From the IMG/VR virus record IMGVR_UViG_3300020186_000001, positions 44,330 to 108,329 of that record: a stretch of DNA of 64,000 bases, one strand, 5' to 3'. Made by a program: the position numbers and the translations under genes. The number at the start of each line of letters is the position of its first letter. The stretch's first letter is position 1. Source of the DNA: a virus. The notes beneath the pieces are model-generated. The model did not search any database and was not told where the DNA came from. It saw only the letters and a list, made by a program, of their open reading frames with translations. Of the stretch, positions 1 to 64,000 are shown in pieces.

Positions 1-753
1 TCAGATACGGTTCCAGAGAACGCTCGCATCACGATTCGCAATACGCTGAGCTATCTCTATAAAACATACTTTGTGAACTATCTTTCAAACAGTTCAGGTC
101 AAACTCAGTCGGTAGGCCAGACATTTGCTGCTGGGACAGAGCGTCTCGGTGTTTATAGAAACGGCATATACTTGATGAAGACTTTGAGTCTTGGATCTCC
201 TATTGACCGCTTTGTCGAGCAATCAAGTATCGCTGTAGAACTTGGTGTGACGGCTGATGCACTGACAGGTTTCGCGTTCGTCCATCAAGCCAAGGCTCCT
301 GTATTCAAGCAATCTCAAACAGGTGTGACTGGTGCTGTGTTGACGGTCCCATCTCACACGGTCACAAGCGACGCATTAAGAATCTATCGCAATGGTCTTA
401 TGATGAATAAGTCTGGATTTGGTGGCATTTCTGAGCAGTACGCAGACACATCTGCTACGTCAATTACTTTGGTTGATCCAGCAATAATCAGTGATTATTT
501 TATATTTGAATACATGGATGCTGCTCCAACTTGGAGACAAGATATCACCGGAGTTGTTGGTGTCACGGTGACATTTTCTTCCGTGTATGTTCTTGGGAAT
601 AAAAAGTTGCTAGTATGGAGGAACGGAATTCTCCTCTTCAACTCAGCAACTATTGGTTTGCCAGGCGACAGATACCAGGAAGCTACGACTTTGACGATAA
701 CGCTCGGAGTCGCTGCTGCCTCTGGGGATACATTCACAGCGATCTATCAATAG
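1..753 (+). CDS. Virion structural protein, 5'-truncated, with repeated beta-rich [VI]-[YW]-RNG modules
   Basis: Frame open from base 1; three repeats LGVYRNG/LRIYRNG/LLVWRNG; structural context. Confidence 0.65.
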   Translation, partial: SDTVPENARITIRNTLSYLYKTYFVNYLSNSSGQTQSVGQTFAAGTERLGVYRNGIYLMKTLSLGSPIDRFVEQSSIAVELGVTADALTGFAFVHQAKAPVFKQSQTGVTGAVLTVPSHTVTSDALRIYRNGLMMNKSGFGGISEQYADTSATSITLVDPAIISDYFIFEYMDAAPTWRQDITGVVGVTVTFSSVYVLGNKKLLVWRNGILLFNSATIGLPGDRYQEATTLTITLGVAAASGDTFTAIYQ

Positions 754-764
754 GGAGTTTTGGG

Positions 765-1874
765 ATGCCAATTCAATCAAATCAAATTTCAGATAAACCG
801 ATTGTCCAAGGTGCGGTAGCTGTTGCACCAATTACTGGAGCTGGCAAAGGTGCCTTCTACCCAAAAGACATTGGTGCAGGCCAAATCGAAGGCTTCTGGG
901 TCGATGAAGCTGGGATTGAGACTCAAATCACCGAGAACGGCTCAGTCAAGGGTGCTGGAGGCGGAGGAGGCGGATCGGTTAGCGATATTGCTTTCCCTTC
1001 TGGCTGGGATGGAGATGCAACGGGTGCTCCTTCTCGCAACGCAGTCTTTGATAAGATTAGTGCGATGGATACAGCGATCTCTGGCAAACAAGCTACGCTA
1101 TCAATACCAACTCAAGCTGAGGCTGAGGCGGGTGTTGCGACCACTGCAAGAGCTTTCACGGCTCAAAGAGTCGCTCAGGCGATTGCTGCTCTTGCACCTG
1201 GTGGTGGTGGTGGATCAGTTAGTGATGTCCCTTTTGCTGGAAGCTGGGATAGCGTAACAACGATTCCTCCTTCTAAAAATGCTGTTTATGACAAAATCAC
1301 TGCGATGGACGTAGCGATCTCGTCCAACGCCTCGTCTCTCGCTGGGAAACAAGCCGCACTCTCCACTGTGGTGCAAGTCGAGGCTGAAGCCGGAGTCGCC
1401 ACTACTGATAGAATATGGACTGCTCTGAGAGTTAAGCAGGCTATCTTGGCTTTGTCTCCTGGAGGCGGATCAACAGTTGTCCTCCACAGGCGTGTAACTA
1501 CTACGAATGCTAACGATGTTCAGATTATTGCCTACGGTGCTTCTGCCGACATTGCGGCGATCACTGTCGTGAAGAGTTCAAATGGTGTCACACTGTCAAC
1601 CATCCCTGCGGGGGTCCGACTGATCAGTGTTCAATCTTTTTTTAGTGGTGCCGATGTTGGGGCAAACACAAGCGTTTCAATAAGTTATCCCGATCCAAAC
1701 GGAGCAACGACTTTGGCCGAGTCAATTTTGCCAACGATGACCCGATACACCACTGCGTTTAATCCATTTGGGACACAGGCTGGAACTATCGTGAATAACG
1801 CAGGGGTTATCACAGCGACACACTCAGGTGGGGTTGTAGCAAATAACTCTGCGGCATTGAAACTAGTATTCTAA
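765..1874 (+). CDS. Tail-fibre-like structural protein with a tandem internal duplication of about 85 aa
   Basis: ATG 765 after GGGAG; two copies of GGGGSVSD..W....PSxNAV[FY]DKI.AMD...EAEAGVATT. Confidence 0.65.
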   Translation: MPIQSNQISDKPIVQGAVAVAPITGAGKGAFYPKDIGAGQIEGFWVDEAGIETQITENGSVKGAGGGGGGSVSDIAFPSGWDGDATGAPSRNAVFDKISAMDTAISGKQATLSIPTQAEAEAGVATTARAFTAQRVAQAIAALAPGGGGGSVSDVPFAGSWDSVTTIPPSKNAVYDKITAMDVAISSNASSLAGKQAALSTVVQVEAEAGVATTDRIWTALRVKQAILALSPGGGSTVVLHRRVTTTNANDVQIIAYGASADIAAITVVKSSNGVTLSTIPAGVRLISVQSFFSGADVGANTSVSISYPDPNGATTLAESILPTMTRYTTAFNPFGTQAGTIVNNAGVITATHSGGVVANNSAALKLVF

Positions 1875-1884
1875 GGATGAACTA

Positions 1885-2733
1885 ATGGCGAATGCAATTT
1901 TTAATGCCAAAATAACTCTAACGAGTTCTTCAGCAACAGTGAATGCTGATGAGTTCAATATCGTCGGAGCTGTCGTTGACAACGAGGGACTCTACAGCGG
2001 CATTGATCCTGTAGTTGGAGACATTCTGATACTAGATACGGCAGGCACTGAGCCTGGGACTGTTTCAAAATACAAAATACTTTCTTTCACATCTCAAACA
2101 TTCGGTGCGATTTCTGCGAAGATTAAATACGATGATATTGGAACTGCCATTGATCCAACCGGAGCGGTCGGCATTGGTGGAATGATCTGTAGTGCATCTG
2201 CGAGTAGCAAGTTTCCTTGGCTTCCAGCGATTGACACACAGGGCTTATCAGTAAAGCTTTTCATATTCGCAAAAAACATCCTTGAAAGACAAAAGATTGA
2301 TGGGAATTTAAGCGGAGGCGGAGGTTCATCTAATCAGAAGATTATGATTGGTGGATCAGCCTTAGCTGCTGGAGTTCCGGTTTCAAAGAATCCAGCAACT
2401 GGCAAAGTCATTCTTGCCGACTCAGACGGAGTTGGCACTCAGCAATTTTACGGCGTCACTATGACAACTTGTGCTGGCGATGGAAGTCCTGTCACAGTCC
2501 AACTTCCTGGTGCAAATTTAGCTGGAGTATTGACTGGTCTAGGATTTGCGGTTGGTGATGAGATATTCATGGGAGAAACTGCTGGCTCGTATGTGAACGG
2601 AGCTGGCGTTGATGCTTTTGTCGGAGCAAACGATTCAATCTTTAAACTGGGGATAGCAGACTGTGCAGCGAGTGCTGCCAGTGCGACTGCTGTTGACTTA
2701 ATACTTCTTCCAGAAGTAGTAGCGAGACCATGA
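1885..2733 (+). CDS. Virion structural/decoration protein
   Basis: G/A/S/T-rich; C-terminal domain resembles that of 2977..4335. Confidence 0.55.
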   Translation: MANAIFNAKITLTSSSATVNADEFNIVGAVVDNEGLYSGIDPVVGDILILDTAGTEPGTVSKYKILSFTSQTFGAISAKIKYDDIGTAIDPTGAVGIGGMICSASASSKFPWLPAIDTQGLSVKLFIFAKNILERQKIDGNLSGGGGSSNQKIMIGGSALAAGVPVSKNPATGKVILADSDGVGTQQFYGVTMTTCAGDGSPVTVQLPGANLAGVLTGLGFAVGDEIFMGETAGSYVNGAGVDAFVGANDSIFKLGIADCAASAASATAVDLILLPEVVARP

Positions 2734-2960
2734 TGGGCTTTCCAATGAACAACGTCCTAGAGATTCTAAGCCGAGATGAGGACAATATGACTGTCTTGGT
2801 TGAGAACATAAAAGACCCAGAAGTTGCGAGCAAGGTTGAAGCGTTAGTGAATTTGATTCAGGCAAAGCACGAAAGTTTTTCAAAAGAAGTTAGTTTGGCA
2901 GCCGATACGGCTGGTTCGAAAGTCACCGTGAAATCATTCATTGTGATGCAAACAACTTAG
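2730..2960 (+). CDS. Hypothetical protein
   Basis: ORF coupled to the upstream gene. Confidence 0.55.
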   Translation: MMGFPMNNVLEILSRDEDNMTVLVENIKDPEVASKVEALVNLIQAKHESFSKEVSLAADTAGSKVTVKSFIVMQTT

Positions 2961-2976
2961 CGAAAGGGAATTAGAC

Positions 2977-4335
2977 ATGGCGAATTTTGACTTATTAGTT
3001 ATTGGCACAGGCGGTAGAAACGAGCGTAAGCCGTCTTCTGCTCAAACAATTGACTTTACAGGGGTGCGAATTGGCGCATCCAATCTAACGATCACAGAAT
3101 CGTCTGGCAAGTTTGACATGGGCGGAATCATCGTTGGCAACATCGCCGACGGTGCGGCTGCTGGTCAAGCACTAAGCTTCAGTCAACGCGGAGCTAACAA
3201 CGGTGTCGCAAGTTTAGATGGTGGCGGTAAAGTTCCAGTATCTCAGCTTCCATCGGCAGTCATGACCTACGAAGGTGTGTGGAATGCTACCACCAACTCT
3301 CCATCTTTGGCTGACGGTGCTGGCGACGCTGGTATGGTCTACCGTGTCGGTACTGCTGGCTCGCAAAACCTTGGTTCTGGATCAATCTCTTTTGATGTTG
3401 GCGACTATGCAATTTATAACGGCACAGTTTGGGAAAAATCTGACACTACTGACGCAGTAGCTTCTGTAAACGGCCAAACAGGTGTCGTTGTTCTAAGCAC
3501 AACTAACATCGCTGAAGGCACAAACCTCTACTTCACAGACGCCAGAGCTAGAACCGCTGTCATCACTCAGGTGATCACCAACGGTGTTGCTGATAGATCT
3601 CCTTCTGAAGACGCAGTGTTTGACGCTCTTGCTCTTAAAGCGGCCAGCGTCCACACTCACGTTGCTGCCGATGTCACTGACTTCACCGCTGCTGCCAAGG
3701 CTGCTACTGTAGCTGACGCGATTGCTGATGGCGTTACCGATGTCGCTCCTTCTCAGAATGCAGTGTTTGATGCACTGGCACTTAAAGCCGCTTCGTCACA
3801 CACACACGTTGCTGCTGATGTTACTGACTTTACTGCCGCTGCTAGAGTGGCTGCTGTAGCTGATGCCATTGTTGATGGCGTTACCAACGTAGCCGCTTCC
3901 CAAAACGCAGTGTTTGATGCACTGGCTCTGAAGGCAGACGCTTCTAGCATCTCAGTTCCAACTCTTTCTAAGACCAATGACAACGGTGGCTCAATCACTG
4001 TTCGCCAAGCTGTCTACGTCAAAGCAAACGGCAATGTTGATCTAGCTCTTGCTGACGGATCTGTCGCACTAGAAGATTTTGCTATCGGTCTAGTGGCTGT
4101 CGCTTCGATTGCTACAACTGCTGCTGGCAACATCTTGTTTGCAAAAGGTGATCTAGTTAGCGGATTCTCTGGTTTGACTCCTGGTAGAAAGTATTATGTT
4201 TCCCGTACTTCTGGTGGAGCGATTGCTCTTTACTCTGCCATTTCTTGGGTTGCTGGCGACAAAGTGCAAATGGTTGGTCGCGCCTTAAGTGCGACCGTTC
4301 TTGAATTTGACCCATCTTTTGAATTCCAATACTAA
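2977..4335 (+). CDS. Fibre-like structural protein with three repeats of about 49 aa (SxxAVFDALALKA...HTHVAADVTDF)
   Basis: GVASLDGGGKVPVSQLP phage-fibre motif; HTH repeats. Confidence 0.7.
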   Translation: MANFDLLVIGTGGRNERKPSSAQTIDFTGVRIGASNLTITESSGKFDMGGIIVGNIADGAAAGQALSFSQRGANNGVASLDGGGKVPVSQLPSAVMTYEGVWNATTNSPSLADGAGDAGMVYRVGTAGSQNLGSGSISFDVGDYAIYNGTVWEKSDTTDAVASVNGQTGVVVLSTTNIAEGTNLYFTDARARTAVITQVITNGVADRSPSEDAVFDALALKAASVHTHVAADVTDFTAAAKAATVADAIADGVTDVAPSQNAVFDALALKAASSHTHVAADVTDFTAAARVAAVADAIVDGVTNVAASQNAVFDALALKADASSISVPTLSKTNDNGGSITVRQAVYVKANGNVDLALADGSVALEDFAIGLVAVASIATTAAGNILFAKGDLVSGFSGLTPGRKYYVSRTSGGAIALYSAISWVAGDKVQMVGRALSATVLEFDPSFEFQY

Positions 4336-4399
4336 GTTTGAAGCTTGATCCAAAGGGGAGGCATTACGCTCCCCCTCCATTGAGTTAAAGGAAAAACCT

Positions 4400-4693
4400 G
4401 TGGCGTTACGATATTTACAAATTGAAGATACTACGGGGAGGGTGCAACGCGGCCCTGCAAGTGTCTCAGCCTCATGGACTGATGAGCAGTTCAGTGTTGG
4501 CGGTGGCGGTGTAGCCACAGTCTCCCTTGCTTCAACTATCACAGGCATCACCAAGATTGACGTGTATGTGAATGGAGTTTTGAGACGCGAGGGTGCCGGA
4601 AATACTTGGGTTAGAAATGTAACCCCTGCTAGAATTGATTTCGCTGAAACTATCCCACAAAACGCATGGATTCTTGTCAGAGTATGGAGTTAA
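4400..4693 (+). CDS. Small structural protein with one VYVNG module related to 1..753
   Basis: GTG start after AAGGA; IDVYVNGVL motif. Confidence 0.55.
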   Translation: MALRYLQIEDTTGRVQRGPASVSASWTDEQFSVGGGGVATVSLASTITGITKIDVYVNGVLRREGAGNTWVRNVTPARIDFAETIPQNAWILVRVWS

Positions 4694-4696
4694 TAA

Positions 4697-7600
4697 ATGC
4701 CTATAGATAAACAGCAGTCTACTCAGATGGTGAACGAGGCACAATTGCCCGTTCTTCGCACAACCGCTCGCCAAGAGCTTGCGGCTATCTTCGGCCTTCT
4801 CAACAGCGAGCTACAGTCTCCTTTGAGGTTGTTCGCAAGTGATCCGTCGGACGCACTTCTCAACATTGCGTCTAACGCGGTGATTGGAGCCGACGGAGCT
4901 AGAAAGACGATCCTGAGTGCAGATGATGCGATAGGGCTGTTTGCAGCCACTACGATTAACTTGCAGACTGCTGCAATTGTCGGTGGGACTGTCCAAGTTC
5001 AAGGAGCGGCCTTCGCTCTACCAACGACAACGATAGGTCAATTTAGAAGATTGGCCTTGGTTTACTCAAACTCAACGAACATCGTAAACACGATCTTCTC
5101 TGCTGCGGCTGCATCAGTTGCGGCCTTAAGCGATCCAGTCAACCTGTTCACAGCACTTGACGGAACGCCTATCGGGTACATTGATCTCGAAGCTACTGCT
5201 GCGAACGCTTTTAAAACTGCTGGCTCTGCTACATCTGTTGTAGAGAACTCTGTTGGTGGCACAGCACGCATCGTGAAGCCTGCCGCATCGGGTTCTGGCT
5301 CTGGAGGAGGCGGAGGCACTGATCTCAAGCTACAAGCGATTGCAGCGAACGTGGGGACTCTGAAGAAGGGGTTTCTACGCTATGACTCGACTCTAATCGG
5401 CCTTGAGGCTGATATCTCATTTAACCTTAAAACTGCGGTTAGCAGTCTTGGGGTTGTTGCTCCATCAGCATCGACTTCTTATTACCTGTATCTTGACATG
5501 GGAGCGTTGCCAGTATCCTTGACGACTCACGCGAGTGTTGGTTTTCAATATTACGCAGTCTCTTCTGGAACGACTGGAATGCTTGTGGTCTTAACTGCCG
5601 ACGCTTCGACAGTAGACCTTAGTCGCTACATCCCAATCGCCCTTCTTAGAACAGATGGATCCAGTAACTACGCACTAAAGGCTGATGCAGCAAGAAAGAT
5701 TCACAGCGGCCCAAGCGTCAATGTCTCTCCATTAGTCTACGAGGACTCTGATCACTCTATCGGAACTGTTGGATCTGCTGGTCAACTCGCAACTTATGGT
5801 AGTCTGGCGACAACAGATTTCCCAAACACTACGACACTCCACGTTTATGGTGGGAATGAGGCTTCCGGCACATCTCTGAACGACTCTGCATCCTCCCCTA
5901 TAGCTCTGACTGGGACTGCAACTCCTCTCTTCAACAGAGTTGGGTTCTTTGGAAGAGAGACGATACCTTCTACTCTAAACGGATCATCTCAATTCTGGTC
6001 TTCTACAAACGCTGAGTTCTCTTATGCAACTGCCTCTGGAGCTACAAGCTTTGGGGGATGGTTCTACAAAGAGAATTGGGCTGATGCTACAGCTAGGACG
6101 CTGATGTCCATTGGAACTGCGGCTGCTACCTGTATCCGCTTAAGTCTTACTACTGGCAATACGGTACGAGTAGAGTCATTCGCTACTAGCATCACTCCTT
6201 CTGCTTCGACTTCGGGAATGGTTGGATGGAATCATATTTCAGTGACTCTCAGCACTACGACTGCAAGATTGTACATCAATGGACAGTTGATTGGTTCTGC
6301 TACGATCACAAGTGGGACAACTGGGAATGGACTATTCGTTGGAGCACTTAACGGTGCATCCGAGTTCTCCAATATCTCAATTCAAGATGTCTTCATTCAC
6401 AAGGGTACAGTCTTAACTGATAGCCAAGTGAACGTCATTGCCTCTAAGAGATACAAAGGCAAACAGATTGCAGGCGGTCACGTCTTAGCTACAGATAGCT
6501 TTCCTCTAAACTCTTTAGCGAGCAAAGTTTCATACTGGAACTTAGCTACTTTGAATGACTCATCTGGAAATGGCAAGACTCTTACCAACGTAGGCTCCAC
6601 GCCATTCACTGGACTAGACATCTTCGGAGTGTCGGGTGTCGCGACTCTTGACGGATCATCTCAAAGGTTTACTTCTGCCGACGCACTCTTTAACCCTGGC
6701 AATACTCCATTCTCATACGGAGGATGGTTTAGCACTGACAATTGGGCTAGAAGCATTCAGCAGCTCATGGGAAATAATGGAGCATCTCACACTTGGAGAA
6801 TTCACACTGACACGACTGGAATTGTATTCACTTGTGGGACAAGTGCTCCTACAGTGGTTCCCAGCATTACTCCACAAGCTGGATCTTGGAATCACTTAGC
6901 TTCGGTGTATGATGGCACTGGCGCATGGTATCTCTACGTGAACGGTGTTCAAGTTGGGACATCCTCTAACACCAACACTGCCGCTGCTGGAACCTTTACT
7001 CTTGGAGCCAACACTGCTGGTTCTCAGTCATTCTTTGGCAGAATGCAAGATGTCTTCTTTGCCAGCGTAGCTTTGTCTGGACTAGACATTCTAAAACTTG
7101 CATCAGCTCGCATTGATCTTCCTTCCAATGTTGCGGTCAGACTTCAAGATCAAGACTGGAACGGTAATTTCATCTCTGAAGACGGTCAAACTGTAAACGA
7201 GCTAAGCGATGCGTTCTTAGTTGATAAAGACAACACTAAGATTTGGGCGTACTTCGGTGGAGGCTCTGCATCGAGAGTTAACCTTAGACTCTATGATGGT
7301 GGCCTTGGTGCGACTACGGTTCCAGTTCGTAAGTTTGACCGAAGCTACACTGCGGCACTGCCTACAACCATTGCTCACGGACTTCCATCGCGTCCTACGA
7401 GCATCGAGATTCAGCACAATGAGAATGCTGACGGCAGGTATGTAAACTTAAATGCTGAGACATATCTGAAGTGTGATGACACGAACATCTACACGACAAC
7501 ATCTTCGCTCACGATTGATGCGACAAGAGATGTCAGAATCGTAGCCTCTATCGGTGTACCTGCGATCGGAGCGGGCGGCGGGGCAACGTCTACCGTGGCG

Positions 7601-8293
7601 GGTACAGTCACTAGTTTTTCTCCCATTGTTTTGTCTGCAGTGAATACGGTTTCAGCCGCTGGCTACACAATTTTAACTGCCGATGGATATCAAACGATTG
7701 CCGTTTCCCTGATGTCAGGGGCCGACCGGACGATCACACTTCCAGCGACGGCGAGCAACGTGGGCCGAAAAATCAGCGTCGTGAGAACTGCAACCGACGG
7801 AGAGGGTTCGTACAGAGTAATCATTAACGCCGCAGGCGCAGATGTCATTTACGGCGGACACTCCATCACAGCAACCACGTTAAACTTAGATCGAAGATTT
7901 CAATGTACAACGCTAGAGTGCCTTGCGTCAGGCATATGGTCACAAGTGGAAGCGACGGGCACAATCATCTTGGCAGCAAACTTAGATGGTAATTTTACAG
8001 CAGGAGCAATTTACGCCTATCGAATCGGGAACTCGATCACGATACAAATTTCAAGCCCCGCATGGACCGCTGGATCAACCTCGCGGTCGACCTCAGCAAT
8101 CGTTTTACCGGCAGGGTTTCGTCCAGGAGTCAGAACAGTTTTTGCCTGCGCAGCTAGAAACGGATCCCACGGGTATGATGTTACATTTGTCGCTGAGACG
8201 ACGGGGATTATCACAGTTCAGACAAGCGACGGCGCGGCGTCTAGTATGGACGATTACGCGGGCATATCCGGGAGTATTCTAATAAGGTTTTAA
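4697..8293 (+). CDS. Large tail fibre/receptor-binding protein with two LamG/concanavalin-like domains
   Basis: SFGGWF...WNHI...RLYINGQLIG and SYGGWF...WNHL...YLYVNGVQVG; ITLPA...GR and LPAGFRP tip motifs. Confidence 0.8.
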   Translation: MPIDKQQSTQMVNEAQLPVLRTTARQELAAIFGLLNSELQSPLRLFASDPSDALLNIASNAVIGADGARKTILSADDAIGLFAATTINLQTAAIVGGTVQVQGAAFALPTTTIGQFRRLALVYSNSTNIVNTIFSAAAASVAALSDPVNLFTALDGTPIGYIDLEATAANAFKTAGSATSVVENSVGGTARIVKPAASGSGSGGGGGTDLKLQAIAANVGTLKKGFLRYDSTLIGLEADISFNLKTAVSSLGVVAPSASTSYYLYLDMGALPVSLTTHASVGFQYYAVSSGTTGMLVVLTADASTVDLSRYIPIALLRTDGSSNYALKADAARKIHSGPSVNVSPLVYEDSDHSIGTVGSAGQLATYGSLATTDFPNTTTLHVYGGNEASGTSLNDSASSPIALTGTATPLFNRVGFFGRETIPSTLNGSSQFWSSTNAEFSYATASGATSFGGWFYKENWADATARTLMSIGTAAATCIRLSLTTGNTVRVESFATSITPSASTSGMVGWNHISVTLSTTTARLYINGQLIGSATITSGTTGNGLFVGALNGASEFSNISIQDVFIHKGTVLTDSQVNVIASKRYKGKQIAGGHVLATDSFPLNSLASKVSYWNLATLNDSSGNGKTLTNVGSTPFTGLDIFGVSGVATLDGSSQRFTSADALFNPGNTPFSYGGWFSTDNWARSIQQLMGNNGASHTWRIHTDTTGIVFTCGTSAPTVVPSITPQAGSWNHLASVYDGTGAWYLYVNGVQVGTSSNTNTAAAGTFTLGANTAGSQSFFGRMQDVFFASVALSGLDILKLASARIDLPSNVAVRLQDQDWNGNFISEDGQTVNELSDAFLVDKDNTKIWAYFGGGSASRVNLRLYDGGLGATTVPVRKFDRSYTAALPTTIAHGLPSRPTSIEIQHNENADGRYVNLNAETYLKCDDTNIYTTTSSLTIDATRDVRIVASIGVPAIGAGGGATSTVAGTVTSFSPIVLSAVNTVSAAGYTILTADGYQTIAVSLMSGADRTITLPATASNVGRKISVVRTATDGEGSYRVIINAAGADVIYGGHSITATTLNLDRRFQCTTLECLASGIWSQVEATGTIILAANLDGNFTAGAIYAYRIGNSITIQISSPAWTAGSTSRSTSAIVLPAGFRPGVRTVFACAARNGSHGYDVTFVAETTGIITVQTSDGAASSMDDYAGISGSILIRF

Positions 8294-8457
8294 ATTTAGC
8301 GCGGGGTGTTGGTTCTATCGAGTCCCCAGGCACTTGGAATACAGTGCAGCTATTTGGCCACTCAAGCGGCAATACCCTGACGCCAACAGAGCGAACGCTA
8401 ATTATCAGGGATGTGCGAGAATGAATTCAGAATACGTCTCCGAAGGAGGACCAATAA

Positions 8458-8541
8458 ATGAGTAATCACTGGGTAATAAATAGTTCAACAAAGGCAATGA
8501 TTGATCCAGACAACGTAACTTGGACGGAGGTGCCAGCATGA
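8458..8541 (+). pseudogene. 27-aa remnant resembling a tail-fibre assembly chaperone (Tfa-like C-terminus)
   Basis: AAGGAGGA RBS; MSNHWVINSSTKAMIDPDNVTWTEVPA*; ATGA-coupled to next gene. Confidence 0.4.
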
Positions 8542-8990
8542 ATCCGATAGATACTAAACTAATAAGTCAGAGTACGGGTATAGTCAAAAGCATCGAATAC
8601 CTGCACAATTTTAACCAAACTGATGGGTCCAATACTACTGACTTTGATTATGGGCCCCAAGGTGCAAAATTTGGCACGATGACTGGCCAACAATTCAAGA
8701 GAATTTCTTGGAGGTTTCCACTTGGACCAGGCGATGTTTTAGAATTTGAACTTTCTGAGAACACCGGACAAAATTGGGCTAAAAATGCCGATTTTAGTAT
8801 GATATGTTCGTGGTCCCTACAAACAACAACTGTTTACGGCTATCAAGTAGCTAACTTTACAGCGACAACTGCTGATGTTTATTTTGGTTTGTATAGGAAC
8901 GTAGCCACCGGAGCCTATGGTGCAGCAGGATATGCGTGGACAGGGCTTAGCAGCCATCGCTGGAGAGTAAAGAAGACCGCTTATTATTGA
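8538..8990 (+). CDS. Stand-alone fibre-tip-like module
   Basis: GGAGG RBS; aromatic beta-rich sequence ending RWRVKKTAYY. Confidence 0.5.
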   Translation: MNPIDTKLISQSTGIVKSIEYLHNFNQTDGSNTTDFDYGPQGAKFGTMTGQQFKRISWRFPLGPGDVLEFELSENTGQNWAKNADFSMICSWSLQTTTVYGYQVANFTATTADVYFGLYRNVATGAYGAAGYAWTGLSSHRWRVKKTAYY

Positions 8991-9038
8991 ATAGTGCCTC
9001 AATGTGACTTTTAGCAAATTATGATAAGGGGTATTAAA

Positions 9039-9274
9039 ATGAACTTAAAACGAAATTCACTAGGGATCTTTTTATCTCCACTGTTGCTTTTGCTGCGCCT
9101 GGGGATCGCTACATTGAGAACCAAACGAGCAACAAAGACATCATCTTTCAGGTCAACAAAGCTGGCGTGAAGACTGAAGTCATGAGAGCGAATGGCACTA
9201 CTGGAGCTGTCTCTTTAAAGGGTGTCGCAAATACAAATAACTACGCAAAATTCTACGCTGTACGAGTGAGATAA
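9039..9274 (+). pseudogene. Frameshifted, probably internally deleted fibre-associated gene
   Basis: ATG 9039 frame shifts -1 near 9070 into ISTVAFAAPGDRYIENQTSNKDIIFQVNKAG...KFYAVRVR*. Confidence 0.45.
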
Positions 9275-9276
9275 CC

Positions 9277-10254
9277 ATGAAAACCTTGTTTCTAGTTCTT
9301 TTGCCCTTAATCACTAGCTGCGGTTGGGGACCATTCAAGAGGAAGCATGAGCAAGCAGACTCCACAACTCAAGGTCTTGACTTACTCGCCTCCAAAAAGC
9401 GACTCTACTGTGAACTGTCCAAAGACGCTTATGATAAAAAAGGGTATGTCGTTGCAAAATGCGACGGCTTATTATTCACAAGCCTGCGGGGGATTGGCTG
9501 CCAAGATGCTGATGTCAGAGCTTTCGAAAGCACAGATAGACCAGGAAGATGGTACAGAAGTCCAACGCATGATTGTTTTATCCCTTCTCAGGTGAATGTG
9601 GACAATGGAGCAAACTCCACTATCTCAAAAGACATGATACTCGGTCTCATGAACAACCTCTGGTATACTAAGAATCTAGCTGCTGTTGATCGAACTATTG
9701 AGTACGGCAAATCTCATAGCTGGATTATGGGCGAAGCCAAGGATGAAGCAACTGTCGCAAGCAAATGTGCGTTGTCTCCTGGCCTTATTTCAAACCTCTA
9801 CGATATGCAGAGTAAACTGAATGGATCAGGACTTAATATTACTGCTCCAAGCTCAGAGGACGATGCTGTTGGAGTCAACACTGGATTCAGAGCACACTTG
9901 GATGTTCTACACGTCATTTTTTCCGGCTCTTTGTATGGTGCTATTAACGATATTCAAATCTCGACGTTGAAGAACCAGGCTAAAAGAATGCCTCGCAATG
10001 CTATGTATCAAGCTGCGAAATCAGCTTATGACGGTGGAGATCAGTCTGCGGCAGTGTCTCTTTTGATGGATGAGAAAAGATTTCCTGCGGATCGTCTCCC
10101 GACATCTGCTGAATTTTGTTCAGATTACTTGTGGACAGATGATGACACCCCTAAAGATTGGGAGCCATGTCCCGATGGTAAGACTATCTATGAAGGACTT
10201 GACTTCATCATAGCCGCTTCAATTGCGGATGGATCATTCTTTAAGAGGCCGTAA
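9277..10254 (+). CDS. Lipoprotein of unknown function
   Basis: Signal peptide with lipobox-like LITS-C; several paired Cys. Confidence 0.7.
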   Translation: MKTLFLVLLPLITSCGWGPFKRKHEQADSTTQGLDLLASKKRLYCELSKDAYDKKGYVVAKCDGLLFTSLRGIGCQDADVRAFESTDRPGRWYRSPTHDCFIPSQVNVDNGANSTISKDMILGLMNNLWYTKNLAAVDRTIEYGKSHSWIMGEAKDEATVASKCALSPGLISNLYDMQSKLNGSGLNITAPSSEDDAVGVNTGFRAHLDVLHVIFSGSLYGAINDIQISTLKNQAKRMPRNAMYQAAKSAYDGGDQSAAVSLLMDEKRFPADRLPTSAEFCSDYLWTDDDTPKDWEPCPDGKTIYEGLDFIIAASIADGSFFKRP

Positions 10255-10455
10255 ATGAAACTCATCATCGATAGAGAAAAAACTGTCGATGAAGCTGAGA
10301 AGCGGAAAGCTAAGAACGCAGATCTTATTGCAAGAATGAAGGCTGGCGAATCAACCTCTCTTTATAGCCCTCAAGCAACATGGTTTCCTCCTAGACCTAT
10401 AATCGAAAAAGACAAAGATATAGTTAAAAAGCTTTTTGAGGTTGAAGATGAGTAA
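10255..10455 (+). CDS. Hypothetical protein
   Basis: Abuts upstream stop. Confidence 0.55.
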   Translation: MKLIIDREKTVDEAEKRKAKNADLIARMKAGESTSLYSPQATWFPPRPIIEKDKDIVKKLFEVEDE

Positions 10456-10879
10456 CGAGATACTACTCACCATAGCTAAAGACTACGGCCCGATATTTCT
10501 GTCGGTAGTTGGGACCATCCTTCTCGCAGTGCTCAGTGGTATCGGCTGGATGGTTGGCTACATCTGGAAGAACGAAAAGAAAAATATCAAAACAATCGCA
10601 GATGGTTTCAAAAGCTTAGCCGAGTCTTTCACCGTTCTTGAAAAACAGAACATCTCAGAACATGGTAAACTATGGGATATCATACAACAGCAGAGAGCAG
10701 AGCTTGGCATCCATATCAGAAGTAATGATCATTTGAAATCAACGATCATGAACCTGGAGGGAATTGTTAAATCGCAGCAAGAGACCTTGTTTAAACACGT
10801 TGAGAAGATTACGAGAGTTGATTCTAAGCTTGAGGCGATATTCAGACACCTCGATGCACCAAAAAGAGCTACAGATTAA
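10448..10879 (+). CDS. Holin/antiholin-like membrane protein (one TM plus coiled coil)
   Basis: N-terminal TM helix; lysis-type context. Confidence 0.5.
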   Translation: MSNEILLTIAKDYGPIFLSVVGTILLAVLSGIGWMVGYIWKNEKKNIKTIADGFKSLAESFTVLEKQNISEHGKLWDIIQQQRAELGIHIRSNDHLKSTIMNLEGIVKSQQETLFKHVEKITRVDSKLEAIFRHLDAPKRATD

Positions 10880-10924
10880 TTCAAAATGACCGATGAACAA
10901 CTAACTTTAATTTGGAGGTTTTTT

Positions 10925-11317
10925 ATGAAAGCTGCATTTTTCGCATTGGTATTTCTAAGTCTAGCCGATATCGCACTGGCTGCTGATGTCATTGCAACCG
11001 TTGCACCAGTTGAGGCTGCTCCAAGTATGTTCGCTGGCATTCTTGCTATGATTATGAATCCAGCAATGATGGCAAAGATCGTTGCAATGATGGTTGGCCT
11101 TCAATTGATCCTTCGCGGTATGGCTGAAGGCTTAACCAAGATCTCGGTTTATACCGACAACAACTGGGATAACAAGATTTCTGGGATGCTTTCTGAAGCT
11201 GCATGGCTTCTTGGATCAATCCTTGGCAAGTTCGGATACAGCGAACCATCAGAAGTCTCCAAATACAAAGTAGAACTGGCACAAGAAAAATCAGTCGCAC
11301 AAGCTCCTCAGAAATGA
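10925..11317 (+). CDS. Holin-like membrane protein
   Basis: GGAGG RBS; hydrophobic helices; YTDNNWDNKI resembles the TxxxxDD motif of phage holins. Confidence 0.5.
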   Translation: MKAAFFALVFLSLADIALAADVIATVAPVEAAPSMFAGILAMIMNPAMMAKIVAMMVGLQLILRGMAEGLTKISVYTDNNWDNKISGMLSEAAWLLGSILGKFGYSEPSEVSKYKVELAQEKSVAQAPQK

Positions 11318-11601
11318 GCGAACAACCGGTTCAAGAGGCTGTGAAAAAACCACTCTCAACTGCACAGTTGGGATTGAGTCTTCTTTCTTTCATGGAGAAG
11401 TTCGGTCTTGCAGTCCTAATTGGCTTGTTAGAGCTTGCGAGGATTAAGCAGAAAAAAGCTGAGAACTCGTATGCTCTTGAAAAAACAAAAGCCGAAGTGA
11501 GGGAGAAGCAAGATGCGGTTGATAAGAGAATGGCAGAGAAGAGTGATCGCGATGTTATTACTGATTTCCTACAGTCCGATGACAAAGGCTCAGGAAGCTA
11601 G
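11314..11601 (+). CDS. i-spanin-like protein (TM plus coiled coil)
   Basis: ATGA overlap; hydrophobic segment then charged helix. Confidence 0.45.
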   Translation: MSEQPVQEAVKKPLSTAQLGLSLLSFMEKFGLAVLIGLLELARIKQKKAENSYALEKTKAEVREKQDAVDKRMAEKSDRDVITDFLQSDDKGSGS

Positions 11602-11854
11602 CTCGGTATCGTTTGACAAGCCTCTTCTTTGTCTTGATTCAAGAGATCAAACAAAGATCTCAAAAGCAATTAAAGATCTTTTGAAATGTCAAATTGATCT
11701 TGATGCTAAAAATAAACTCATTGATGAAAGATTGATCACCTATCAAAACACGCCAACGACTACATGGTGGCAAGAGCCTTCTGTGATCGTTGGCGGAGTA
11801 ACTGTCTCATTTTGTTTGGGTGCGCTAGTTGCTTATTCGATGACTCGCAAGTAA
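11513..11854 (+). CDS. Spanin-like protein (signal peptide, coiled coil, C-terminal TM)
   Basis: Overlaps previous gene in Rz/Rz1 fashion. Confidence 0.4.
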   Translation: MRLIREWQRRVIAMLLLISYSPMTKAQEASSVSFDKPLLCLDSRDQTKISKAIKDLLKCQIDLDAKNKLIDERLITYQNTPTTTWWQEPSVIVGGVTVSFCLGALVAYSMTRK

Positions 11855-11883
11855 AATTGCTACATCATTCTTCTTTCAGATTG

Positions 11884-12168
11884 CTATCCTCCTTGGAGTG
11901 CTTCGATGCTATCGGAGCATTCTTTTTGAGACTCCTTTACAATCTCTGACATCTCTTTTAAAAACGACAAGTGAATACCAAGTGTGTCTACAACGTCTTT
12001 TACAGCTTTCGCAGTTAGTGGAGAGATAAGCAGATACTCGTCGATGACTTTGATAAGACTAGAATTCGCAGCTTCAATAAAAATGATCGCATCATTTAAA
12101 TGATCTTGATGCTCATCACCCTGCTCTTGCTTCTCAACCCAAATCTCTTTCATACGTCCCATAAGCAC
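11884..12168 (-). CDS. Hypothetical protein
   Basis: ORF with GAGG RBS. Confidence 0.55.
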   Translation of the reverse strand: MLMGRMKEIWVEKQEQGDEHQDHLNDAIIFIEAANSSLIKVIDEYLLISPLTAKAVKDVVDTLGIHLSFLKEMSEIVKESQKECSDSIEALQGG

Positions 12169-12185
12169 CTCAGTTGTTGCGAAAT

Positions 12186-12305
12186 TTAACGCTCCATATC
12201 GCTATCTTGGGCATCCGACACCTTGCCGGAATACCAGTCTTCAAATCCTTCTTCGCAGTCGCCAGACTCAACCAACTCTTCCCATTCCAAATATAATTCG
12301 TCCAT
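12186..12305 (-). CDS. 39-aa highly acidic microprotein
   Basis: AAGGAG RBS; MDELYLEWEELVESGDCEEGFEDWYSGKVSDAQDSDMER; not in ORF track. Confidence 0.55.
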   Translation of the reverse strand: MDELYLEWEELVESGDCEEGFEDWYSGKVSDAQDSDMER

Positions 12306-12319
12306 TTTAGTCTCCTTGT

Positions 12320-12532
12320 TTAAGAGCCGACTTTGTCTTCAAGTTCAAGATTGCAAGCGAGCTGCGAGTCGAGAAATTTGAAATTTTGAAGATCAGCGTC
12401 TGCGCTTTCGCGATCCCGGTACAAGCCCAAAACTTCGAACTTGCCGTTTAGCTCACTCCATAACTCGTATCGCATCGACTTGTCTTCGCTTCCGACGGCG
12501 ATCATCAAGCTGTATGTCCTGTAGGTCTTCAT
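12320..12532 (-). CDS. Hypothetical early protein
   Basis: AAGGAG RBS; directly below promoter copy 1. Confidence 0.65.
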   Translation of the reverse strand: MKTYRTYSLMIAVGSEDKSMRYELWSELNGKFEVLGLYRDRESADADLQNFKFLDSQLACNLELEDKVGS

Positions 12533-12585
12533 CGCGTTCTCCTTTGTGTGTGTTTGCTTGGTTGTTGTATCTTTTACATACTAAT

Positions 12586-12613
12586 ACATCGTACTTTTTC
12601 GTATTAAACTTTA
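12586..12613 (-). promoter_or_regulatory. sigma28-like promoter, copy 1
   Basis: TAAAGTTT-AATACGAAAAAG-TACGATGT. Confidence 0.7.
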
Positions 12614-12665
12614 ATAAATCTTGATACATCAATCACATCATAAGGTTACGGTCTGTTGAAATCGT

Positions 12666-12705
12666 AAAAAGAAAAAACCCCGTAAGATGTTGATCCTACG
12701 AGGTT
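12666..12705 (-). terminator. Rho-independent terminator
   Basis: AACCTCGTAGGAT-CAAC-ATCTTACGGGGTT followed by TTTTCTTTTT. Confidence 0.7.
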
Positions 12706-12748
12706 CATTCCGGTGGTTCTTAGTGGCTAAACGGAGAGCACCGGAAAT

Positions 12749-13045
12749 CTATGATTTAGTTAGCTTTTTCTTGGCCAACCTGAATCTTGGGTTCTTAAGG
12801 CTTTCTAGCTTCTTGAAATAGGCATCCTTATTCACGCCCATCCCAGCCTTAAAGCATCGTCCTTCAAAATCACATGTTCCGCAAGTATTGTTCTCAAACT
12901 CCCAGAACCCGAAACACGATCCATCGACTGCCTTCAAATGTAGAGAGGACCGGACAATTGCAGCATTCAGGTATTCAACAGTGGCTTCTGGCAGAACTGG
13001 TATTCCACGAGCTTCACAATATTCAATCAGTTGTTTCTTGTTCAT
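12749..13045 (-). CDS. Cys-rich hypothetical protein
   Basis: CFG...CxxC...C motif; start inferred from ATGA overlap. Confidence 0.55.
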   Translation of the reverse strand: MNKKQLIEYCEARGIPVLPEATVEYLNAAIVRSSLHLKAVDGSCFGFWEFENNTCGTCDFEGRCFKAGMGVNKDAYFKKLESLKNPRFRLAKKKLTKS

Positions 13046-13194
13046 GGCTTCGTTATTTTGCAACGCCTACAGTAATTAACTTTAACTACACTGCTATCGA
13101 CTCTCTTGAACTTGTGACCTAAGATCATGCAAAGGTACTCTGCCAACTCGTCGAACCAGTCTCTCCTTACTCGGCTTGATTTTAAAATACTCAT
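13042..13194 (-). CDS. 50-aa putative Zn-binding protein
   Basis: CMILGH...CRRC; tightly coupled at both ends; not in ORF track. Confidence 0.45.
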   Translation of the reverse strand: MSILKSSRVRRDWFDELAEYLCMILGHKFKRVDSSVVKVNYCRRCKITKP

Positions 13195-15018
13195 TCATCC
13201 CCCTACAATTTTGGCCAGCTTTCGCATAGCATCTTTTGGCAAATCCTTTACGTTTTTAAGAACTATGTAATCAGAATAGAAGTGCTTAACTGAGTCAGTT
13301 TCGATACCTATTCCGATACATTCAATGCCTGACTTTTCAATAAGCTTAACCTTGTTCTTAAGATCGGAGCATAAGATGCCGCGATTGCCGTCACCTGTTG
13401 ACGGTTCACCGTCACTTAGGACTAGGAGTATTTTACGCTTCTCTTTGCGATTGCCAACCCGCTTCGCTGCCCAAGACACACACTCGCCATCAGGGTTCTG
13501 GACTCCAACGAAGAGGCTTTCAATGCCGCTTAAGGATTGAGTATCAAATGACTTGAAGACGTGAAGCTCAAGCCGCTCTCTGGTGCGGTTGAATCGACTT
13601 ATATCGGCCTTGCGAGCCATGTTTATAACATTGCGGTCATCTTCCGAGTAGAACCCTGTCACTTCAAAGGGTATCTGAAGGTCTTTCAAAGCCTCTGCCA
13701 TCGCGACGCAGGCCATCTTGGCAGTTCTCATTCTGCCAACCATTGAGCCAGACATATCGACTAGAATCTCAACTGCAACATTGTTGGTCTCAGTCTTAGT
13801 GAACGATTTAAAGACTCTTCTGTTGTTAGGATTGACAAGCATTTTGTTGAGACTACGTGCGTCAATCCTGCCTCGCTCTTTGTCCGAGGTCCACTTTGCA
13901 TCTTCTTTGACTTTTAGAACACGCTCAAGTTGGGACTTGATCGGTGCAACAAGTGAAGCGACATCCTGCTTTAATCTTGCGTAGGCTTTTGCATCACCCT
14001 TGCCGCTATGATCTGTAACCTTGTCAAATCTAGTAGTGAGAGGGATGGATCGTGAGCCTTCAAATATCGGACTCATCACACCGCGAGCAGTTTCTTTGAC
14101 TTCTTGCTTAATTGCATCTTTGATCTCTTTATTGATGAGACTGTGAATGTCATGGACGTGCTCATCAAACTTAGAATCTTTTGCATCAGGCTTCTCATCA
14201 AGCATCCTTCTTATTGCGGAAGGGCGACCACTACTGTCAGATAGCTTCTTCCCTTTCTTTGGACTACTTTCGCCTTCACTGGGAGTCTCACTTGAGCCTT
14301 CTCCTTCTCCTTCTCCTTCTCCTTCTCCTTCTGGACTTTCACTTTCAGGATCACCTCCGGTAGAGTCACCTTTTTCGCCTTTTCCTGAATCCTCTGGTTT
14401 CGACTCTCCATCTTTGGAGCTTTCACTACTTTTTTCTTCACGTTCTTTTTCCTCTTCTTTCCCAATCAATCGAACAATTTCTTCAGTAGCAACTCGAAGC
14501 TCAACAGTTGAATTGCAAGCTCCAAGGACGCTGGCCTTCTCACGCACAGCTTCTATATACCTTTTAGTATCCTTGTCAATACGAGGTTCTAAGCCTTCCA
14601 TCATATCTGAGACGGCAAGTATGATCCTCACCAGCGGAGCGATCTCACTCCACTCATCGCTAATTCTTTTGCGAAGCTTCACATTGAGAGGATTTATATT
14701 GAAGGCAGTGCCAGGAAACTCATTAATAATCGCCTTCTCAATACGATTGTCTTCAGCCGCATTCAGCATGATCTTATGAAAGTTTGAAATCACATATTTA
14801 ATTTCATCCATTTTAGTGAACTTGCAATGAGCGACCTCGTGATCAAGATAGCCGTTCAGGTCTGCCCTTAGTTCTGGAGTGATATTAGTGAAGCTTGGGA
14901 GCACAATCTTTTTGCCGTCAGTGTAAGCCCCACTGCCTTCAAAGATCACATCAATATGGTATTGGCGAGCAATGATACGAGCAATTTTCTCAAGAGAGGA
15001 TTCAAATAAGTGACTCAT
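13195..15018 (-). CDS. CobT-like VWA-domain protein (MoxR partner) with N-terminal HExxH
   Basis: HEVAH...ED.RIE; acidic linker; MIDAS DMSGSM and LSDGEP. Confidence 0.85.
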   Translation of the reverse strand: MSHLFESSLEKIARIIARQYHIDVIFEGSGAYTDGKKIVLPSFTNITPELRADLNGYLDHEVAHCKFTKMDEIKYVISNFHKIMLNAAEDNRIEKAIINEFPGTAFNINPLNVKLRKRISDEWSEIAPLVRIILAVSDMMEGLEPRIDKDTKRYIEAVREKASVLGACNSTVELRVATEEIVRLIGKEEEKEREEKSSESSKDGESKPEDSGKGEKGDSTGGDPESESPEGEGEGEGEGEGSSETPSEGESSPKKGKKLSDSSGRPSAIRRMLDEKPDAKDSKFDEHVHDIHSLINKEIKDAIKQEVKETARGVMSPIFEGSRSIPLTTRFDKVTDHSGKGDAKAYARLKQDVASLVAPIKSQLERVLKVKEDAKWTSDKERGRIDARSLNKMLVNPNNRRVFKSFTKTETNNVAVEILVDMSGSMVGRMRTAKMACVAMAEALKDLQIPFEVTGFYSEDDRNVINMARKADISRFNRTRERLELHVFKSFDTQSLSGIESLFVGVQNPDGECVSWAAKRVGNRKEKRKILLVLSDGEPSTGDGNRGILCSDLKNKVKLIEKSGIECIGIGIETDSVKHFYSDYIVLKNVKDLPKDAMRKLAKIVGG

Positions 15019-15019
15019 G

Positions 15020-16090
15020 TTATTTGCCTCCCGCATTGCCAATCATGACACGTTGAATAATACCTTTGATCACTTCCGCATCCTCTGGACTAATCTTATT
15101 CAAAATTGAGGTTTGGGCTGCTTTCATAGGATCACGGTATCGCACCATGAGCTTTGCCCAATCAAGCATCCTGCGAAGTGAGAACGTGCATTGTATCTCT
15201 TCTTTGTTGAAAGACTCTCGAATCATGCCAGCGACTTTGACAATCACTGTTGCGATCTTGACAGTCAACTTTGGGACAGAAGCAACAAGGACTTTGGCCT
15301 CTTCATCGGCTGGCAGATAATTGACGTGATAGACGCTCCAACGATCAAGGAAAGCTTCATTCATTAGATTAGTGCCTTGATACAAAGACCTGAATTGAGA
15401 CATACACCCAACCGTATTGGCTGTTGCAAAAACTCTAAACTCAGGATGAGCGTGAACAACTTCGTGATCTCTTTCTTTTAACATCAAGGCACCGCTTGGC
15501 TCTAAGACGCTATTAAGAACTGAGAGGATCTCTTGCCCTGCAAAGTCAATCTCATCGAGAATCATCCAATAACCCTCACGCATGGCTTTCGGCAGCACCC
15601 CGTCAACCCATACCATCTCGCCACCACGAACGCTCCACATGCCTACGAAATCAGAGATTGTCATTTGACCGTTTAAATTGACTCGAATAAGATTGTTCTT
15701 AGTGCGAGCTGCGATCTGCTGAATGATGGAAGTTTTGCCACAGCCAGTGTGACCTGTTAGCATGATTCTTCTGTTCTCCAAGATGTCAGTGCAAATATCA
15801 CTGGCAAAATCAGAGAAGAAGAAAGCCTCATTTATGGCTGGGACAAAAACGCTGCCATTCGCAAGCGGCATCTCAACATCACCAATCTTAATTGAGTCTT
15901 CTGACACGGCATCACTCCCACTCCAAACAACCTGGGTTTCATCGACATCGAACTTAAGCATATACCATGCAAGGATTCCATCTGCGAACTTGGAACCCTC
16001 TGGATGGCCAGCGTGCTTCTTCTCGATGTGATCAACTAGATCATCCGATTTGAAATCACAAATTTTACAACTCAAATGCTTCTTACTCAT
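15020..16090 (-). CDS. MoxR/CobS-like AAA+ ATPase with N-terminal C2H2 Zn finger
   Basis: GHTGCGKT, LDEID, ATAN, AFLDRW; CKIC...H...H; GGGGAG RBS before ATG 16090. Confidence 0.88.
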   Translation of the reverse strand: MSKKHLSCKICDFKSDDLVDHIEKKHAGHPEGSKFADGILAWYMLKFDVDETQVVWSGSDAVSEDSIKIGDVEMPLANGSVFVPAINEAFFFSDFASDICTDILENRRIMLTGHTGCGKTSIIQQIAARTKNNLIRVNLNGQMTISDFVGMWSVRGGEMVWVDGVLPKAMREGYWMILDEIDFAGQEILSVLNSVLEPSGALMLKERDHEVVHAHPEFRVFATANTVGCMSQFRSLYQGTNLMNEAFLDRWSVYHVNYLPADEEAKVLVASVPKLTVKIATVIVKVAGMIRESFNKEEIQCTFSLRRMLDWAKLMVRYRDPMKAAQTSILNKISPEDAEVIKGIIQRVMIGNAGGK

Positions 16091-16137
16091 ACAATGTTCT
16101 CCCCGTTTAGCCTTGGTTTTAGAACTTACATTGTAAT

Positions 16138-16165
16138 ACATCGTCATATTTTGTATGAAACTTTA
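16138..16165 (-). promoter_or_regulatory. sigma28-like promoter, copy 2
   Basis: TAAAGTTT-CATACAAAATAT-GACGATGT. Confidence 0.7.
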
Positions 16166-16174
16166 GGGAATCTG

Positions 16175-16429
16175 TCAACTAGCTTTACTGACTAGCTTAT
16201 TTTGCTTAACAAATTCATCCATTCCGAACGCTAGTAGGATTAGGACTGCCTCGGTTTTACTGACTTTCCGCGATCCTGGACCTCTTTGAGCCTCCAAGAC
16301 CTTGATCGCTTGATCAATAAAGTGCTCTTGCTTCTCATTCAAACGAATGGTCAGCATTCTGATTTTCAATTCATCGTGCTCAATCACATTCTTGGCTTTC
16401 ATACTCTTGCTCCTCTTTACATATTTCAT
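16175..16429 (-). CDS. Ribbon-helix-helix-like DNA-binding protein
   Basis: MLTIRL strand, helix, SKTEAV helix (Arc/CopG pattern). Confidence 0.45.
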   Translation of the reverse strand: MKYVKRSKSMKAKNVIEHDELKIRMLTIRLNEKQEHFIDQAIKVLEAQRGPGSRKVSKTEAVLILLAFGMDEFVKQNKLVSKAS

Positions 16430-16443
16430 GAAACACTCCCTGT

Positions 16444-17289
16444 TTATATCAACCCTGATACGCTACACGCTTGCTGCATGGTGATATCGTGAAGATCCAA
16501 TATCTTCCTAATGTCTTCTTGATAACCACCTGCCAGTGCAAACGCACAACCCTTTTTATGTTTTTTGCAATACTCAAAAACAATGCGATCTCTTCTGCGA
16601 ATTTGGTCAACCGTGAAAACACCTCCTAATGGATCATTGATAAAACTATCCATACCTGCGTTGTATATGATGAGACTGCAACCCTTAAATTGCCTCTTAA
16701 GGAACTTCGGTAGTGCTTTAAGCCAAGCCTCAGCGTCATCTGAGCGAACATCTGAATAGCCAAGGCTCCAATGAGAGATATTCAAATCAAGTTTTTCTAT
16801 GATGTCTTTTGTCCCATTCCCTGCGTGAGCATCAACATCAAAAATGCCAACCTTGCGAGCTAACCCTTTTTCTAGGACTTCAACTGCTCCAAGGACCAGG
16901 CTTCCGAAAGTGCAAAAGCCTCCGCCATGGCTATATGTGGCGTGATGGCTGCCACTGGTAGGAGACGCACAGATTTCCTTAGTTTCAGCGGCATGAACGG
17001 CTGCTGCCACCATGGAGCCACAAACCCAAGGGAGAGCGTCAGCGACACTCTTGAGCCTATTGTGGAACCCATTATCTTGAGTACAGCTTAAAACGCCTTT
17101 AACGTAGCTGGGATCGTGTATCTTGCTTATCTGCTTGATAGAGGATGGTCTGAATGACCTGACCGCTACGGGCAGTCCTAGTGCCTTCCAGGACGCGACA
17201 ACCTTTGCAGGCTTACCTGCCGATGGGCTAAAGCTATCGTTGTCTAAAACTGTTTGTTTTTCGTTGTAAAACACCATAACCCTACTCAT
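16444..17289 (-). CDS. Zn-dependent histone-deacetylase-family (HDAC/AcuC) amidohydrolase
   Basis: GSHHA, GGGFC, DVDAHAGNGT, GMDSFINDPLG, AGGY all intact. Confidence 0.92.
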   Translation of the reverse strand: MSRVMVFYNEKQTVLDNDSFSPSAGKPAKVVASWKALGLPVAVRSFRPSSIKQISKIHDPSYVKGVLSCTQDNGFHNRLKSVADALPWVCGSMVAAAVHAAETKEICASPTSGSHHATYSHGGGFCTFGSLVLGAVEVLEKGLARKVGIFDVDAHAGNGTKDIIEKLDLNISHWSLGYSDVRSDDAEAWLKALPKFLKRQFKGCSLIIYNAGMDSFINDPLGGVFTVDQIRRRDRIVFEYCKKHKKGCAFALAGGYQEDIRKILDLHDITMQQACSVSGLI

Positions 17290-17319
17290 ACATCGCCTCC
17301 TTGTTGCTTACAATATCAT

Positions 17320-17347
17320 ACATCGTCATTTTCCGTCTTAAACTTGA
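17320..17347 (-). promoter_or_regulatory. sigma28-like promoter, copy 3
   Basis: TCAAGTTT-AAGACGGAAAAT-GACGATGT. Confidence 0.7.
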
Positions 17348-17379
17348 GTAAAACTCAATACACTAGTAATATCATCGCT

Positions 17380-18051
17380 TTAGTGAGTCTTCGTTGTTTT
17401 TGATTTAGAAGCTTCGGCTTTTGGGATACTCAAGCCTTCATCACTAATCTGCGAACACTCGTATTTAGTCAAAGAAGACTCAAAGGTTGAAAGGATGACT
17501 GGCTCAGACTTGCGGTCAACAATCTCAACTTCAGCACTGGCAGCAAAGTTGAAGCAGAACCTTTTGACTTCAGAATCTTTAGTCAATTTAATCGAGATAC
17601 GCTTCACGGCTTTCAATCGGTATTGGCCGTCAGAGGTGTCTGAGGGCAGGCGAAAGAAGAAGGTGTCATCTGAGCCTAGATAAGCCCTGCCAGCGGCACC
17701 ATGGCCGTCTGAGGCAGCAAGGAACACCGTCATGCCTTGAGTGAGGTCTTTGAACCCAAGCTTAGCGTCAAACTCTGCGTCATAGCCCTTGTACCCTGCG
17801 TCAGCGATCCTCTTAGCTAGACGGTCAACCTCGGCTGTGTAGTAGGCTTCAATGTCTCTGTAGTGCTCACCGTCAACACTCACATCAAAGGCACCTGAGA
17901 CGGAGCCTGTGACTGATATCAGGCCAAGCTTTTCTTTAGGGCATTCTGCCTTGGATGAGTCTTTGGCACAGTCAATTTGGCTTTTGTCGTTAGTCATCTG
18001 ACCGCAGGCTGTGTTTAAAATCACTGTTAGAATCGCTAGTTGTGTCTTCAT
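17380..18051 (-). CDS. Early lipoprotein
   Basis: MKTQLAILTVILNTA-C lipobox-like signal; AAGGAG RBS. Confidence 0.7.
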   Translation of the reverse strand: MKTQLAILTVILNTACGQMTNDKSQIDCAKDSSKAECPKEKLGLISVTGSVSGAFDVSVDGEHYRDIEAYYTAEVDRLAKRIADAGYKGYDAEFDAKLGFKDLTQGMTVFLAASDGHGAAGRAYLGSDDTFFFRLPSDTSDGQYRLKAVKRISIKLTKDSEVKRFCFNFAASAEVEIVDRKSEPVILSTFESSLTKYECSQISDEGLSIPKAEASKSKTTKTH

Positions 18052-18102
18052 TTGATACTCCTTTTTAAAGTTACATTAGAATCATCACGCTTATATTATA
18101 AT

Positions 18103-18129
18103 ACATCGTCATACAGCGTAAAAACTTTA
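18103..18129 (-). promoter_or_regulatory. sigma28-like promoter, copy 4
   Basis: TAAAGTTT-TTACGCTGTAT-GACGATGT. Confidence 0.7.
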
Positions 18130-18176
18130 ATGTTTCTTAGAATATCAATGAAATCATCAACTTGTAATCAGACCTT

Positions 18177-19163
18177 TCATTCATCACCTCTTTTAAAACG
18201 TGAGCTTTTAGTTTTAGCGGCTTTTAAATCCTCTTGAAGTTTGAGCGAGGTACAATCCTTGGCGTTCAAGTCATCACGAAGCCTATGGAATGTCGGGTGT
18301 CTCAGCCTTCCAACAGGATTGTCCTTAGAGCGTTTTGAGGCTTGTATCTCTTGAGTGAAGACATCGACGACCTTGCCCTTATAGGCATCGAAGTTTCGTC
18401 CCATATCAATTCGCAAGGTGTCGTCAAACCCAGATGCAAACCCAATCTCAATCAACTCTCCATTGTGATGCACTGAGAGAGCGAGCGATCCAATGCTATC
18501 TGCGTACTTGCCGTTGCCAGCTTTCCAACCTGAAATAATACAACTCACATCGTAGGACTTTTTCATTTTGCACCAGCCCATCCCGTAGCCTTGACGCAGG
18601 TCTTTCACGATAACGCCCTCGCCACCAGCGTTAACGATGCTTTGAAAATACTTGTGTATGTCGCCTGTGAATTGTTCGATTGGTTTTATATATTTGTTAT
18701 TCATTCTCTCAACAACAGCGACTAGGATTTTTCTACGCTTCTCAAGTGGAAGTCCTCGAAGATCCTTCCCGCGAAAGCGAACGATGTCGAAGACGTGATA
18801 GTTTAAAAATCCAAGCTCCTTTTGCTTTTGAACTGCAAGCATTGGCGAAGAATTCATGATTGAGTTTGTAGCGAGAAAATTCTCAGCCATGATCTCTCCG
18901 TCCAGTACCGTCCCTTGGAGATCTGCATACATCAGAGCGGTGATGTGAGGAACATTCGCAGTCCTATCAACGTGCTTAGTGTCAACAACTGAGACTCTTC
19001 TTGAGAGAAGAGCATTGTTCGCTTGCCTCTCATACGGATCACAGCCGATATAAAGAACGTAGCGAGAACCATCCATCTTAGGCTCTGCAACCAAATGAGG
19101 TTTTTCAAGGTCATTGGGCAAGATGCTAGTGCATCGTGATGGAATGATGAGTTCTACTTTCAT
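18177..19163 (-). CDS. lig: ATP-dependent DNA ligase
   Basis: EPKMDG, LDGEI, VFDI, EGVIVK, KMKK, RLRHP. Confidence 0.93.
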   Translation of the reverse strand: MKVELIIPSRCTSILPNDLEKPHLVAEPKMDGSRYVLYIGCDPYERQANNALLSRRVSVVDTKHVDRTANVPHITALMYADLQGTVLDGEIMAENFLATNSIMNSSPMLAVQKQKELGFLNYHVFDIVRFRGKDLRGLPLEKRRKILVAVVERMNNKYIKPIEQFTGDIHKYFQSIVNAGGEGVIVKDLRQGYGMGWCKMKKSYDVSCIISGWKAGNGKYADSIGSLALSVHHNGELIEIGFASGFDDTLRIDMGRNFDAYKGKVVDVFTQEIQASKRSKDNPVGRLRHPTFHRLRDDLNAKDCTSLKLQEDLKAAKTKSSRFKRGDE

Positions 19164-19486
19164 ATCTGCCTCAACTGTTGCATGAAGTTTAAAACTGGTT
19201 CGTCCTTCTTAATAGGGTCTTTCATAGGATCTTTCGGCCTCTGATACGGATGCTCTGAAGCAGAGCCTACCTTCACATAGCCTTTTGCAATCTTCTCGCG
19301 AATCTTTTTGTATACTGTGTCAGTACCCAAATACTCGGTCTCCTGCGGAGCAGCACCGATCCTTCCCCAAGAGGCGACATAGAGCGGCTGAGAGTGATCA
19401 ACCGCTCTTATCTCCCAATATTTATTAGAACGCTCATCGGTATATTCATACCTGCCCAGAAAATCTAATATCTCCCACTCATTCAT
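19160..19486 (-). CDS. WGR-domain protein (ends FMQQLRQI)
   Basis: SNKYWEI...SWGRIG...EKIAKGY. Confidence 0.88.
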   Translation of the reverse strand: MNEWEILDFLGRYEYTDERSNKYWEIRAVDHSQPLYVASWGRIGAAPQETEYLGTDTVYKKIREKIAKGYVKVGSASEHPYQRPKDPMKDPIKKDEPVLNFMQQLRQI

Positions 19487-19598
19487 CGCAATCCCCTTTG
19501 TAAAGTGATTGAGTCAAATCTGCATACCAGTGCTCGAAGGTGAGATTGCACTCACCTGAAGCGACAAGATCAATCCACAAATCGTGAATGGTTCCCAT

Positions 19599-20216
19599 TT
19601 AGTCCCCCAGGATATCTGCCAGATCGTCATCGGCTGACTTGGACTTAGATTTTGCCTTCTCAACTGCAAGTTTTGCGGCTGCAAGTTTTGACTTAGAATC
19701 AGTCTTCGGTTCGGCTTTTGGTTTAGGAGCAACCTTTGGAGCGGCAGGAGCGGAAGCCTCAGATGGATTGAATTGCTCTTCGACTTTAGTTTTAAATTCA
19801 GAACTTGCTCTCAATGTCAAATACTCAGTTGAAGTCTGGGATGCTAGACCTGAGAACTTTGATTCGCCGATGGCAGTCTTCAGCTTTTCAGCACTGAAGT
19901 TGCAAGCGTTAAGAATTGTTGCAAGAGTGACGTGGCCTGATTCTACTAACTCAAGAATTTTGTCGGTATCAAACTTCCAGTTCGCCCTCGAAGTATAGAT
20001 CACCGATCCTTGATCACACTTGAATCCTTTTCCCATGTCGATCTCAAAGCCATCATCGTTTTTTTCAAGGTAGGCAATGATCTCGCCCTTGTCAGCCTTG
20101 AAGAGGTCTTCATACTTTGAAGACAAGGCTTGATCGGTAAACGCTCGAATTAGAATCTCATCGAGTTTTTGAGGAACACTGTTTGAATCTTTTTTTCCGC
20201 CGCGATTGATAGTCAT
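19599..20216 (-). CDS. Hypothetical early protein with K/A/P-rich linker and acidic tip
   Basis: AAGGAG RBS upstream; below promoter copy 5. Confidence 0.7.
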   Translation of the reverse strand: MTINRGGKKDSNSVPQKLDEILIRAFTDQALSSKYEDLFKADKGEIIAYLEKNDDGFEIDMGKGFKCDQGSVIYTSRANWKFDTDKILELVESGHVTLATILNACNFSAEKLKTAIGESKFSGLASQTSTEYLTLRASSEFKTKVEEQFNPSEASAPAAPKVAPKPKAEPKTDSKSKLAAAKLAVEKAKSKSKSADDDLADILGD

Positions 20217-20246
20217 GATGATGAATCTCCTTGTTTGTTATTTAAT

Positions 20247-20274
20247 ACATCGTACTTTTTCGTATGAAACTTTA
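20247..20274 (-). promoter_or_regulatory. sigma28-like promoter, copy 5
   Basis: TAAAGTTT-CATACGAAAAAG-TACGATGT. Confidence 0.7.
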
Positions 20275-20298
20275 ATAAATCTTAATACCCCAATCAAA

Positions 20299-20556
20299 TC
20301 AGGTCACTTTGTTGTTCTTAATAATTTCAGTGAGGCGGTGTATCTCGATCTTAATAGCCGAGAAATATTCGTTTCTTGCTTCTTTGAGTGATCTGAAGCC
20401 GTAAAAGTCGAAATTGTCCTTGCGAACTCGATACAGGGTTTGACAGTCGCGTTCTAGCTTGGTGAAGGTGTCGCCAGTTTGAACCTTGTATTTTTCGATT
20501 TCACCGTCAGTTAGGCGATTTAGGTTATAACGATAAAGTGTTGTTGGGGATTTCAT
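20299..20556 (-). CDS. Hypothetical early protein
   Basis: TAAGGAGG RBS. Confidence 0.7.
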   Translation of the reverse strand: MKSPTTLYRYNLNRLTDGEIEKYKVQTGDTFTKLERDCQTLYRVRKDNFDFYGFRSLKEARNEYFSAIKIEIHRLTEIIKNNKVT

Positions 20557-20591
20557 GAGAACCTCCTTAGTTGTGTTGATAACCCCTATAT

Positions 20592-20771
20592 TCAGACCTT
20601 TTTAATTTCGGTAAGAAGGTGAAACAGCTTATTTTCTGCCTCCCTTAGCCTTATAGAGAATGTTCTAGCTCCCTTGCCGTTTTTAGCATTCTTGCAAAGG
20701 TCTATAGCACGCAGCAGTGCTTGAATCTGACCTTCAGTTAGGATGCTCGTTTTGACTTTTTCGTAACCCAT
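20592..20771 (-). CDS. 59-aa hypothetical protein (ends LLTEIKKV)
   Basis: GAGG RBS; first gene after promoter copy 6; not in ORF track. Confidence 0.6.
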   Translation of the reverse strand: MGYEKVKTSILTEGQIQALLRAIDLCKNAKNGKGARTFSIRLREAENKLFHLLTEIKKV

Positions 20772-20814
20772 TGTTTACCTCACTTTGTTGGTTTAACCCC
20801 ACCTTATAATGCAT

Positions 20815-20842
20815 ACATCGTACTTTTGTGTATGAAACTTTA
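20815..20842 (-). promoter_or_regulatory. sigma28-like promoter, copy 6
   Basis: TAAAGTTT-CATACACAAAAG-TACGATGT. Confidence 0.7.
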
Positions 20843-20877
20843 GAGAATCTTAATACCCCAATAACACCAGGGCTTTA

Positions 20878-20899
20878 AAAGTTTCTACGTAGAAACTTT
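20878..20899. promoter_or_regulatory. Dispersed palindrome, copy 1 (22 bp, perfect)
   Basis: AAAGTTTCTAC|GTAGAAACTTT; overlaps the -35 of TTGCCG-N16-TATAAT upstream of the tRNA. Confidence 0.7.
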
Positions 20900-20930
20900 G
20901 CCGTAGATGCCGATGCCCTTATAATGGAAA

Positions 20931-21001
20931 GGCAGGGTGGAGAAGTGGTATCTTGCTAGGCTCATAATCTAGAGACGAGGGTTCAATTCCCTCCTCTGCA
21001 A
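20931..21001 (+). tRNA. tRNA-Met(CAT), initiator-like, no encoded CCA
   Basis: Full cloverleaf; anticodon CAT 20963-20965; T-loop TTCAATT; 1:72 mismatch. Confidence 0.85.
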
Positions 21002-21058
21002 CTGATCAGGCACAGACTTTGCAAGCAGACATTTCATAATCTTAAGAGGGAAAATGAA

Positions 21059-21316
21059 ATGCAACTGTCAAACGGCAAAGAAAAACGTGGATACGCCATT
21101 GTGCGGGACTTAGACGAATTAAGGCGTGAGGTAGAAGACGCACGCAGAGCCATCAGAAGCTCTCGCGAATTTGTACTAAAACCGTATCTAAATGACTCCA
21201 CTGGTCAAATAGACTTGACCAGGCGTGTCGCAGCAATCAAAGCAATTAGTCATTATGATAGGTTGATGCGGTCATATGAGTCTGATTGGGATGAAAAGCC
21301 TGCATACCTGGAATAG
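21059..21316 (+). CDS. Hypothetical protein
   Basis: GAGGG RBS; convergent with primase. Confidence 0.6.
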   Translation: MQLSNGKEKRGYAIVRDLDELRREVEDARRAIRSSREFVLKPYLNDSTGQIDLTRRVAAIKAISHYDRLMRSYESDWDEKPAYLE

Positions 21317-22345
21317 CTAGAACACCGGATCTTTGGCTCGTGCAATAATTTCAGACAACTCTTCAGACTTGTAGGCGAAGCTTCCTGGATCTCTTTTTTC
21401 GGGGAGCTTCGCACATCTCACCTTAAAGCCGTAGCCTCTTAAAAGATCAACCGCATTCTGCATAGAGCAAGGTTTGATCAAATGCCCATCTTTGCGTCTC
21501 CTGGAATCAATCCATGCGTCTGAGTCCCAGGCCAAAATGATCTCTTTGATCTTGGCCTCTTTCAGAAATTCGCACTGCTCTGGATGAAGCTTTTTGCCAT
21601 TAGTCGCCATCGCGTGTGGGCCTATTTTAGTGGCATCAATAAAGCCTTCCGCAAGCACCACGGTCTCATAGTTCTTAGCGACATCGTAGTTGTAGAGGAC
21701 GCTTCTAGCTGAGACTCCCTTGGGGTTTAAGACCTTTTTGAAGTCCTTATTACCTGGATCCTCCCACGTAGCACGAGCTTGCCAGAACACAAGTCGGTTG
21801 TTCATGAAGTACGGAATTATGATGCGATCCTTGCAGAACCCAGCATCACAGGTTCCCCAATCACTTCTCGCTGCATACTTCCATGGGATTAGACGCTTCT
21901 CAAGGTAACTGTTCGGACCTTCAATCGGCATGTATCCATATGGTAACTCTACGTCTCTTAACGGATCTTCTTCGGATTCATCTGGCTTATATCTAGGCCA
22001 AGATATCGTGAGACTCATCATATCCATGGGATCGTTTAGCTTTCCCTTGAGAAATCGGATTGCTTGCTCAAGTGTCGTCTTGCAGATAGTTTGAACAAGC
22101 TTAAGAAGACTTCCACTCCACTTGCACCTGTAACAATGAAACGCAGCAGACTCGGCATTGATCCAAAGTTTCTTGTTTGTGTCGAGTGTCGGCTCACCGC
22201 GTTCATGGCACTTCGGACAGTTGATCTGGTATTCCTTGTGATCTCCAGAATCAGAAACACGCCATTCAAGCTCGCGTTCAACCAAAAACTCTTCAAGGTT
22301 GAAGTTGGGATAGAGTGTAAAAAATGAAAGAGACGCTTCCATCAT
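21317..22345 (-). CDS. DNA primase (Zn finger plus TOPRIM)
   Basis: CPKC...CYRC; LAEGFIDA; AWDSD; RDPG. Confidence 0.88.
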   Translation of the reverse strand: MMEASLSFFTLYPNFNLEEFLVERELEWRVSDSGDHKEYQINCPKCHERGEPTLDTNKKLWINAESAAFHCYRCKWSGSLLKLVQTICKTTLEQAIRFLKGKLNDPMDMMSLTISWPRYKPDESEEDPLRDVELPYGYMPIEGPNSYLEKRLIPWKYAARSDWGTCDAGFCKDRIIIPYFMNNRLVFWQARATWEDPGNKDFKKVLNPKGVSARSVLYNYDVAKNYETVVLAEGFIDATKIGPHAMATNGKKLHPEQCEFLKEAKIKEIILAWDSDAWIDSRRRKDGHLIKPCSMQNAVDLLRGYGFKVRCAKLPEKRDPGSFAYKSEELSEIIARAKDPVF

Positions 22346-23727
22346 GTCATTTTCTTCTTTCCTCTTCGGCCTTCTTTCATCCAGTCAAACTTAGTGTCAA
22401 TCGTTGGATCTGCGTGACCGTAAACCTTGGAGTAAAATATCATCTTTTCAAAGTTGGTTAGCAGATGGATTGTTTTCTCAGTGTCATTGCTTCGGTAAAT
22501 ATCAACATGAAGCCTAAGCACTCCGTCTTTTTTCTCTTCTAGCGTTTGATTCAAAGTCATCACAAGATCTGCGATCCGCACCTTCTCATAACTTTCAGCA
22601 ATATCTTTGGACCTGAGAACTTCGCCCTTCTCCTTGGTGTCCTTTGGCCTAGTAGCCTGAGAGGCGGTCCAAATTGCAAACTTCTGCATAACCGCAAGCC
22701 TTTTAAGGTCTCGGTAAACTTCAGCTTGATCGTGTCGCAGCTCTTTTAACTTTTGACCTGATTTTAAAAGATCTGCATAGTCAATGACAACGAGATCCGG
22801 CTTCCTGCCAGCGTTTATAAGCTCTTTAAGCTTCGCTTCGATATCAAGAACTGTGTAATTCCAATGTTGATTGAACGGAATAAGATCCAGCTTTCTCATG
22901 TATTTCTTTGAAACAGCGTCAAGAAGCTTGCTTTCCTCTAGCGTGATCTCATCTTTCTCAAGCCTGTGATATTCAATTCCAGAGATGCGAGAAAGATAAC
23001 GCAAAATCGCTTGCTCCTTGGTCCCTTCAAGAACAAAGTGAGCGACCCTCCCCATCCTCATCATCACGGCTGTAGCACCCATGTGCGTGAGGCAAATTGA
23101 TTTACCTCGCTTTGGCTCTGCTAAGACAATACCAAGCTCTCCCTTCTCTAGGCCACCGCGTAGGATGTCATCCAGCGGCCCAATGTTGGTCGGCACTCTC
23201 CTAGTGCCTTTCGACATTTCGTTAATCATGAACTGACGTTCTTCTTCAAACTTCTCAATTGGAATAATTGCGTCATCTGTGTAGTTGATCGAATAAAGAT
23301 CGTTAATGCCAAGCATCGTGTAAGTGTAGGCATCGTCATATTGCAAAGAATTCCAAAGAGTCTGAGAAGTCTGAAACACATCAATGAAAGCATTCTTCTT
23401 TGAATACTCGGTCAACTTCTCTTTGATGAACTTCTCGTTATCTGGCTTCGATCCGCAAATACGCCGACAGAAGTGTTTGAGCATCTTTCTTTTGCGAGGC
23501 TCAATGGTCTTCAAGTGATCTTCAATCTCAATATAAGAAGTCAGCTCAGCCTTGGCCTCAAGCTTCTCTTTGATCCGGTTGAAAAGATATTTATGAGGCT
23601 CTGCGTAAAGCCTCTCTTCTGGAATGTATTTACAAACCTTTGCAGCAAACGAAGCGTCTCTCAACATCAAAGAAAGCATTTGACATTGAAACTCTTCACC
23701 AAAATGAAACTCCATCGCAGCTTTCAT
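22342..23727 (-). CDS. DnaB-like replicative helicase
   Basis: AEPKRGKS, VIDYADLL, WTASQ. Confidence 0.9.
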   Translation of the reverse strand: MKAAMEFHFGEEFQCQMLSLMLRDASFAAKVCKYIPEERLYAEPHKYLFNRIKEKLEAKAELTSYIEIEDHLKTIEPRKRKMLKHFCRRICGSKPDNEKFIKEKLTEYSKKNAFIDVFQTSQTLWNSLQYDDAYTYTMLGINDLYSINYTDDAIIPIEKFEEERQFMINEMSKGTRRVPTNIGPLDDILRGGLEKGELGIVLAEPKRGKSICLTHMGATAVMMRMGRVAHFVLEGTKEQAILRYLSRISGIEYHRLEKDEITLEESKLLDAVSKKYMRKLDLIPFNQHWNYTVLDIEAKLKELINAGRKPDLVVIDYADLLKSGQKLKELRHDQAEVYRDLKRLAVMQKFAIWTASQATRPKDTKEKGEVLRSKDIAESYEKVRIADLVMTLNQTLEEKKDGVLRLHVDIYRSNDTEKTIHLLTNFEKMIFYSKVYGHADPTIDTKFDWMKEGRRGKKKMT

Positions 23728-24245
23728 AATTCAGCCTGTCTTGCGTGCTCTCTTCTCTCAACATCAGAATGAACCTGAGATATAAACTGATCGTAAAGCT
23801 CTTCACCGTAAAGCGTGATCGTATTAAAGCTAGGTCTAAAGCTTCTTCTTTGAAAACCTTTGTGGATGCAAGCTATCATCATGTGCATATTATATTCGTT
23901 TTCTTCCATGTATTGAATTGCCCCCTCAATGACAGTGAGTTGACCTTTGGTTTTTACTTTGATTGGAGATAGGTCAAAATAGAACTCACGCCATTTATTC
24001 CAGCACTCAAGAAAGCCTCTAACAGAACGAAGCCTCTCATCGTGTTCGATAAGACTTTCGACTTTTGTTTCTACCTTTTTGTTTTTCTTAGCTACCGGCT
24101 TAATTAGTATGTTCTGAACAACAATCTTTTTTGCTAAGCATGAAAATCTGCTAGCCAGTTCTCTTGCAGCTTTTTCTGCGTCAAATGAATTTCCAGGCTC
24201 TCTCCGAGTGATTTCGATTTGCATAAGATGGATTGGTGTAGACAA
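23724..24245 (-). CDS. Hypothetical protein (possible helicase loader/initiator)
   Basis: Coupled to helicase. Confidence 0.55.
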   Translation of the reverse strand: MSTPIHLMQIEITRREPGNSFDAEKAARELASRFSCLAKKIVVQNILIKPVAKKNKKVETKVESLIEHDERLRSVRGFLECWNKWREFYFDLSPIKVKTKGQLTVIEGAIQYMEENEYNMHMMIACIHKGFQRRSFRPSFNTITLYGEELYDQFISQVHSDVERREHARQAEL

Positions 24246-24676
24246 TTTGCTTCCCTCTCTCTAAACATTTTCAATCTAATAATTTCACGAATGGAATAGC
24301 CCTCAACGTAAATATGCTGGTAAAGCCGATACTCTTTCTCGTTCAACAAAGTCTTCATGGTGAGATCAAAATCAACTCCCTCTTGATATGTGCCTGCCAG
24401 TTCTGGGAGTTCGCTCACATAATCAAGAGACGGCTTTGAACGCTCGTAATCGCCGATATCCATGAGATGATTGTTGACACAGGCGTATACCCAAGTTTTT
24501 ATCTTCGTGTTCTTTTTTGCGTCATACTTCCTAACAGCAATCTCTGCCGCGAGCCTCGCCTCTTGCAACAGATCATCGAATGTATTGTTTACTTGTGACG
24601 AAAAGTTCGTTTGCTTTCGCCGAAACTTATGCACCAGATAACAAAGAAGTTCATTCAGCTCGGTTGCTTCCATCAC
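24134..24676 (-). CDS. Phage-encoded sigma70-family sigma factor
   Basis: Region 2 DDLLQEARLA...KYDAKKNTKIKTWVYACVNNHL; region 4-like EGYSIREI. Confidence 0.82.
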   Translation of the reverse strand: MMEATELNELLCYLVHKFRRKQTNFSSQVNNTFDDLLQEARLAAEIAVRKYDAKKNTKIKTWVYACVNNHLMDIGDYERSKPSLDYVSELPELAGTYQEGVDFDLTMKTLLNEKEYRLYQHIYVEGYSIREIIRLKMFREREANCLHQSILCKSKSLGESLEIHLTQKKLQENWLADFHA

Positions 24677-24747
24677 GTCCCTAACAAGTCTTGGTGAATT
24701 TGGACTTCCAGCTTGCCTTAAATTTTTAAGTCAAAGCAAGTGATATT

Positions 24748-24806
24748 TGATCCACAGATTGATCCACAGGAGCAGCAACACCACATGTGGTGTGTGTTGT
24801 GGACAA
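24748..24806. promoter_or_regulatory. Three DnaA-box-like 9-mers flanking an NrdR-box-like palindrome
   Basis: TGATCCACA at 24748 and 24760, TGTGGACAA at 24798; ACACCACATGTGGTGT at 24778-24793. Confidence 0.5.
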
Positions 24807-24868
24807 CCCTTGTCTTTTAATATGGTGAAAAACCTGAGACGCTATTAGTAGCGTTGTGAATTGTTTTT

Positions 24869-25732
24869 CTACTCTAGGATGGTAATTCTGAACGCAGATT
24901 CTTTGCGGTATGATTTAAGTCTTTCCAAGCTATGATCACGAAGATGTCTTTGCCCTTCGATCATAAAATCATAAACTTCGGCTTTATCTTTGCCTTCATG
25001 TTTACGTAGTGTCCTACCGATGCCCTGCGATGTTTGAATCTCAGTCTTTTGACAACGGGCATTAATAAGAACATCAATTGTTGGAATATCTATACCTTCG
25101 CCAAAGATGTTAGTAGCGACAAGACATTTAAACCTTTTTTTAATAAACTCTGATTTAACACGCTCTCTATGATCGGTCGGATCGTCACCGCTTAAATATT
25201 CAGCATCATTACCAATCAGTCGCACAATGGCTCTACCATGCTCTTTGCGTCGAACTAGAATGAGTGTTTGCTTGCCCTCGGTGTATGCCTTGCTAATCGC
25301 GAGTCTGGCGATCTTAAGATTAAAACTTTCATCCTTGGTGATATACTCGTAAGCTCTCGCATAGCTACACTTCAAATTCGGCACAGTGTGTTTGATCATG
25401 GTTATATACGGCCTAACTAAATACCCCTCTTCAATCAGCTCACTTGTGGATTTCTTGAAGATTACCTGTGAAAGAACACCGTACATCTCCATATCAGATC
25501 CATCGGATCTCATGAAAGTCCCAGTGAACCCGTAGCGGTAGTAGGCACTGCGGCAATATGCGTTCACAGTTTTGTAGGTTTTCGCTGCGGAATTTGACAC
25601 TAATATGCCATTAGCAACAAAGTTGTGATTGCCTTCAACCTCTAGGTCGTAGACGTCAAAATCTCCACAAACTTCTTCAATCGAGACAATCCGTCCTTTG
25701 AGCAATTTTCCGGTATCCTGACAATTTTCCAT
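24869..25732 (-). CDS. SF2 helicase C-half preceded by a 47-aa C-intein
   Basis: TAAGGAGG-N5-ATG; VYDLEVEGNHNFVANGILVSN|SAAKTY; FTGT, GEGIDIP, QGIGR. Confidence 0.85.
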   Translation of the reverse strand: MENCQDTGKLLKGRIVSIEEVCGDFDVYDLEVEGNHNFVANGILVSNSAAKTYKTVNAYCRSAYYRYGFTGTFMRSDGSDMEMYGVLSQVIFKKSTSELIEEGYLVRPYITMIKHTVPNLKCSYARAYEYITKDESFNLKIARLAISKAYTEGKQTLILVRRKEHGRAIVRLIGNDAEYLSGDDPTDHRERVKSEFIKKRFKCLVATNIFGEGIDIPTIDVLINARCQKTEIQTSQGIGRTLRKHEGKDKAEVYDFMIEGQRHLRDHSLERLKSYRKESAFRITILE

Positions 25733-27054
25733 CCCAGCCTCCTTAGCCTTTCGCTCTTTCTTCGATCTGATTCTTCGCGACCTTTATGAGAGCTTCCATC
25801 AACTTCGATGGCGATCATGTGGCGTGGGATGGCCACATCGATCTTGTAATGATGTGGCCTCTCCTTGTCTCTCAGGGCCACTGAAAGCTCTGAGATGCTT
25901 TCTGGCAGCATCTTGGAGATACGATCCTGCGTCGGCGTGGTCCTGCCTCCGTTACCGTATTTGCCGCGACCGTAAGGGTTGTAGCTGCCATCGTCAATCA
26001 GCTTTTTAATCTTTTTGGATTGTCGTTTTCGAACTTCTAAAGAGCGATTTCTGTTTTGATCTCCAGCACGTCTGGAGAGATACTCTCTGTACTCCGTATT
26101 CAAACTTCTCTTCCGCATAGCCGCAGCATGAGTGCTGTATCCAAGAACCACCTCATCACCAACCTTCATCGAACCTATTTCAACTTTGCCATGCTCGGTG
26201 AGCATCTTATGCTTGCGAGTAATAAGAAGTTCTTTAATCTTCCCATCTTCATCTTGAATTTTAACCTTTAAAAGATCAGAAGATTTGTATTTGAAAGCGT
26301 TAGTAACAAGCCTGTTCTCCCATTCAGTCCCATTCCAAGATTTGACTTTTGTTTGAAATCCAGACACAACCCTATTGTAAATCCACTCAATTGACCTGTA
26401 TGCGCCATATCCTGCTGAAATCATTGTGTTTTTGGCGAGGCAGTGATGAAATTCGTCAATTACAAGCATATTGAAGCGGTGAAACATCGAAGGAGGCTTG
26501 TTTGCAAGAGATTGAATATTGGCGATCACAATAGAGGCGTCAGAGTCAACGCTGGTTGAGAGATGTTTCTCTTCGAACCACTCAGCATACGAGTCATACA
26601 TCTGCTGCCTGAGATTAGTGTCAGGCGTTACAACAAGGGTTTGAACGCCATGTTTGGCCACCATCATAGCACTGGTTAAAGTTTTACCACCACCTGTGCC
26701 AATAACGAGCACACCCCTTGAACGTCCCGTCTCAACTGCGGCCACTTGATAATCTCTCGGTGAGAAGGGCAGATTCAGCTTATAAGCGATTTTGTTCTTT
26801 GGGATAGACCTGACATCCACAAACCGATAAGCGAGGCTCTGTTGCTTTAAAAACTTCACCAGGATGGCAAGGAGTCCGGTCGGAAAGATCCCCTTCTTGT
26901 CCATGAGGTAAATGCGACCATCGCAATAGGGGTTTGCCTGTCTTGCGAAGAAGGCACCTGCCATCTCGTAGGAAAGAACCCTTGAAAGTTTGTTGATTAC
27001 TTTTTCATCAGCCACTACTTGAGAGTGAGCATTGTCAATCTTGATGTCAATCAC
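25642..27054 (-). CDS. SF2 (UvsW-like) helicase N-half fused to an N-intein and a Vsr/DUF559-like endonuclease
   Basis: PRDYQ, GTGGGKT, DEFHH|CLAKNT (Cys at 26442), ITRKH, IDVA...IEVDGSSH...D..K...L...GW. Confidence 0.88.
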   Translation of the reverse strand: MIDIKIDNAHSQVVADEKVINKLSRVLSYEMAGAFFARQANPYCDGRIYLMDKKGIFPTGLLAILVKFLKQQSLAYRFVDVRSIPKNKIAYKLNLPFSPRDYQVAAVETGRSRGVLVIGTGGGKTLTSAMMVAKHGVQTLVVTPDTNLRQQMYDSYAEWFEEKHLSTSVDSDASIVIANIQSLANKPPSMFHRFNMLVIDEFHHCLAKNTMISAGYGAYRSIEWIYNRVVSGFQTKVKSWNGTEWENRLVTNAFKYKSSDLLKVKIQDEDGKIKELLITRKHKMLTEHGKVEIGSMKVGDEVVLGYSTHAAAMRKRSLNTEYREYLSRRAGDQNRNRSLEVRKRQSKKIKKLIDDGSYNPYGRGKYGNGGRTTPTQDRISKMLPESISELSVALRDKERPHHYKIDVAIPRHMIAIEVDGSSHKGREESDRRKSERLRRLGWKIVRIPENCSKDGLSRLKKFVEILTSTT

Positions 27055-27404
27055 GTTCCCAGCCTGGTTTAGAGGTTCATATCAGACCATACCAGGTGAG
27101 TACCAAAGAGATCCAGAAGTTTATAGCTTTTAAGTCCTCAGTGAATCATTTAATTTCCATCAATGATGTAAATTTAAGCATTTTTTCTTTGTACTATTTT
27201 GTAATATCTTGTATGAAGTTCATTATTTAGGCAGTAAAAAAGAGGTCTTTTCTTTAACGATAATCTGGCTTTATACGATTTGTGTAAAATAGTGCTTGAC
27301 ACATTTTTCGTTATCCCCCCTTAATAATCCCCTAACCTTCTAACGCTTCGATTAACCATAGATAGCTTAAACGAACCAAAACACTTCCTGCTTCACTTGA
27401 AAAC

Positions 27405-27512
27405 CAATCAAACTCTCTGCCTTAAAAAACTGTTTCATTCTCTTCTCTTTTAGTTTTGTTTGTCTGCTTCAAAGACAATCAAACTCTCTACCTTAAAAAA
27501 CTGTTTCATTCT
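27405..27512. repeat. 37-bp direct repeat (two copies) in an AT-rich intergenic region (candidate origin)
   Basis: CAATCAAACTCTCT(G/A)CCTTAAAAAACTGTTTCATTCT at 27405 and 27476. Confidence 0.75.
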
Positions 27513-27752
27513 TGTTTCTTTTTATTCTTAAAGTTATCACCTTTTTTTTTACTCTTTTTTGTTTTTTTAAAAAACAGGTATATACCCTTCTCCAAAGCAT
27601 CCAATTCCTTTTTACCGTTTTAAGAAAAGAAGAATTCCCTTTCCTCTTAAAGATATTTCTTATTAATCTTATAATATCTTATCAAGCTTAAAGTATCATA
27701 ACAGTTATACAGTATTCTAAGAGAATAAAGATTGAATATTAGAATTGATTTC

Positions 27753-27781
27753 TAAAGATGTATGATCTTGTTGTACGATGT
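27753..27781 (+). promoter_or_regulatory. Possible rightward copy of the sigma28-like promoter
   Basis: TAAA-N17-TACGATGT; spacer longer than in other copies. Confidence 0.4.
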
Positions 27782-27838
27782 AAGAAAATGTAATAAATAA
27801 GATCTTAGGAATAGCTCATGATTTGATTTAGTTTAACT

Positions 27839-28147
27839 GTGAATGTAATTCAACCTTGGTTGTGGAAGAGAAGAGTGAATAAGTTTGATTTTAATGAATT
27901 AGAACGTCTAATGAAGCTTGCGACATATCACAATCTTTGTAATCCAGTAACAGATTGTGATTTGAATTTAATAGAGCACTTAAGAAAATCTCTTCCTGAG
28001 CTTGTTTCAGAGATTAAAGCTTCAAGAGATCTTGTTGAGAGGGTTCGCATGGTTGATCTTGACACATGGGAGCTTGTACACGCTCTGATGGAATACGATC
28101 TTGCGGTTGTGAAGCTAGTTCCATTGAAAGGGGAGTTATGGGGATGA
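27839..28147 (+). CDS. Hypothetical protein, paralog of 31604..31864
   Basis: PELVSEIKASR vs PALIAEIRASR. Confidence 0.6.
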   Translation: MNVIQPWLWKRRVNKFDFNELERLMKLATYHNLCNPVTDCDLNLIEHLRKSLPELVSEIKASRDLVERVRMVDLDTWELVHALMEYDLAVVKLVPLKGELWG

Positions 28148-29470
28148 ACTGGGAACATTTGGATGCAGCTCCAATTGAAGTATTTCATGGTGAGGCAATG
28201 GAGCAATTTCATAAGCTGGCAAAAGAAAAAGGCATCACTGGTTCTACACCGGTTCTTGACGGCATTGATGTGAATAATATCCTTGCAAACTTTAAAGTAA
28301 AAATCATGAAGGCTTATGGGATAAGCAGTGATCCGGTATGATTTTTGTTTTTGTTTACTTCGCATTGGGCCTATTGGGCGTGTTCCTAGTTTTTAGTAGA
28401 AAAGACTTAGATAGCGTTCTCGAAATCCGCCCAAAGTTGCGCTGCTACGCGATTGTTGCGATTGTTGTTTTGTTAAGTCCTTTGTTTTTAGTCTATGCAG
28501 TGTTGAATGTTTTAGACGATAAATACCTATGACAGTGATCCGGTCAAACACGGGGGTTGAACAATGAGAGAGCTGGCGGCGATACATATTTTGTCTAGTC
28601 TCATCAGGACGGATATTGACAGGGCAGTCATGGTTGATGTTGCGGTAGCTGTTACCGACGAATTACTCGCACGTCTGGCGGAAACTACGCCAGTTTCTTC
28701 GTGTATGCATAAGTATAAGACCCACCGATATTTAGCCAAACCTCCAAGCGGCTATGAAACTTCTGTTAGCGTATGCACTCTGTGCGGGGTTGAACTATGA
28801 TCAGGCTACGTTGTGAGTCTTATCCAGATCCGCAGCAATATATCACTGCAAAAACAAATAGATACTGGATATACCTATAAAAAGTCTTGTGAGATCTGAA
28901 GATAACAGTTATACGCTCTCGTTCAATAACCCTTTTGAAAGGAACATAAATGATTAACAGCGTATTAGTGCCTCCAACCACAATCAGAGAACTCACCTTG
29001 GCGTATTTGACGTACATGCTTCGCAGGTATAGACAAAGGCATCCAGGAAAAATCTCAGTAATCTTAAGCGATGTCGCAGGCAGTAGCTGGGATGCACCAC
29101 TAATGCCCTTCTACAACCTCTACGGTGGACGCGGCAGAGTCGCAGGAGCAGAGATGGGCAAACTGTTCTCCAAGGCAGCCAAAGAGCTTGGAATGGATTC
29201 TCGCAAGGAAGACCGCTTTGGAAAGAAGGACGCAATCACCCGCTACTTCTTCGTTCCAGTGCAAGTATGAAAATAACAATTGAATTTGATGAAAAGTATG
29301 ATGCACTTCAAGCCTTACACGCACACGATATGCACTATGCAATGAGCGAAGCTCTGGGATTCATTCGCTCTAAAACTAAGTATGAAACTCCATCTGAAGA
29401 AACAATGGAGTGTCTGGATCGTATTAGAACTCTTTTGTTATCAGGGTTGGAGTGGGATGATAATCGTTGA
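28144..29470 (+). CDS. Run of small hypothetical genes (28144-28341, 28338-28532 membrane, 28564-28800, 28950-29270, 29267-29470)
   Basis: Mostly coupled ORFs with RBSs; grouped here. Confidence 0.55.
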
Positions 29471-29723
29471 AGGAGGACAAAGCAGGGACCGCTTCAGATA
29501 CGCCATTTACCGAGTCATACTCGCTCAGGCAGCACACTGGATTCAAGAGCCAGATTATTCAACGGCTCAAACCTATGAAAAAGAGTTGCTTGGATATCTG
29601 GATCAGCAAGAGATGGAGCGTTTCGGATCCGGTCAATTGGATGAAGACGCAGTTGTCTGCCACTTCAAATTCAAGAGGTCTGGAAAATCCTCAGAGTTTA
29701 TGTTTGATTTAAGCGAGATTTGA
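29457..29723 (+). CDS. Hypothetical protein (ends FMFDLSEI)
   Basis: GGAG RBS before ATG 29457. Confidence 0.6.
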   Translation: MIIVEGGQSRDRFRYAIYRVILAQAAHWIQEPDYSTAQTYEKELLGYLDQQEMERFGSGQLDEDAVVCHFKFKRSGKSSEFMFDLSEI

Positions 29724-29817
29724 TGGGATCAGGTGGACCTACTGTCATGATCTCGGCCCACCCTAGCTGATCAGCACTAATCTGATCGGCCAAACAGCCA
29801 AAAGCTTTAGTGCGTAG

Positions 29818-29836
29818 AAGTTTCTACGTAGAAATT
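29818..29836. promoter_or_regulatory. Dispersed palindrome, copy 2
   Basis: AAGTTTCTACGTAGAAATT, intergenic. Confidence 0.65.
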
Positions 29837-29983
29837 CTGTCTTGATATGCCTTTTAAAACAGTGCTTTGCGAAGGAGGATGAATGAAAGTTGCCTGGAAA
29901 GAAGTTTTTAAAACTAAAGAGATGGGGAGGTTTTTGCTACTCCTGCTGGCGATTCTCTTTGTGAGATTGATGGTTGGTGGTAA

Positions 29984-30394
29984 GTGATACACTTCTCCCA
30001 TGACGCTATGACTGCGGTGATTGCAGGGAATATTCCTGAAAAGTTTGGTAGACCAGAACCTGGCACACCTCTTTGGTCGGTAATTGAATGTATCTCAAAA
30101 GAGGTGGTCAATATGCTTAACCAAGTTCAAACGAAACATGAACAAACTCTGCTGACAAAACATCCAGGTCTTATACCTGCACATCCCATATCAGTGGCGT
30201 GTCCCGATAGCCTTCAAGTCGCACTTTATATCGGAAGAGACAAGAATCTGTGGATGAAAGATGATCTAGGAAATCATAATCTGTTATCACACCGAAGCAC
30301 ACCTGGCGAAGTGGCAGATGAGCTTTTTAAAAAGATAGAGGCAAAGAGTTTCGTCGAACAGAGTTTATTTGTAGAGGAGCTTAGAAGGCTATGA
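29984..30394 (+). CDS. Hypothetical protein (ends FVEELRRL)
   Basis: ORF coupled to next gene. Confidence 0.6.
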   Translation: MIHFSHDAMTAVIAGNIPEKFGRPEPGTPLWSVIECISKEVVNMLNQVQTKHEQTLLTKHPGLIPAHPISVACPDSLQVALYIGRDKNLWMKDDLGNHNLLSHRSTPGEVADELFKKIEAKSFVEQSLFVEELRRL

Positions 30395-31399
30395 AAAAAG
30401 CACTTTTGTTGATCCAAGATCATGAGTCAATGATTAATTGTTTGTTCAGAATTGATCGTCTTAAAAAGAGAACTGATGAGCAGCTCAAGTTTGTAGAGCG
30501 TAGAGCCAAGGGCATTATGATGGATGCTGAAAAGGAGCATTCTGATATCTGGAAAGATATTGAATTTTATCTAAAAACTAAAAACCTTTTGCCAAAGGGC
30601 TATGATCAAAACAAGTGGGTTCTTTCACACGGCTCTGGTGCAATGTATGCCAGTTTAAAAACTAAGTGTAGAACCTGCGGAGAGTTGCATCCAGAAGAAG
30701 AGCATGTGGATGAAGATAAATACACTCCAGAAGCTGCGAGTACAGAGGAAATCGAGATGGTTAAGCGTATCATCCTCGAAGGTCGGGTTCCAGAACTCCA
30801 AGGTGTCTCACAAGTCGAAGCCATTGAAGTCAAGGGAGAAGTTCTCAAATTGCTCAAGAGTCTCTTTGAAAAAGAGCTACTGAAATGAAGAGCTTCATAG
30901 AATCTCTGGATCTCGATAGTTTACCCGTTTTTAGACATGGCTATGAGTGGAGGTGCGAAGTGGAAGTGGAAGATGAAATTTCTAGGGAGGACAAGCTTGT
31001 AAACGCAATGCGAGAGATTGTTTCCAAATGTCAAGATGCGGCTGGAAAAAAGGATTTTGTTTTCTCGAAAGAACTTATGGAAATTTGCAGGACGGCTCAG
31101 GATGTAATTGATGTGGTGTTGAAATGAAAGTTGATTTGGACGACCTAGAAAAAGCAGAAGCGAGGCAAAAGTCGGAGGACAATCCTTATCTTCCGCCAGA
31201 ATATTTTGAGCAACTAAAAAGAGAACTGGCAGGCTGGAAAGAGTACGTCGAGCCTAAAAAGAAAATAGAAATGTGGAAGTGGGCGCACAAGGAGCATCAT
31301 GGTTTGTGGGGCGAAACAACTGTTCACCGCGCGACACCCCCATCAGGGGGGGATGATTTAGTTAGAATCGAAGGAAGCAGAATCGAGGTTGAAGAATGA
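30391..31399 (+). CDS. Three coupled hypothetical genes (30391-30888, 30885-31127, 31124-31399)
   Basis: ATGA overlaps; grouped here. Confidence 0.6.
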
Positions 31400-31437
31400 C
31401 TTTAAAAGACCGCAAAGACACATCTAACGGTAGGTGG

Positions 31438-32285
31438 GAGACGGTGAAATGAAAGATGGTAATAGCATTGTTTTTTACCTCGTGCGCAATCATTGGGGCT
31501 TGCTTTTACAAGTTGCGGACAAAGCAAAAATTGCGCTCGCCGTTTCGTCTACCTCAAATATGCTGGCAATTAAAGAAGCACTAGAGGAATTGGAGGCGGT
31601 GAAATGAATCGAGTGAGTGAAGAGCAATTAAACGAGTGGGAAAGAATGGCGGTGGATACGAGTCGTCCGATTCCAAAAATACTTGGGTCTCACTTGATAC
31701 CTGTTGAGCGTGGAGTTATCCCTGCACTCATAGCCGAGATTCGTGCTTCACGGAAAATAATAACACTCGTAGTTGACGTGGTTAGAGAAGCATACGAGCG
31801 TCATCCGAATGAAAAAAACCCGCTCGGTAACGCACTCAAGGACCTGTCCGAGGCGGTGAAATGACTACAATACAATTTGTTGACAAGGACTGTATTCTAC
31901 TGGGCGAAGTGCAATCATCGCCTCAAACAAATAAGGCGCTTATGGGAATCTTGGCGCACATGGTGCGAAATCTCGACGCGGCCACCGCGCTGGCGTATGC
32001 GCTTCGGTCTTGTGAGGGAATAGAAATTAGAACGGCACTAGATAAATACAATGAGGCAGTGAAATGACTAAAATAAGATTTATTAACAATAATCAGGCCC
32101 CACTTGGTGAAATACATGCCTCACAAAAAACCCATAAAGACCTTGTAGAAATATTGCAACACATGGTGCGAAAGCTGGACGCGTCCAAGGAGCTGGCACA
32201 CGCGGCTCGGTCGTGTGAAGATATAGAAGTTAAGGTTGCACTAGATAAATACAATGAGGCGGAATGTTATCTGACCGTGAAATGA
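31438..32285 (+). repeat. Tandem small-gene array with repeated junction GAG(G/A)C(G/A)GTGAAATGA (genes 31449-31607, 31604-31864, 31861-32067, 32064-32285)
   Basis: Junctions at 31438, 31593, 31850, 32053; last two genes are paralogs. Confidence 0.7.
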
Positions 32286-32378
32286 AAGAGAGGAGCCACT
32301 ATTACTAGTGACTCCCTAGAAGGGCTTGCAAGATCTATTCGGCCAGAATCTCAAAAACATAAGAAGGGAGTCTTTGAT

Positions 32379-32897
32379 ATGAGCTTAAAGGAAGAGCTTT
32401 TGTGTTTTGAAGCAAAGCGTTGGCAGGGCTTTACTGAAACTGGCGGAGACAACAGGGGACAGGTTGTCGAGATGTTCCAGAAGGCTGTTGGATCGGCTTC
32501 TGGCGAGTCATGGTGTGTCTCATTCATTCAATACTGCGTCAAGATGGTCGATGCACTGGCAGCACAGTGCCGGTTGACCTCGCCGGTAATTAAAAACTCG
32601 TTGGTATCGACTGAATCGGTTCTTGCACTATGGAGCGGCTCACCTCACGCTGGGGTGGCTCCAGCTCCAGGCACGATAGTTCTATGGGAGCACTACAAAG
32701 ATGGCAAGAGAACGGGATTAGGGCACGCTGGCATTGTCTTATCGTTGGCTGGTGGTCGTATGACTACAATTGAGGGAAATACATCACCATCGAATGCTGT
32801 AGTTGAAAGAAACGGTGATGGAGTTTATGTTAAGGATCGTCCAATTGGGGATGTTGGGAATATGAAACTTTTAGGGTTTATAAAAGCTTGGAGCTAA
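32379..32897 (+). CDS. CHAP-domain endolysin
   Basis: GESWCVSF, GHAGIV, TIEGNT. Confidence 0.85.
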   Translation: MSLKEELLCFEAKRWQGFTETGGDNRGQVVEMFQKAVGSASGESWCVSFIQYCVKMVDALAAQCRLTSPVIKNSLVSTESVLALWSGSPHAGVAPAPGTIVLWEHYKDGKRTGLGHAGIVLSLAGGRMTTIEGNTSPSNAVVERNGDGVYVKDRPIGDVGNMKLLGFIKAWS

Positions 32898-32898
32898 A

Positions 32899-33135
32899 AT
32901 GGTCCGTATAATTGTAATAATCGCGTTGTTTTCATCGTGTGCTCATAAGAAAGAAGTATGCGAACCGTGTCCGGTTTGTATTGAGACTACAACATTAGAT
33001 CAAGATCCAAATCCCACCTACATTGTCACAGTTGACAAGGATGAAGCCTGCAAAGAGTCTGTTTCTTATCAGGCCAAATCCACAGAGCTTGGCGAGTGTC
33101 AAGCGAAGCTTCATAAGAAACGCAAGAAGAAATAA
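32899..33135 (+). CDS. Small lipoprotein (o-spanin-like)
   Basis: IIALFSS-C lipobox; Cys/Pro-rich. Confidence 0.55.
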   Translation: MVRIIVIIALFSSCAHKKEVCEPCPVCIETTTLDQDPNPTYIVTVDKDEACKESVSYQAKSTELGECQAKLHKKRKKK

Positions 33136-33137
33136 TT

Positions 33138-33171
33138 TGTCAGCACTTTCCGTTCCCGTCCTTATAACAAG
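33138..33171 (+). promoter_or_regulatory. Second promoter class, copy 1
   Basis: TGTCAGCACTTT-N9-TCCTTATAACAAG; same arms and spacing at 38303. Confidence 0.6.
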
Positions 33172-33174
33172 AAT

Positions 33175-33771
33175 ATGTGGATACAAATAATCGGCCCGGC
33201 TGGTTCGGGCAAAGGCATGATAACGGATATTCTCAAGGGCGAGGGCTATGAAGACCTGACGACTCCTCTTGTGGATAATAGCGACATATTCATACAGGAG
33301 TTGACGATCTCACAGGATCGTTTAAAATCGCAGCTTCTTGCGGCTGAGGTTATGAGCAGGAAAGATGTCTTCACTGTCAGATCTTTCTGGGACTCCCACG
33401 AGGTGATGATACCTGTTGCGAGATCCTTCGAGCAGATTAACGATTTTGAGATGGAGGTCTTCTCTAGGATCTATAGGACTTTTAAAGGGACAAGGTTTTT
33501 AATACCACCAAATGCTGTGATTTATATGAAGATGCCACTGATGTCTGCATACAACAGGATGCTTCTTCGCAATGTGGATATAAACCAGGATCAATACAAT
33601 GCTCAGGTTGCTGCTTATGATGAGTATGCAAAGAGGATTTGCATTCCAGTTTTAGAGATTGATGGATCGGCAGTGCCAGAGAAGATCAAGCGTGAGCTTG
33701 ATTTTAATATCGCGTCGGTTAAGTCTACACACTCTTCAGGGAACATCTGGCAAAAGGAGTATATGAGATGA
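33175..33771 (+). CDS. Deoxynucleoside kinase family protein
   Basis: GPAGSGKG, RSFWDS, PNAVIYM. Confidence 0.72.
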   Translation: MWIQIIGPAGSGKGMITDILKGEGYEDLTTPLVDNSDIFIQELTISQDRLKSQLLAAEVMSRKDVFTVRSFWDSHEVMIPVARSFEQINDFEMEVFSRIYRTFKGTRFLIPPNAVIYMKMPLMSAYNRMLLRNVDINQDQYNAQVAAYDEYAKRICIPVLEIDGSAVPEKIKRELDFNIASVKSTHSSGNIWQKEYMR

Positions 33772-34022
33772 GCGAACTCGGATTTGATTGGAATACGAAA
33801 AAGATTAAGAGTGTAAAGCTTGTAAACGGTCAGCAGACTGTTGTTGAACTTAGTCCAAAAGAGATCATAAATGATCCAAATCGGCATCGCGTAGAGTCCA
33901 TTATTCACGCTCTTTGTATTTCCATAAATCAGTTGATCGAGGCTCAAGAACTTCAAGCTGCAAGAATCCAGTCAATGCTATCTCAAAGAGAGTCTCCAAA
34001 AGAGAGCCAAGTTGAGCAATGA
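33768..34022 (+). CDS. Hypothetical protein
   Basis: Coupled ORF. Confidence 0.55.
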   Translation: MSELGFDWNTKKIKSVKLVNGQQTVVELSPKEIINDPNRHRVESIIHALCISINQLIEAQELQAARIQSMLSQRESPKESQVEQ

Positions 34023-37000
34023 GTTTCGTAAATCTCCATGCACACTCCGAGGCTTCAATAGCTGATGGTTTATTCCATCCAAAGAAGTGGGTTGAGGCTT
34101 TAAAGCAACGTGGCTTTGTAGGTCATGCGATGACGGATCACGGGAGCATGGCATCTCTTCTTGCGTTTTACAAACTCATGAAGGCTGAGAAGATGATTCC
34201 GATCCTTGGGGTTGAGTTTTATTTTGTCCCAGATCCTTCAGAGAGAACTGCGGATAACCGCAAAAACTCTCACTTAATACTTCTTGCCAAGGACTACGAG
34301 GGATTCCGCAATCTTTGTCGGCTATCAAAGCTTAGTTACACTGAGGGCTACTACTACAAGCCAAGGATTGGCTACGAGTGGCTGGCCAAGTATAGCGAAG
34401 GGCTAATCTGTCTAACAGCGTGTCAGGGCGGGGTTCTCTCCAACGAGGTATGGTCTGAGCTAAAGGGCAGGAAGCACGATCTTGTCGGCACCTTCCATAA
34501 GCTCAAAGCAATCTTCAACGATGATCTCTACGTTGAATTCCAGGGACACAACACGATCTCCAAGAACGATGATGGGGAGCTTTTCAATTCGCAGGCACTT
34601 ATCAATCTTTCCTTTTACGAGACGCTTAGAAATGAGATTGGGTTTAAGCAGATTGTGACCAACGATTGTCACTACATTCTTCCAGAACACGCTCAGATCC
34701 AGCAGACTCTTAAGAACATTTCTTGGGGCAGTGCGGCTGGCGGAGCGAGTGATAGTGCGACTGTGACAAAAGATCACTTCACCGATTCGCTGTGGCTGAA
34801 GAGTGCGGTGCAGGTTTACTCTTCTTTTAGAGAGCATCATGAGTATCTTCCAAAACAGTTCGTGGCTGATGGAATGAGAAGAACGACTGAGGTTTTAGAG
34901 AAGTGTAAAGACTTTGAAATGCCAAAAGACAAGAGGTATCTTCCACAGTTTCGTTCTGTTGGTGGAGCTACTTCGAGCGAGTTGTTTAAGAGGATTTGTT
35001 TCAAAAAGCTTGATGATTTTCTTAAATCAGATCTTATGAGAACCGACAAAGAAACATACATTCAGCGATTCAAAAAAGAATACAAAGTAATCACCAAATA
35101 CCATCTTGAGGACTACTTTTTAATCGTTTGGGATGTCGTCAGGTTCGCCAAGAGAAGCGGCATCGTCACAGGGCTAGGTAGGGGGTGCCTTCATCCTGAC
35201 GTGAACGTCTTAACAGCCGATGGATTTAAGGCGATTTCGAAGATTGAAACCGATGATTTGGTTGTGAACAGAGGCGGTGAGTTTAAAAGAGTAGAGGCTG
35301 TTCACAAGTACAAACATAAGGGGAGGATGATACGCGTCAAAAGCAGATTCGGTCTTACATCCGGCAACGCTTTCACGCCTGATCATAAAATTCTGGCAAT
35401 TGAGACAAAAAAGAATAGCAACGACACTTATATAGATATTTCAGAACCAAAATGGATCAGGGCTGATGAGGTTAGGCGAGGGCATCGCGTCTTCACGCCA
35501 AACCTTGAGAGTCGAATGGACAACAAAGAGTTGTCAGACGACATTTTGTGGCTCCTTGGATATTGGGCGGGGGACGGCTGGCTTTGCGAGCATAAGAGAG
35601 TGGTACGCAGTAATGGATGGAGAAGTTCTACCGGATTCCGTCTTGGCTTTGCTTTTAATAATACTTCTAAGAAAGACTTCCTTGATAAGGCACGCGGCAT
35701 CCTTGAGTCTCTTGGTTTGAATCCGAGAGTTTGCAGATCGAAGAAGAAGAATTTGGTTCAAGTGAACGTGAATGACAAGACGTTTTACAATAGGATTTCT
35801 AGTTACTTTCCAGATTACGAGATTTCTAGTCAGACGAAAACTTTGCCGATATTTTTTAGAGAATTGAGCGAGAGACAGGCGAAAATACTTCTTTCCGGTT
35901 TAATAGATTCTGACGGGAGTGTTAGGGGTAAAACGACCATCTGCACAACCTCTCCTCGACTTGCTTATGAGACTAAAGAGCTATGTTTGATGTCTGGGAT
36001 TCTTTCTTCAATCCGCCATGAGAGCAAGAGAATTGATAAAAGGGGTTACAATCCGAGTGCCGCATATTATTTGATACTTGACAAGGCAGAGTCATCAACA
36101 GTCAAAAAAGACAAAAATGGTTCATGGTCTTTGGTCATTGACACAGAGACGGAAGACTATGAGGGGGATGTCTACGATCTATCCGTTTCTGGCAAAGAGC
36201 ATAATTTTTTAACTGACAGCTTCCTTGTTCACAATTCAGCAGCAGGGTGCTTCATAAGTTATTTGTTGGATATCGTAAAAATTGATCCACTTGAGCACAA
36301 GCTTATCTTTGAGCGGTTTCTCAATGAGAATCGCTGTGAGACTGGCGAGCTTCCTGATATCGATCTCGATTTCGAGTCAGATCGAAGAAGAGAGATCAAA
36401 GACTACATTTATAAAACGTATGGCCATGACCGTGTGTGCGAGATTGGAACGTATGGGCGAATGAAGCTCAAGACGGCTCTCATAGACTTTGCAAAGAGCA
36501 TGGGTGTTGCGACACAGCGAGAGATTCACGCTATCACAACCAATCTTGATCTTGACAAGGAGGACGTGGACGATCTCGTTGCGGCGTCTGAATCCGATCC
36601 GAGGCTCAAGATGCTTCTTGCTAATGAGAAGTTTGGGTTTGCGGTCAGTGAGATCATAGGCCAAGTCAAAAGCCAGGGAGTGCATCCGGCTGGTGTGATC
36701 ATATGTTCCGAACCAATCGCAGAGATTACTCCAATCAAGACTCAGAAGAAGAACTTTAAGCCAGGGGAAATACCAGAAGGTGTTAAGAAGAAGGATGCGG
36801 AGCAGCGTGTCATAACGACTCAATCAGAGGATAAATACATCATCGCCCAGGGCATGATGAAAGCTGACATTCTAGGGGTCAAAGAATACGATGTGATTCG
36901 ATATGTGATTGAGAACATTGATAGCGATCTCACCATTGATAATTACGTTCATGTGATTATGCAAAAAGAACGCGATAAGCCAAACAAGGTTGTTTGGAAG

Positions 37001-38296
37001 ATGTTTCAGGAGGGCAGGACGGAGGGTGTGTTTCAGTTTTCAAGTGACGGCATGAGGGCACTTCTAGTGATGATGCGTCCAACTCACATCGGAGATTTGA
37101 CGGCTGCGAATGCTCTTTACCGTCCAGGTTGTCTTGAAAACGGCTGGCACATTCAATACTGCAAAAGGAAACACGGAGAAGAGGAAGTCCTGTTTGTGCA
37201 TCCGAGTGTTGAAGAAGCATTGGGCGATACATTTGGCGTGATTGTTTTCCAGGAGCAGTTCATGGAGGTGATCCACAAGTTGGGAGATGTCTCTCTTGTG
37301 GATGCAGATACAATTCGTTCTGCTTTGGGAAAGAAAGACAAAGACAAGCTCAACAAGTTTAAAGAAGAGTTCGTGGTTGGTGCTTCAAAACGTATAGGGA
37401 AACTTGATGCGATAATGCTTTGGGATCAGATTGAGAAGGCTTCAGGCTATTCGTTTAATAGATCTCACAGTGCGGCATATGCTGTGCTCGCATATATCTC
37501 TCAGTATCTGAAAACCTATTATCCGGCTCATTTCTGGGCGGCAAGGCTGGACTGGGATGTAAGGAAGAACGATCTCGATGAGATGTTGGTTAATCGACGT
37601 GCGGCATCTGACATGGGCATTGAGTTCATTTTACCTCATGTGAATCGCTCCAGGGAGCGTTTCTATGTGGATGGATCAGAGGTTGTGTGGTCTTTCCTTA
37701 GCGTCAAGGGTGTTGGACCAAAGGCGGCTAAAGCCATTGTTGAGAGCCAACCGTATGCGAATTTCGATGACTTCTATGCGAGAGTAAATAAGAAGGCTGT
37801 TAAGAAGAACAATATTGAATTTCTCATATTTGGAGGAGCCTTTGATGAGTTTGGAGATAGAAGAGATCTCCTCCGGTGCCTTGAATCTAAGAAGAAAAGT
37901 AAGAAGGGATATGTTTCAAAGCCAGAAAAAGAATTGATGAGAGCCTTCTATGACTCCATGGGATTCTTTGAGCTTAAGATTAAAAAGGTAATGCCAGTTT
38001 TCTCTAAGTATTGCATCACGGAGAAAGAACTCCATGAATACACTGGCGGTGAATACGTTGTTGTAGGTGGAATGATCACAGCGGTCAGATCCATCAAGAC
38101 AAAGCGTGATGAGCATATGGGCTTTGTAACACTGATGGACTTGGATGAAATAATTGAAGTGACGATATTTCCGAAAGTGTGGGCAAAAGAACGAGAGATC
38201 CTTCGGATTGACAATATCGTTCAGATTTCTGGCAACAAGTCTACATACAATAATAAGAACAATCATATCGAAGCTCATAAAATAGAGTTGATGTAA
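34019..38296 (+). CDS. dnaE: DNA polymerase III alpha subunit, containing an intein
   Basis: PHP LHAHS/MTDHG; GRG|SAAG; PDIDLDF; YSFNRSHS; C-terminal OB fold. Confidence 0.96.
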   Translation: MSFVNLHAHSEASIADGLFHPKKWVEALKQRGFVGHAMTDHGSMASLLAFYKLMKAEKMIPILGVEFYFVPDPSERTADNRKNSHLILLAKDYEGFRNLCRLSKLSYTEGYYYKPRIGYEWLAKYSEGLICLTACQGGVLSNEVWSELKGRKHDLVGTFHKLKAIFNDDLYVEFQGHNTISKNDDGELFNSQALINLSFYETLRNEIGFKQIVTNDCHYILPEHAQIQQTLKNISWGSAAGGASDSATVTKDHFTDSLWLKSAVQVYSSFREHHEYLPKQFVADGMRRTTEVLEKCKDFEMPKDKRYLPQFRSVGGATSSELFKRICFKKLDDFLKSDLMRTDKETYIQRFKKEYKVITKYHLEDYFLIVWDVVRFAKRSGIVTGLGRGCLHPDVNVLTADGFKAISKIETDDLVVNRGGEFKRVEAVHKYKHKGRMIRVKSRFGLTSGNAFTPDHKILAIETKKNSNDTYIDISEPKWIRADEVRRGHRVFTPNLESRMDNKELSDDILWLLGYWAGDGWLCEHKRVVRSNGWRSSTGFRLGFAFNNTSKKDFLDKARGILESLGLNPRVCRSKKKNLVQVNVNDKTFYNRISSYFPDYEISSQTKTLPIFFRELSERQAKILLSGLIDSDGSVRGKTTICTTSPRLAYETKELCLMSGILSSIRHESKRIDKRGYNPSAAYYLILDKAESSTVKKDKNGSWSLVIDTETEDYEGDVYDLSVSGKEHNFLTDSFLVHNSAAGCFISYLLDIVKIDPLEHKLIFERFLNENRCETGELPDIDLDFESDRRREIKDYIYKTYGHDRVCEIGTYGRMKLKTALIDFAKSMGVATQREIHAITTNLDLDKEDVDDLVAASESDPRLKMLLANEKFGFAVSEIIGQVKSQGVHPAGVIICSEPIAEITPIKTQKKNFKPGEIPEGVKKKDAEQRVITTQSEDKYIIAQGMMKADILGVKEYDVIRYVIENIDSDLTIDNYVHVIMQKERDKPNKVVWKMFQEGRTEGVFQFSSDGMRALLVMMRPTHIGDLTAANALYRPGCLENGWHIQYCKRKHGEEEVLFVHPSVEEALGDTFGVIVFQEQFMEVIHKLGDVSLVDADTIRSALGKKDKDKLNKFKEEFVVGASKRIGKLDAIMLWDQIEKASGYSFNRSHSAAYAVLAYISQYLKTYYPAHFWAARLDWDVRKNDLDEMLVNRRAASDMGIEFILPHVNRSRERFYVDGSEVVWSFLSVKGVGPKAAKAIVESQPYANFDDFYARVNKKAVKKNNIEFLIFGGAFDEFGDRRDLLRCLESKKKSKKGYVSKPEKELMRAFYDSMGFFELKIKKVMPVFSKYCITEKELHEYTGGEYVVVGGMITAVRSIKTKRDEHMGFVTLMDLDEIIEVTIFPKVWAKEREILRIDNIVQISGNKSTYNNKNNHIEAHKIELM
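35186..36235 (+). mobile_element. 350-aa cis-intein with LAGLIDADG homing endonuclease
   Basis: CLHPD...FTPDH...LGYWAGDG...SGLIDSDG...FLVHN|S. Confidence 0.93.
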
Positions 38297-38302
38297 AAAA
38301 TC

Positions 38303-38336
38303 TGTCAGCACTTTTGAATTCCATCCTTATAACAAG
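38303..38336 (+). promoter_or_regulatory. Second promoter class, copy 2
   Basis: TGTCAGCACTTT-N9-TCCTTATAACAAG. Confidence 0.6.
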
Positions 38337-38351
38337 GCATGAGGATTCAAA

Positions 38352-38792
38352 ATGCGTGATCTTGTTTACGAAATAGCTGGACTGCTGCCTAAAACAGTAA
38401 CTTTTGTCATAAGCAAAGCACTTAAGATCTCAGAGGACATGGACACAGAGGTCGATGAGGCCGCGTATTTGTTTGGCTTCTATGCTGTATTGGCTGAGAA
38501 GGCTGAGACTAAGCATCAAAAGTTGAAGTTTAATTTTGAGTCATGGCGAGCGAGGGCTGAGTCAAATGAGAATATTACTCGTTCGACTGAGGGTAAAAAA
38601 TCGCACACTGAGGCTCAAATGAAAGCTGTCATAATGTCTCAACCAAAGTTCCGTTTATACCAGAAAAAGTTAATTGAGGTGGATGAGCAGAGGCGTATTT
38701 TAAAAGTGATTTCCAAGGCTCTTGAGATGAAAAAGGATCTAGTTCAAACCAAGTCTTCAAACAGAAGAAACGAATTAAAGGGAGGGCGGTAA
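38352..38792 (+). CDS. UvsY-like recombination mediator
   Basis: Helical; TEAQMKA and ALEMKKDLVQ...R; next to SSB and RecA. Confidence 0.6.
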   Translation: MRDLVYEIAGLLPKTVTFVISKALKISEDMDTEVDEAAYLFGFYAVLAEKAETKHQKLKFNFESWRARAESNENITRSTEGKKSHTEAQMKAVIMSQPKFRLYQKKLIEVDEQRRILKVISKALEMKKDLVQTKSSNRRNELKGGR

Positions 38793-39646
38793 TGGCTAAG
38801 AAGTCTGGTGCGGCAATGGCTATTGTTGGCGGGGAGAAGGGTGTAACTGATGTTTTAAAAGAGGCACAAATCAACTTTGCATATATGCAGAGAAGTTGGT
38901 TTCTATTTGCAAAGTCCATTCATACGATCCATATGAGTAAGATCTATGAGAAGGCTGGTTTCACTTCTTTTAAAGAATATGTTGAAACGGATTTTCCAAC
39001 ACTGAGTTACTCGGTGATTGATAAGTTTGTTCATATTATAGAGAGCTGGGGTGAGGCTCTTGAGATGCGGATTAATCGTGATGAGGAGTACAAGATTCCG
39101 GCGTATGAGGCTTGTTATAGTTTAATTGCGGCGGAGAAGAAGGCTGAGATTCCAAAAGAAGAGCTTTCGCGTATCAAGAAGGCAGTTTTGGATAATACGA
39201 TTTCATATCATCGTCTCAGGGACTCTTTGCGTGAGCATATCGATTCAAAGAGGGCTTTAAGAAGCGATGCAAGCATTGATGTTGATGCGGTGGAAGAGGT
39301 TGAGAATCAATTGGCAGAAGAGCTTCGCAGCAGTGGCGAGCTTGATAGTTTTACCGATGGTTCTGAAGAGTTTGACTTGGACGATCCAGAGTCTCCTGAT
39401 GAGGATGAGGACTTCGACTTTGATGAGGCTGAGGAAGAGGTTGAAGTTGAGAAGGCGAACATGAAGAGCGATGTCAAGACTCTCGCGATGCACGTTGATT
39501 TTCTATTAGACAATTTGCCGTCTTATTGTGAGGCGGTAGGTGTGATTGATGAAGGGACAGTGGAATTGGCAGAGAAGTTGGAGAAGTTGATTGGTATTTT
39601 GGACAATTTTTTAGATCATCTTGATGAGATCGGGAAGGAAGACTAA
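38792..39646 (+). CDS. Hypothetical protein with acidic region
   Basis: GFTSFKEYV N-terminal helical motif. Confidence 0.7.
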   Translation: MAKKSGAAMAIVGGEKGVTDVLKEAQINFAYMQRSWFLFAKSIHTIHMSKIYEKAGFTSFKEYVETDFPTLSYSVIDKFVHIIESWGEALEMRINRDEEYKIPAYEACYSLIAAEKKAEIPKEELSRIKKAVLDNTISYHRLRDSLREHIDSKRALRSDASIDVDAVEEVENQLAEELRSSGELDSFTDGSEEFDLDDPESPDEDEDFDFDEAEEEVEVEKANMKSDVKTLAMHVDFLLDNLPSYCEAVGVIDEGTVELAEKLEKLIGILDNFLDHLDEIGKED

Positions 39647-40680
39647 TGAGCAGTGCATTAATGAAGAAGTTGAAGGAGACGGCGAAGAAGGTCAAAGAAA
39701 AGGCTGAGAATCGTGAGTCCGATTTTGAAAAGATTGATTGGTTTAAGCCAGAGCTTGGAGAGAACTCGATTCGCTTCCTTCCTCATTGGAAGAAGCCGGA
39801 TGACAGTCTGCCATGGGTTGAGTTGAGAATTCACTTTATTCCCAAGGTGTCAAATTCAGGAAAGCAGTTTGTGATTCCAGCACGATGTCTTTCTGATTTC
39901 GAAGAGGATTGTCCACTATGTGTGGCCTACGAGAAGCTGATGAATAGCGGTGACAAGGAGGGTGCAAAGCGTCTAAGGCCACAGACTAGATTTATTTACA
40001 ATCTGTTGAACTATAAGGATCGAAAGGTTCAGCCATACATGTGCGGTCAACAGATTCATGTGCTTCTAGCCAGTTGGATCGGTGATGTTGATGGGAACCT
40101 TTTCGATATTGACAGCGGTTACGATTTCAAACTTGTCAAAAGTCAGAAGGCAGGGGTTCCGAAGATGGTCGGGACATCGTATGGGCTTAGACCATTGTTG
40201 AAGCCTTCTTCTATTCCAGAAAAGCTGAGAGTTCTTCTTGAGTCCATGCCAGATCTTAGCAAGATGTATGACACCAAGGAGATTAAGGTGATGAATGAGT
40301 TCTTAGGAACAAAATCATCTGAAGATGAGGAGGAAGAGGAGGATGAACGACCTAGCCGGTCCTCGGTTGAGAGGGCCAAACTGGCATCTTCGAAGGCTCG
40401 TGCAAGAATGCCTGATGAAGATGATGAAGAGGAACAGGAAGCTCCAAGAAAGAAGGTAGCTAAAAAAGCTCCAGTTGAAGAGGATGAAGACGAACAGGAA
40501 GCTCCAAGAAAGAAGGTAGCTAAAAAAGCTCCAGTTGAAGAGGATGAAGACGAACAAGAGAATATGTTCAAGCCAAAGAAAAAGCCGTTTGCTGCAAAGA
40601 GTAAACCCGTTGAAGACGATGAAGATGAAGAAGTGGATGATGATGATCTTGAACAAGAGTTGAGAAAACTTGGGGTGTGA
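39646..40680 (+). CDS. gp32-like single-stranded DNA-binding protein
   Basis: IRFLP...H...C...CPLC; GYDFKL; acidic tail with a 60-bp tandem duplication (about 40432-40557). Confidence 0.82.
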   Translation: MSSALMKKLKETAKKVKEKAENRESDFEKIDWFKPELGENSIRFLPHWKKPDDSLPWVELRIHFIPKVSNSGKQFVIPARCLSDFEEDCPLCVAYEKLMNSGDKEGAKRLRPQTRFIYNLLNYKDRKVQPYMCGQQIHVLLASWIGDVDGNLFDIDSGYDFKLVKSQKAGVPKMVGTSYGLRPLLKPSSIPEKLRVLLESMPDLSKMYDTKEIKVMNEFLGTKSSEDEEEEEDERPSRSSVERAKLASSKARARMPDEDDEEEQEAPRKKVAKKAPVEEDEDEQEAPRKKVAKKAPVEEDEDEQENMFKPKKKPFAAKSKPVEDDEDEEVDDDDLEQELRKLGV

Positions 40681-40681
40681 G

Positions 40682-40903
40682 ATGGCAGAAGCGGATCGCG
40701 TCTCATACACGTTTGGTATGAAGTTGAATATGGGGAACTTTCAGTCTGTTGATTATCACATTTCTCATTCTAGTGATGTGATGGCTAATGAGACTCCTGC
40801 AAAAGCTCTAAAAAGGGTGGTGAAATTTGTTGAAGGCGAAAGTGAAAGAAAGCTCGCTGAGCTTGAAGAGAGTCTCGGAGTCAAGGTCAACCAGGAAAGC
40901 TAA
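40682..40903 (+). CDS. Hypothetical protein
   Basis: KLNMGNFQSV motif. Confidence 0.6.
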   Translation: MAEADRVSYTFGMKLNMGNFQSVDYHISHSSDVMANETPAKALKRVVKFVEGESERKLAELEESLGVKVNQES

Positions 40904-41867
40904 AGTTTTGGTTCCAGATGTGATTGATGCTTCGGTTGACATACCTGAAGACATTTTTGATGAGTTCGTAGCGTTTTCAAGGAGCCAGGGTGACAAGGAT
41001 TTCATAATTCCTCGTGGTGTTGATGAGCCGCTTCTCCAAGTCAACACTTGGATCAGGTTGCCAAAGCCTTTCCAGGATTTGATTGGTGCTCCAGGCATCC
41101 CGTGTGGGCTTATTACGGAGGTTTACGGACCACCTGATAGTGGCAAGACAACTTTCTGTTTAGAGGCTTTAAAGAGGACGCAGGAGGCCGGTGGTATCGC
41201 GATGCTGGTGCTTACAGAGAGGAAGTTTGACTTGGCTCGTGCGGCGGCAGTTGGTGTGGATGTGAAGAAGCTTTACATCAAGAGGCCAAAAACAATTGAA
41301 GACGTGCGTGAGTATATCCATGAGTTGGCGACTACGGTTGCCAAGTTCAAGAAGATCAACAAGCGACCAGTTACAATCGTTTGGGACTCTGTGGCAGCTA
41401 CTCCGTGTGCCAAGGAGCTTGATGAGAAGCGTGGGGATTTCGCAGCGGATCAAGCAGCGGCGATTACGGTTCTTCTAAGGAAAACCCAGGCCATGATTTG
41501 TGATCATAGCATTGCCTTTTTGATGATTAATCAGATCTCTACAAAGATGGGTGTGACGTTCGGCAAGAAGACTCAATCTAAGGGTGGATTTGCTCCCAAG
41601 TTTTATAGTGCATTGCGTATTGAGTTTTCAAAGGCAGGGCGTTTGAGGGCGAAGACGGATAGCAAGGACTCTGATTTTTGTGCGATTAAGTCTGTAATAG
41701 AGGTTGAGAAGAATCACCTTGGGACACCGTTTGGAACAATGACTGTTTCTATAGATTACAAAGGATTTGTATTCGATAGAGAGGTGGAAAGGAAGCCGGA
41801 TGAATCAAGTGGAGAACTATCTGTTAAAAAGAAAAGCGGAGCTTCAGAAGGCGACTCAGAAGAATAG
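40827..41867 (+). CDS. recA: RecA/UvsX recombinase (start uncertain)
   Basis: GPPDSGKTT, WDSV, INQI, GGFAPKFYSALRI. Confidence 0.92.
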   Translation: MLKAKVKESSLSLKRVSESRSTRKAKVLVPDVIDASVDIPEDIFDEFVAFSRSQGDKDFIIPRGVDEPLLQVNTWIRLPKPFQDLIGAPGIPCGLITEVYGPPDSGKTTFCLEALKRTQEAGGIAMLVLTERKFDLARAAAVGVDVKKLYIKRPKTIEDVREYIHELATTVAKFKKINKRPVTIVWDSVAATPCAKELDEKRGDFAADQAAAITVLLRKTQAMICDHSIAFLMINQISTKMGVTFGKKTQSKGGFAPKFYSALRIEFSKAGRLRAKTDSKDSDFCAIKSVIEVEKNHLGTPFGTMTVSIDYKGFVFDREVERKPDESSGELSVKKKSGASEGDSEE

Positions 41868-42072
41868 TGTCTTTGCCCATGGTTATGATTATATCAGCGA
41901 GAACATCACTAAAAAGTACGCAGAAGTGGTCCCAGAGATGGTTCGCAGGGTTGAGATACTAGAGGTTCTTTTGTTTTCATTTATAGAGCACGCAGCGAAT
42001 TTGGATTCACTAGATAAGATCGAGCAGCAGCTTGATGATCATCCAGACAAGGTTAGAAAGTATTTTCAATGA
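41800..42072 (+). CDS. Hypothetical protein
   Basis: AGGA RBS; coupled to next gene. Confidence 0.5.
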   Translation: MNQVENYLLKRKAELQKATQKNSVFAHGYDYISENITKKYAEVVPEMVRRVEILEVLLFSFIEHAANLDSLDKIEQQLDDHPDKVRKYFQ

Positions 42073-43103
42073 ATAGGTATTATCTTTTTTATTCTGATTT
42101 GCACTTAAGGCCGGAACGCCTCGCAGATGGCGAGAAGGTTCTAAAGATGGTTGGTCTGATTGCTTTGAAGTTGAGAGATAAGATCAAGCATGATGTCGTG
42201 ATTGTTAATGGCGGGGATACCTTCAACACTCGCGGTCTGATTAGAACAAACTGTTTTGATGTGCTTTGTTCTCACTATCAGCAGTGGGCAAGTAAGGGCT
42301 TGAGACAGATCATTATTGTCGGCAATCATGATCAAGAGGACAAGGTTGGAGAGATACATCCAATGAAGGCGTTTGGATCATTTGGCAAGGATTGGGTTGT
42401 TGTTGATGAGCCTAAGATCGTGGATAGATTTGTATGCTTTCCATATATGAATATAGAGGTGGCTCGCAAATTCATTTCGGCCAATATGCCAAAGCTGAAA
42501 GGTCACGATGCAATCGTTCATTGGGGAATTTGTGGTGCTAATCGTAACGACAGGTCTGTGGACACTGATGGTGTGCCTGTTGGAGTCTTGAAAGATTTTC
42601 GAACAGTGGTTTCAGGTCACTACCACTACAGGCATAAGTTTGAGAATGTTCAATACATCGGATCTCCAATGCAGCAGTCGCTGGCGGAGAAGGATCAGTT
42701 GAAGGGCGTGATTCTCTTTGATGCGGTAAAGAATACGTTCCAGTTTTTTGAGATCAAGGGGACTTCTAAATATCAGGACATCGAGGTGACGTGGGATGAG
42801 GGTGGTGAAATTGTTTTACCAAATGTTGAGGCGAGTGAGGGTGACTTTTGTCGTGTGAAAGTCATTGGTGATTCCGATCTTTGTTCGAGCGTAACGAGGG
42901 AGTTCCTAAGAAGTAAATATCCTGGTTTGACATTGAATATTGAGCGTGATGTTAAGGATCGTCATTTCAGTCGGCTAAAGATAGAAGCAAGTGATGTGTC
43001 TGATGTTCAGTCGATAATCAACAGGTATGTGGATTTCGTTGATACTGAATTGGATCGCAAGAGGTTGCTTGATTTCGGGAAGGAGTTGATCGGTGTCGTA
43101 TAA
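42069..43103 (+). CDS. SbcD/Mre11-like nuclease
   Basis: SDLH, GGD, GNHD, SGHYH. Confidence 0.9.
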   Translation: MNRYYLFYSDLHLRPERLADGEKVLKMVGLIALKLRDKIKHDVVIVNGGDTFNTRGLIRTNCFDVLCSHYQQWASKGLRQIIIVGNHDQEDKVGEIHPMKAFGSFGKDWVVVDEPKIVDRFVCFPYMNIEVARKFISANMPKLKGHDAIVHWGICGANRNDRSVDTDGVPVGVLKDFRTVVSGHYHYRHKFENVQYIGSPMQQSLAEKDQLKGVILFDAVKNTFQFFEIKGTSKYQDIEVTWDEGGEIVLPNVEASEGDFCRVKVIGDSDLCSSVTREFLRSKYPGLTLNIERDVKDRHFSRLKIEASDVSDVQSIINRYVDFVDTELDRKRLLDFGKELIGVV

Positions 43104-43452
43104 AGTTACAACAACGGGCAAGGCATCTCATAGGGCGGTCGATCTTGAATGTCCGAAGTGTCAGTATCCAGAGGAGCGTGTCCTTGATTGTCGCGAATTC
43201 GATTCTGTCGAGGATGCGTGGCTGGCTTCAGACGTTCTTTGTCCGAACTGCGAAGAGGCGGATCTTGAGAAGGTTTGGCGTAACGCTCCACTTGGCAAGG
43301 TTCACGATGAGGCTGGCGAGGTTTCAAGGATGAAGCAATCATTTAAAGAGCGTTTCATCAAGAAGGATGTGGACGATGTACGTCACAAACACGGCAAGCT
43401 CTACGATGACAGTATAAGGTCGGCAGCAGCACAGCGGATAAAGCCGGTATGA
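43093..43452 (+). CDS. Zn-ribbon protein
   Basis: CPKC...CPNC. Confidence 0.6.
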   Translation: MSYKVTTTGKASHRAVDLECPKCQYPEERVLDCREFDSVEDAWLASDVLCPNCEEADLEKVWRNAPLGKVHDEAGEVSRMKQSFKERFIKKDVDDVRHKHGKLYDDSIRSAAAQRIKPV

Positions 43453-43781
43453 GTTGGCTAGAGCAGTGGATCAAAGAGCAGGTCGTTGACAACAGTGGCG
43501 TTATCCCAGAGTCCAGGTGGAACCAAAGAGAGGGTGCGTTTTATCTAAACTCTCCGGCAGGTCTCATTAGATTTAAACCGAAGACCGACAGAGATTTATC
43601 CAAGTTTCGAGACAGGTATATAAATCGCTTTGAGGTGCTTAAGGGTCTCGAAGGTAGCAAGATGATCGAGGGCTACTTTCTTCTTTATGATGAGATAAGA
43701 GCGTGTGAGCGTGTCAAGTACAGGGCGAATGTTCGTACAAGATTGAAGGCTAGAGTATGCAATTTAAATCCATTCATTTAA
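43449..43781 (+). CDS. Hypothetical protein
   Basis: Coupled ORF. Confidence 0.55.
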   Translation: MSWLEQWIKEQVVDNSGVIPESRWNQREGAFYLNSPAGLIRFKPKTDRDLSKFRDRYINRFEVLKGLEGSKMIEGYFLLYDEIRACERVKYRANVRTRLKARVCNLNPFI

Positions 43782-45523
43782 AAAACTTTCTGAGCTATCA
43801 GGATCAGATCTTTGAAAATATTGGCGATAAGGGCTTGGTTCTTATTGAGGGGAGGAATTTGGATGAGGGTGATTCAAACGGTTCTGGCAAAAGTTCAATC
43901 TGGGACGGCATCTCTTGGTGCTTGTTTGGGCAAACGGTTCGAGGTCTTAAGAATGACGAGGTTATCAACCGCAAATTCGGATCGAATTGTCACGTTAAGA
44001 TTGAGGTTGGTACAGGCGAGCGAACTATTATTAGCCGTTTTCGCTCTCATGATTCTTTTGGTAATCGTCTCATTGTCGAGACTGGTGGGAAAACCGTTGA
44101 ACTTGGAACCATAGCACAGACTCAAGATTGGCTTTTAAAGTTTCTTGGTATTGATTTTGAGCTGTTTAGATGCACTGTTTTGTTTGCACAGGGCGAGACA
44201 TTCAATTTCGTCAATGCTGGCAACAAGCAGCAAAAAGACATTCTCTCAAAAGTCATGAGGGTCAATTTCGATGATTATCTTCTCAAGGTTAAAGCCAAGT
44301 CTAAGGTCTTAGAGTCGGAATCATCGGATATCGAGCGGAAGATAGACGTTCTCAAGTCTCACGTTGTGGACAATCCGGCTTCTCTTTTTAAAGAAGAGTT
44401 CGAGGAGTGGGAGGCGAATCGTCGCACTAAGTTTGAAAGAATGAAGGCTGAATCGTTGGAGTTGGCTCTGCAAAGAGGGGACGCGAAGCCTTTAGACAAA
44501 TACACTTTAATGCAGGCCAAATTAAAGGCAAAAAAGATAGAGGTTCGTAAAAAGCTAGAAGACTCTGAAGATAGTAAAATAGCCTCAGAGCTATTGTTTT
44601 GGCGGCGTGATTTAAATTCAGCACAATCTCTGGATAGTGTTTGCACCACATGCAATCAGCCAGTCGATAAGGCTGGTCTTGTTGACCGTATAAGAAAGTC
44701 CAAGGCAAGTGTGGTTTCTTTTGAGAAGAAGTTAGAAGAGGCCAAGGATAAGAAGATCGCGATTAATGATGAGATTGCCGAGATTGAATTGAATCAATCA
44801 AAGTTGGAACGATTCATTGGGGAGCAGCATCGGATCAGTGATCGCAATCAGCAGATAGATGACCGGATCGAGAGACTTCAAAGAGAGATGACTGAATTAG
44901 AGACTCAAAGGAATCCCTTTGAACAGAAGCGTATCGAGGCTTTGTTGAGGCAGAAAGACATTAAAGCCAAGCTTAAGCTTATGGGCGAGCGGTTCGGTGT
45001 AATTAAAGAGCAGTGGCCGTATGTTTCATTTTGGGAGCAGGCGTTTGGTGATTCTGGAATTAAGTCATTCGTGTTTGATCTCATTTGTTCAACGCTAACC
45101 AACAAGGCTAATCACTATTTAAACATTCTAACCTCTGGCAGTGTAACAATTTCATTTGATACGCAGAAGAAGCTGAAGACTGGCGAACTGAGGGAGAAGT
45201 TTGATTGTGAGATAATCTCAGAGGGCAAGCGTGTTGACTATGCGAGCTACTCTGGCGGTGAGAAGCGTAGGATATCTCTGGCGGTAGACTTGTCTCTCAG
45301 TGATTTGATGGCTGATTACTACACAGAGAAATTCAATATCATTGTTTTTGATGAGCAGGATTTTTATATGGACGATTCAGGAAGGCTTGCGTTCTTAAAG
45401 CTTCTCAAAGAGATTGCAAAGACTAAGCGTGTGTTCGTGGTCGCTCACGATGCGGCTTTTAAATCAATGTTTGATGAGACAATCATGATCGTAAAGGACG
45501 GAGGTATTTCGAGAGTCTCTTGA
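43757..45523 (+). CDS. SbcC/Rad50-like ATPase
   Basis: NGSGKS, CTTC hook, YSGGE, VFDE, VAH. Confidence 0.92.
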   Translation: MQFKSIHLKNFLSYQDQIFENIGDKGLVLIEGRNLDEGDSNGSGKSSIWDGISWCLFGQTVRGLKNDEVINRKFGSNCHVKIEVGTGERTIISRFRSHDSFGNRLIVETGGKTVELGTIAQTQDWLLKFLGIDFELFRCTVLFAQGETFNFVNAGNKQQKDILSKVMRVNFDDYLLKVKAKSKVLESESSDIERKIDVLKSHVVDNPASLFKEEFEEWEANRRTKFERMKAESLELALQRGDAKPLDKYTLMQAKLKAKKIEVRKKLEDSEDSKIASELLFWRRDLNSAQSLDSVCTTCNQPVDKAGLVDRIRKSKASVVSFEKKLEEAKDKKIAINDEIAEIELNQSKLERFIGEQHRISDRNQQIDDRIERLQREMTELETQRNPFEQKRIEALLRQKDIKAKLKLMGERFGVIKEQWPYVSFWEQAFGDSGIKSFVFDLICSTLTNKANHYLNILTSGSVTISFDTQKKLKTGELREKFDCEIISEGKRVDYASYSGGEKRRISLAVDLSLSDLMADYYTEKFNIIVFDEQDFYMDDSGRLAFLKLLKEIAKTKRVFVVAHDAAFKSMFDETIMIVKDGGISRVS

Positions 45524-45558
45524 ATTGGAATATATAAATTTTGATGGAGGAAAGTATC

Positions 45559-46188
45559 ATGAAGAAGGATTTAGCGATAATTGATTGGAAGAAGCGGATG
45601 ATATCTGACAGTGGCACTGATTGGCGTCTTATTAGAGACTTAGGAGAAGGTGTCGAGTTCAGATATGTCATTGAGAGTAGCACTAAGAAGCCACAGAATC
45701 GAACAGTTGATTTGTGTGGTCGTGATCCGACTGGGAAGAGGTTCGTAAAAAACATCATAGAGGCTCCGGCTGTCGAGACTCCGACGGACGGCAATCTGCG
45801 ACTTAGGCTTTTTTCGATGATAGAGGAGCAAGGAGGTCTGGTTAAACATATTGACAAGGTTGTTTCGCGTCAAGGCAGGACGAGGCGGGACAATCACGCT
45901 CAGGTGTTGTCGATGGTTGTTGAACTTCGTGAATACGTTGAGAATCGTTTCATAGATGTGGCTAAAACTCAGGAGAAGATTACTCAGACGTTGATTGAGG
46001 CTCTTGAAAGGCTTCAGCAATACGAGAATGAAGAGTTTGATTTAATTGATGTGGGAGGAGGGGGGATTACATACACCCGTCGCCCCGTACATACAGTTAC
46101 AGCAGACTATATGCGGCAGGCGGTGGAGCACCGCAATAAGTCTGTCAATGAGATTGGGAGGGAGGTTTCTGATGAGAGGCTTATCTGA
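45559..46188 (+). CDS. Hypothetical protein
   Basis: GGAGG RBS before ATG 45559. Confidence 0.6.
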   Translation: MKKDLAIIDWKKRMISDSGTDWRLIRDLGEGVEFRYVIESSTKKPQNRTVDLCGRDPTGKRFVKNIIEAPAVETPTDGNLRLRLFSMIEEQGGLVKHIDKVVSRQGRTRRDNHAQVLSMVVELREYVENRFIDVAKTQEKITQTLIEALERLQQYENEEFDLIDVGGGGITYTRRPVHTVTADYMRQAVEHRNKSVNEIGREVSDERLI

Positions 46189-46759
46189 CTTAGTTGGCAA
46201 GAATATTGTTGTTTACGATCTTGAGATCAAGGTGCCTATTGAGCAGTGTAAAAAGGGCTGGGCAGGATACGATGAGATGGGTATCAGTGTTGGATGTGCA
46301 TATGACTATCTTGAGGGAAGATACCGTGTGTTTCTTGATGACAATATGCAAGAGCTTGTGGATCGTCTGAATGAGCCTGAAACTCTAGTCGTTGCCTTCA
46401 ATCATATCGGCTTTGACAATAAGCTTTTACGTGGTGCGGGTTTCAATCTCAAGGTTGATGAGGAGCTTAGGAACTACGACATGATGGCGATCAGCAAGGC
46501 TGGTGCAGGATCAAAGGACAAGTTTCACAAGGGGTTTCGTCTTGATGATCATCTCGAATCATGCGAGCTTCCAAGGAAAACTGCGAACGGTGTGATGGCT
46601 CCAATTTGGTGGCAAGAGAAGAAGATAGGGACTGTTATAGATTATTGTATGAACGACGTTACACAAGAGCGTGGTCTATTTGAGTATATGTATGTGAATG
46701 GAAGAGCGGCGTGTGCGTGGCGTAAAGACTTTTACGAGATAGAGTTGCCAAGGCTATGA
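46172..46759 (+). CDS. DEDD/RNase H-like 3'-5' exonuclease
   Basis: YDLEI, FNHIGFD, YCMND. Confidence 0.8.
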   Translation: MRGLSDLVGKNIVVYDLEIKVPIEQCKKGWAGYDEMGISVGCAYDYLEGRYRVFLDDNMQELVDRLNEPETLVVAFNHIGFDNKLLRGAGFNLKVDEELRNYDMMAISKAGAGSKDKFHKGFRLDDHLESCELPRKTANGVMAPIWWQEKKIGTVIDYCMNDVTQERGLFEYMYVNGRAACAWRKDFYEIELPRL

Positions 46760-47220
46760 GAGAGTCCGTTTTTAACACAGAAATAGTGAATTCCCTGCGA
46801 GCCTGCGGTGCGTGGGCTTACAAGATATCAGACTCTCCGGCATCGTGGACAATGAAGCAGACGCGGTTTACTCCAGATAAGCCTTGCGACATTATCGGTT
46901 GCTATAACGGGAAGTTCTTTGCAATTGAGGGCAAGCAGATAAAGAAGGTGAAAGCATTCGGTCAAAGCACAATGAGGCTTTCACAGATTGAGAGTCTCAC
47001 AGAGATTTTAGATAAGGGTGGCAGGTCGTTTGTGTTCTTGAATGTGCGGATCAAGGGCGTCAAGGGTGAGGTCAAACAAGAGAATCGCTTGATTATATTT
47101 GATTGGAGTGTCCTTGGTGCGGCTGAGGGTTCAATCAAGAAGAAAGACATTGATGCGTTGCCATTTATTATTGGCAAAAGCAAACTGTTTGATTTGAGGG
47201 AGTTCTTGGATGAGCTTTGA
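46756..47220 (+). CDS. Holliday junction resolvase (RecU/Hjc-like)
   Basis: E...PCDII...FFAIEGK...SQIESL. Confidence 0.8.
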   Translation: MRESVFNTEIVNSLRACGAWAYKISDSPASWTMKQTRFTPDKPCDIIGCYNGKFFAIEGKQIKKVKAFGQSTMRLSQIESLTEILDKGGRSFVFLNVRIKGVKGEVKQENRLIIFDWSVLGAAEGSIKKKDIDALPFIIGKSKLFDLREFLDEL

Positions 47221-47890
47221 TCCAAATTTGCAAGATCAAATGAACAATATGGCTAACACTCTTTCTTCTTCAATGGATATGACAGAGATGGTTAGTTACA
47301 ACATATTTGGAGCGGCAATTACGACTACTAGGGCGTTTCAGAGTGTGGCTCTCAAGGTTGACTCCAATGCGAGTCGGGTATATGTCACATTGCGGCTGAG
47401 GTGGTGGGCAAGGTATAAACGGTTTGAGGCATTGCAAACAGCGTGGTTGATGCGAGCAGAGAAGAGGTGTGCGGAGCATGTTCCTCCTGGATGGTCGATG
47501 TTGGTTTACTATGACAGGTGATTGTGACTGTGTTTGAGATTCAAGAAAAGATTGCTGAGCTTAAGCAGACGAAGGCTAGTATGGGGTGTCAATCGGCTAT
47601 TGAGTCGATTGAGTATATTATAAAAGGCTACGAAAAACTTTTAGAGGGAGAAAACTCATAGAAGGAGTGAAAAAATGAATGAATTGATTGAGATGATTAC
47701 CTCGGTAAAGGACGGTACAACAAAGCTCACGCTTTCGATGATGCTTGACGTTGTTGTTGGGCTACAGGCAAGAGTGGGTGAGTTAGAGCGAGATCGCAGT
47801 AGGATTCAGGAAACTTTAAATGTCCTCGCAAGAGGGGGGAAGGCAGTCGATGGAAGCGGAAGGTCTGACAGCGGATTCTCAATCGGCTAA
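47210..47890 (+). CDS. Hypothetical genes 47210-47521 and 47675-47890
   Basis: ORFs with RBSs; grouped here. Confidence 0.55.
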
Positions 47891-48245
47891 GAATCTCATT
47901 CTTGGATGGATCAGAATGGTCAAGATGTTTGATACTAGTCTTCGGTACTACTTCCCGAAAGCAATAGACATCTTTCTCAAGCTTTCAATTCAGCACCAGT
48001 ATGGGCTTTTAAAGTTCTTTACTGAAGAGATCAAGAGTTCCAAGCTCACTAATAAAATACAAGATAATACGCAGTATGTGGATGTAATGCGTTCTATTTT
48101 ATTTTACTATACAGGTTCAAAGGATTTCGGTCAGCCTAACAGGGAGGAGTTTTGTTCTCTGCTTGGAAGGTATTGTCGATCTTCGATATTTAAGCAAATC
48201 AATGCGTGTGCAGAAGATTTTAAAAGTGAATTGGAGGCAATATGA
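47850..48245 (+). CDS. Hypothetical protein (ends FKSELEAI)
   Basis: GGAAGG RBS; coupled to next gene. Confidence 0.6.
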   Translation: MEAEGLTADSQSAKNLILGWIRMVKMFDTSLRYYFPKAIDIFLKLSIQHQYGLLKFFTEEIKSSKLTNKIQDNTQYVDVMRSILFYYTGSKDFGQPNREEFCSLLGRYCRSSIFKQINACAEDFKSELEAI

Positions 48246-48874
48246 ATGACAATGTGACACAGATAGACAAGAAGAAAACTAATTCAAAATGGGATGCGAT
48301 CTCTGATTATGTCACGGCTCTCTCTAAGAAGGTCGGAACACAGCAGCAGCTCTCAAAATCTGTTTTGATGATGCTTAAAACTATGGATTCAAAGATGGAT
48401 GCTTTGAGGGACGTTATGGTTGCAAAAGCCGTTGCAACAGATCAAGAGATTGACGCGGCTATTGATGCAAACATTGGACTAAGATTGAGAGAAGACAATG
48501 AGGATATTTGTTTGGGCGATGTGGTGTGGGTTAATTATTCGGGAACAATCGATGGCGGCAAAGAGTTCAAGCAAGAGAATTTTCCGATCCGCGTTGGCTC
48601 AAACACTGTTATTTTCGAACAAGCATTGGTTGGGCGTAGACCCAACACGATGGGAGTGACTCATGATGCTACGTTCAAGGGTGGCGAGTATGCGGGTAAA
48701 ACAATCAAGTTCAATATAGACATTTACAAAGTCAAAACGCAGGTAGTGGGAGCAAACGATGACGCAGGATACACAGATATTGGAGCATCTCAAGGGGAAC
48801 CTCAACCTAACGCTGAAGCTGATGGATCAGGACACGATGCAGGAGGTGGTGGTGAGTCTCAATCTATTCAGTAG
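48242..48874 (+). CDS. Protein with a trigger-factor-type FKBP domain
   Basis: GDVVWVNYSGTIDG...FEQALVG...YAGKTIKFNIDIYKVK. Confidence 0.65.
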   Translation: MNDNVTQIDKKKTNSKWDAISDYVTALSKKVGTQQQLSKSVLMMLKTMDSKMDALRDVMVAKAVATDQEIDAAIDANIGLRLREDNEDICLGDVVWVNYSGTIDGGKEFKQENFPIRVGSNTVIFEQALVGRRPNTMGVTHDATFKGGEYAGKTIKFNIDIYKVKTQVVGANDDAGYTDIGASQGEPQPNAEADGSGHDAGGGGESQSIQ

Positions 48875-49194
48875 GGACGATAGCGTCGGTACGGCTCGCT
48901 CGGTCACAGAGGCAGCGTTGAGTGCTTTAATAGGGCTAAGGTATTTAAACGCAGAAGATGTTAGTCTTGATGTGAGAGTTCACACTTCACTTCAAAGGAG
49001 ATAGTCATGACCGAAGAGAAAAAGCCAGACTTGGGCTGGCAGAAGCAAGATGAGACTGACAATTTGCAGAAATCAGTGAATCCAGACGGTGAGTATATGC
49101 GTGATCATCACCTTTGTACGAAGTGTCATGGAGCTAAAAAGAAGTGCGATATAGAGGGCTGTCCTCAGAATTACTAGTTATAACAGCAATTTAC

Positions 49195-49214
49195 AAGTTT
49201 CTACGTAGAAACTT
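49195..49214. promoter_or_regulatory. Dispersed palindrome, copy 3 (20 bp, perfect)
   Basis: AAGTTTCTAC|GTAGAAACTT upstream of the ParB-N operon. Confidence 0.7.
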
Positions 49215-49264
49215 TGGGAGTTCCAGTGTGGGATGCAAACGGCTCTCCGGTAGAAGAGGTGGTA

Positions 49265-49510
49265 ATGAAAAAGAAGATGCTGGTTGGTGCTTTGAACGAC
49301 TTTGAAAAGATGGGCACAAACACTTCGCAGATCATTGCGTCTCGCACTGGCAAGAAAGTTTGGATCGCAAACATTGAGTTTTCACCTGGAATTGACGTTT
49401 CACAATCAGAATCAGGTGAAGATATTTTAATTCGCGTGCGGTTGAAGGATGGGGAGTATTTAGTTATCCAGGATGAGCCTGGGCTTTCAGAGAAGAGGAT
49501 GTTGGCGTGA
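49265..49510 (+). CDS. Hypothetical protein
   Basis: GAGGTGG RBS. Confidence 0.55.
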   Translation: MKKKMLVGALNDFEKMGTNTSQIIASRTGKKVWIANIEFSPGIDVSQSESGEDILIRVRLKDGEYLVIQDEPGLSEKRMLA

Positions 49511-50172
49511 GCAATCAAATTGAAGTGTGCAAATCAGCGTCTTATGTGCCGGTCGGAAAGCTTAAGTTCCATCCAAATAACCCGCGAACAATCAGACCTG
49601 AGCGTTTAGAGCAGTTGAAGCGTTCTATCACGGACAAGGGGTTCTATCAGCCTATCCTCGTGTGGAAGAAGGGCGGTATTGTTCTCGCAGGCAATCATAG
49701 GCTTCTAGCGGCTCAAGAGCTAATCAGCGAAGGTTGGAGCTTCATGGCTCCTAACGGTGCCACAGACTCGCTCCCAGTTGTCATAGAGGACGTTTCAGAA
49801 GAGGTCGCACAGGCGATTCTATTTGAGACCAACAATACTTATGCAGAGTGGGTTGACGAGAGACTGAGGGTGGCCATTGAAGAGGCCGAAGAGCTGGGCA
49901 GGGACGTTAAGTCATTTGGTTTCACGCAAGACGAAATTGATGTTCTCCTAAAGGATGCTCTCAAGGACGCAGAAGACATCTTGGGTAATAAAGACGATCC
50001 AGAAGAGTTGGAAGACGATCTTTTAGATCCCGTGTTTGAACCGAACATAAAAGACGGCGACAAAGAAGATTCAGAACTCAAGTACAATCTCACTGTCGTT
50101 TTTGAGGACGGAGAAGCTCTAGAAGAATTGTTTATAGAACTTCGGGACCGTGGTTTTAAGGTAAAGATATGA
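49507..50172 (+). CDS. ParB/Srx N-terminal-domain protein
   Basis: PNNPR, GFYQPILV, GNHRLLAA. Confidence 0.85.
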   Translation: MSNQIEVCKSASYVPVGKLKFHPNNPRTIRPERLEQLKRSITDKGFYQPILVWKKGGIVLAGNHRLLAAQELISEGWSFMAPNGATDSLPVVIEDVSEEVAQAILFETNNTYAEWVDERLRVAIEEAEELGRDVKSFGFTQDEIDVLLKDALKDAEDILGNKDDPEELEDDLLDPVFEPNIKDGDKEDSELKYNLTVVFEDGEALEELFIELRDRGFKVKI

Positions 50173-51131
50173 GCCAATACGGCATTCCTTACATGGGATC
50201 AAAGTCTAAGATTGCAGCGTCAATTGCGATGAATTTTCCGGTAGCAGATAATTTCTACGATCTATTTGGTGGCGGGTTTTCTATCTCGCATTACATGCTT
50301 GAGAATAAGGCGCACAAATATAAAAGCTTTCATTATAACGAAATCAAATCAGACATAGTGGATCTCGTTAAAAGAGCTATCAACGGCGAGTTTAACTATG
50401 ACCGCTATAAGCCTGAGTGGATAAGCAAAGAAAAGTTTTTTGAAGTTAAAGACACTGATGCAAAGGTTAGATGCTTGTGGAGTTTCGGGAATAATCAAAG
50501 GGGATATCTTTTCGGAGAAGATATTGAGCCATATAAGAAGTCAATGCATATGGCGGTAGTGTTCGACGAGTTTGACAGCTTAGCCGAAGAGGTGTTTGGG
50601 TTTACAAAGTGGCCAGCTATTGCGAACACTATTACCAAAAGAAGATCTTATTTAGGACAGAAAATAGAGTTTTTTAGCAAGACTAAAATACCTATCGTTC
50701 TGCATAAATTTATAAAAGAATTGAGAGTTAACAGCTCGCACAAATCGTTGGAGCAGTTGAAGCAGTTGCAGCAGTTGCAGCAGTTGGAGGCGTTGGAGCG
50801 GTTGCAACAGTTGGAGCGGGTGGAGGGACTTCATTTCTATTCAGACGATTACAGAAATATAATCATCAAGCCTAATTCTGTTGTTTATTGCGACATTCCC
50901 TACGAGGGGACAGGTGACAAAGGAGAGGGAGGTTACCTTTTAAAATTCAATCATAAAGAATTTTTCGACTGGGCGGCTTCGAGAGACTTCCCGGTATTTA
51001 TTTCTGAATACAGCGTGGAAGATTCCAGGTTTAAATTAGTCTATTCTGTAGATAAGCGGTCTCTTTTGTCTGGAAAAAAAGCAAACGATATTAAATCTGA
51101 AAACCTTTATTGGAACGGGGCGAGCATTTGA
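50169..51131 (+). CDS. Dam/D12-class DNA adenine methyltransferase
   Basis: PYMGSK, DLFGGG, YCDIPY. Confidence 0.88.
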   Translation: MSQYGIPYMGSKSKIAASIAMNFPVADNFYDLFGGGFSISHYMLENKAHKYKSFHYNEIKSDIVDLVKRAINGEFNYDRYKPEWISKEKFFEVKDTDAKVRCLWSFGNNQRGYLFGEDIEPYKKSMHMAVVFDEFDSLAEEVFGFTKWPAIANTITKRRSYLGQKIEFFSKTKIPIVLHKFIKELRVNSSHKSLEQLKQLQQLQQLEALERLQQLERVEGLHFYSDDYRNIIIKPNSVVYCDIPYEGTGDKGEGGYLLKFNHKEFFDWAASRDFPVFISEYSVEDSRFKLVYSVDKRSLLSGKKANDIKSENLYWNGASI

Positions 51132-51184
51132 TCGGCTCAACCCCTACACTTGCCGAGTTTGTACCGTTGCCGATAAAGGTCTGA

Positions 51185-51454
51185 ATGTCCAAGCTCAAAA
51201 AAAGATTAGACATAGAGATCAGCCGTCTTAAAAATAATCCTGAATCTCAATTCACGAGATCTAGGATGTTAGACGATATGGCTTTCAAGGTGTGTACGAT
51301 GTCTCGTGCGTATGGTGAGACTGACGAAGAGCTATTCGCTAGGTTGGCGGCACATCCTGATTTTGATAGATTTAAAGATGAGATATCGGCTGGGGTTCCA
51401 TTTCTAATAAACAAGCCTGAATCCTCGTTTATGGAGGATTTAAAAAAGATATGA
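51185..51454 (+). CDS. Hypothetical protein (ends FMEDLKKI)
   Basis: AAGG RBS. Confidence 0.65.
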   Translation: MSKLKKRLDIEISRLKNNPESQFTRSRMLDDMAFKVCTMSRAYGETDEELFARLAAHPDFDRFKDEISAGVPFLINKPESSFMEDLKKI

Positions 51455-51460
51455 GAGCTG

Positions 51461-51757
51461 ATGATTATGGCAAAGAAGCTAACCACTGTGAGGATGGGCA
51501 AAGAGGAAACTGGCTTTACTACAACAATGAGTCCAGATCGTCTCGGTGATCAGCTAATGAAAGCAATCACTAAGATTTTGGGTGAGGAATACACAAAGCA
51601 CACTATAACAATGAGCTTTGAGGGCAAGAGGGACGGCGGCGAGGGTTGTATCAGGAATTTGGTGTTGAATATTGTTGACACGAAGAAGATTAACAAGATC
51701 ATAACTCAGGTTAAAGTCGATCCAGAGGCGTTCATGAGTGAGTTGAAAAAGATATGA
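51461..51757 (+). CDS. Hypothetical protein (ends FMSELKKI)
   Basis: Coupled to next gene. Confidence 0.65.
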   Translation: MIMAKKLTTVRMGKEETGFTTTMSPDRLGDQLMKAITKILGEEYTKHTITMSFEGKRDGGEGCIRNLVLNIVDTKKINKIITQVKVDPEAFMSELKKI

Positions 51758-52038
51758 GGTATGATCGTGGCGTTGCAGACGCAACTGGAATCAGGCCGAT
51801 CATATTGGAGTTTGCAAAGCAGATGGAGGCCAAGCTTGCAAAGAACGATCACAAGGATCATTGGCGTGAAGCTGGCTTACAGTCCATCTTCGCTCATTTT
51901 AGGGCTGAGGTGGATGAGTTGAAGGAGGCTTTAATGGAAGGTCATTCGACTGAAGAGGTGGTTTCAGAAGCGTGTGATGTGGCGTTAATGGCGATGATGT
52001 GTGCTGACATAATCAAATCAATGGGAGAAGAGACGTGA
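51754..52038 (+). CDS. MazG-like NTP pyrophosphohydrolase-fold protein
   Basis: EVDELKEAL...EACDVA. Confidence 0.6.
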   Translation: MRYDRGVADATGIRPIILEFAKQMEAKLAKNDHKDHWREAGLQSIFAHFRAEVDELKEALMEGHSTEEVVSEACDVALMAMMCADIIKSMGEET

Positions 52039-52331
52039 AGCTGTTTGTAGGAAATCTGAATTGGGATACAACTGAGGAGATGCTGAAATCACACTTTGAG
52101 ACGGCTGGCGATGTGAGCAGCGTCAAGATCATATTGGATCGCGAGACCAATAGGCCGAGAGGTTTCGGCTTTGTGGCGTTCAGCGATCAAAGTGATGCTC
52201 ACAATGCTGTTCAGTTATTGAACAACACACAATTAGATGGTAGAACGATTTTTGTTTCTGAGGCCAAGGAGCAGCAGCCGAGATCGGTCAAAGTTGAGAA
52301 AACGTATCGTAACCCAGATTCGAGGTATTAG
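52035..52331 (+). CDS. RRM RNA-binding protein
   Basis: RNP-2 LFVGNL; RNP-1 RGFGFVAF. Confidence 0.93.
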   Translation: MKLFVGNLNWDTTEEMLKSHFETAGDVSSVKIILDRETNRPRGFGFVAFSDQSDAHNAVQLLNNTQLDGRTIFVSEAKEQQPRSVKVEKTYRNPDSRY

Positions 52332-52439
52332 ATGAATTACGGTGTAACAGTGGTGAATGGTTTTTGTTTTGGATCAGGCATGATCGTTGCGGCATTCTTG
52401 TTCAAAGCGTTGCTGCATATTGGTTTTTGCGGTTGAGGT

Positions 52440-52623
52440 GCTGCGGAGGTGTGGAAGCTGGGACTTGCTGAGCGTACTAGTCGTGCAATGTTCCTTGAGA
52501 CACACTGAGACAGGTTTACTGCTTTCCAAGCCTAAAAAGCGGGTGCTTTTAAGATTTAGAGCCTGAGGGGCTTAGCGGCTGACTCACAGATCAAAATCAG
52601 TCACTTCGCGAGTGACCCGCAGC
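52440..52623 (+). ncRNA. 184-nt tRNA-like structured RNA
   Basis: GCTGCGG/CCGCAGC closing stem adjacent to GTCAC-TTCGCGA-GTGAC arm; further nested helices. Confidence 0.6.
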
Positions 52624-52680
52624 CTTTTAAGAGCGACTACATAGCGATGTAACACAATTAATAACCAGAGGTTTGATGAC

Positions 52681-53325
52681 ATGGAATTAATTAAGATTGG
52701 CGATGACAGGACGGTATGTGCAAAAGAGCTTCACAGGTTTTTACGTGTGAGTACGCGTTGGGACATATGGGTTCAAAGAAGAATCAAAGAATACGAATTC
52801 TCTCAAGGTACTGATTTCATTGAGATCAAAAATGATCACAATGAATACGGAGAGTTAAGATTAAGTCTTGATACTGCAAAAGAGCTTTGCATGGTTGAAC
52901 GAAACGACCAGGGCAGACAGGCCCGTAAGTATTTCATTGAGATTGAGAAGAGGTGGCAAGCACAAAGAGATGCAATGACACCGGCTGAGAGACTTTTAGA
53001 GCAAGCGAAATGGGCGGTAGAGCAGGAGAGAAAGCTTGCGGCATTAGATCAAAGACAAGACAAGATGGAATCAAAACAAGACAAGACGGAAGCAAAGCTG
53101 ATGCTACTCGGATCAGATTCAAACTACCGAACGGTCAGAGGCATGTGCAAAGAACTCGGACAAAGCATTCCAAGGGACATCGCAAATAGTATCGGACGCA
53201 AAGCAGCAGGCATTTGCAGACAGAACGGTCTTACAATCGGCAAAGTCCCAGATGAGAGGGATGGAGAAGTAAACTCATATCCTATTCATATCCTAAAGCC
53301 GGTGATAGAGGGCTGGCAGGCGTGA
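52681..53325 (+). CDS. AntA/AntB-type antirepressor
   Basis: AKELHRFL...W...RIKEY...AKELCMVERN..GRQARKYFIEIE. Confidence 0.85.
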   Translation: MELIKIGDDRTVCAKELHRFLRVSTRWDIWVQRRIKEYEFSQGTDFIEIKNDHNEYGELRLSLDTAKELCMVERNDQGRQARKYFIEIEKRWQAQRDAMTPAERLLEQAKWAVEQERKLAALDQRQDKMESKQDKTEAKLMLLGSDSNYRTVRGMCKELGQSIPRDIANSIGRKAAGICRQNGLTIGKVPDERDGEVNSYPIHILKPVIEGWQA

Positions 53326-53552
53326 AGGATTATTATGATTATGATTGGCTTTCAGGTGTTCACGTTGAGGTGGAAAAATCAGGCGTTGCTATTGAGGTGG
53401 AGCGTCAAAAGGCATTGGAAGACGCAGAGCGAATGAAGATATTGAGCGGGTTCGAAGATGAGATTGATGACACAGATCGAATGAAATATAAAATGTCACT
53501 TGATGACTTATCAGATCCTCCGACATTCATGGAAGAACTGCAAAACATATGA
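53322..53552 (+). CDS. Acidic hypothetical protein (ends FMEELQNI)
   Basis: GTGA overlap. Confidence 0.6.
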   Translation: MKDYYDYDWLSGVHVEVEKSGVAIEVERQKALEDAERMKILSGFEDEIDDTDRMKYKMSLDDLSDPPTFMEELQNI

Positions 53553-53890
53553 ATCCAATATTGAATTTAGCAGACAAGTGACTCGGCTCGAATCAGAACC
53601 GATCCAAACTTTTAATGTCAAGACATAATCATGCTATGATGAGATCACAACCCATAACACACGGGGAGGTGTCTCTATGTTCACAATCGAAATTGAAGTC
53701 GAACCAAAAAACGATGAAGGTTTTATTAAAGCAACAGTTAGGGAATCAAATCACCAAGAGTTGATAGGCTACAGCAGCTTTGCAAAATCAGAGAAGAAAG
53801 CGGTTGCATTCTTATTGGATCAGATTGCACAATACCTTAAGAAATAAGGTTAAATTTCTATTAGAATACGTCAAAGTACTAGGTAATACA

Positions 53891-54847
53891 ATGTCCAAAA
53901 CTCCAGTTTTCAAGAGAAAAGCCCTTTCAAAACGGGGGGTTAAGCGTATAGACAGAGCGGCACTGCTCAGCCCACCTGATAATATTGATATGTCAATGTT
54001 CGTAAAGAAAGAGACATTAGATCCTCCAGAAGCCATACCGCTCAAGGAATTGCACAAGACCATTGATGTATTGCCTCCTGAGTCACCGCTCAAGACTATT
54101 GATATCGGCGATATGTTTGATCCGTATACTGCCAAGAAGATTTCAGAGGTTGGTGCTCGTGGAATGTACGAGGCCGATGTGGACTTGCTCAAGATTGAGT
54201 GGGTTATTAAATATCCTACATTGAAGGTCAAAGATTGGTTGCTGCACAAGAAAGGGTACAGCTACACGCAGGCTGCGAAACTATACGAGATTGGCGGCAA
54301 AGAGGACGGTTGGAACGAGGCCAAGAATCATGTTCTTGACAAGATGACCAGTAGCATTGTGAAGCGTCACATTGATCAGATGGCAGATGTTCAAGAGCAG
54401 CATATCAAGGCATCCAAGATTGGGCTGGCAAAAGCGGTTGAGATGCTCTCCAAGCTCTCCATTGAGCCTGTGAAGGGCAAAGACGGCAAGTTGCTTAAGG
54501 ACGCAACAGGGAAGCCTGTATGGCGAGGGTTCAGGTCTATTGATTTATTAAACTGTTTGGGTGCGGTTGAGAAGGCACAGCAGATATACCGAAGGGCGAT
54601 GGGATTACCGAATGAGGAGGCGGGGCTTGCACAGATACTTGACAAGGTGAATGTTCACTTCAATCAGGTTAATATTCAGAACAACGAGGTTGCGGCTCCG
54701 GTGGTTGATCCAGTCAAAGACAAGATGCGTAAAATAGCTGAAGAGTTGACTCATGATCAGATTCTTGAGTTTGTGGAATTCAGAAGAGAGCAGAGGGCGA
54801 TATTAAAGCTTCAGGCGGCAGAGGAGGCATCACATGGGGCCGGATAA
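53891..54847 (+). CDS. Possible terminase small subunit
   Basis: Helical; GWNEAK and RRAMGL segments; upstream of TerL region. Confidence 0.45.
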   Translation: MSKTPVFKRKALSKRGVKRIDRAALLSPPDNIDMSMFVKKETLDPPEAIPLKELHKTIDVLPPESPLKTIDIGDMFDPYTAKKISEVGARGMYEADVDLLKIEWVIKYPTLKVKDWLLHKKGYSYTQAAKLYEIGGKEDGWNEAKNHVLDKMTSSIVKRHIDQMADVQEQHIKASKIGLAKAVEMLSKLSIEPVKGKDGKLLKDATGKPVWRGFRSIDLLNCLGAVEKAQQIYRRAMGLPNEEAGLAQILDKVNVHFNQVNIQNNEVAAPVVDPVKDKMRKIAEELTHDQILEFVEFRREQRAILKLQAAEEASHGAG

Positions 54848-55036
54848 AGAGTTGCAGACGATCTTCTCGGTCAAGATCAGTCGATCACAATCCAAGATGT
54901 ATCGAGACATCCTTCACTTGAGTTACATCTTGGGTGCGATGGTTTTATTCTTTGGAGGCGTGATTTTGATTCAATATTTGACTTGCAAGAGTGGGTTGAC
55001 TTTCATGGAGTGCATGGCGTATCGAGGTTGAAACAG

Positions 55037-55054
55037 AGTTTCTACGTAGAAATT
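55037..55054. promoter_or_regulatory. Dispersed palindrome, copy 4
   Basis: AGTTTCTACGTAGAAATT, intergenic. Confidence 0.65.
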
Positions 55055-55096
55055 ATGAGCGAATACGAGAGTAAAATTGAATAGTTAGGAGTGTGT

Positions 55097-55264
55097 ATGA
55101 AAAAGCTTAAGGCATATCGGGCCGACGATTGGTTCTTAGATTGTCCAGAATGCGGCGAAATCATCACACTCGGATCGAGAGAAGAGGCAGAGGAGGCGGC
55201 TGCAAGTCCGAGTGAGTGCGAGTGCGGCCATATATATAACTTTGAATTAGATGAGGCAGGCTGA
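55097..55264 (+). CDS. 55-aa Zn-finger protein
   Basis: AGGAG RBS; CPEC...CECGH; not in ORF track. Confidence 0.55.
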   Translation: MKKLKAYRADDWFLDCPECGEIITLGSREEAEEAAASPSECECGHIYNFELDEAG

Positions 55265-55477
55265 GATGAATCCACAGGTTGAACGAGTGAACAAGATAAA
55301 GGCGAGATTAGGATCAGTATCACAGGTCGTCAAAGAAAGGCTCCCAGGCAGCGTGAGAGAGCTTCTAAACGATGTGCGGTATCTGATTGATGAGTACGAG
55401 GGCGTCATGGATGCTCTCGAAGAGGAGCGTGCTCAGGCAGCAATACAAAGAACATTTCAAAATCAATAGGGGAAGCA

Positions 55478-55711
55478 ATGAGTAGATTTAATTATGTGGA
55501 GTTTGATGAGTATGCACAGGCTGAACAAAATTCAGCTAAAAAGATCGCTTTAAACTTAGAATTTCTAATCGAGTCATTGGGCAAGGGCAGATCGCAGCAT
55601 CTCGCGTTGACTAATCTCGAAGAGTGCTACATGTGGATCGGTAAAGCGATCAGAGATAAGCAGATCGAGCGGAACTCCATAGGCGACGAACTCGAAAGGG
55701 CTAATCCATGA
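55478..55711 (+). CDS. Acb2/Tad1-hairpin-family anti-defence nucleotide sponge
   Basis: GRSQHLALTNLEECYMWIGKAI matches the R...ALTxLEExxMW family motif. Confidence 0.65.
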   Translation: MSRFNYVEFDEYAQAEQNSAKKIALNLEFLIESLGKGRSQHLALTNLEECYMWIGKAIRDKQIERNSIGDELERANP

Positions 55712-56271
55712 AGCCATTCCAGTATCGCAGTTCCACTATTCTCACGGTGGAGCAGAAGAAAGAAAAGAAAGCTAAGAAGCTAATGACTAGGGCGAAGGTG
55801 ATTGACATTCAAGCATTCGCAGAACGTCAGCGTATCGAGAAGAGAGAAGAGTCACGCAAGCTGAGAGCAACAGGGCGTCAACAGCGAGTGGTAGAGGTAA
55901 AGCTACTAATAGCCGACAAGAAGGCCAAAGAAGAAGCAGAAGAGCGTGCTTTTGAGCATGAGACCGAACTGATGGCTGTGAGGGCATCGGCTGGTGAAAG
56001 TCTCAGGTAAACACCATTCACAAAAAGAGGTCATATGAAGATTGTAGTTCTCATGGGTGTGTTGTTAGCGGCTCCGGCTTTTGCTGGTGTGGAATGTGTA
56101 AATAATAAGCAATCACGATTAGTCGAGATACAAGATGTTGATGCAGGTTGTGTGGTGAAGGCTAATTCCAAAATCATATACAAGGCCAAGAGGGACAAAG
56201 ACTATTGCAAGAAGAAGGCAGCTATTCACACGGACAAGCTAATCAAGCTTGGTTGGAAGTGCGTGGGATAA
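55708..56271 (+). CDS. Hypothetical genes 55708-56010 (charged coil) and 56035-56271 (secreted, Cys-containing)
   Basis: Signal peptide ending AFA in the second; grouped here. Confidence 0.55.
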
Positions 56272-56486
56272 TGCTAAGCGATGATCGGCTAATGGGTATT
56301 GCCAAGAAGTTTAATGTCAACGCGGATCAGCCTCGCAAGGCGATTGTAAAAGAGATTTTAAGAATGATTGATATGCTTGAAGTGCCTGGCAAATCATTGA
56401 ACGGCATGGGTGTGATGCTCAAGATGATGCTTGAATCTGAGCCTGAATTGAAATCAGATTTTATGCGAGAGTTGGGGGAAATATGA
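56271..56486 (+). CDS. Hypothetical protein (ends FMRELGEI)
   Basis: TAATG overlap. Confidence 0.6.
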   Translation: MLSDDRLMGIAKKFNVNADQPRKAIVKEILRMIDMLEVPGKSLNGMGVMLKMMLESEPELKSDFMRELGEI

Positions 56487-56983
56487 GTTTAGCGTTTGTG
56501 TTCATTCTGAAGTTCACTTCGTATGTGATCAAATTCCCAGGCTTCCTATCACTTGGGTTTTTACATGTGCGGTTGGCAGTAGAGCATAAAAAGAATCTAA
56601 GCGTACTAGAGGCCAATGAAGCGAGAATGCTTCAACGTAAGCCTCAATACAGACTTGATGCGACAAAACGCAAGTCACTATCTCCAAGCAATCAGGAGAC
56701 AATCCCCAATGGCTGGGACGTGGTATCTGTTCCGCAGAAAGATCCAACTAAGCGAAGAATGTCTGAATATGTATTGACCCCACCGATTGAATCAACCTTC
56801 GTGCATGATTTCTTTGGATCGCAGTTGATCATTGGTGATATGGTAGTGTGCAGAAGTCTACAAAAGACAAAACACAGACTTGAGATATCAGGCGATAGAC
56901 TCACGGTTGACAATATACCTCAGACGGTGAATCAGGGAGAACTTGAGAAAATCAAGCAGATCATTCGTGAGAGCAGGAAGTAA
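56483..56983 (+). CDS. Hypothetical protein
   Basis: Coupled ORF. Confidence 0.55.
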   Translation: MSLAFVFILKFTSYVIKFPGFLSLGFLHVRLAVEHKKNLSVLEANEARMLQRKPQYRLDATKRKSLSPSNQETIPNGWDVVSVPQKDPTKRRMSEYVLTPPIESTFVHDFFGSQLIIGDMVVCRSLQKTKHRLEISGDRLTVDNIPQTVNQGELEKIKQIIRESRK

Positions 56984-56992
56984 GGATGCTAG

Positions 56993-57523
56993 ATGTCGAT
57001 CCCTCTCCAAGAACTATATGAGGAATTCAATAGGCGTGGCCATGATCCTCACGAATATAACAGATTGCTCAGCTCGGTCTTAGCTGAATTATACGGAATG
57101 CAGCAATCACAGGCAATTGTTTGGGACAGTGGTGTTCCGTACATTTACGATCCTTTACGTAATAAAAAGCTTTCTTTAACACGCACGATCATATCGAGTG
57201 CGTTGTATGGCGGCTCAATTTCTGACTCATATCTCCGATTAGACGGAGTTGCTACTATGGCAGAGCAGGGTTTTTTGTTGCCTAGAAAGGCGACGATCAC
57301 AGGGTTGTGGGCAAAGTCTCGCATTGGAGCTGGTTGGTATATCGAAGTTCGCAAGAACGGAGTGCCTATCACAGTTTCGAGTGTGCAGATTATTGCCGGT
57401 TCAGGATTAGACGGTACTATTGATATTGATTTGAATCAGGGCGATTGGGTTCAATTGTTCGCACAGGGAAGTGCGATAAAGCATCCAATAGCGGCATGTG
57501 AGTTAGCTTGGCGGTTAGATTAA
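56993..57523 (+). CDS. Structural protein (domain X)
   Basis: Paralogous to the C-terminus of 57546..59036. Confidence 0.6.
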   Translation: MSIPLQELYEEFNRRGHDPHEYNRLLSSVLAELYGMQQSQAIVWDSGVPYIYDPLRNKKLSLTRTIISSALYGGSISDSYLRLDGVATMAEQGFLLPRKATITGLWAKSRIGAGWYIEVRKNGVPITVSSVQIIAGSGLDGTIDIDLNQGDWVQLFAQGSAIKHPIAACELAWRLD

Positions 57524-57545
57524 AACACTTCCAAAGGAGATCTAA

Positions 57546-59036
57546 ATGAGCTTTTTAAAAGTCACGTCAACAACAGCGGTTGCTATTCCAGATTTGGGCT
57601 ACACAGTCCCAGCTAGTTCTACAGTTGTTCTTTCAGGTCAGTTTTCAATTGATGATTTATATCTCTCAGCGGATCTTGAGGCGGCTATCATCGCAGCAGC
57701 TCTCGCGGTTGAGATTGATTACGGCACAGGCTACACGGCGGTTCTGGCGGCAGATTACACCAATCGTGATGCACTAGCGGCGTTCATGAACGTGTATGAG
57801 ATCACTAATCAGAACAACAACGAAGATCTAGTCGATGGTTCAGAGGTTAACGCTTCCGGTCCTTCCGCAGCTCCTCTCCACATTCACGATGCTAGATATT
57901 TCAGAGAGAACGAGTTGACACCGGTCACAGGCGCAGGGCTTATCGGTGCAGACGACGCGGTGTGGGATCCAACTATGACCTTCACTACAGTGCAGGGGTT
58001 CATTGATGGGCTTTACACCTATTTGAGCGGCTTTGATTTGGACAATGTTTATGACAATGACGCTGATGGCGTCATGAATATTGATGGATCGTTTCCTCTT
58101 GATCTTCGTTCTGATGGAACAAACGATGTGGTCTTTGCTTCACGCAAGATCGGTGCTGATTATCAGAGGGCTGGACAGTTAGATGTATCAGCAGATCAGG
58201 TTATTCTCGGTGCTTTGGCAGCGGGTGCATTGGCACAGATTGATATAAGAGTTGTGAGCAATATGATCGTTGATGGGAACTTAACCATCACTGGTGCGCT
58301 CACAGACACCACAGTTGACACACTAAACGTCACCAATGCGAATATCCGTTTAAGAGATGGTGCGACAGGCATCGCAGCGACTGACGCTTATGTTGAAGTT
58401 GAACGTGGAACGAGCGGTGCAGACTCACAGCTTCTATGGAATGAGGTATCAGGTCGTTGGCAGGCTGGTATCGTTGGAGCGATTCACACGCTTGCATGGA
58501 TTGATTACAGTGAGGTGATCACAGGTATTTGGGAGATGCAAGGCGGTGCAGCTACCGATCCAAGCATGTATCTTACTAACAAGGCATCGGCACCATCTAC
58601 GAATCTCGGTGCAGCAGGACAGATCGCACTAGCGTCTATCACCAATATCCCTGCTTATTATGATCAGACTAGGACAAAGTGGCTTTCGATGTATCGCGAG
58701 TATATGACGTTTTCAGGTCGTGATAATTCCAATAACGCTAACGAGTATTTGCGTGCTGGCGAGTTCACTTCTAACCAAGGTGGTCCAAGACTTCTTAGGA
58801 ACATGGTGCTTATTGGCATTTCAGGTCAAACCAATGGTGCAGAGACGTGGACGGTTCGGGTTCGCAAGAATGGATCGGCAACGAACCTTGCATCGTTGGC
58901 TATCACAGCAGCGGCGGGTGCTCAGCAGATCAATACCAGTGTTGATTTTAACGCAGGCGACGATATTGAAGTATACTGTGATGGATCGAGTGTTAATCGT
59001 CCGACAGTGCGGTTGGAGTGGGCAGCAAGGTTTTAA
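57546..59036 (+). CDS. Fibre-like structural protein (domains Y and X)
   Basis: HIHDARY; VDGNLTITG; EVERGT...LLWNE. Confidence 0.7.
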   Translation: MSFLKVTSTTAVAIPDLGYTVPASSTVVLSGQFSIDDLYLSADLEAAIIAAALAVEIDYGTGYTAVLAADYTNRDALAAFMNVYEITNQNNNEDLVDGSEVNASGPSAAPLHIHDARYFRENELTPVTGAGLIGADDAVWDPTMTFTTVQGFIDGLYTYLSGFDLDNVYDNDADGVMNIDGSFPLDLRSDGTNDVVFASRKIGADYQRAGQLDVSADQVILGALAAGALAQIDIRVVSNMIVDGNLTITGALTDTTVDTLNVTNANIRLRDGATGIAATDAYVEVERGTSGADSQLLWNEVSGRWQAGIVGAIHTLAWIDYSEVITGIWEMQGGAATDPSMYLTNKASAPSTNLGAAGQIALASITNIPAYYDQTRTKWLSMYREYMTFSGRDNSNNANEYLRAGEFTSNQGGPRLLRNMVLIGISGQTNGAETWTVRVRKNGSATNLASLAITAAAGAQQINTSVDFNAGDDIEVYCDGSSVNRPTVRLEWAARF

Positions 59037-59049
59037 TTAGGGGTGCGGT

Positions 59050-59583
59050 ATGGGTTTATTTGTTTCAACTACAGGCGTGGATGTTTCTATTCCTGAGTTG
59101 GGAATAGTCATCCTAGATCCGACGGTTGATTTTGATTTGCCAGCTCAGTTCAGTGCAGAGGAGATTCAACACGCTAAGACTTTGACGGATAGAATTCTCG
59201 ATGGGACGTTAGTGTGGCGGAAGGTCGCAGCGGGTGCGGTTCAGACTCCTTCTAATTATGATCCAGAATACTATGAGATTAGCGAAGAGAATACAGGCAC
59301 AGGCAAGTATGAAGATCGTTCTCCGGTGTTTGGAGATCTTTTAAAGGACAAGAGTGGCAGGGTTTTACCAGCAAGCTTTGCTGGCAATCCTAAGAAGGCA
59401 GCAGTGGTGTTTGCATCGGCTTTCCCAGACAATAATTATGCTGTTAACATAACAGGGTTGGATGGGAGAGTTTGGTTGCCAGAAGCAGTTTTGTTGGGTG
59501 GATTTGTGATTAATTCGCAAGCCAACCTTGCACCGATTCAGATTGTGTATTGGACGGCTATTTATCAAGGCGAATCTAATTAA
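59050..59583 (+). CDS. Structural protein (domains Y and Z)
   Basis: Shares N-domain with 57546 and C-domain with 59599. Confidence 0.65.
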   Translation: MGLFVSTTGVDVSIPELGIVILDPTVDFDLPAQFSAEEIQHAKTLTDRILDGTLVWRKVAAGAVQTPSNYDPEYYEISEENTGTGKYEDRSPVFGDLLKDKSGRVLPASFAGNPKKAAVVFASAFPDNNYAVNITGLDGRVWLPEAVLLGGFVINSQANLAPIQIVYWTAIYQGESN

Positions 59584-59598
59584 CCAAGGAGAGAGACG

Positions 59599-60588
59599 AT
59601 GCCATTAATAATTGATCAACTAGTATCAGAAGGCTTGGTAGACCATAAATCCCTGCGAACGCAGGTCGCAGCTACGGTTGCGAGTGCATCAACACTTTCT
59701 CTTGTTGTTGGATCAGAGATGATTCAGGTCATCACGGGATCGGTAGCTGGTCAAATTGTAAAGCTACCTGATGCAACTACCTTGACAGTTGGATATCGCT
59801 ACGAGGTGTGGAACGCTACTTCAGTCAACGTCACGGTGAATGACAATGCTAGTGCGTTGTTGGTTCTTTTGGCTCCTAATGAGCGTGTTATTTTTATTCT
59901 GCAAACTGCTACTCCGGCAGCGGGTGTGTGGTTGTGGTCCATTCTCACAAAAACCTCAGCAGCGGAACAATTCTTAGTTACGTATCCAGGCACAGGGCTA
60001 TCTGTAAACTACACTGGTGGTACTGCGAGGTTTAACGGCGTCAGTACAGCGGTGGCGGCAGGCTCAATCACATTGGGTGCGAGCATCACTGGGGGTTGGG
60101 TTTTTATTACAACGGGTGGTGCGGTTTCCTCTGGAACGACGCTTCCTGATGGAGCGACTCCTTTAGCACAGTTCACAACGAGCGGCAGTGCGGTCACATC
60201 TCTCACGGATCAAAGAGAGACGATTGATGCGAACACTGTGTGGGGTGTGGTCGGTGATATCGTTTCTAATATTTATAACAGGGCGGCAGCAGCGGGGACT
60301 CTTGAGAAGTACGCTAGAGCGGATCACGCCCACTTAAATAACTCTTTGCTTAATCGTGCGGGAGTAGTCACAGCGGGTACGTTTGCGGGTAGTCCTAAGA
60401 AGGCTACTGTGACATTTGGAACTGCAATGCCTTCTGCTACCTATTCAATCAGCCTTAGCGGTGGCGACGGTAGAACATTTACTTATGAGACGAGGACTAC
60501 GGCTGGATTCGTTATTAATGCAAATGCAAACCAAGCATTAACAGCAGACGTGAGCTGGGAAGCAACAATTACAGGTGAAGCGACTTAA
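59599..60588 (+). CDS. Fibre-like structural protein (domains W and Z)
   Basis: ARADHAH fibre motif; VKLPDATTL. Confidence 0.7.
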   Translation: MPLIIDQLVSEGLVDHKSLRTQVAATVASASTLSLVVGSEMIQVITGSVAGQIVKLPDATTLTVGYRYEVWNATSVNVTVNDNASALLVLLAPNERVIFILQTATPAAGVWLWSILTKTSAAEQFLVTYPGTGLSVNYTGGTARFNGVSTAVAAGSITLGASITGGWVFITTGGAVSSGTTLPDGATPLAQFTTSGSAVTSLTDQRETIDANTVWGVVGDIVSNIYNRAAAAGTLEKYARADHAHLNNSLLNRAGVVTAGTFAGSPKKATVTFGTAMPSATYSISLSGGDGRTFTYETRTTAGFVINANANQALTADVSWEATITGEAT

Positions 60589-61322
60589 TGCCTCAGATCA
60601 TTGACGCAGTTACAGTTGAGGGGTTACTGACGCATACATCTAAGGTGTGTGTTCCAGCTACTCAAGCAACAGCGGCTAGTACGCTGTCTCTCACTGTTGC
60701 GTCCAACATGTCTCAGTATTTCACTGGAACTACGGCTGGTCAGATCGTTCGGCTACCAAATGCTACGACACTTGCAATCGGTCAGCGGTATGAGATTTAC
60801 AATCAGTCTACTCAGAGTATCGATATTCAAGATGGAGCCTCTGGTGCTTTGCTAACTCTGCCCAATACGACAATCACTTACTTGACGCTTCAGCTTAATG
60901 GGAATTCAGCAGGATCATGGATTTTCTGGTCTATCTCAGCATCTGTGGTGGCTGGTGGTGTGACAAACTTTAATCTCACCTCGTCTACTGCGTTCACTAC
61001 TTCGTCTCAGACCGATGTTGTTATCACTGGTTTTACTGTTACCCCTTCCGCTGGCACGTATGGAATTTGGTACAACGCTTCGGTGTACTATACAACGACA
61101 CCAAAAGCTCATTATTGGAGCATATATAAAGCGGGTGTGGGGGTAGCAGATTCAGCAAGGCAACAGGATACGGCTCACTCAAATCAAACGATGGTTGATA
61201 GCACTATGTCTATCGTTCAAGTCAATGGTTCTCAGGCCATTGACGTAAGGGTTCGCTGTGCTAACACGGGAGCTTTAACCGTCAATGATCGGTCGTTACT
61301 TCTAAGCAGATTGGGGTCATAA
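60588..61322 (+). CDS. Fibre-like structural protein (domains W and V)
   Basis: Shares N-domain with 59599. Confidence 0.65.
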   Translation: MPQIIDAVTVEGLLTHTSKVCVPATQATAASTLSLTVASNMSQYFTGTTAGQIVRLPNATTLAIGQRYEIYNQSTQSIDIQDGASGALLTLPNTTITYLTLQLNGNSAGSWIFWSISASVVAGGVTNFNLTSSTAFTTSSQTDVVITGFTVTPSAGTYGIWYNASVYYTTTPKAHYWSIYKAGVGVADSARQQDTAHSNQTMVDSTMSIVQVNGSQAIDVRVRCANTGALTVNDRSLLLSRLGS

Positions 61323-61323
61323 G

Positions 61324-62022
61324 ATGGCTGATTATGTTTACACAAAAACACCTGTCGCAGTTGATAGACTAGCAAACGAGATAGCGATATCAGCTATCGT
61401 TACTGCACTTAATAACTGCTCGACGCTTGGAGCACAGCTCACAGTCGTCATGAGAGATACACTTAGTGCAGGCGACGAAACCATCTTGAATGAGATTGTG
61501 TCAGCACACACTGGTGTACCATTAACCATTGTTCAACCAACGCAGCCAGTATCAGTAACTTCTCAACCAGATCCAGTGCCATTCGCTCAGCCTACTTATA
61601 GAACTAAACGAGACACCTCTGGCGGCATTACAACGGTTGCAAAGAACACCACTGGGTATACTGAATTTCAGCTTGGTGCGGAGCGTTACGTTTCGGGAGG
61701 AGACGTAATAATTGAGAATGCTGAGTTCGGTGATTACTTAATTGCGAAAGTAACGGACGTGGCAGAAATTATTCCGGCACCGTATCGTGCGGCGTTGTGT
61801 GAGGCGTGGCCTATTGTTGCAACATACATCGTCAAAGCGTATGTGCCAGTTAGGACTCCAGGGTCGATCCAGGCTGGGAGCATAACGACATACTCGATAG
61901 ACACTTATCCTCTCAACGCAAAGATCACGGCTGGGCTTTTCTTAGAGGTCGAATATCATGCGGTTGACGTTGGGCTGAGTAGGCGGTTTGTAGTGAATTA
62001 TAATTTAACTAGAAAGCTGTAA
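61324..62022 (+). CDS. Probable structural protein
   Basis: Context and composition. Confidence 0.5.
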   Translation: MADYVYTKTPVAVDRLANEIAISAIVTALNNCSTLGAQLTVVMRDTLSAGDETILNEIVSAHTGVPLTIVQPTQPVSVTSQPDPVPFAQPTYRTKRDTSGGITTVAKNTTGYTEFQLGAERYVSGGDVIIENAEFGDYLIAKVTDVAEIIPAPYRAALCEAWPIVATYIVKAYVPVRTPGSIQAGSITTYSIDTYPLNAKITAGLFLEVEYHAVDVGLSRRFVVNYNLTRKL

Positions 62023-62024
62023 AC

Positions 62025-62594
62025 ATGACGATTAGGAGCACCATACTTGATGCGGTCGTCCCAATAACAAAATGGATCGGTAGAACACACGTCCCGTATT
62101 CAGTCAAAAAGATGAGGGCAAAGGATTACCGTGAGATTGTAGAGGTGGCATCTCCAGGCATGATCTTGCTTTCAAAGATTGATGGGCAGATGACTAATCT
62201 GTTTATTCCAGGGGAATACAAGCATGGTGCGGTTTACCGCGATGAGTTCACGGTTGTTGAGGCTATTAGCAAGGGCGTTGTGCAGACGGACATTATTGAT
62301 TTCCTTTTAACCAAGGACAAGGTTTGCCTTCTTGAGCCGATGTTTGCAGACAGAGATCAGATGGAGCAGGTGGCAGATTGGTGTGATTTGCAGTTGGGAT
62401 TTCCATACGATTATAAGTTTGGTGGCGACGTGAAAGCTTTCTACTGTTTTGAATTGGCGTATGCGGCTTACAAAGAAATATGTCCAGGCTCACCTTGGGA
62501 GCTACGCAATACACTTGGCGAGCCAACGGTCACAGGCGATGATTACCTAAACGCTTCGAGCAAGTGGCGTATCGTTGGACAGTGGCCTAAGTAA
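62025..62594 (+). CDS. Permuted papain-like (YiiX/YebB, NlpC/P60) hydrolase
   Basis: YKHGAVY precedes PYDYKF...FYCFEL. Confidence 0.8.
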   Translation: MTIRSTILDAVVPITKWIGRTHVPYSVKKMRAKDYREIVEVASPGMILLSKIDGQMTNLFIPGEYKHGAVYRDEFTVVEAISKGVVQTDIIDFLLTKDKVCLLEPMFADRDQMEQVADWCDLQLGFPYDYKFGGDVKAFYCFELAYAAYKEICPGSPWELRNTLGEPTVTGDDYLNASSKWRIVGQWPK

Positions 62595-62685
62595 AATAAA
62601 AGTGGATCTCAATCAGAACTTCGGTTAAGCTATTCAAAATACACATACATGTCATTTCAATAGCTTGACGGATTAGATTGACCCG

Positions 62686-64000
62686 ATGACTCCTGACACT
62701 TCCAGAACGCCTACGGATATGGGTTATGTCCTTGACGAAGAGATACTTCTTCGCAGGGATTTGTCCTATTTCGCAGAAGTAATCCTAGATATGGAGATCA
62801 GTGATCACCATAAATCGTGGGCATCGCTAGTCTCCAGGCACAAAAAGCTTGCGATTGAGGCTCCGAGGGATCACGGCAAGTCTTTCATGTTCTCGTTTGC
62901 TTATGCGATATGGCGAGCTTATTTCAATTGGATTCCGCCATCACTGATGACTGGGTTTAAATCCATTCCGCGTATCTCTGTTGGTTATATCTTTTCGAAT
63001 ACTCAAGATCAGGCGATCAAGCTTTTAAGCATGGTAAAGCATGAGATCGAGAGCAACGAGAGATTGAGGCATCTTTACCCTAGCGACAAGGATGTCTGGT
63101 CTAAGACAGAGATCAAGCTATCAAACAACGCGGCTATCAGAGCACGCGGGTGGGGACAATCAGTTAGGGGTGCTCACCCCGTTTGGATCGTTTGTGATGA
63201 CGTTTTAAACGATGAGACGATCTATTCAGAATTAACTAGATCAAAGCAGATTGATTACTTCTTCAGTGCGGTGACACCGATGCTTGTCCCTGGTGGCCAG
63301 CTTGTAGTTGTCGGGACGCCTTTTCATCAAGAAGATCTGTATCAAAAGCTTTCTGAGAATACGACGTACCACTTCAGTCGCTCACCTGCAATCAATGAGA
63401 ACGGTGCGGCCTTATGGCCTACGCGGTACAGCAAAGAGATGTTGATGAGTCGCAAGAGCGAAGTTGGATCAACCCGCTTTGCAAGGGAATACTTATGCCT
63501 TCCAATTTCTGATGATTCTTCTTTATTCCCTGAACGCATTCTCACGCAATGCTTTGACCATGAATTTCAAATGCCGAATATTCTCACAAGTCAGGATCGT
63601 AGGGATCTCCGAGTATTCACGGGTGTGGATTTGGCTATGTCCTCCACAGTGGGAGCTGACTACACAGTTATTACAACTCTTGGTGTAGACAAGTTCCAGA
63701 ATCGTTGGATTCTCGATATCAGAAGAAAGCGTGGTCTTTCTCTCATGGAGCAGCTTAGAGAGATTGAAGACGTGAACAAGAACTATAGACCTCTCAAGGT
63801 TTTGATCGAGGATAATTCGTTTCAAAGGATCTTCAGAGATGAGCTTATTCGCAACACGGATATTCCAGTGCAGGGGTTTACTACAACCGCACACAACAAG
63901 AATGCTTTGGATCGGGGTGTTCCTTCGCTTCAGATTCTATTCGAGAACAGGAAGTTTGTTATTGGCAGGAAAACTGAGGCTGATCGCTTAATCACAGATA
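62686..64000 (+). CDS. terL: Terminase large subunit, 3'-truncated (absent from ORF track)
   Basis: APRDHGKS, RGAHP.WIVCDD, VVVGTP, TGVDLA. Confidence 0.92.
   Translation, partial: MTPDTSRTPTDMGYVLDEEILLRRDLSYFAEVILDMEISDHHKSWASLVSRHKKLAIEAPRDHGKSFMFSFAYAIWRAYFNWIPPSLMTGFKSIPRISVGYIFSNTQDQAIKLLSMVKHEIESNERLRHLYPSDKDVWSKTEIKLSNNAAIRARGWGQSVRGAHPVWIVCDDVLNDETIYSELTRSKQIDYFFSAVTPMLVPGGQLVVVGTPFHQEDLYQKLSENTTYHFSRSPAINENGAALWPTRYSKEMLMSRKSEVGSTRFAREYLCLPISDDSSLFPERILTQCFDHEFQMPNILTSQDRRDLRVFTGVDLAMSSTVGADYTVITTLGVDKFQNRWILDIRRKRGLSLMEQLREIEDVNKNYRPLKVLIEDNSFQRIFRDELIRNTDIPVQGFTTTAHNKNALDRGVPSLQILFENRKFVIGRKTEADRLITD

Follow-up and report, generated by a model that had tools for sequence, protein, structure and literature searches.

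The genome of an uncultured phage (G000) is complete at 108 kb and encodes a set of mostly small orphan proteins that end in one and the same short peptide. We analysed a 64-kb part of this genome (hereafter referred to as the window), in which the following carriers, with the tag consensus [D/E/N/S]-F-M-x-[E/D]-L-x-x-I-COOH and hydrophobic anchors at positions −8, −4 and −1, were examined.

19160 to 19486, minus strand: WGR-domain protein, 108 residues (Pfam WGR, E = 3.7e-7), with a canonical tag in its last eight codons (19163–19186)
20592 to 20771, minus strand: orphan, 59 residues, degenerate tag with L, I and V at the −8, −4 and −1 anchors, respectively
29382 to 29723, plus strand: orphan, up to 113 residues, canonical tag, not ATGA-coupled
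29984 to 30394, plus strand: orphan, up to 136 residues, tag variant with V at −7 and L at −1, ATGA-coupled
47820 to 48245, plus strand: member of a conserved 141-residue helical family, following a RecU-like gene, canonical tag at its end
51185 to 51454, plus strand: orphan, 89 residues, canonical tag, no coupling to the downstream gene
51461 to 51757, plus strand: orphan, 98 residues, canonical tag, ATGA-coupled
53322 to 53552, plus strand: orphan, 76 residues, canonical tag, not coupled
56205 to 56486, plus strand: orphan, 93 residues, canonical tag, ATGA-coupled

The orphans starting at 20592, 29382, 51185, 51461, 53322 and 56205 have no Pfam or PHROG family, and the one at 29382 has no homologue in four relatives. 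Across all carriers the lengths range from 59 to 412 residues. Positions −3 and −2 of the tags vary and mostly hold charged or polar residues, and an acidic residue occupies −5 or −9, with Ala at −5 in the relative G001 as an exception.

The tag is real and far beyond chance

The eight C termini that the initial annotation had listed were all recovered, with TGA directly after each, and its degenerate ending at 20592 is a plausible further member. Of the 150 ORF C termini in the window, 8 fit the strict pattern F-x-x-[EDQ]-L-x-x-[IL]-stop, against 0.009 expected from an internal background in which the pattern is found at 2 of 32,533 positions (Poisson P ~1e-21). Residue shuffles yielded a mean of 0.015 such C termini, and a single one was present among 566 non-chosen ORFs. 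A ninth tag lies in the genome beyond the window, and a looser pattern recovers 11 C termini in G000 against 1.4 expected. The shared C-terminal tag is thus far above chance, and in this phage and its relatives roughly 1 protein in 10 to 15 carries it.

The tagged genes sit in islands. Most of these genes adjoin the recombination module, and the late region begins immediately downstream of the tag-rich island. The earlier statement that no structural gene carries the tag holds for the recognisable structural genes, but a conserved 80-residue gene (genome positions 1201–1440, outside the window) that adjoins the packaging genes is tagged.

Selection acts on the peptide

Synonymous codons differ at the conserved tag residues (TTT or TTC for F; TTA, TTG, CTG or CTT for L) and follow genome usage. 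The exception is the last codon before TGA, which is strongly biased to NTA: the terminal Ile is ATA in six of seven tags, compared with 18% genome-wide, and the terminal Leu of G001 is TTA or CTA in 10 of 13. As the initial annotation had cautioned, ATGA start/stop overlap favours a terminal ATA without explaining F-M at −8/−7; it accounts only for this last-codon choice. Of the 23 ATGA-coupled genes that make up the coupling-matched control, 17 carry no tag and mostly have K as their final residue, and conversely three of the eight window tags, and most of those in the relatives G002 and G004, are uncoupled. Together, the varying codons and the negative control support selection at the protein level.

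Apart from the tails, an all-against-all blastp comparison of the carriers gave no match below E = 0.008, and hhalign of the tag-trimmed bodies returned as its sole matches two expected cross-genome orthologue pairs, so that the claim of one tag on unrelated proteins stands. These results bear on a reading in which a nucleic-acid signal (a ribosome-binding site, ATGA coupling or a recombination linker) gave rise to the tag incidentally, or in which the tag is the remnant of an old tandem duplication with diverged bodies. The NTA bias, the clustering of tagged genes in islands and a single weak hhalign similarity between bodies (probability 23%) would fit it, whereas the codon and coupling results argue against a nucleic-acid signal, and the range of carrier lengths, the lack of paralogy by either method and the presence of the motif class on single-stranded DNA-binding protein (SSB) and WGR proteins, which have clearly different folds, argue against duplication. 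We regard this reading as largely refuted and give it very little weight.

Conserved carriers are DNA-transaction proteins

Three further genes of the window bear on the identity of the conserved carriers.

38792 to 39646, plus strand: conserved 284-residue protein, with an N-terminal domain, an acidic linker and a C-terminal helix that ends in the tag motif plus four residues
39646 to 40680, plus strand: gp32-like SSB, with a Zn-finger core, a disordered acidic/basic linker of ~105 residues and a predicted helical tip of the tag class, then G-V
46756 to 47220, plus strand: RecU-like Holliday-junction resolvase (Pfam RecU, phrog_843), with a tag-like ending in this genome

The WGR gene and the DNA ligase gene (18177–19163) are ATGA-coupled, and the WGR product has a Pro-rich linker of variable length before the tag; the orthologues in G001 and G002 keep the tag despite differing linkers. 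The 141-residue family is present in all five genomes by HMM search, with the tag conserved behind a variable linker (alignments A2 and A3). Its window member is predicted by AlphaFold2 to be all-helical (pLDDT 83), and the model has no fold match in the PDB. The 284-residue protein retains the motif in 11 of 11 orthologues, 0 to 23 residues before the end (alignment A6), and this motif ranks 14th of 32,533 9-mers under a matrix built from orphan tags; for the protein itself the ESM Atlas gave a weak DUF3102 lead and nothing stronger. Conserved carriers tolerate extensions of 1 to 23 residues past the motif. The WGR protein, the 141-residue family and the 284-residue acidic protein are DNA-transaction proteins, and the tag is retained in orthologues while the linkers change. 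The RecU-like protein, whose conserved C-terminal segment (F/Y-D-L-x-x-F/W-L) gives the tag-like ending in this genome, is a doubtful carrier. The ending of SbcD, earlier taken for a degenerate tag, is part of a conserved SbcD C-terminal segment at a variable distance from the end and was not counted.

The SSB tip belongs to the same motif class

The SSB falls in PHROG SSB families, and its profile (alignment A5) matches RB69 and T4 gp32 among PDB sequences (E = 4.5e-8 to 9e-7). The His and Cys ligands of the Zn-finger are invariant in the same alignment, and on sequence grounds the protein is a gp32 homologue with a Zn-finger OB core. Behind a hypervariable linker, its tip is nearly invariant (A5) and is kept in ~45 of the 54 closest cluster representatives. 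AlphaFold2 predicts a low-confidence linker (pLDDT 31–45) that leads into a tip helix at residues 332–341 (pLDDT 72–74).

We scored all 9-mers of each genome with a matrix learned solely from the orphan tags of the other genomes. Under this leave-genome-out matrix the C-terminal tags of the left-out genome come up as top matches, and the SSB tip ranks 1st of 18,146 in G004, 16th of 34,427 in G002, 48th of 33,874 in G001 and 67th of 32,533 in G000, that is, within the top 0.006–0.2% of all 9-mers in the four genomes. The T4 gp32 C terminus, D-L-D-D-L-L-N-D-L-stop, has the same anchor pattern. The orphan tags and the SSB tip thus form one motif class. The initial annotation had listed the SSB ending as a degenerate tag; the kinship holds, but the tip is more than a degenerate copy and is central to how the tag is read here. 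The acidic C-terminal domain of T4 gp32 is a known protein-interaction module (PMC3012046), and one of its helices binds the Dda helicase by hydrophobic contacts (PMC11551737).

Distribution among relatives

The tags run through the clade: in three relatives they number 8 to 14 or more per genome and sit mainly on genome-specific orphans. Observed and expected numbers of C-terminal tags are 13 versus 1.55 in G001, 8 versus 1.5 in G002 and 11 versus 0.7 in G004, the last from a sequence that is 55% complete (G000 to G003 are complete). No tag set was found in the fourth relative, G003 (4 versus 1.06), in T4 (4 versus 2.7) or in 16 distant phage loci (5 versus 4.9). The flavour of the motif is local to each genome and differs between genomes of different G+C content: 26 of 36 orphan tags were assigned to their own genome. 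Tags of conserved families were best fitted by the orphan matrix of their own genome in five of nine cases (p ~0.05), a marginal fit.

In G003, which lacks orphan tags, the SSB tip is truncated and the motif of the 141-residue family is buried beneath a 13-residue extension. Any association of an altered SSB tip with tag loss depends on this one genome. Lineages L119 and L180–L184 have a standard SSB tip, yet their available pieces contain few orphan tags or none.

A proposed docking helix and its candidate readers

Selection on the peptide, unrelated bodies and retention in orthologues support the earlier proposal that the tag behaves like an address label or docking signal recognised by a shared partner. 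We propose, with a probability of about 0.5, that it is a short linear docking motif forming a C-terminal amphipathic helix, of the same class as the SSB tip, and that it is read by a single partner, which probably belongs to the replication or recombination machinery. A hydrophobic groove of this partner would grip the helix. The ancestral clients may have been the SSB, the 284-residue acidic protein, the 141-residue family and the WGR protein, which resembles a nick sensor; in one sub-clade, many fast-evolving accessory orphans would have acquired the same helix and would therefore be drawn to this partner or compete for it. The partner is most likely a core part of the phage's own replication or recombination apparatus. 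The tie to the SSB tip and to DNA-transaction proteins narrows the search for the reader. Counting against a shared partner, the SSB tip does not change between genomes, unlike the non-anchor positions of the orphan tags, and it has two or three extra residues after the motif, whereas in the tags the last hydrophobic residue is also the final one; tag and tip could therefore have different readers. More tentatively, the tags may constitute a clade-wide address system of the proteome, in which the SSB tail tip serves as a portable plug, repeatedly acquired by accessory orphans. A single hub of the replisome or of recombination would receive all of them, and its groove would drift in step with the tags in each lineage. 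The orphan carriers would then possibly be host-takeover or anti-defence proteins.

The reader could instead be encoded by the host, or by another phage locus.

13195 to 16147, minus strand: MoxR-type AAA+ ATPase (15020–16147) and CobT-like VWA protein (13195–15042), with Pfam AAA_5, CbbQ_C, CobT_C and VWA; candidate reader

A host protein, such as a replication or repair hub, might be hijacked through the helix, SSB included, with flavours mirroring the hosts. The phage has a DnaE-type polymerase and no detectable clamp and must therefore lean on host replication parts; moreover, no phage gene is common to the tag-rich genomes yet missing in the tag-less one, and the flavours differ between genomes of unlike G+C content. 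We nevertheless consider a host reader unlikely: the SSB tip stays the same in genomes whose hosts would then differ, and the tag matches neither the bacterial β-clamp motif nor the bacterial SSB tip, D-D-D-I-P-F. The β-clamp binds Q-L-[SD]-L-F or Q-L-x-L-x-L in an extended conformation, whereas the tags lack a conserved Q and space their anchors as in a helix (i, i+4 and i+7). A slightly lower probability attaches to the MoxR–VWA pair, for which the tag would mark clients whose acidic tail or free carboxylate is captured at the VWA metal site and which the ATPase then remodels or assembles. VWA ligands are usually extended peptides, whereas the tag has helical spacing. The exact C-terminal position of the tag and its acidic residue at −5 or −9 would suit such capture, but G001 has Ala at −5 and conserved carriers tolerate residues past the motif. 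In G000, G001 and G002 the pair has some tagged genes no more than a few kb away, although most tagged genes adjoin the recombination module. MoxR is found in the tag-rich G000, G001 and G002 (the G004 sequence being 55% complete), but is intact in the tag-less G003 as well; VWA was matched in G000 and G001 and likewise in G003. Peptide capture by the VWA domains of such pairs has been proposed (PMC7159879). An FKBP protein, another hub suggested in the initial annotation, has no gene among the proteins scanned.

Two further readings concern the fate of the carriers. As a degron, the tag would give early proteins a short, protease-controlled lifetime, and its exact C-terminal position, its hydrophobic last residue and its occurrence mostly on small accessory proteins in non-structural regions are what one might expect. 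C-terminal degrons of the ssrA or ClpX type have three nonpolar last residues (L-A-A type), or else a basic tail (MuA type). The tag matches neither consensus, as mostly polar or charged residues precede a single hydrophobic one within its last three positions; furthermore, the conserved −8 and −4 anchors indicate a helix rather than an extended tail, residues after the motif are tolerated, and the abundant, essential SSB and other core proteins share the motif class. This reading is improbable. Still less probable is a cargo-loading peptide that would bring the carriers into the capsid, to be delivered along with the DNA, in the manner of the T4 capsid-targeting sequence or encapsulin loading peptides. 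Unrelated small proteins with one terminal peptide, the tagged gene beside the packaging genes and the tag-rich island upstream of the late region favour it, but the SSB, WGR and other conserved carriers are DNA-metabolism proteins, the recognisable structural proteins all lack the tag, and no protease site precedes or follows it.

Comparison with known systems

For the MoxR–VWA client peptides (PMC7159879), the pair is present here, but no gene-neighbourhood or phyletic link to the tags was seen. The clamp peptide of T4 gp43, gp33 and gp55 likewise docks different proteins on one hub by a single C-terminal hydrophobic and acidic peptide, and the initial annotation had drawn this analogy. It fails on membership: the T4 endings, taken from the T4 genome, read [ST]-L-D-F-L-[FLY], which differs from the tag in spacing and residues, and a sliding clamp was undetected in the complete genome, in which PF00712 and PF02916 had no match at E values up to 10 and Pfam and PHROG scans gave none either. 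The scale differs too, as T4 has three or four clamp-peptide carriers with known roles, whereas here a tenth of the proteome is tagged. The C-terminal tails of T4 gp32, Escherichia coli SSB and T7 gp2.5 and gp4 share the build seen here, a disordered linker followed by an acidic and hydrophobic docking tip, and in T7 two different replisome proteins, gp2.5 and gp4, have one tail type. In the known SSB systems one tail serves many partners, whereas in this phage many unrelated proteins, mostly orphans, bear a tail-like tip.

Unrelated proteins share a C-terminal tag

The initial annotation listed eight dissimilar proteins that end, directly at the stop codon, in a helix of the type F-M-x-[ED]-L-x-x-I (hereafter the tag), with hydrophobic anchors at positions −8, −4 and −1. 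All eight endings are present. The pattern proposed there occurs at 8 of 150 C-termini against 0.009 expected (P ~1e-21), and elsewhere at only 2 of 32,533 internal positions and in 1 of 566 open reading frames (ORFs) in other frames. The tagged bodies, also described as unrelated, have nothing in common by blastp, or by hhalign with the tag trimmed, and synonymous codons for the conserved F, E and L residues vary as they do genome-wide. As the last codon before TGA, NTA far exceeds the frequency predicted from codon usage and thereby creates the ATG of the next gene, and the annotation's caveat about ATGA coupling proved to be limited to this codon: in a coupling-matched control, 17 of the 23 ATGA-coupled genes lack the tag and mostly end in lysine. 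Of the eight tags within the window, three are uncoupled, as are most of those in two relatives. Because the bodies are unrelated, the codons vary and coupling affects the last codon only, the tag is a feature of the protein level. The ending of SbcD, previously counted as a degenerate tag, was dropped, being a separate conserved feature of that protein.

A different common ending, A-L-...-E-A-V-K, is found on four tandem ATGA-coupled small ORFs (31434–32285; 57, 86, 68 and 73 residues), which probably form a small paralog family.

Phage genome and relatives

The phage is uncultured, and its genome, complete at 108,329 bp, has terminal repeats; the window covers the right-hand 64 kb, with a terminase gene at the right end. 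Among the gene products are a DnaE-type polymerase, a gp32-like single-stranded DNA-binding protein (SSB), UvsX, SbcCD and a RecU-like resolvase, together with a primase, a DnaB-like helicase, an ATP-dependent ligase, a sigma factor, an HDAC-like enzyme and a MoxR/VWA pair. The polymerase (34019–38296) has 1425 residues vs 1049–1090 in the relatives; the approximately 350 extra residues, around positions 390–740, may be an intein, since other inteins were noted in the same genome. Directly after it lies a conserved 146-residue helical protein (38352–38792) with an invariant C-terminal V-Q-T-K-x-S-N-R-R-x-E. Assignment of this family to UvsY was rejected; the sole likeness seen was a weak resemblance of its C terminus to the homeodomain recognition helix (E 0.12).

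Megablast and tblastn found no close relative among deposited phages, and single-protein scans found none in IMG/VR; relatives were recovered from IMG/VR and metagenome loci through an SbcC alignment-based scan. Metagenomes commonly contain SbcC homologs at 40–55% identity, many of them on contigs of ~100 kb, and a 4.5-kb microbial-mat contig (L166) carries an SbcC stretch 100% identical to that of the phage, from which a microbial mat is the likely habitat. We compared the whole records of four relatives (G001, G002 and G003, all complete, and G004, at 55% completeness) with that of the phage itself (G000).

Loose tag pattern at the exact C terminus, and local form of the tag
Genome; observed/expected; local form
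G000; 11/1.4; [DENS]-F-M-x-[ED]-L-x-x-I
G001; 13/1.55; [ED]-F-x-x-A-L-[EK]-[NK]-L
G002; 8/1.5; D-[FIM]-[LIM]-x-E-L-x-x-L
G004 (55% complete); 11/0.7; F-x-[DE]-x-[LI]-K-D-L
G003; 4/1.06; tag-less relative

There was no such excess in the controls (5/4.9 in 16 distant phage loci and 4/2.7 in T4). With a tighter pattern, a six-frame scan identified 14 or more tags in G001, 8 in G002 and 0 in G003; in G000 it added a ninth tag, located outside the window. A DNA-pattern scan of IMG/VR gave single chance-level matches per contig and nothing more. The carriers, which are grouped in a variable island downstream of the recombination module, are nearly all genome-specific orphans with no homologs or paralogs, and Pfam and PHROG scans assigned almost none of the carriers of the four genomes to a family. 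In a leave-one-out test, 26 of the 36 orphan tags were assigned to their own genome. For tags on families that span genomes, the orphan matrix of the own genome gave the best fit for 5 of 9, a marginal result only.

Conserved carriers

A few carriers are conserved. The WGR protein keeps its tag in G000, G001 and G002, the WGR domain being the only alignable part. In a 141-residue helical family of the recombination module (47820–48245), 19 sequences keep the motif behind a linker that varies; in the tag-rich sub-clade the protein ends exactly with the motif, and elsewhere 1–13 residues follow. The helical model of this family is confident and has no fold match in the PDB. A Y-Y-S-G-R-type motif recurs in this family and in T4 UvsY, where it lies in the best-conserved segment; we did not adopt the UvsY identity, as the likeness is limited to this motif, with an hhalign probability of 11% and no Pfam match. 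In a 284-residue acidic protein, the motif is present in 11 of 11 orthologs, 0–23 residues before the end. A fourth conserved carrier, which has the local tag at its end in both genomes, overlaps the 3′ end of a preceding 388-residue gene by ~110 nt:

genome positions 1201–1440 (outside the window), G001 66251–66526: tagged conserved gene of 80–92 residues adjoining the packaging genes

Search for a binding partner

The proposal that the tag serves as an address, docking its carriers onto one hub, is supported in general. The accompanying analogy to the T4 clamp-binding peptide fails on membership: searches of the complete genome detected no sliding clamp, and the T4 clamp motif is unlike the tag. 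A phyletic comparison that included genes overlooked in ORF calling found no gene that the tag-rich genomes have in common and G003 lacks. The partner of the WGR tag cannot be DNA ligase, since the G+C-richer G002 has a tagged WGR protein and no ligase; its SSB, UvsX, WGR, MoxR and 141-residue family genes are all present. The MoxR gene occurs in four of four complete genomes, including the tag-less G003, in which its ORF is intact (the apparent stop codons in the match fall outside it), and a VWA match was found in G001 and G003. These results leave, as reader of the tag, a host protein or one of the core proteins of the phage.

Relationship to the SSB tip

The best-supported specific reading is that the tag is a docking helix resembling the SSB tip. 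The phage SSB is a gp32 homolog. A hypervariable linker of 20–150 residues leads to its tip, [DE]-L-[ED]-x-E-L-[RK]-x-L-G-[VIL], where conservation equals that of the zinc ligands. In a search of 1.8 billion proteins, the tip is kept in ~45 of the 54 closest cluster representatives; among gp32-like SSBs at greater distance, a related helix, L-E-x-E-M-R-x-A-L, is a frequent ending. Under a matrix learned only from the orphan tags of other genomes, with the target genome left out, the SSB tip ranks 1st of 18,146 nine-mers in G004, 16th in G002, 48th in G001 and 67th in G000. AlphaFold2 predicts the tip as a helix (pLDDT 72–74) after ~105 disordered residues. In G003, the relative without orphan tags, the SSB tip (L125:5914–6816) is reduced to an acidic run ending in L-D-F, which resembles bacterial SSB tips.

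A DnaB-like replicative helicase of 508 residues from unrelated IMG/VR phages ends in G-F-M-E-E-L-P-N-I at the stop codon, which places an 8-residue ending of the tag type on a core protein of the replisome:

L050:10892–12415: DnaB-like helicase with tag-type ending; same ORF in L114, L105, L094, L029 and L024

T4 UvsX has an L-E-T-D-L-E-Q-L segment eight residues from its end and T4 gp41 a C-terminal amphipathic helix, so tips of this general kind may exist on several T4 replication and recombination proteins.

Among replisome proteins, a few are known to have docking tails, namely SSB tails and clamp-binding peptides. We found no published description of a phage with one such tail on 6–10% of its proteins, mostly orphans. 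If one reader exists, dozens of proteins without a named function fall into one functional set, the tag becomes a handle for fishing out that reader, and new phage genes may gain function fast by picking up a plug that already exists.

In gp32, contacts with other replication proteins are made by the acidic C-terminal domain (PMC3012046, PMC12424635), one helix of which binds Dda by hydrophobic contacts (PMC11551737). We found no characterization of the last residues of T4 gp32 in the literature on its tail, though they follow the same pattern as the tag. The link to gp32-type SSB tips turns attention to these residues, which, as read from the T4 genome, have the same anchors as the tag.
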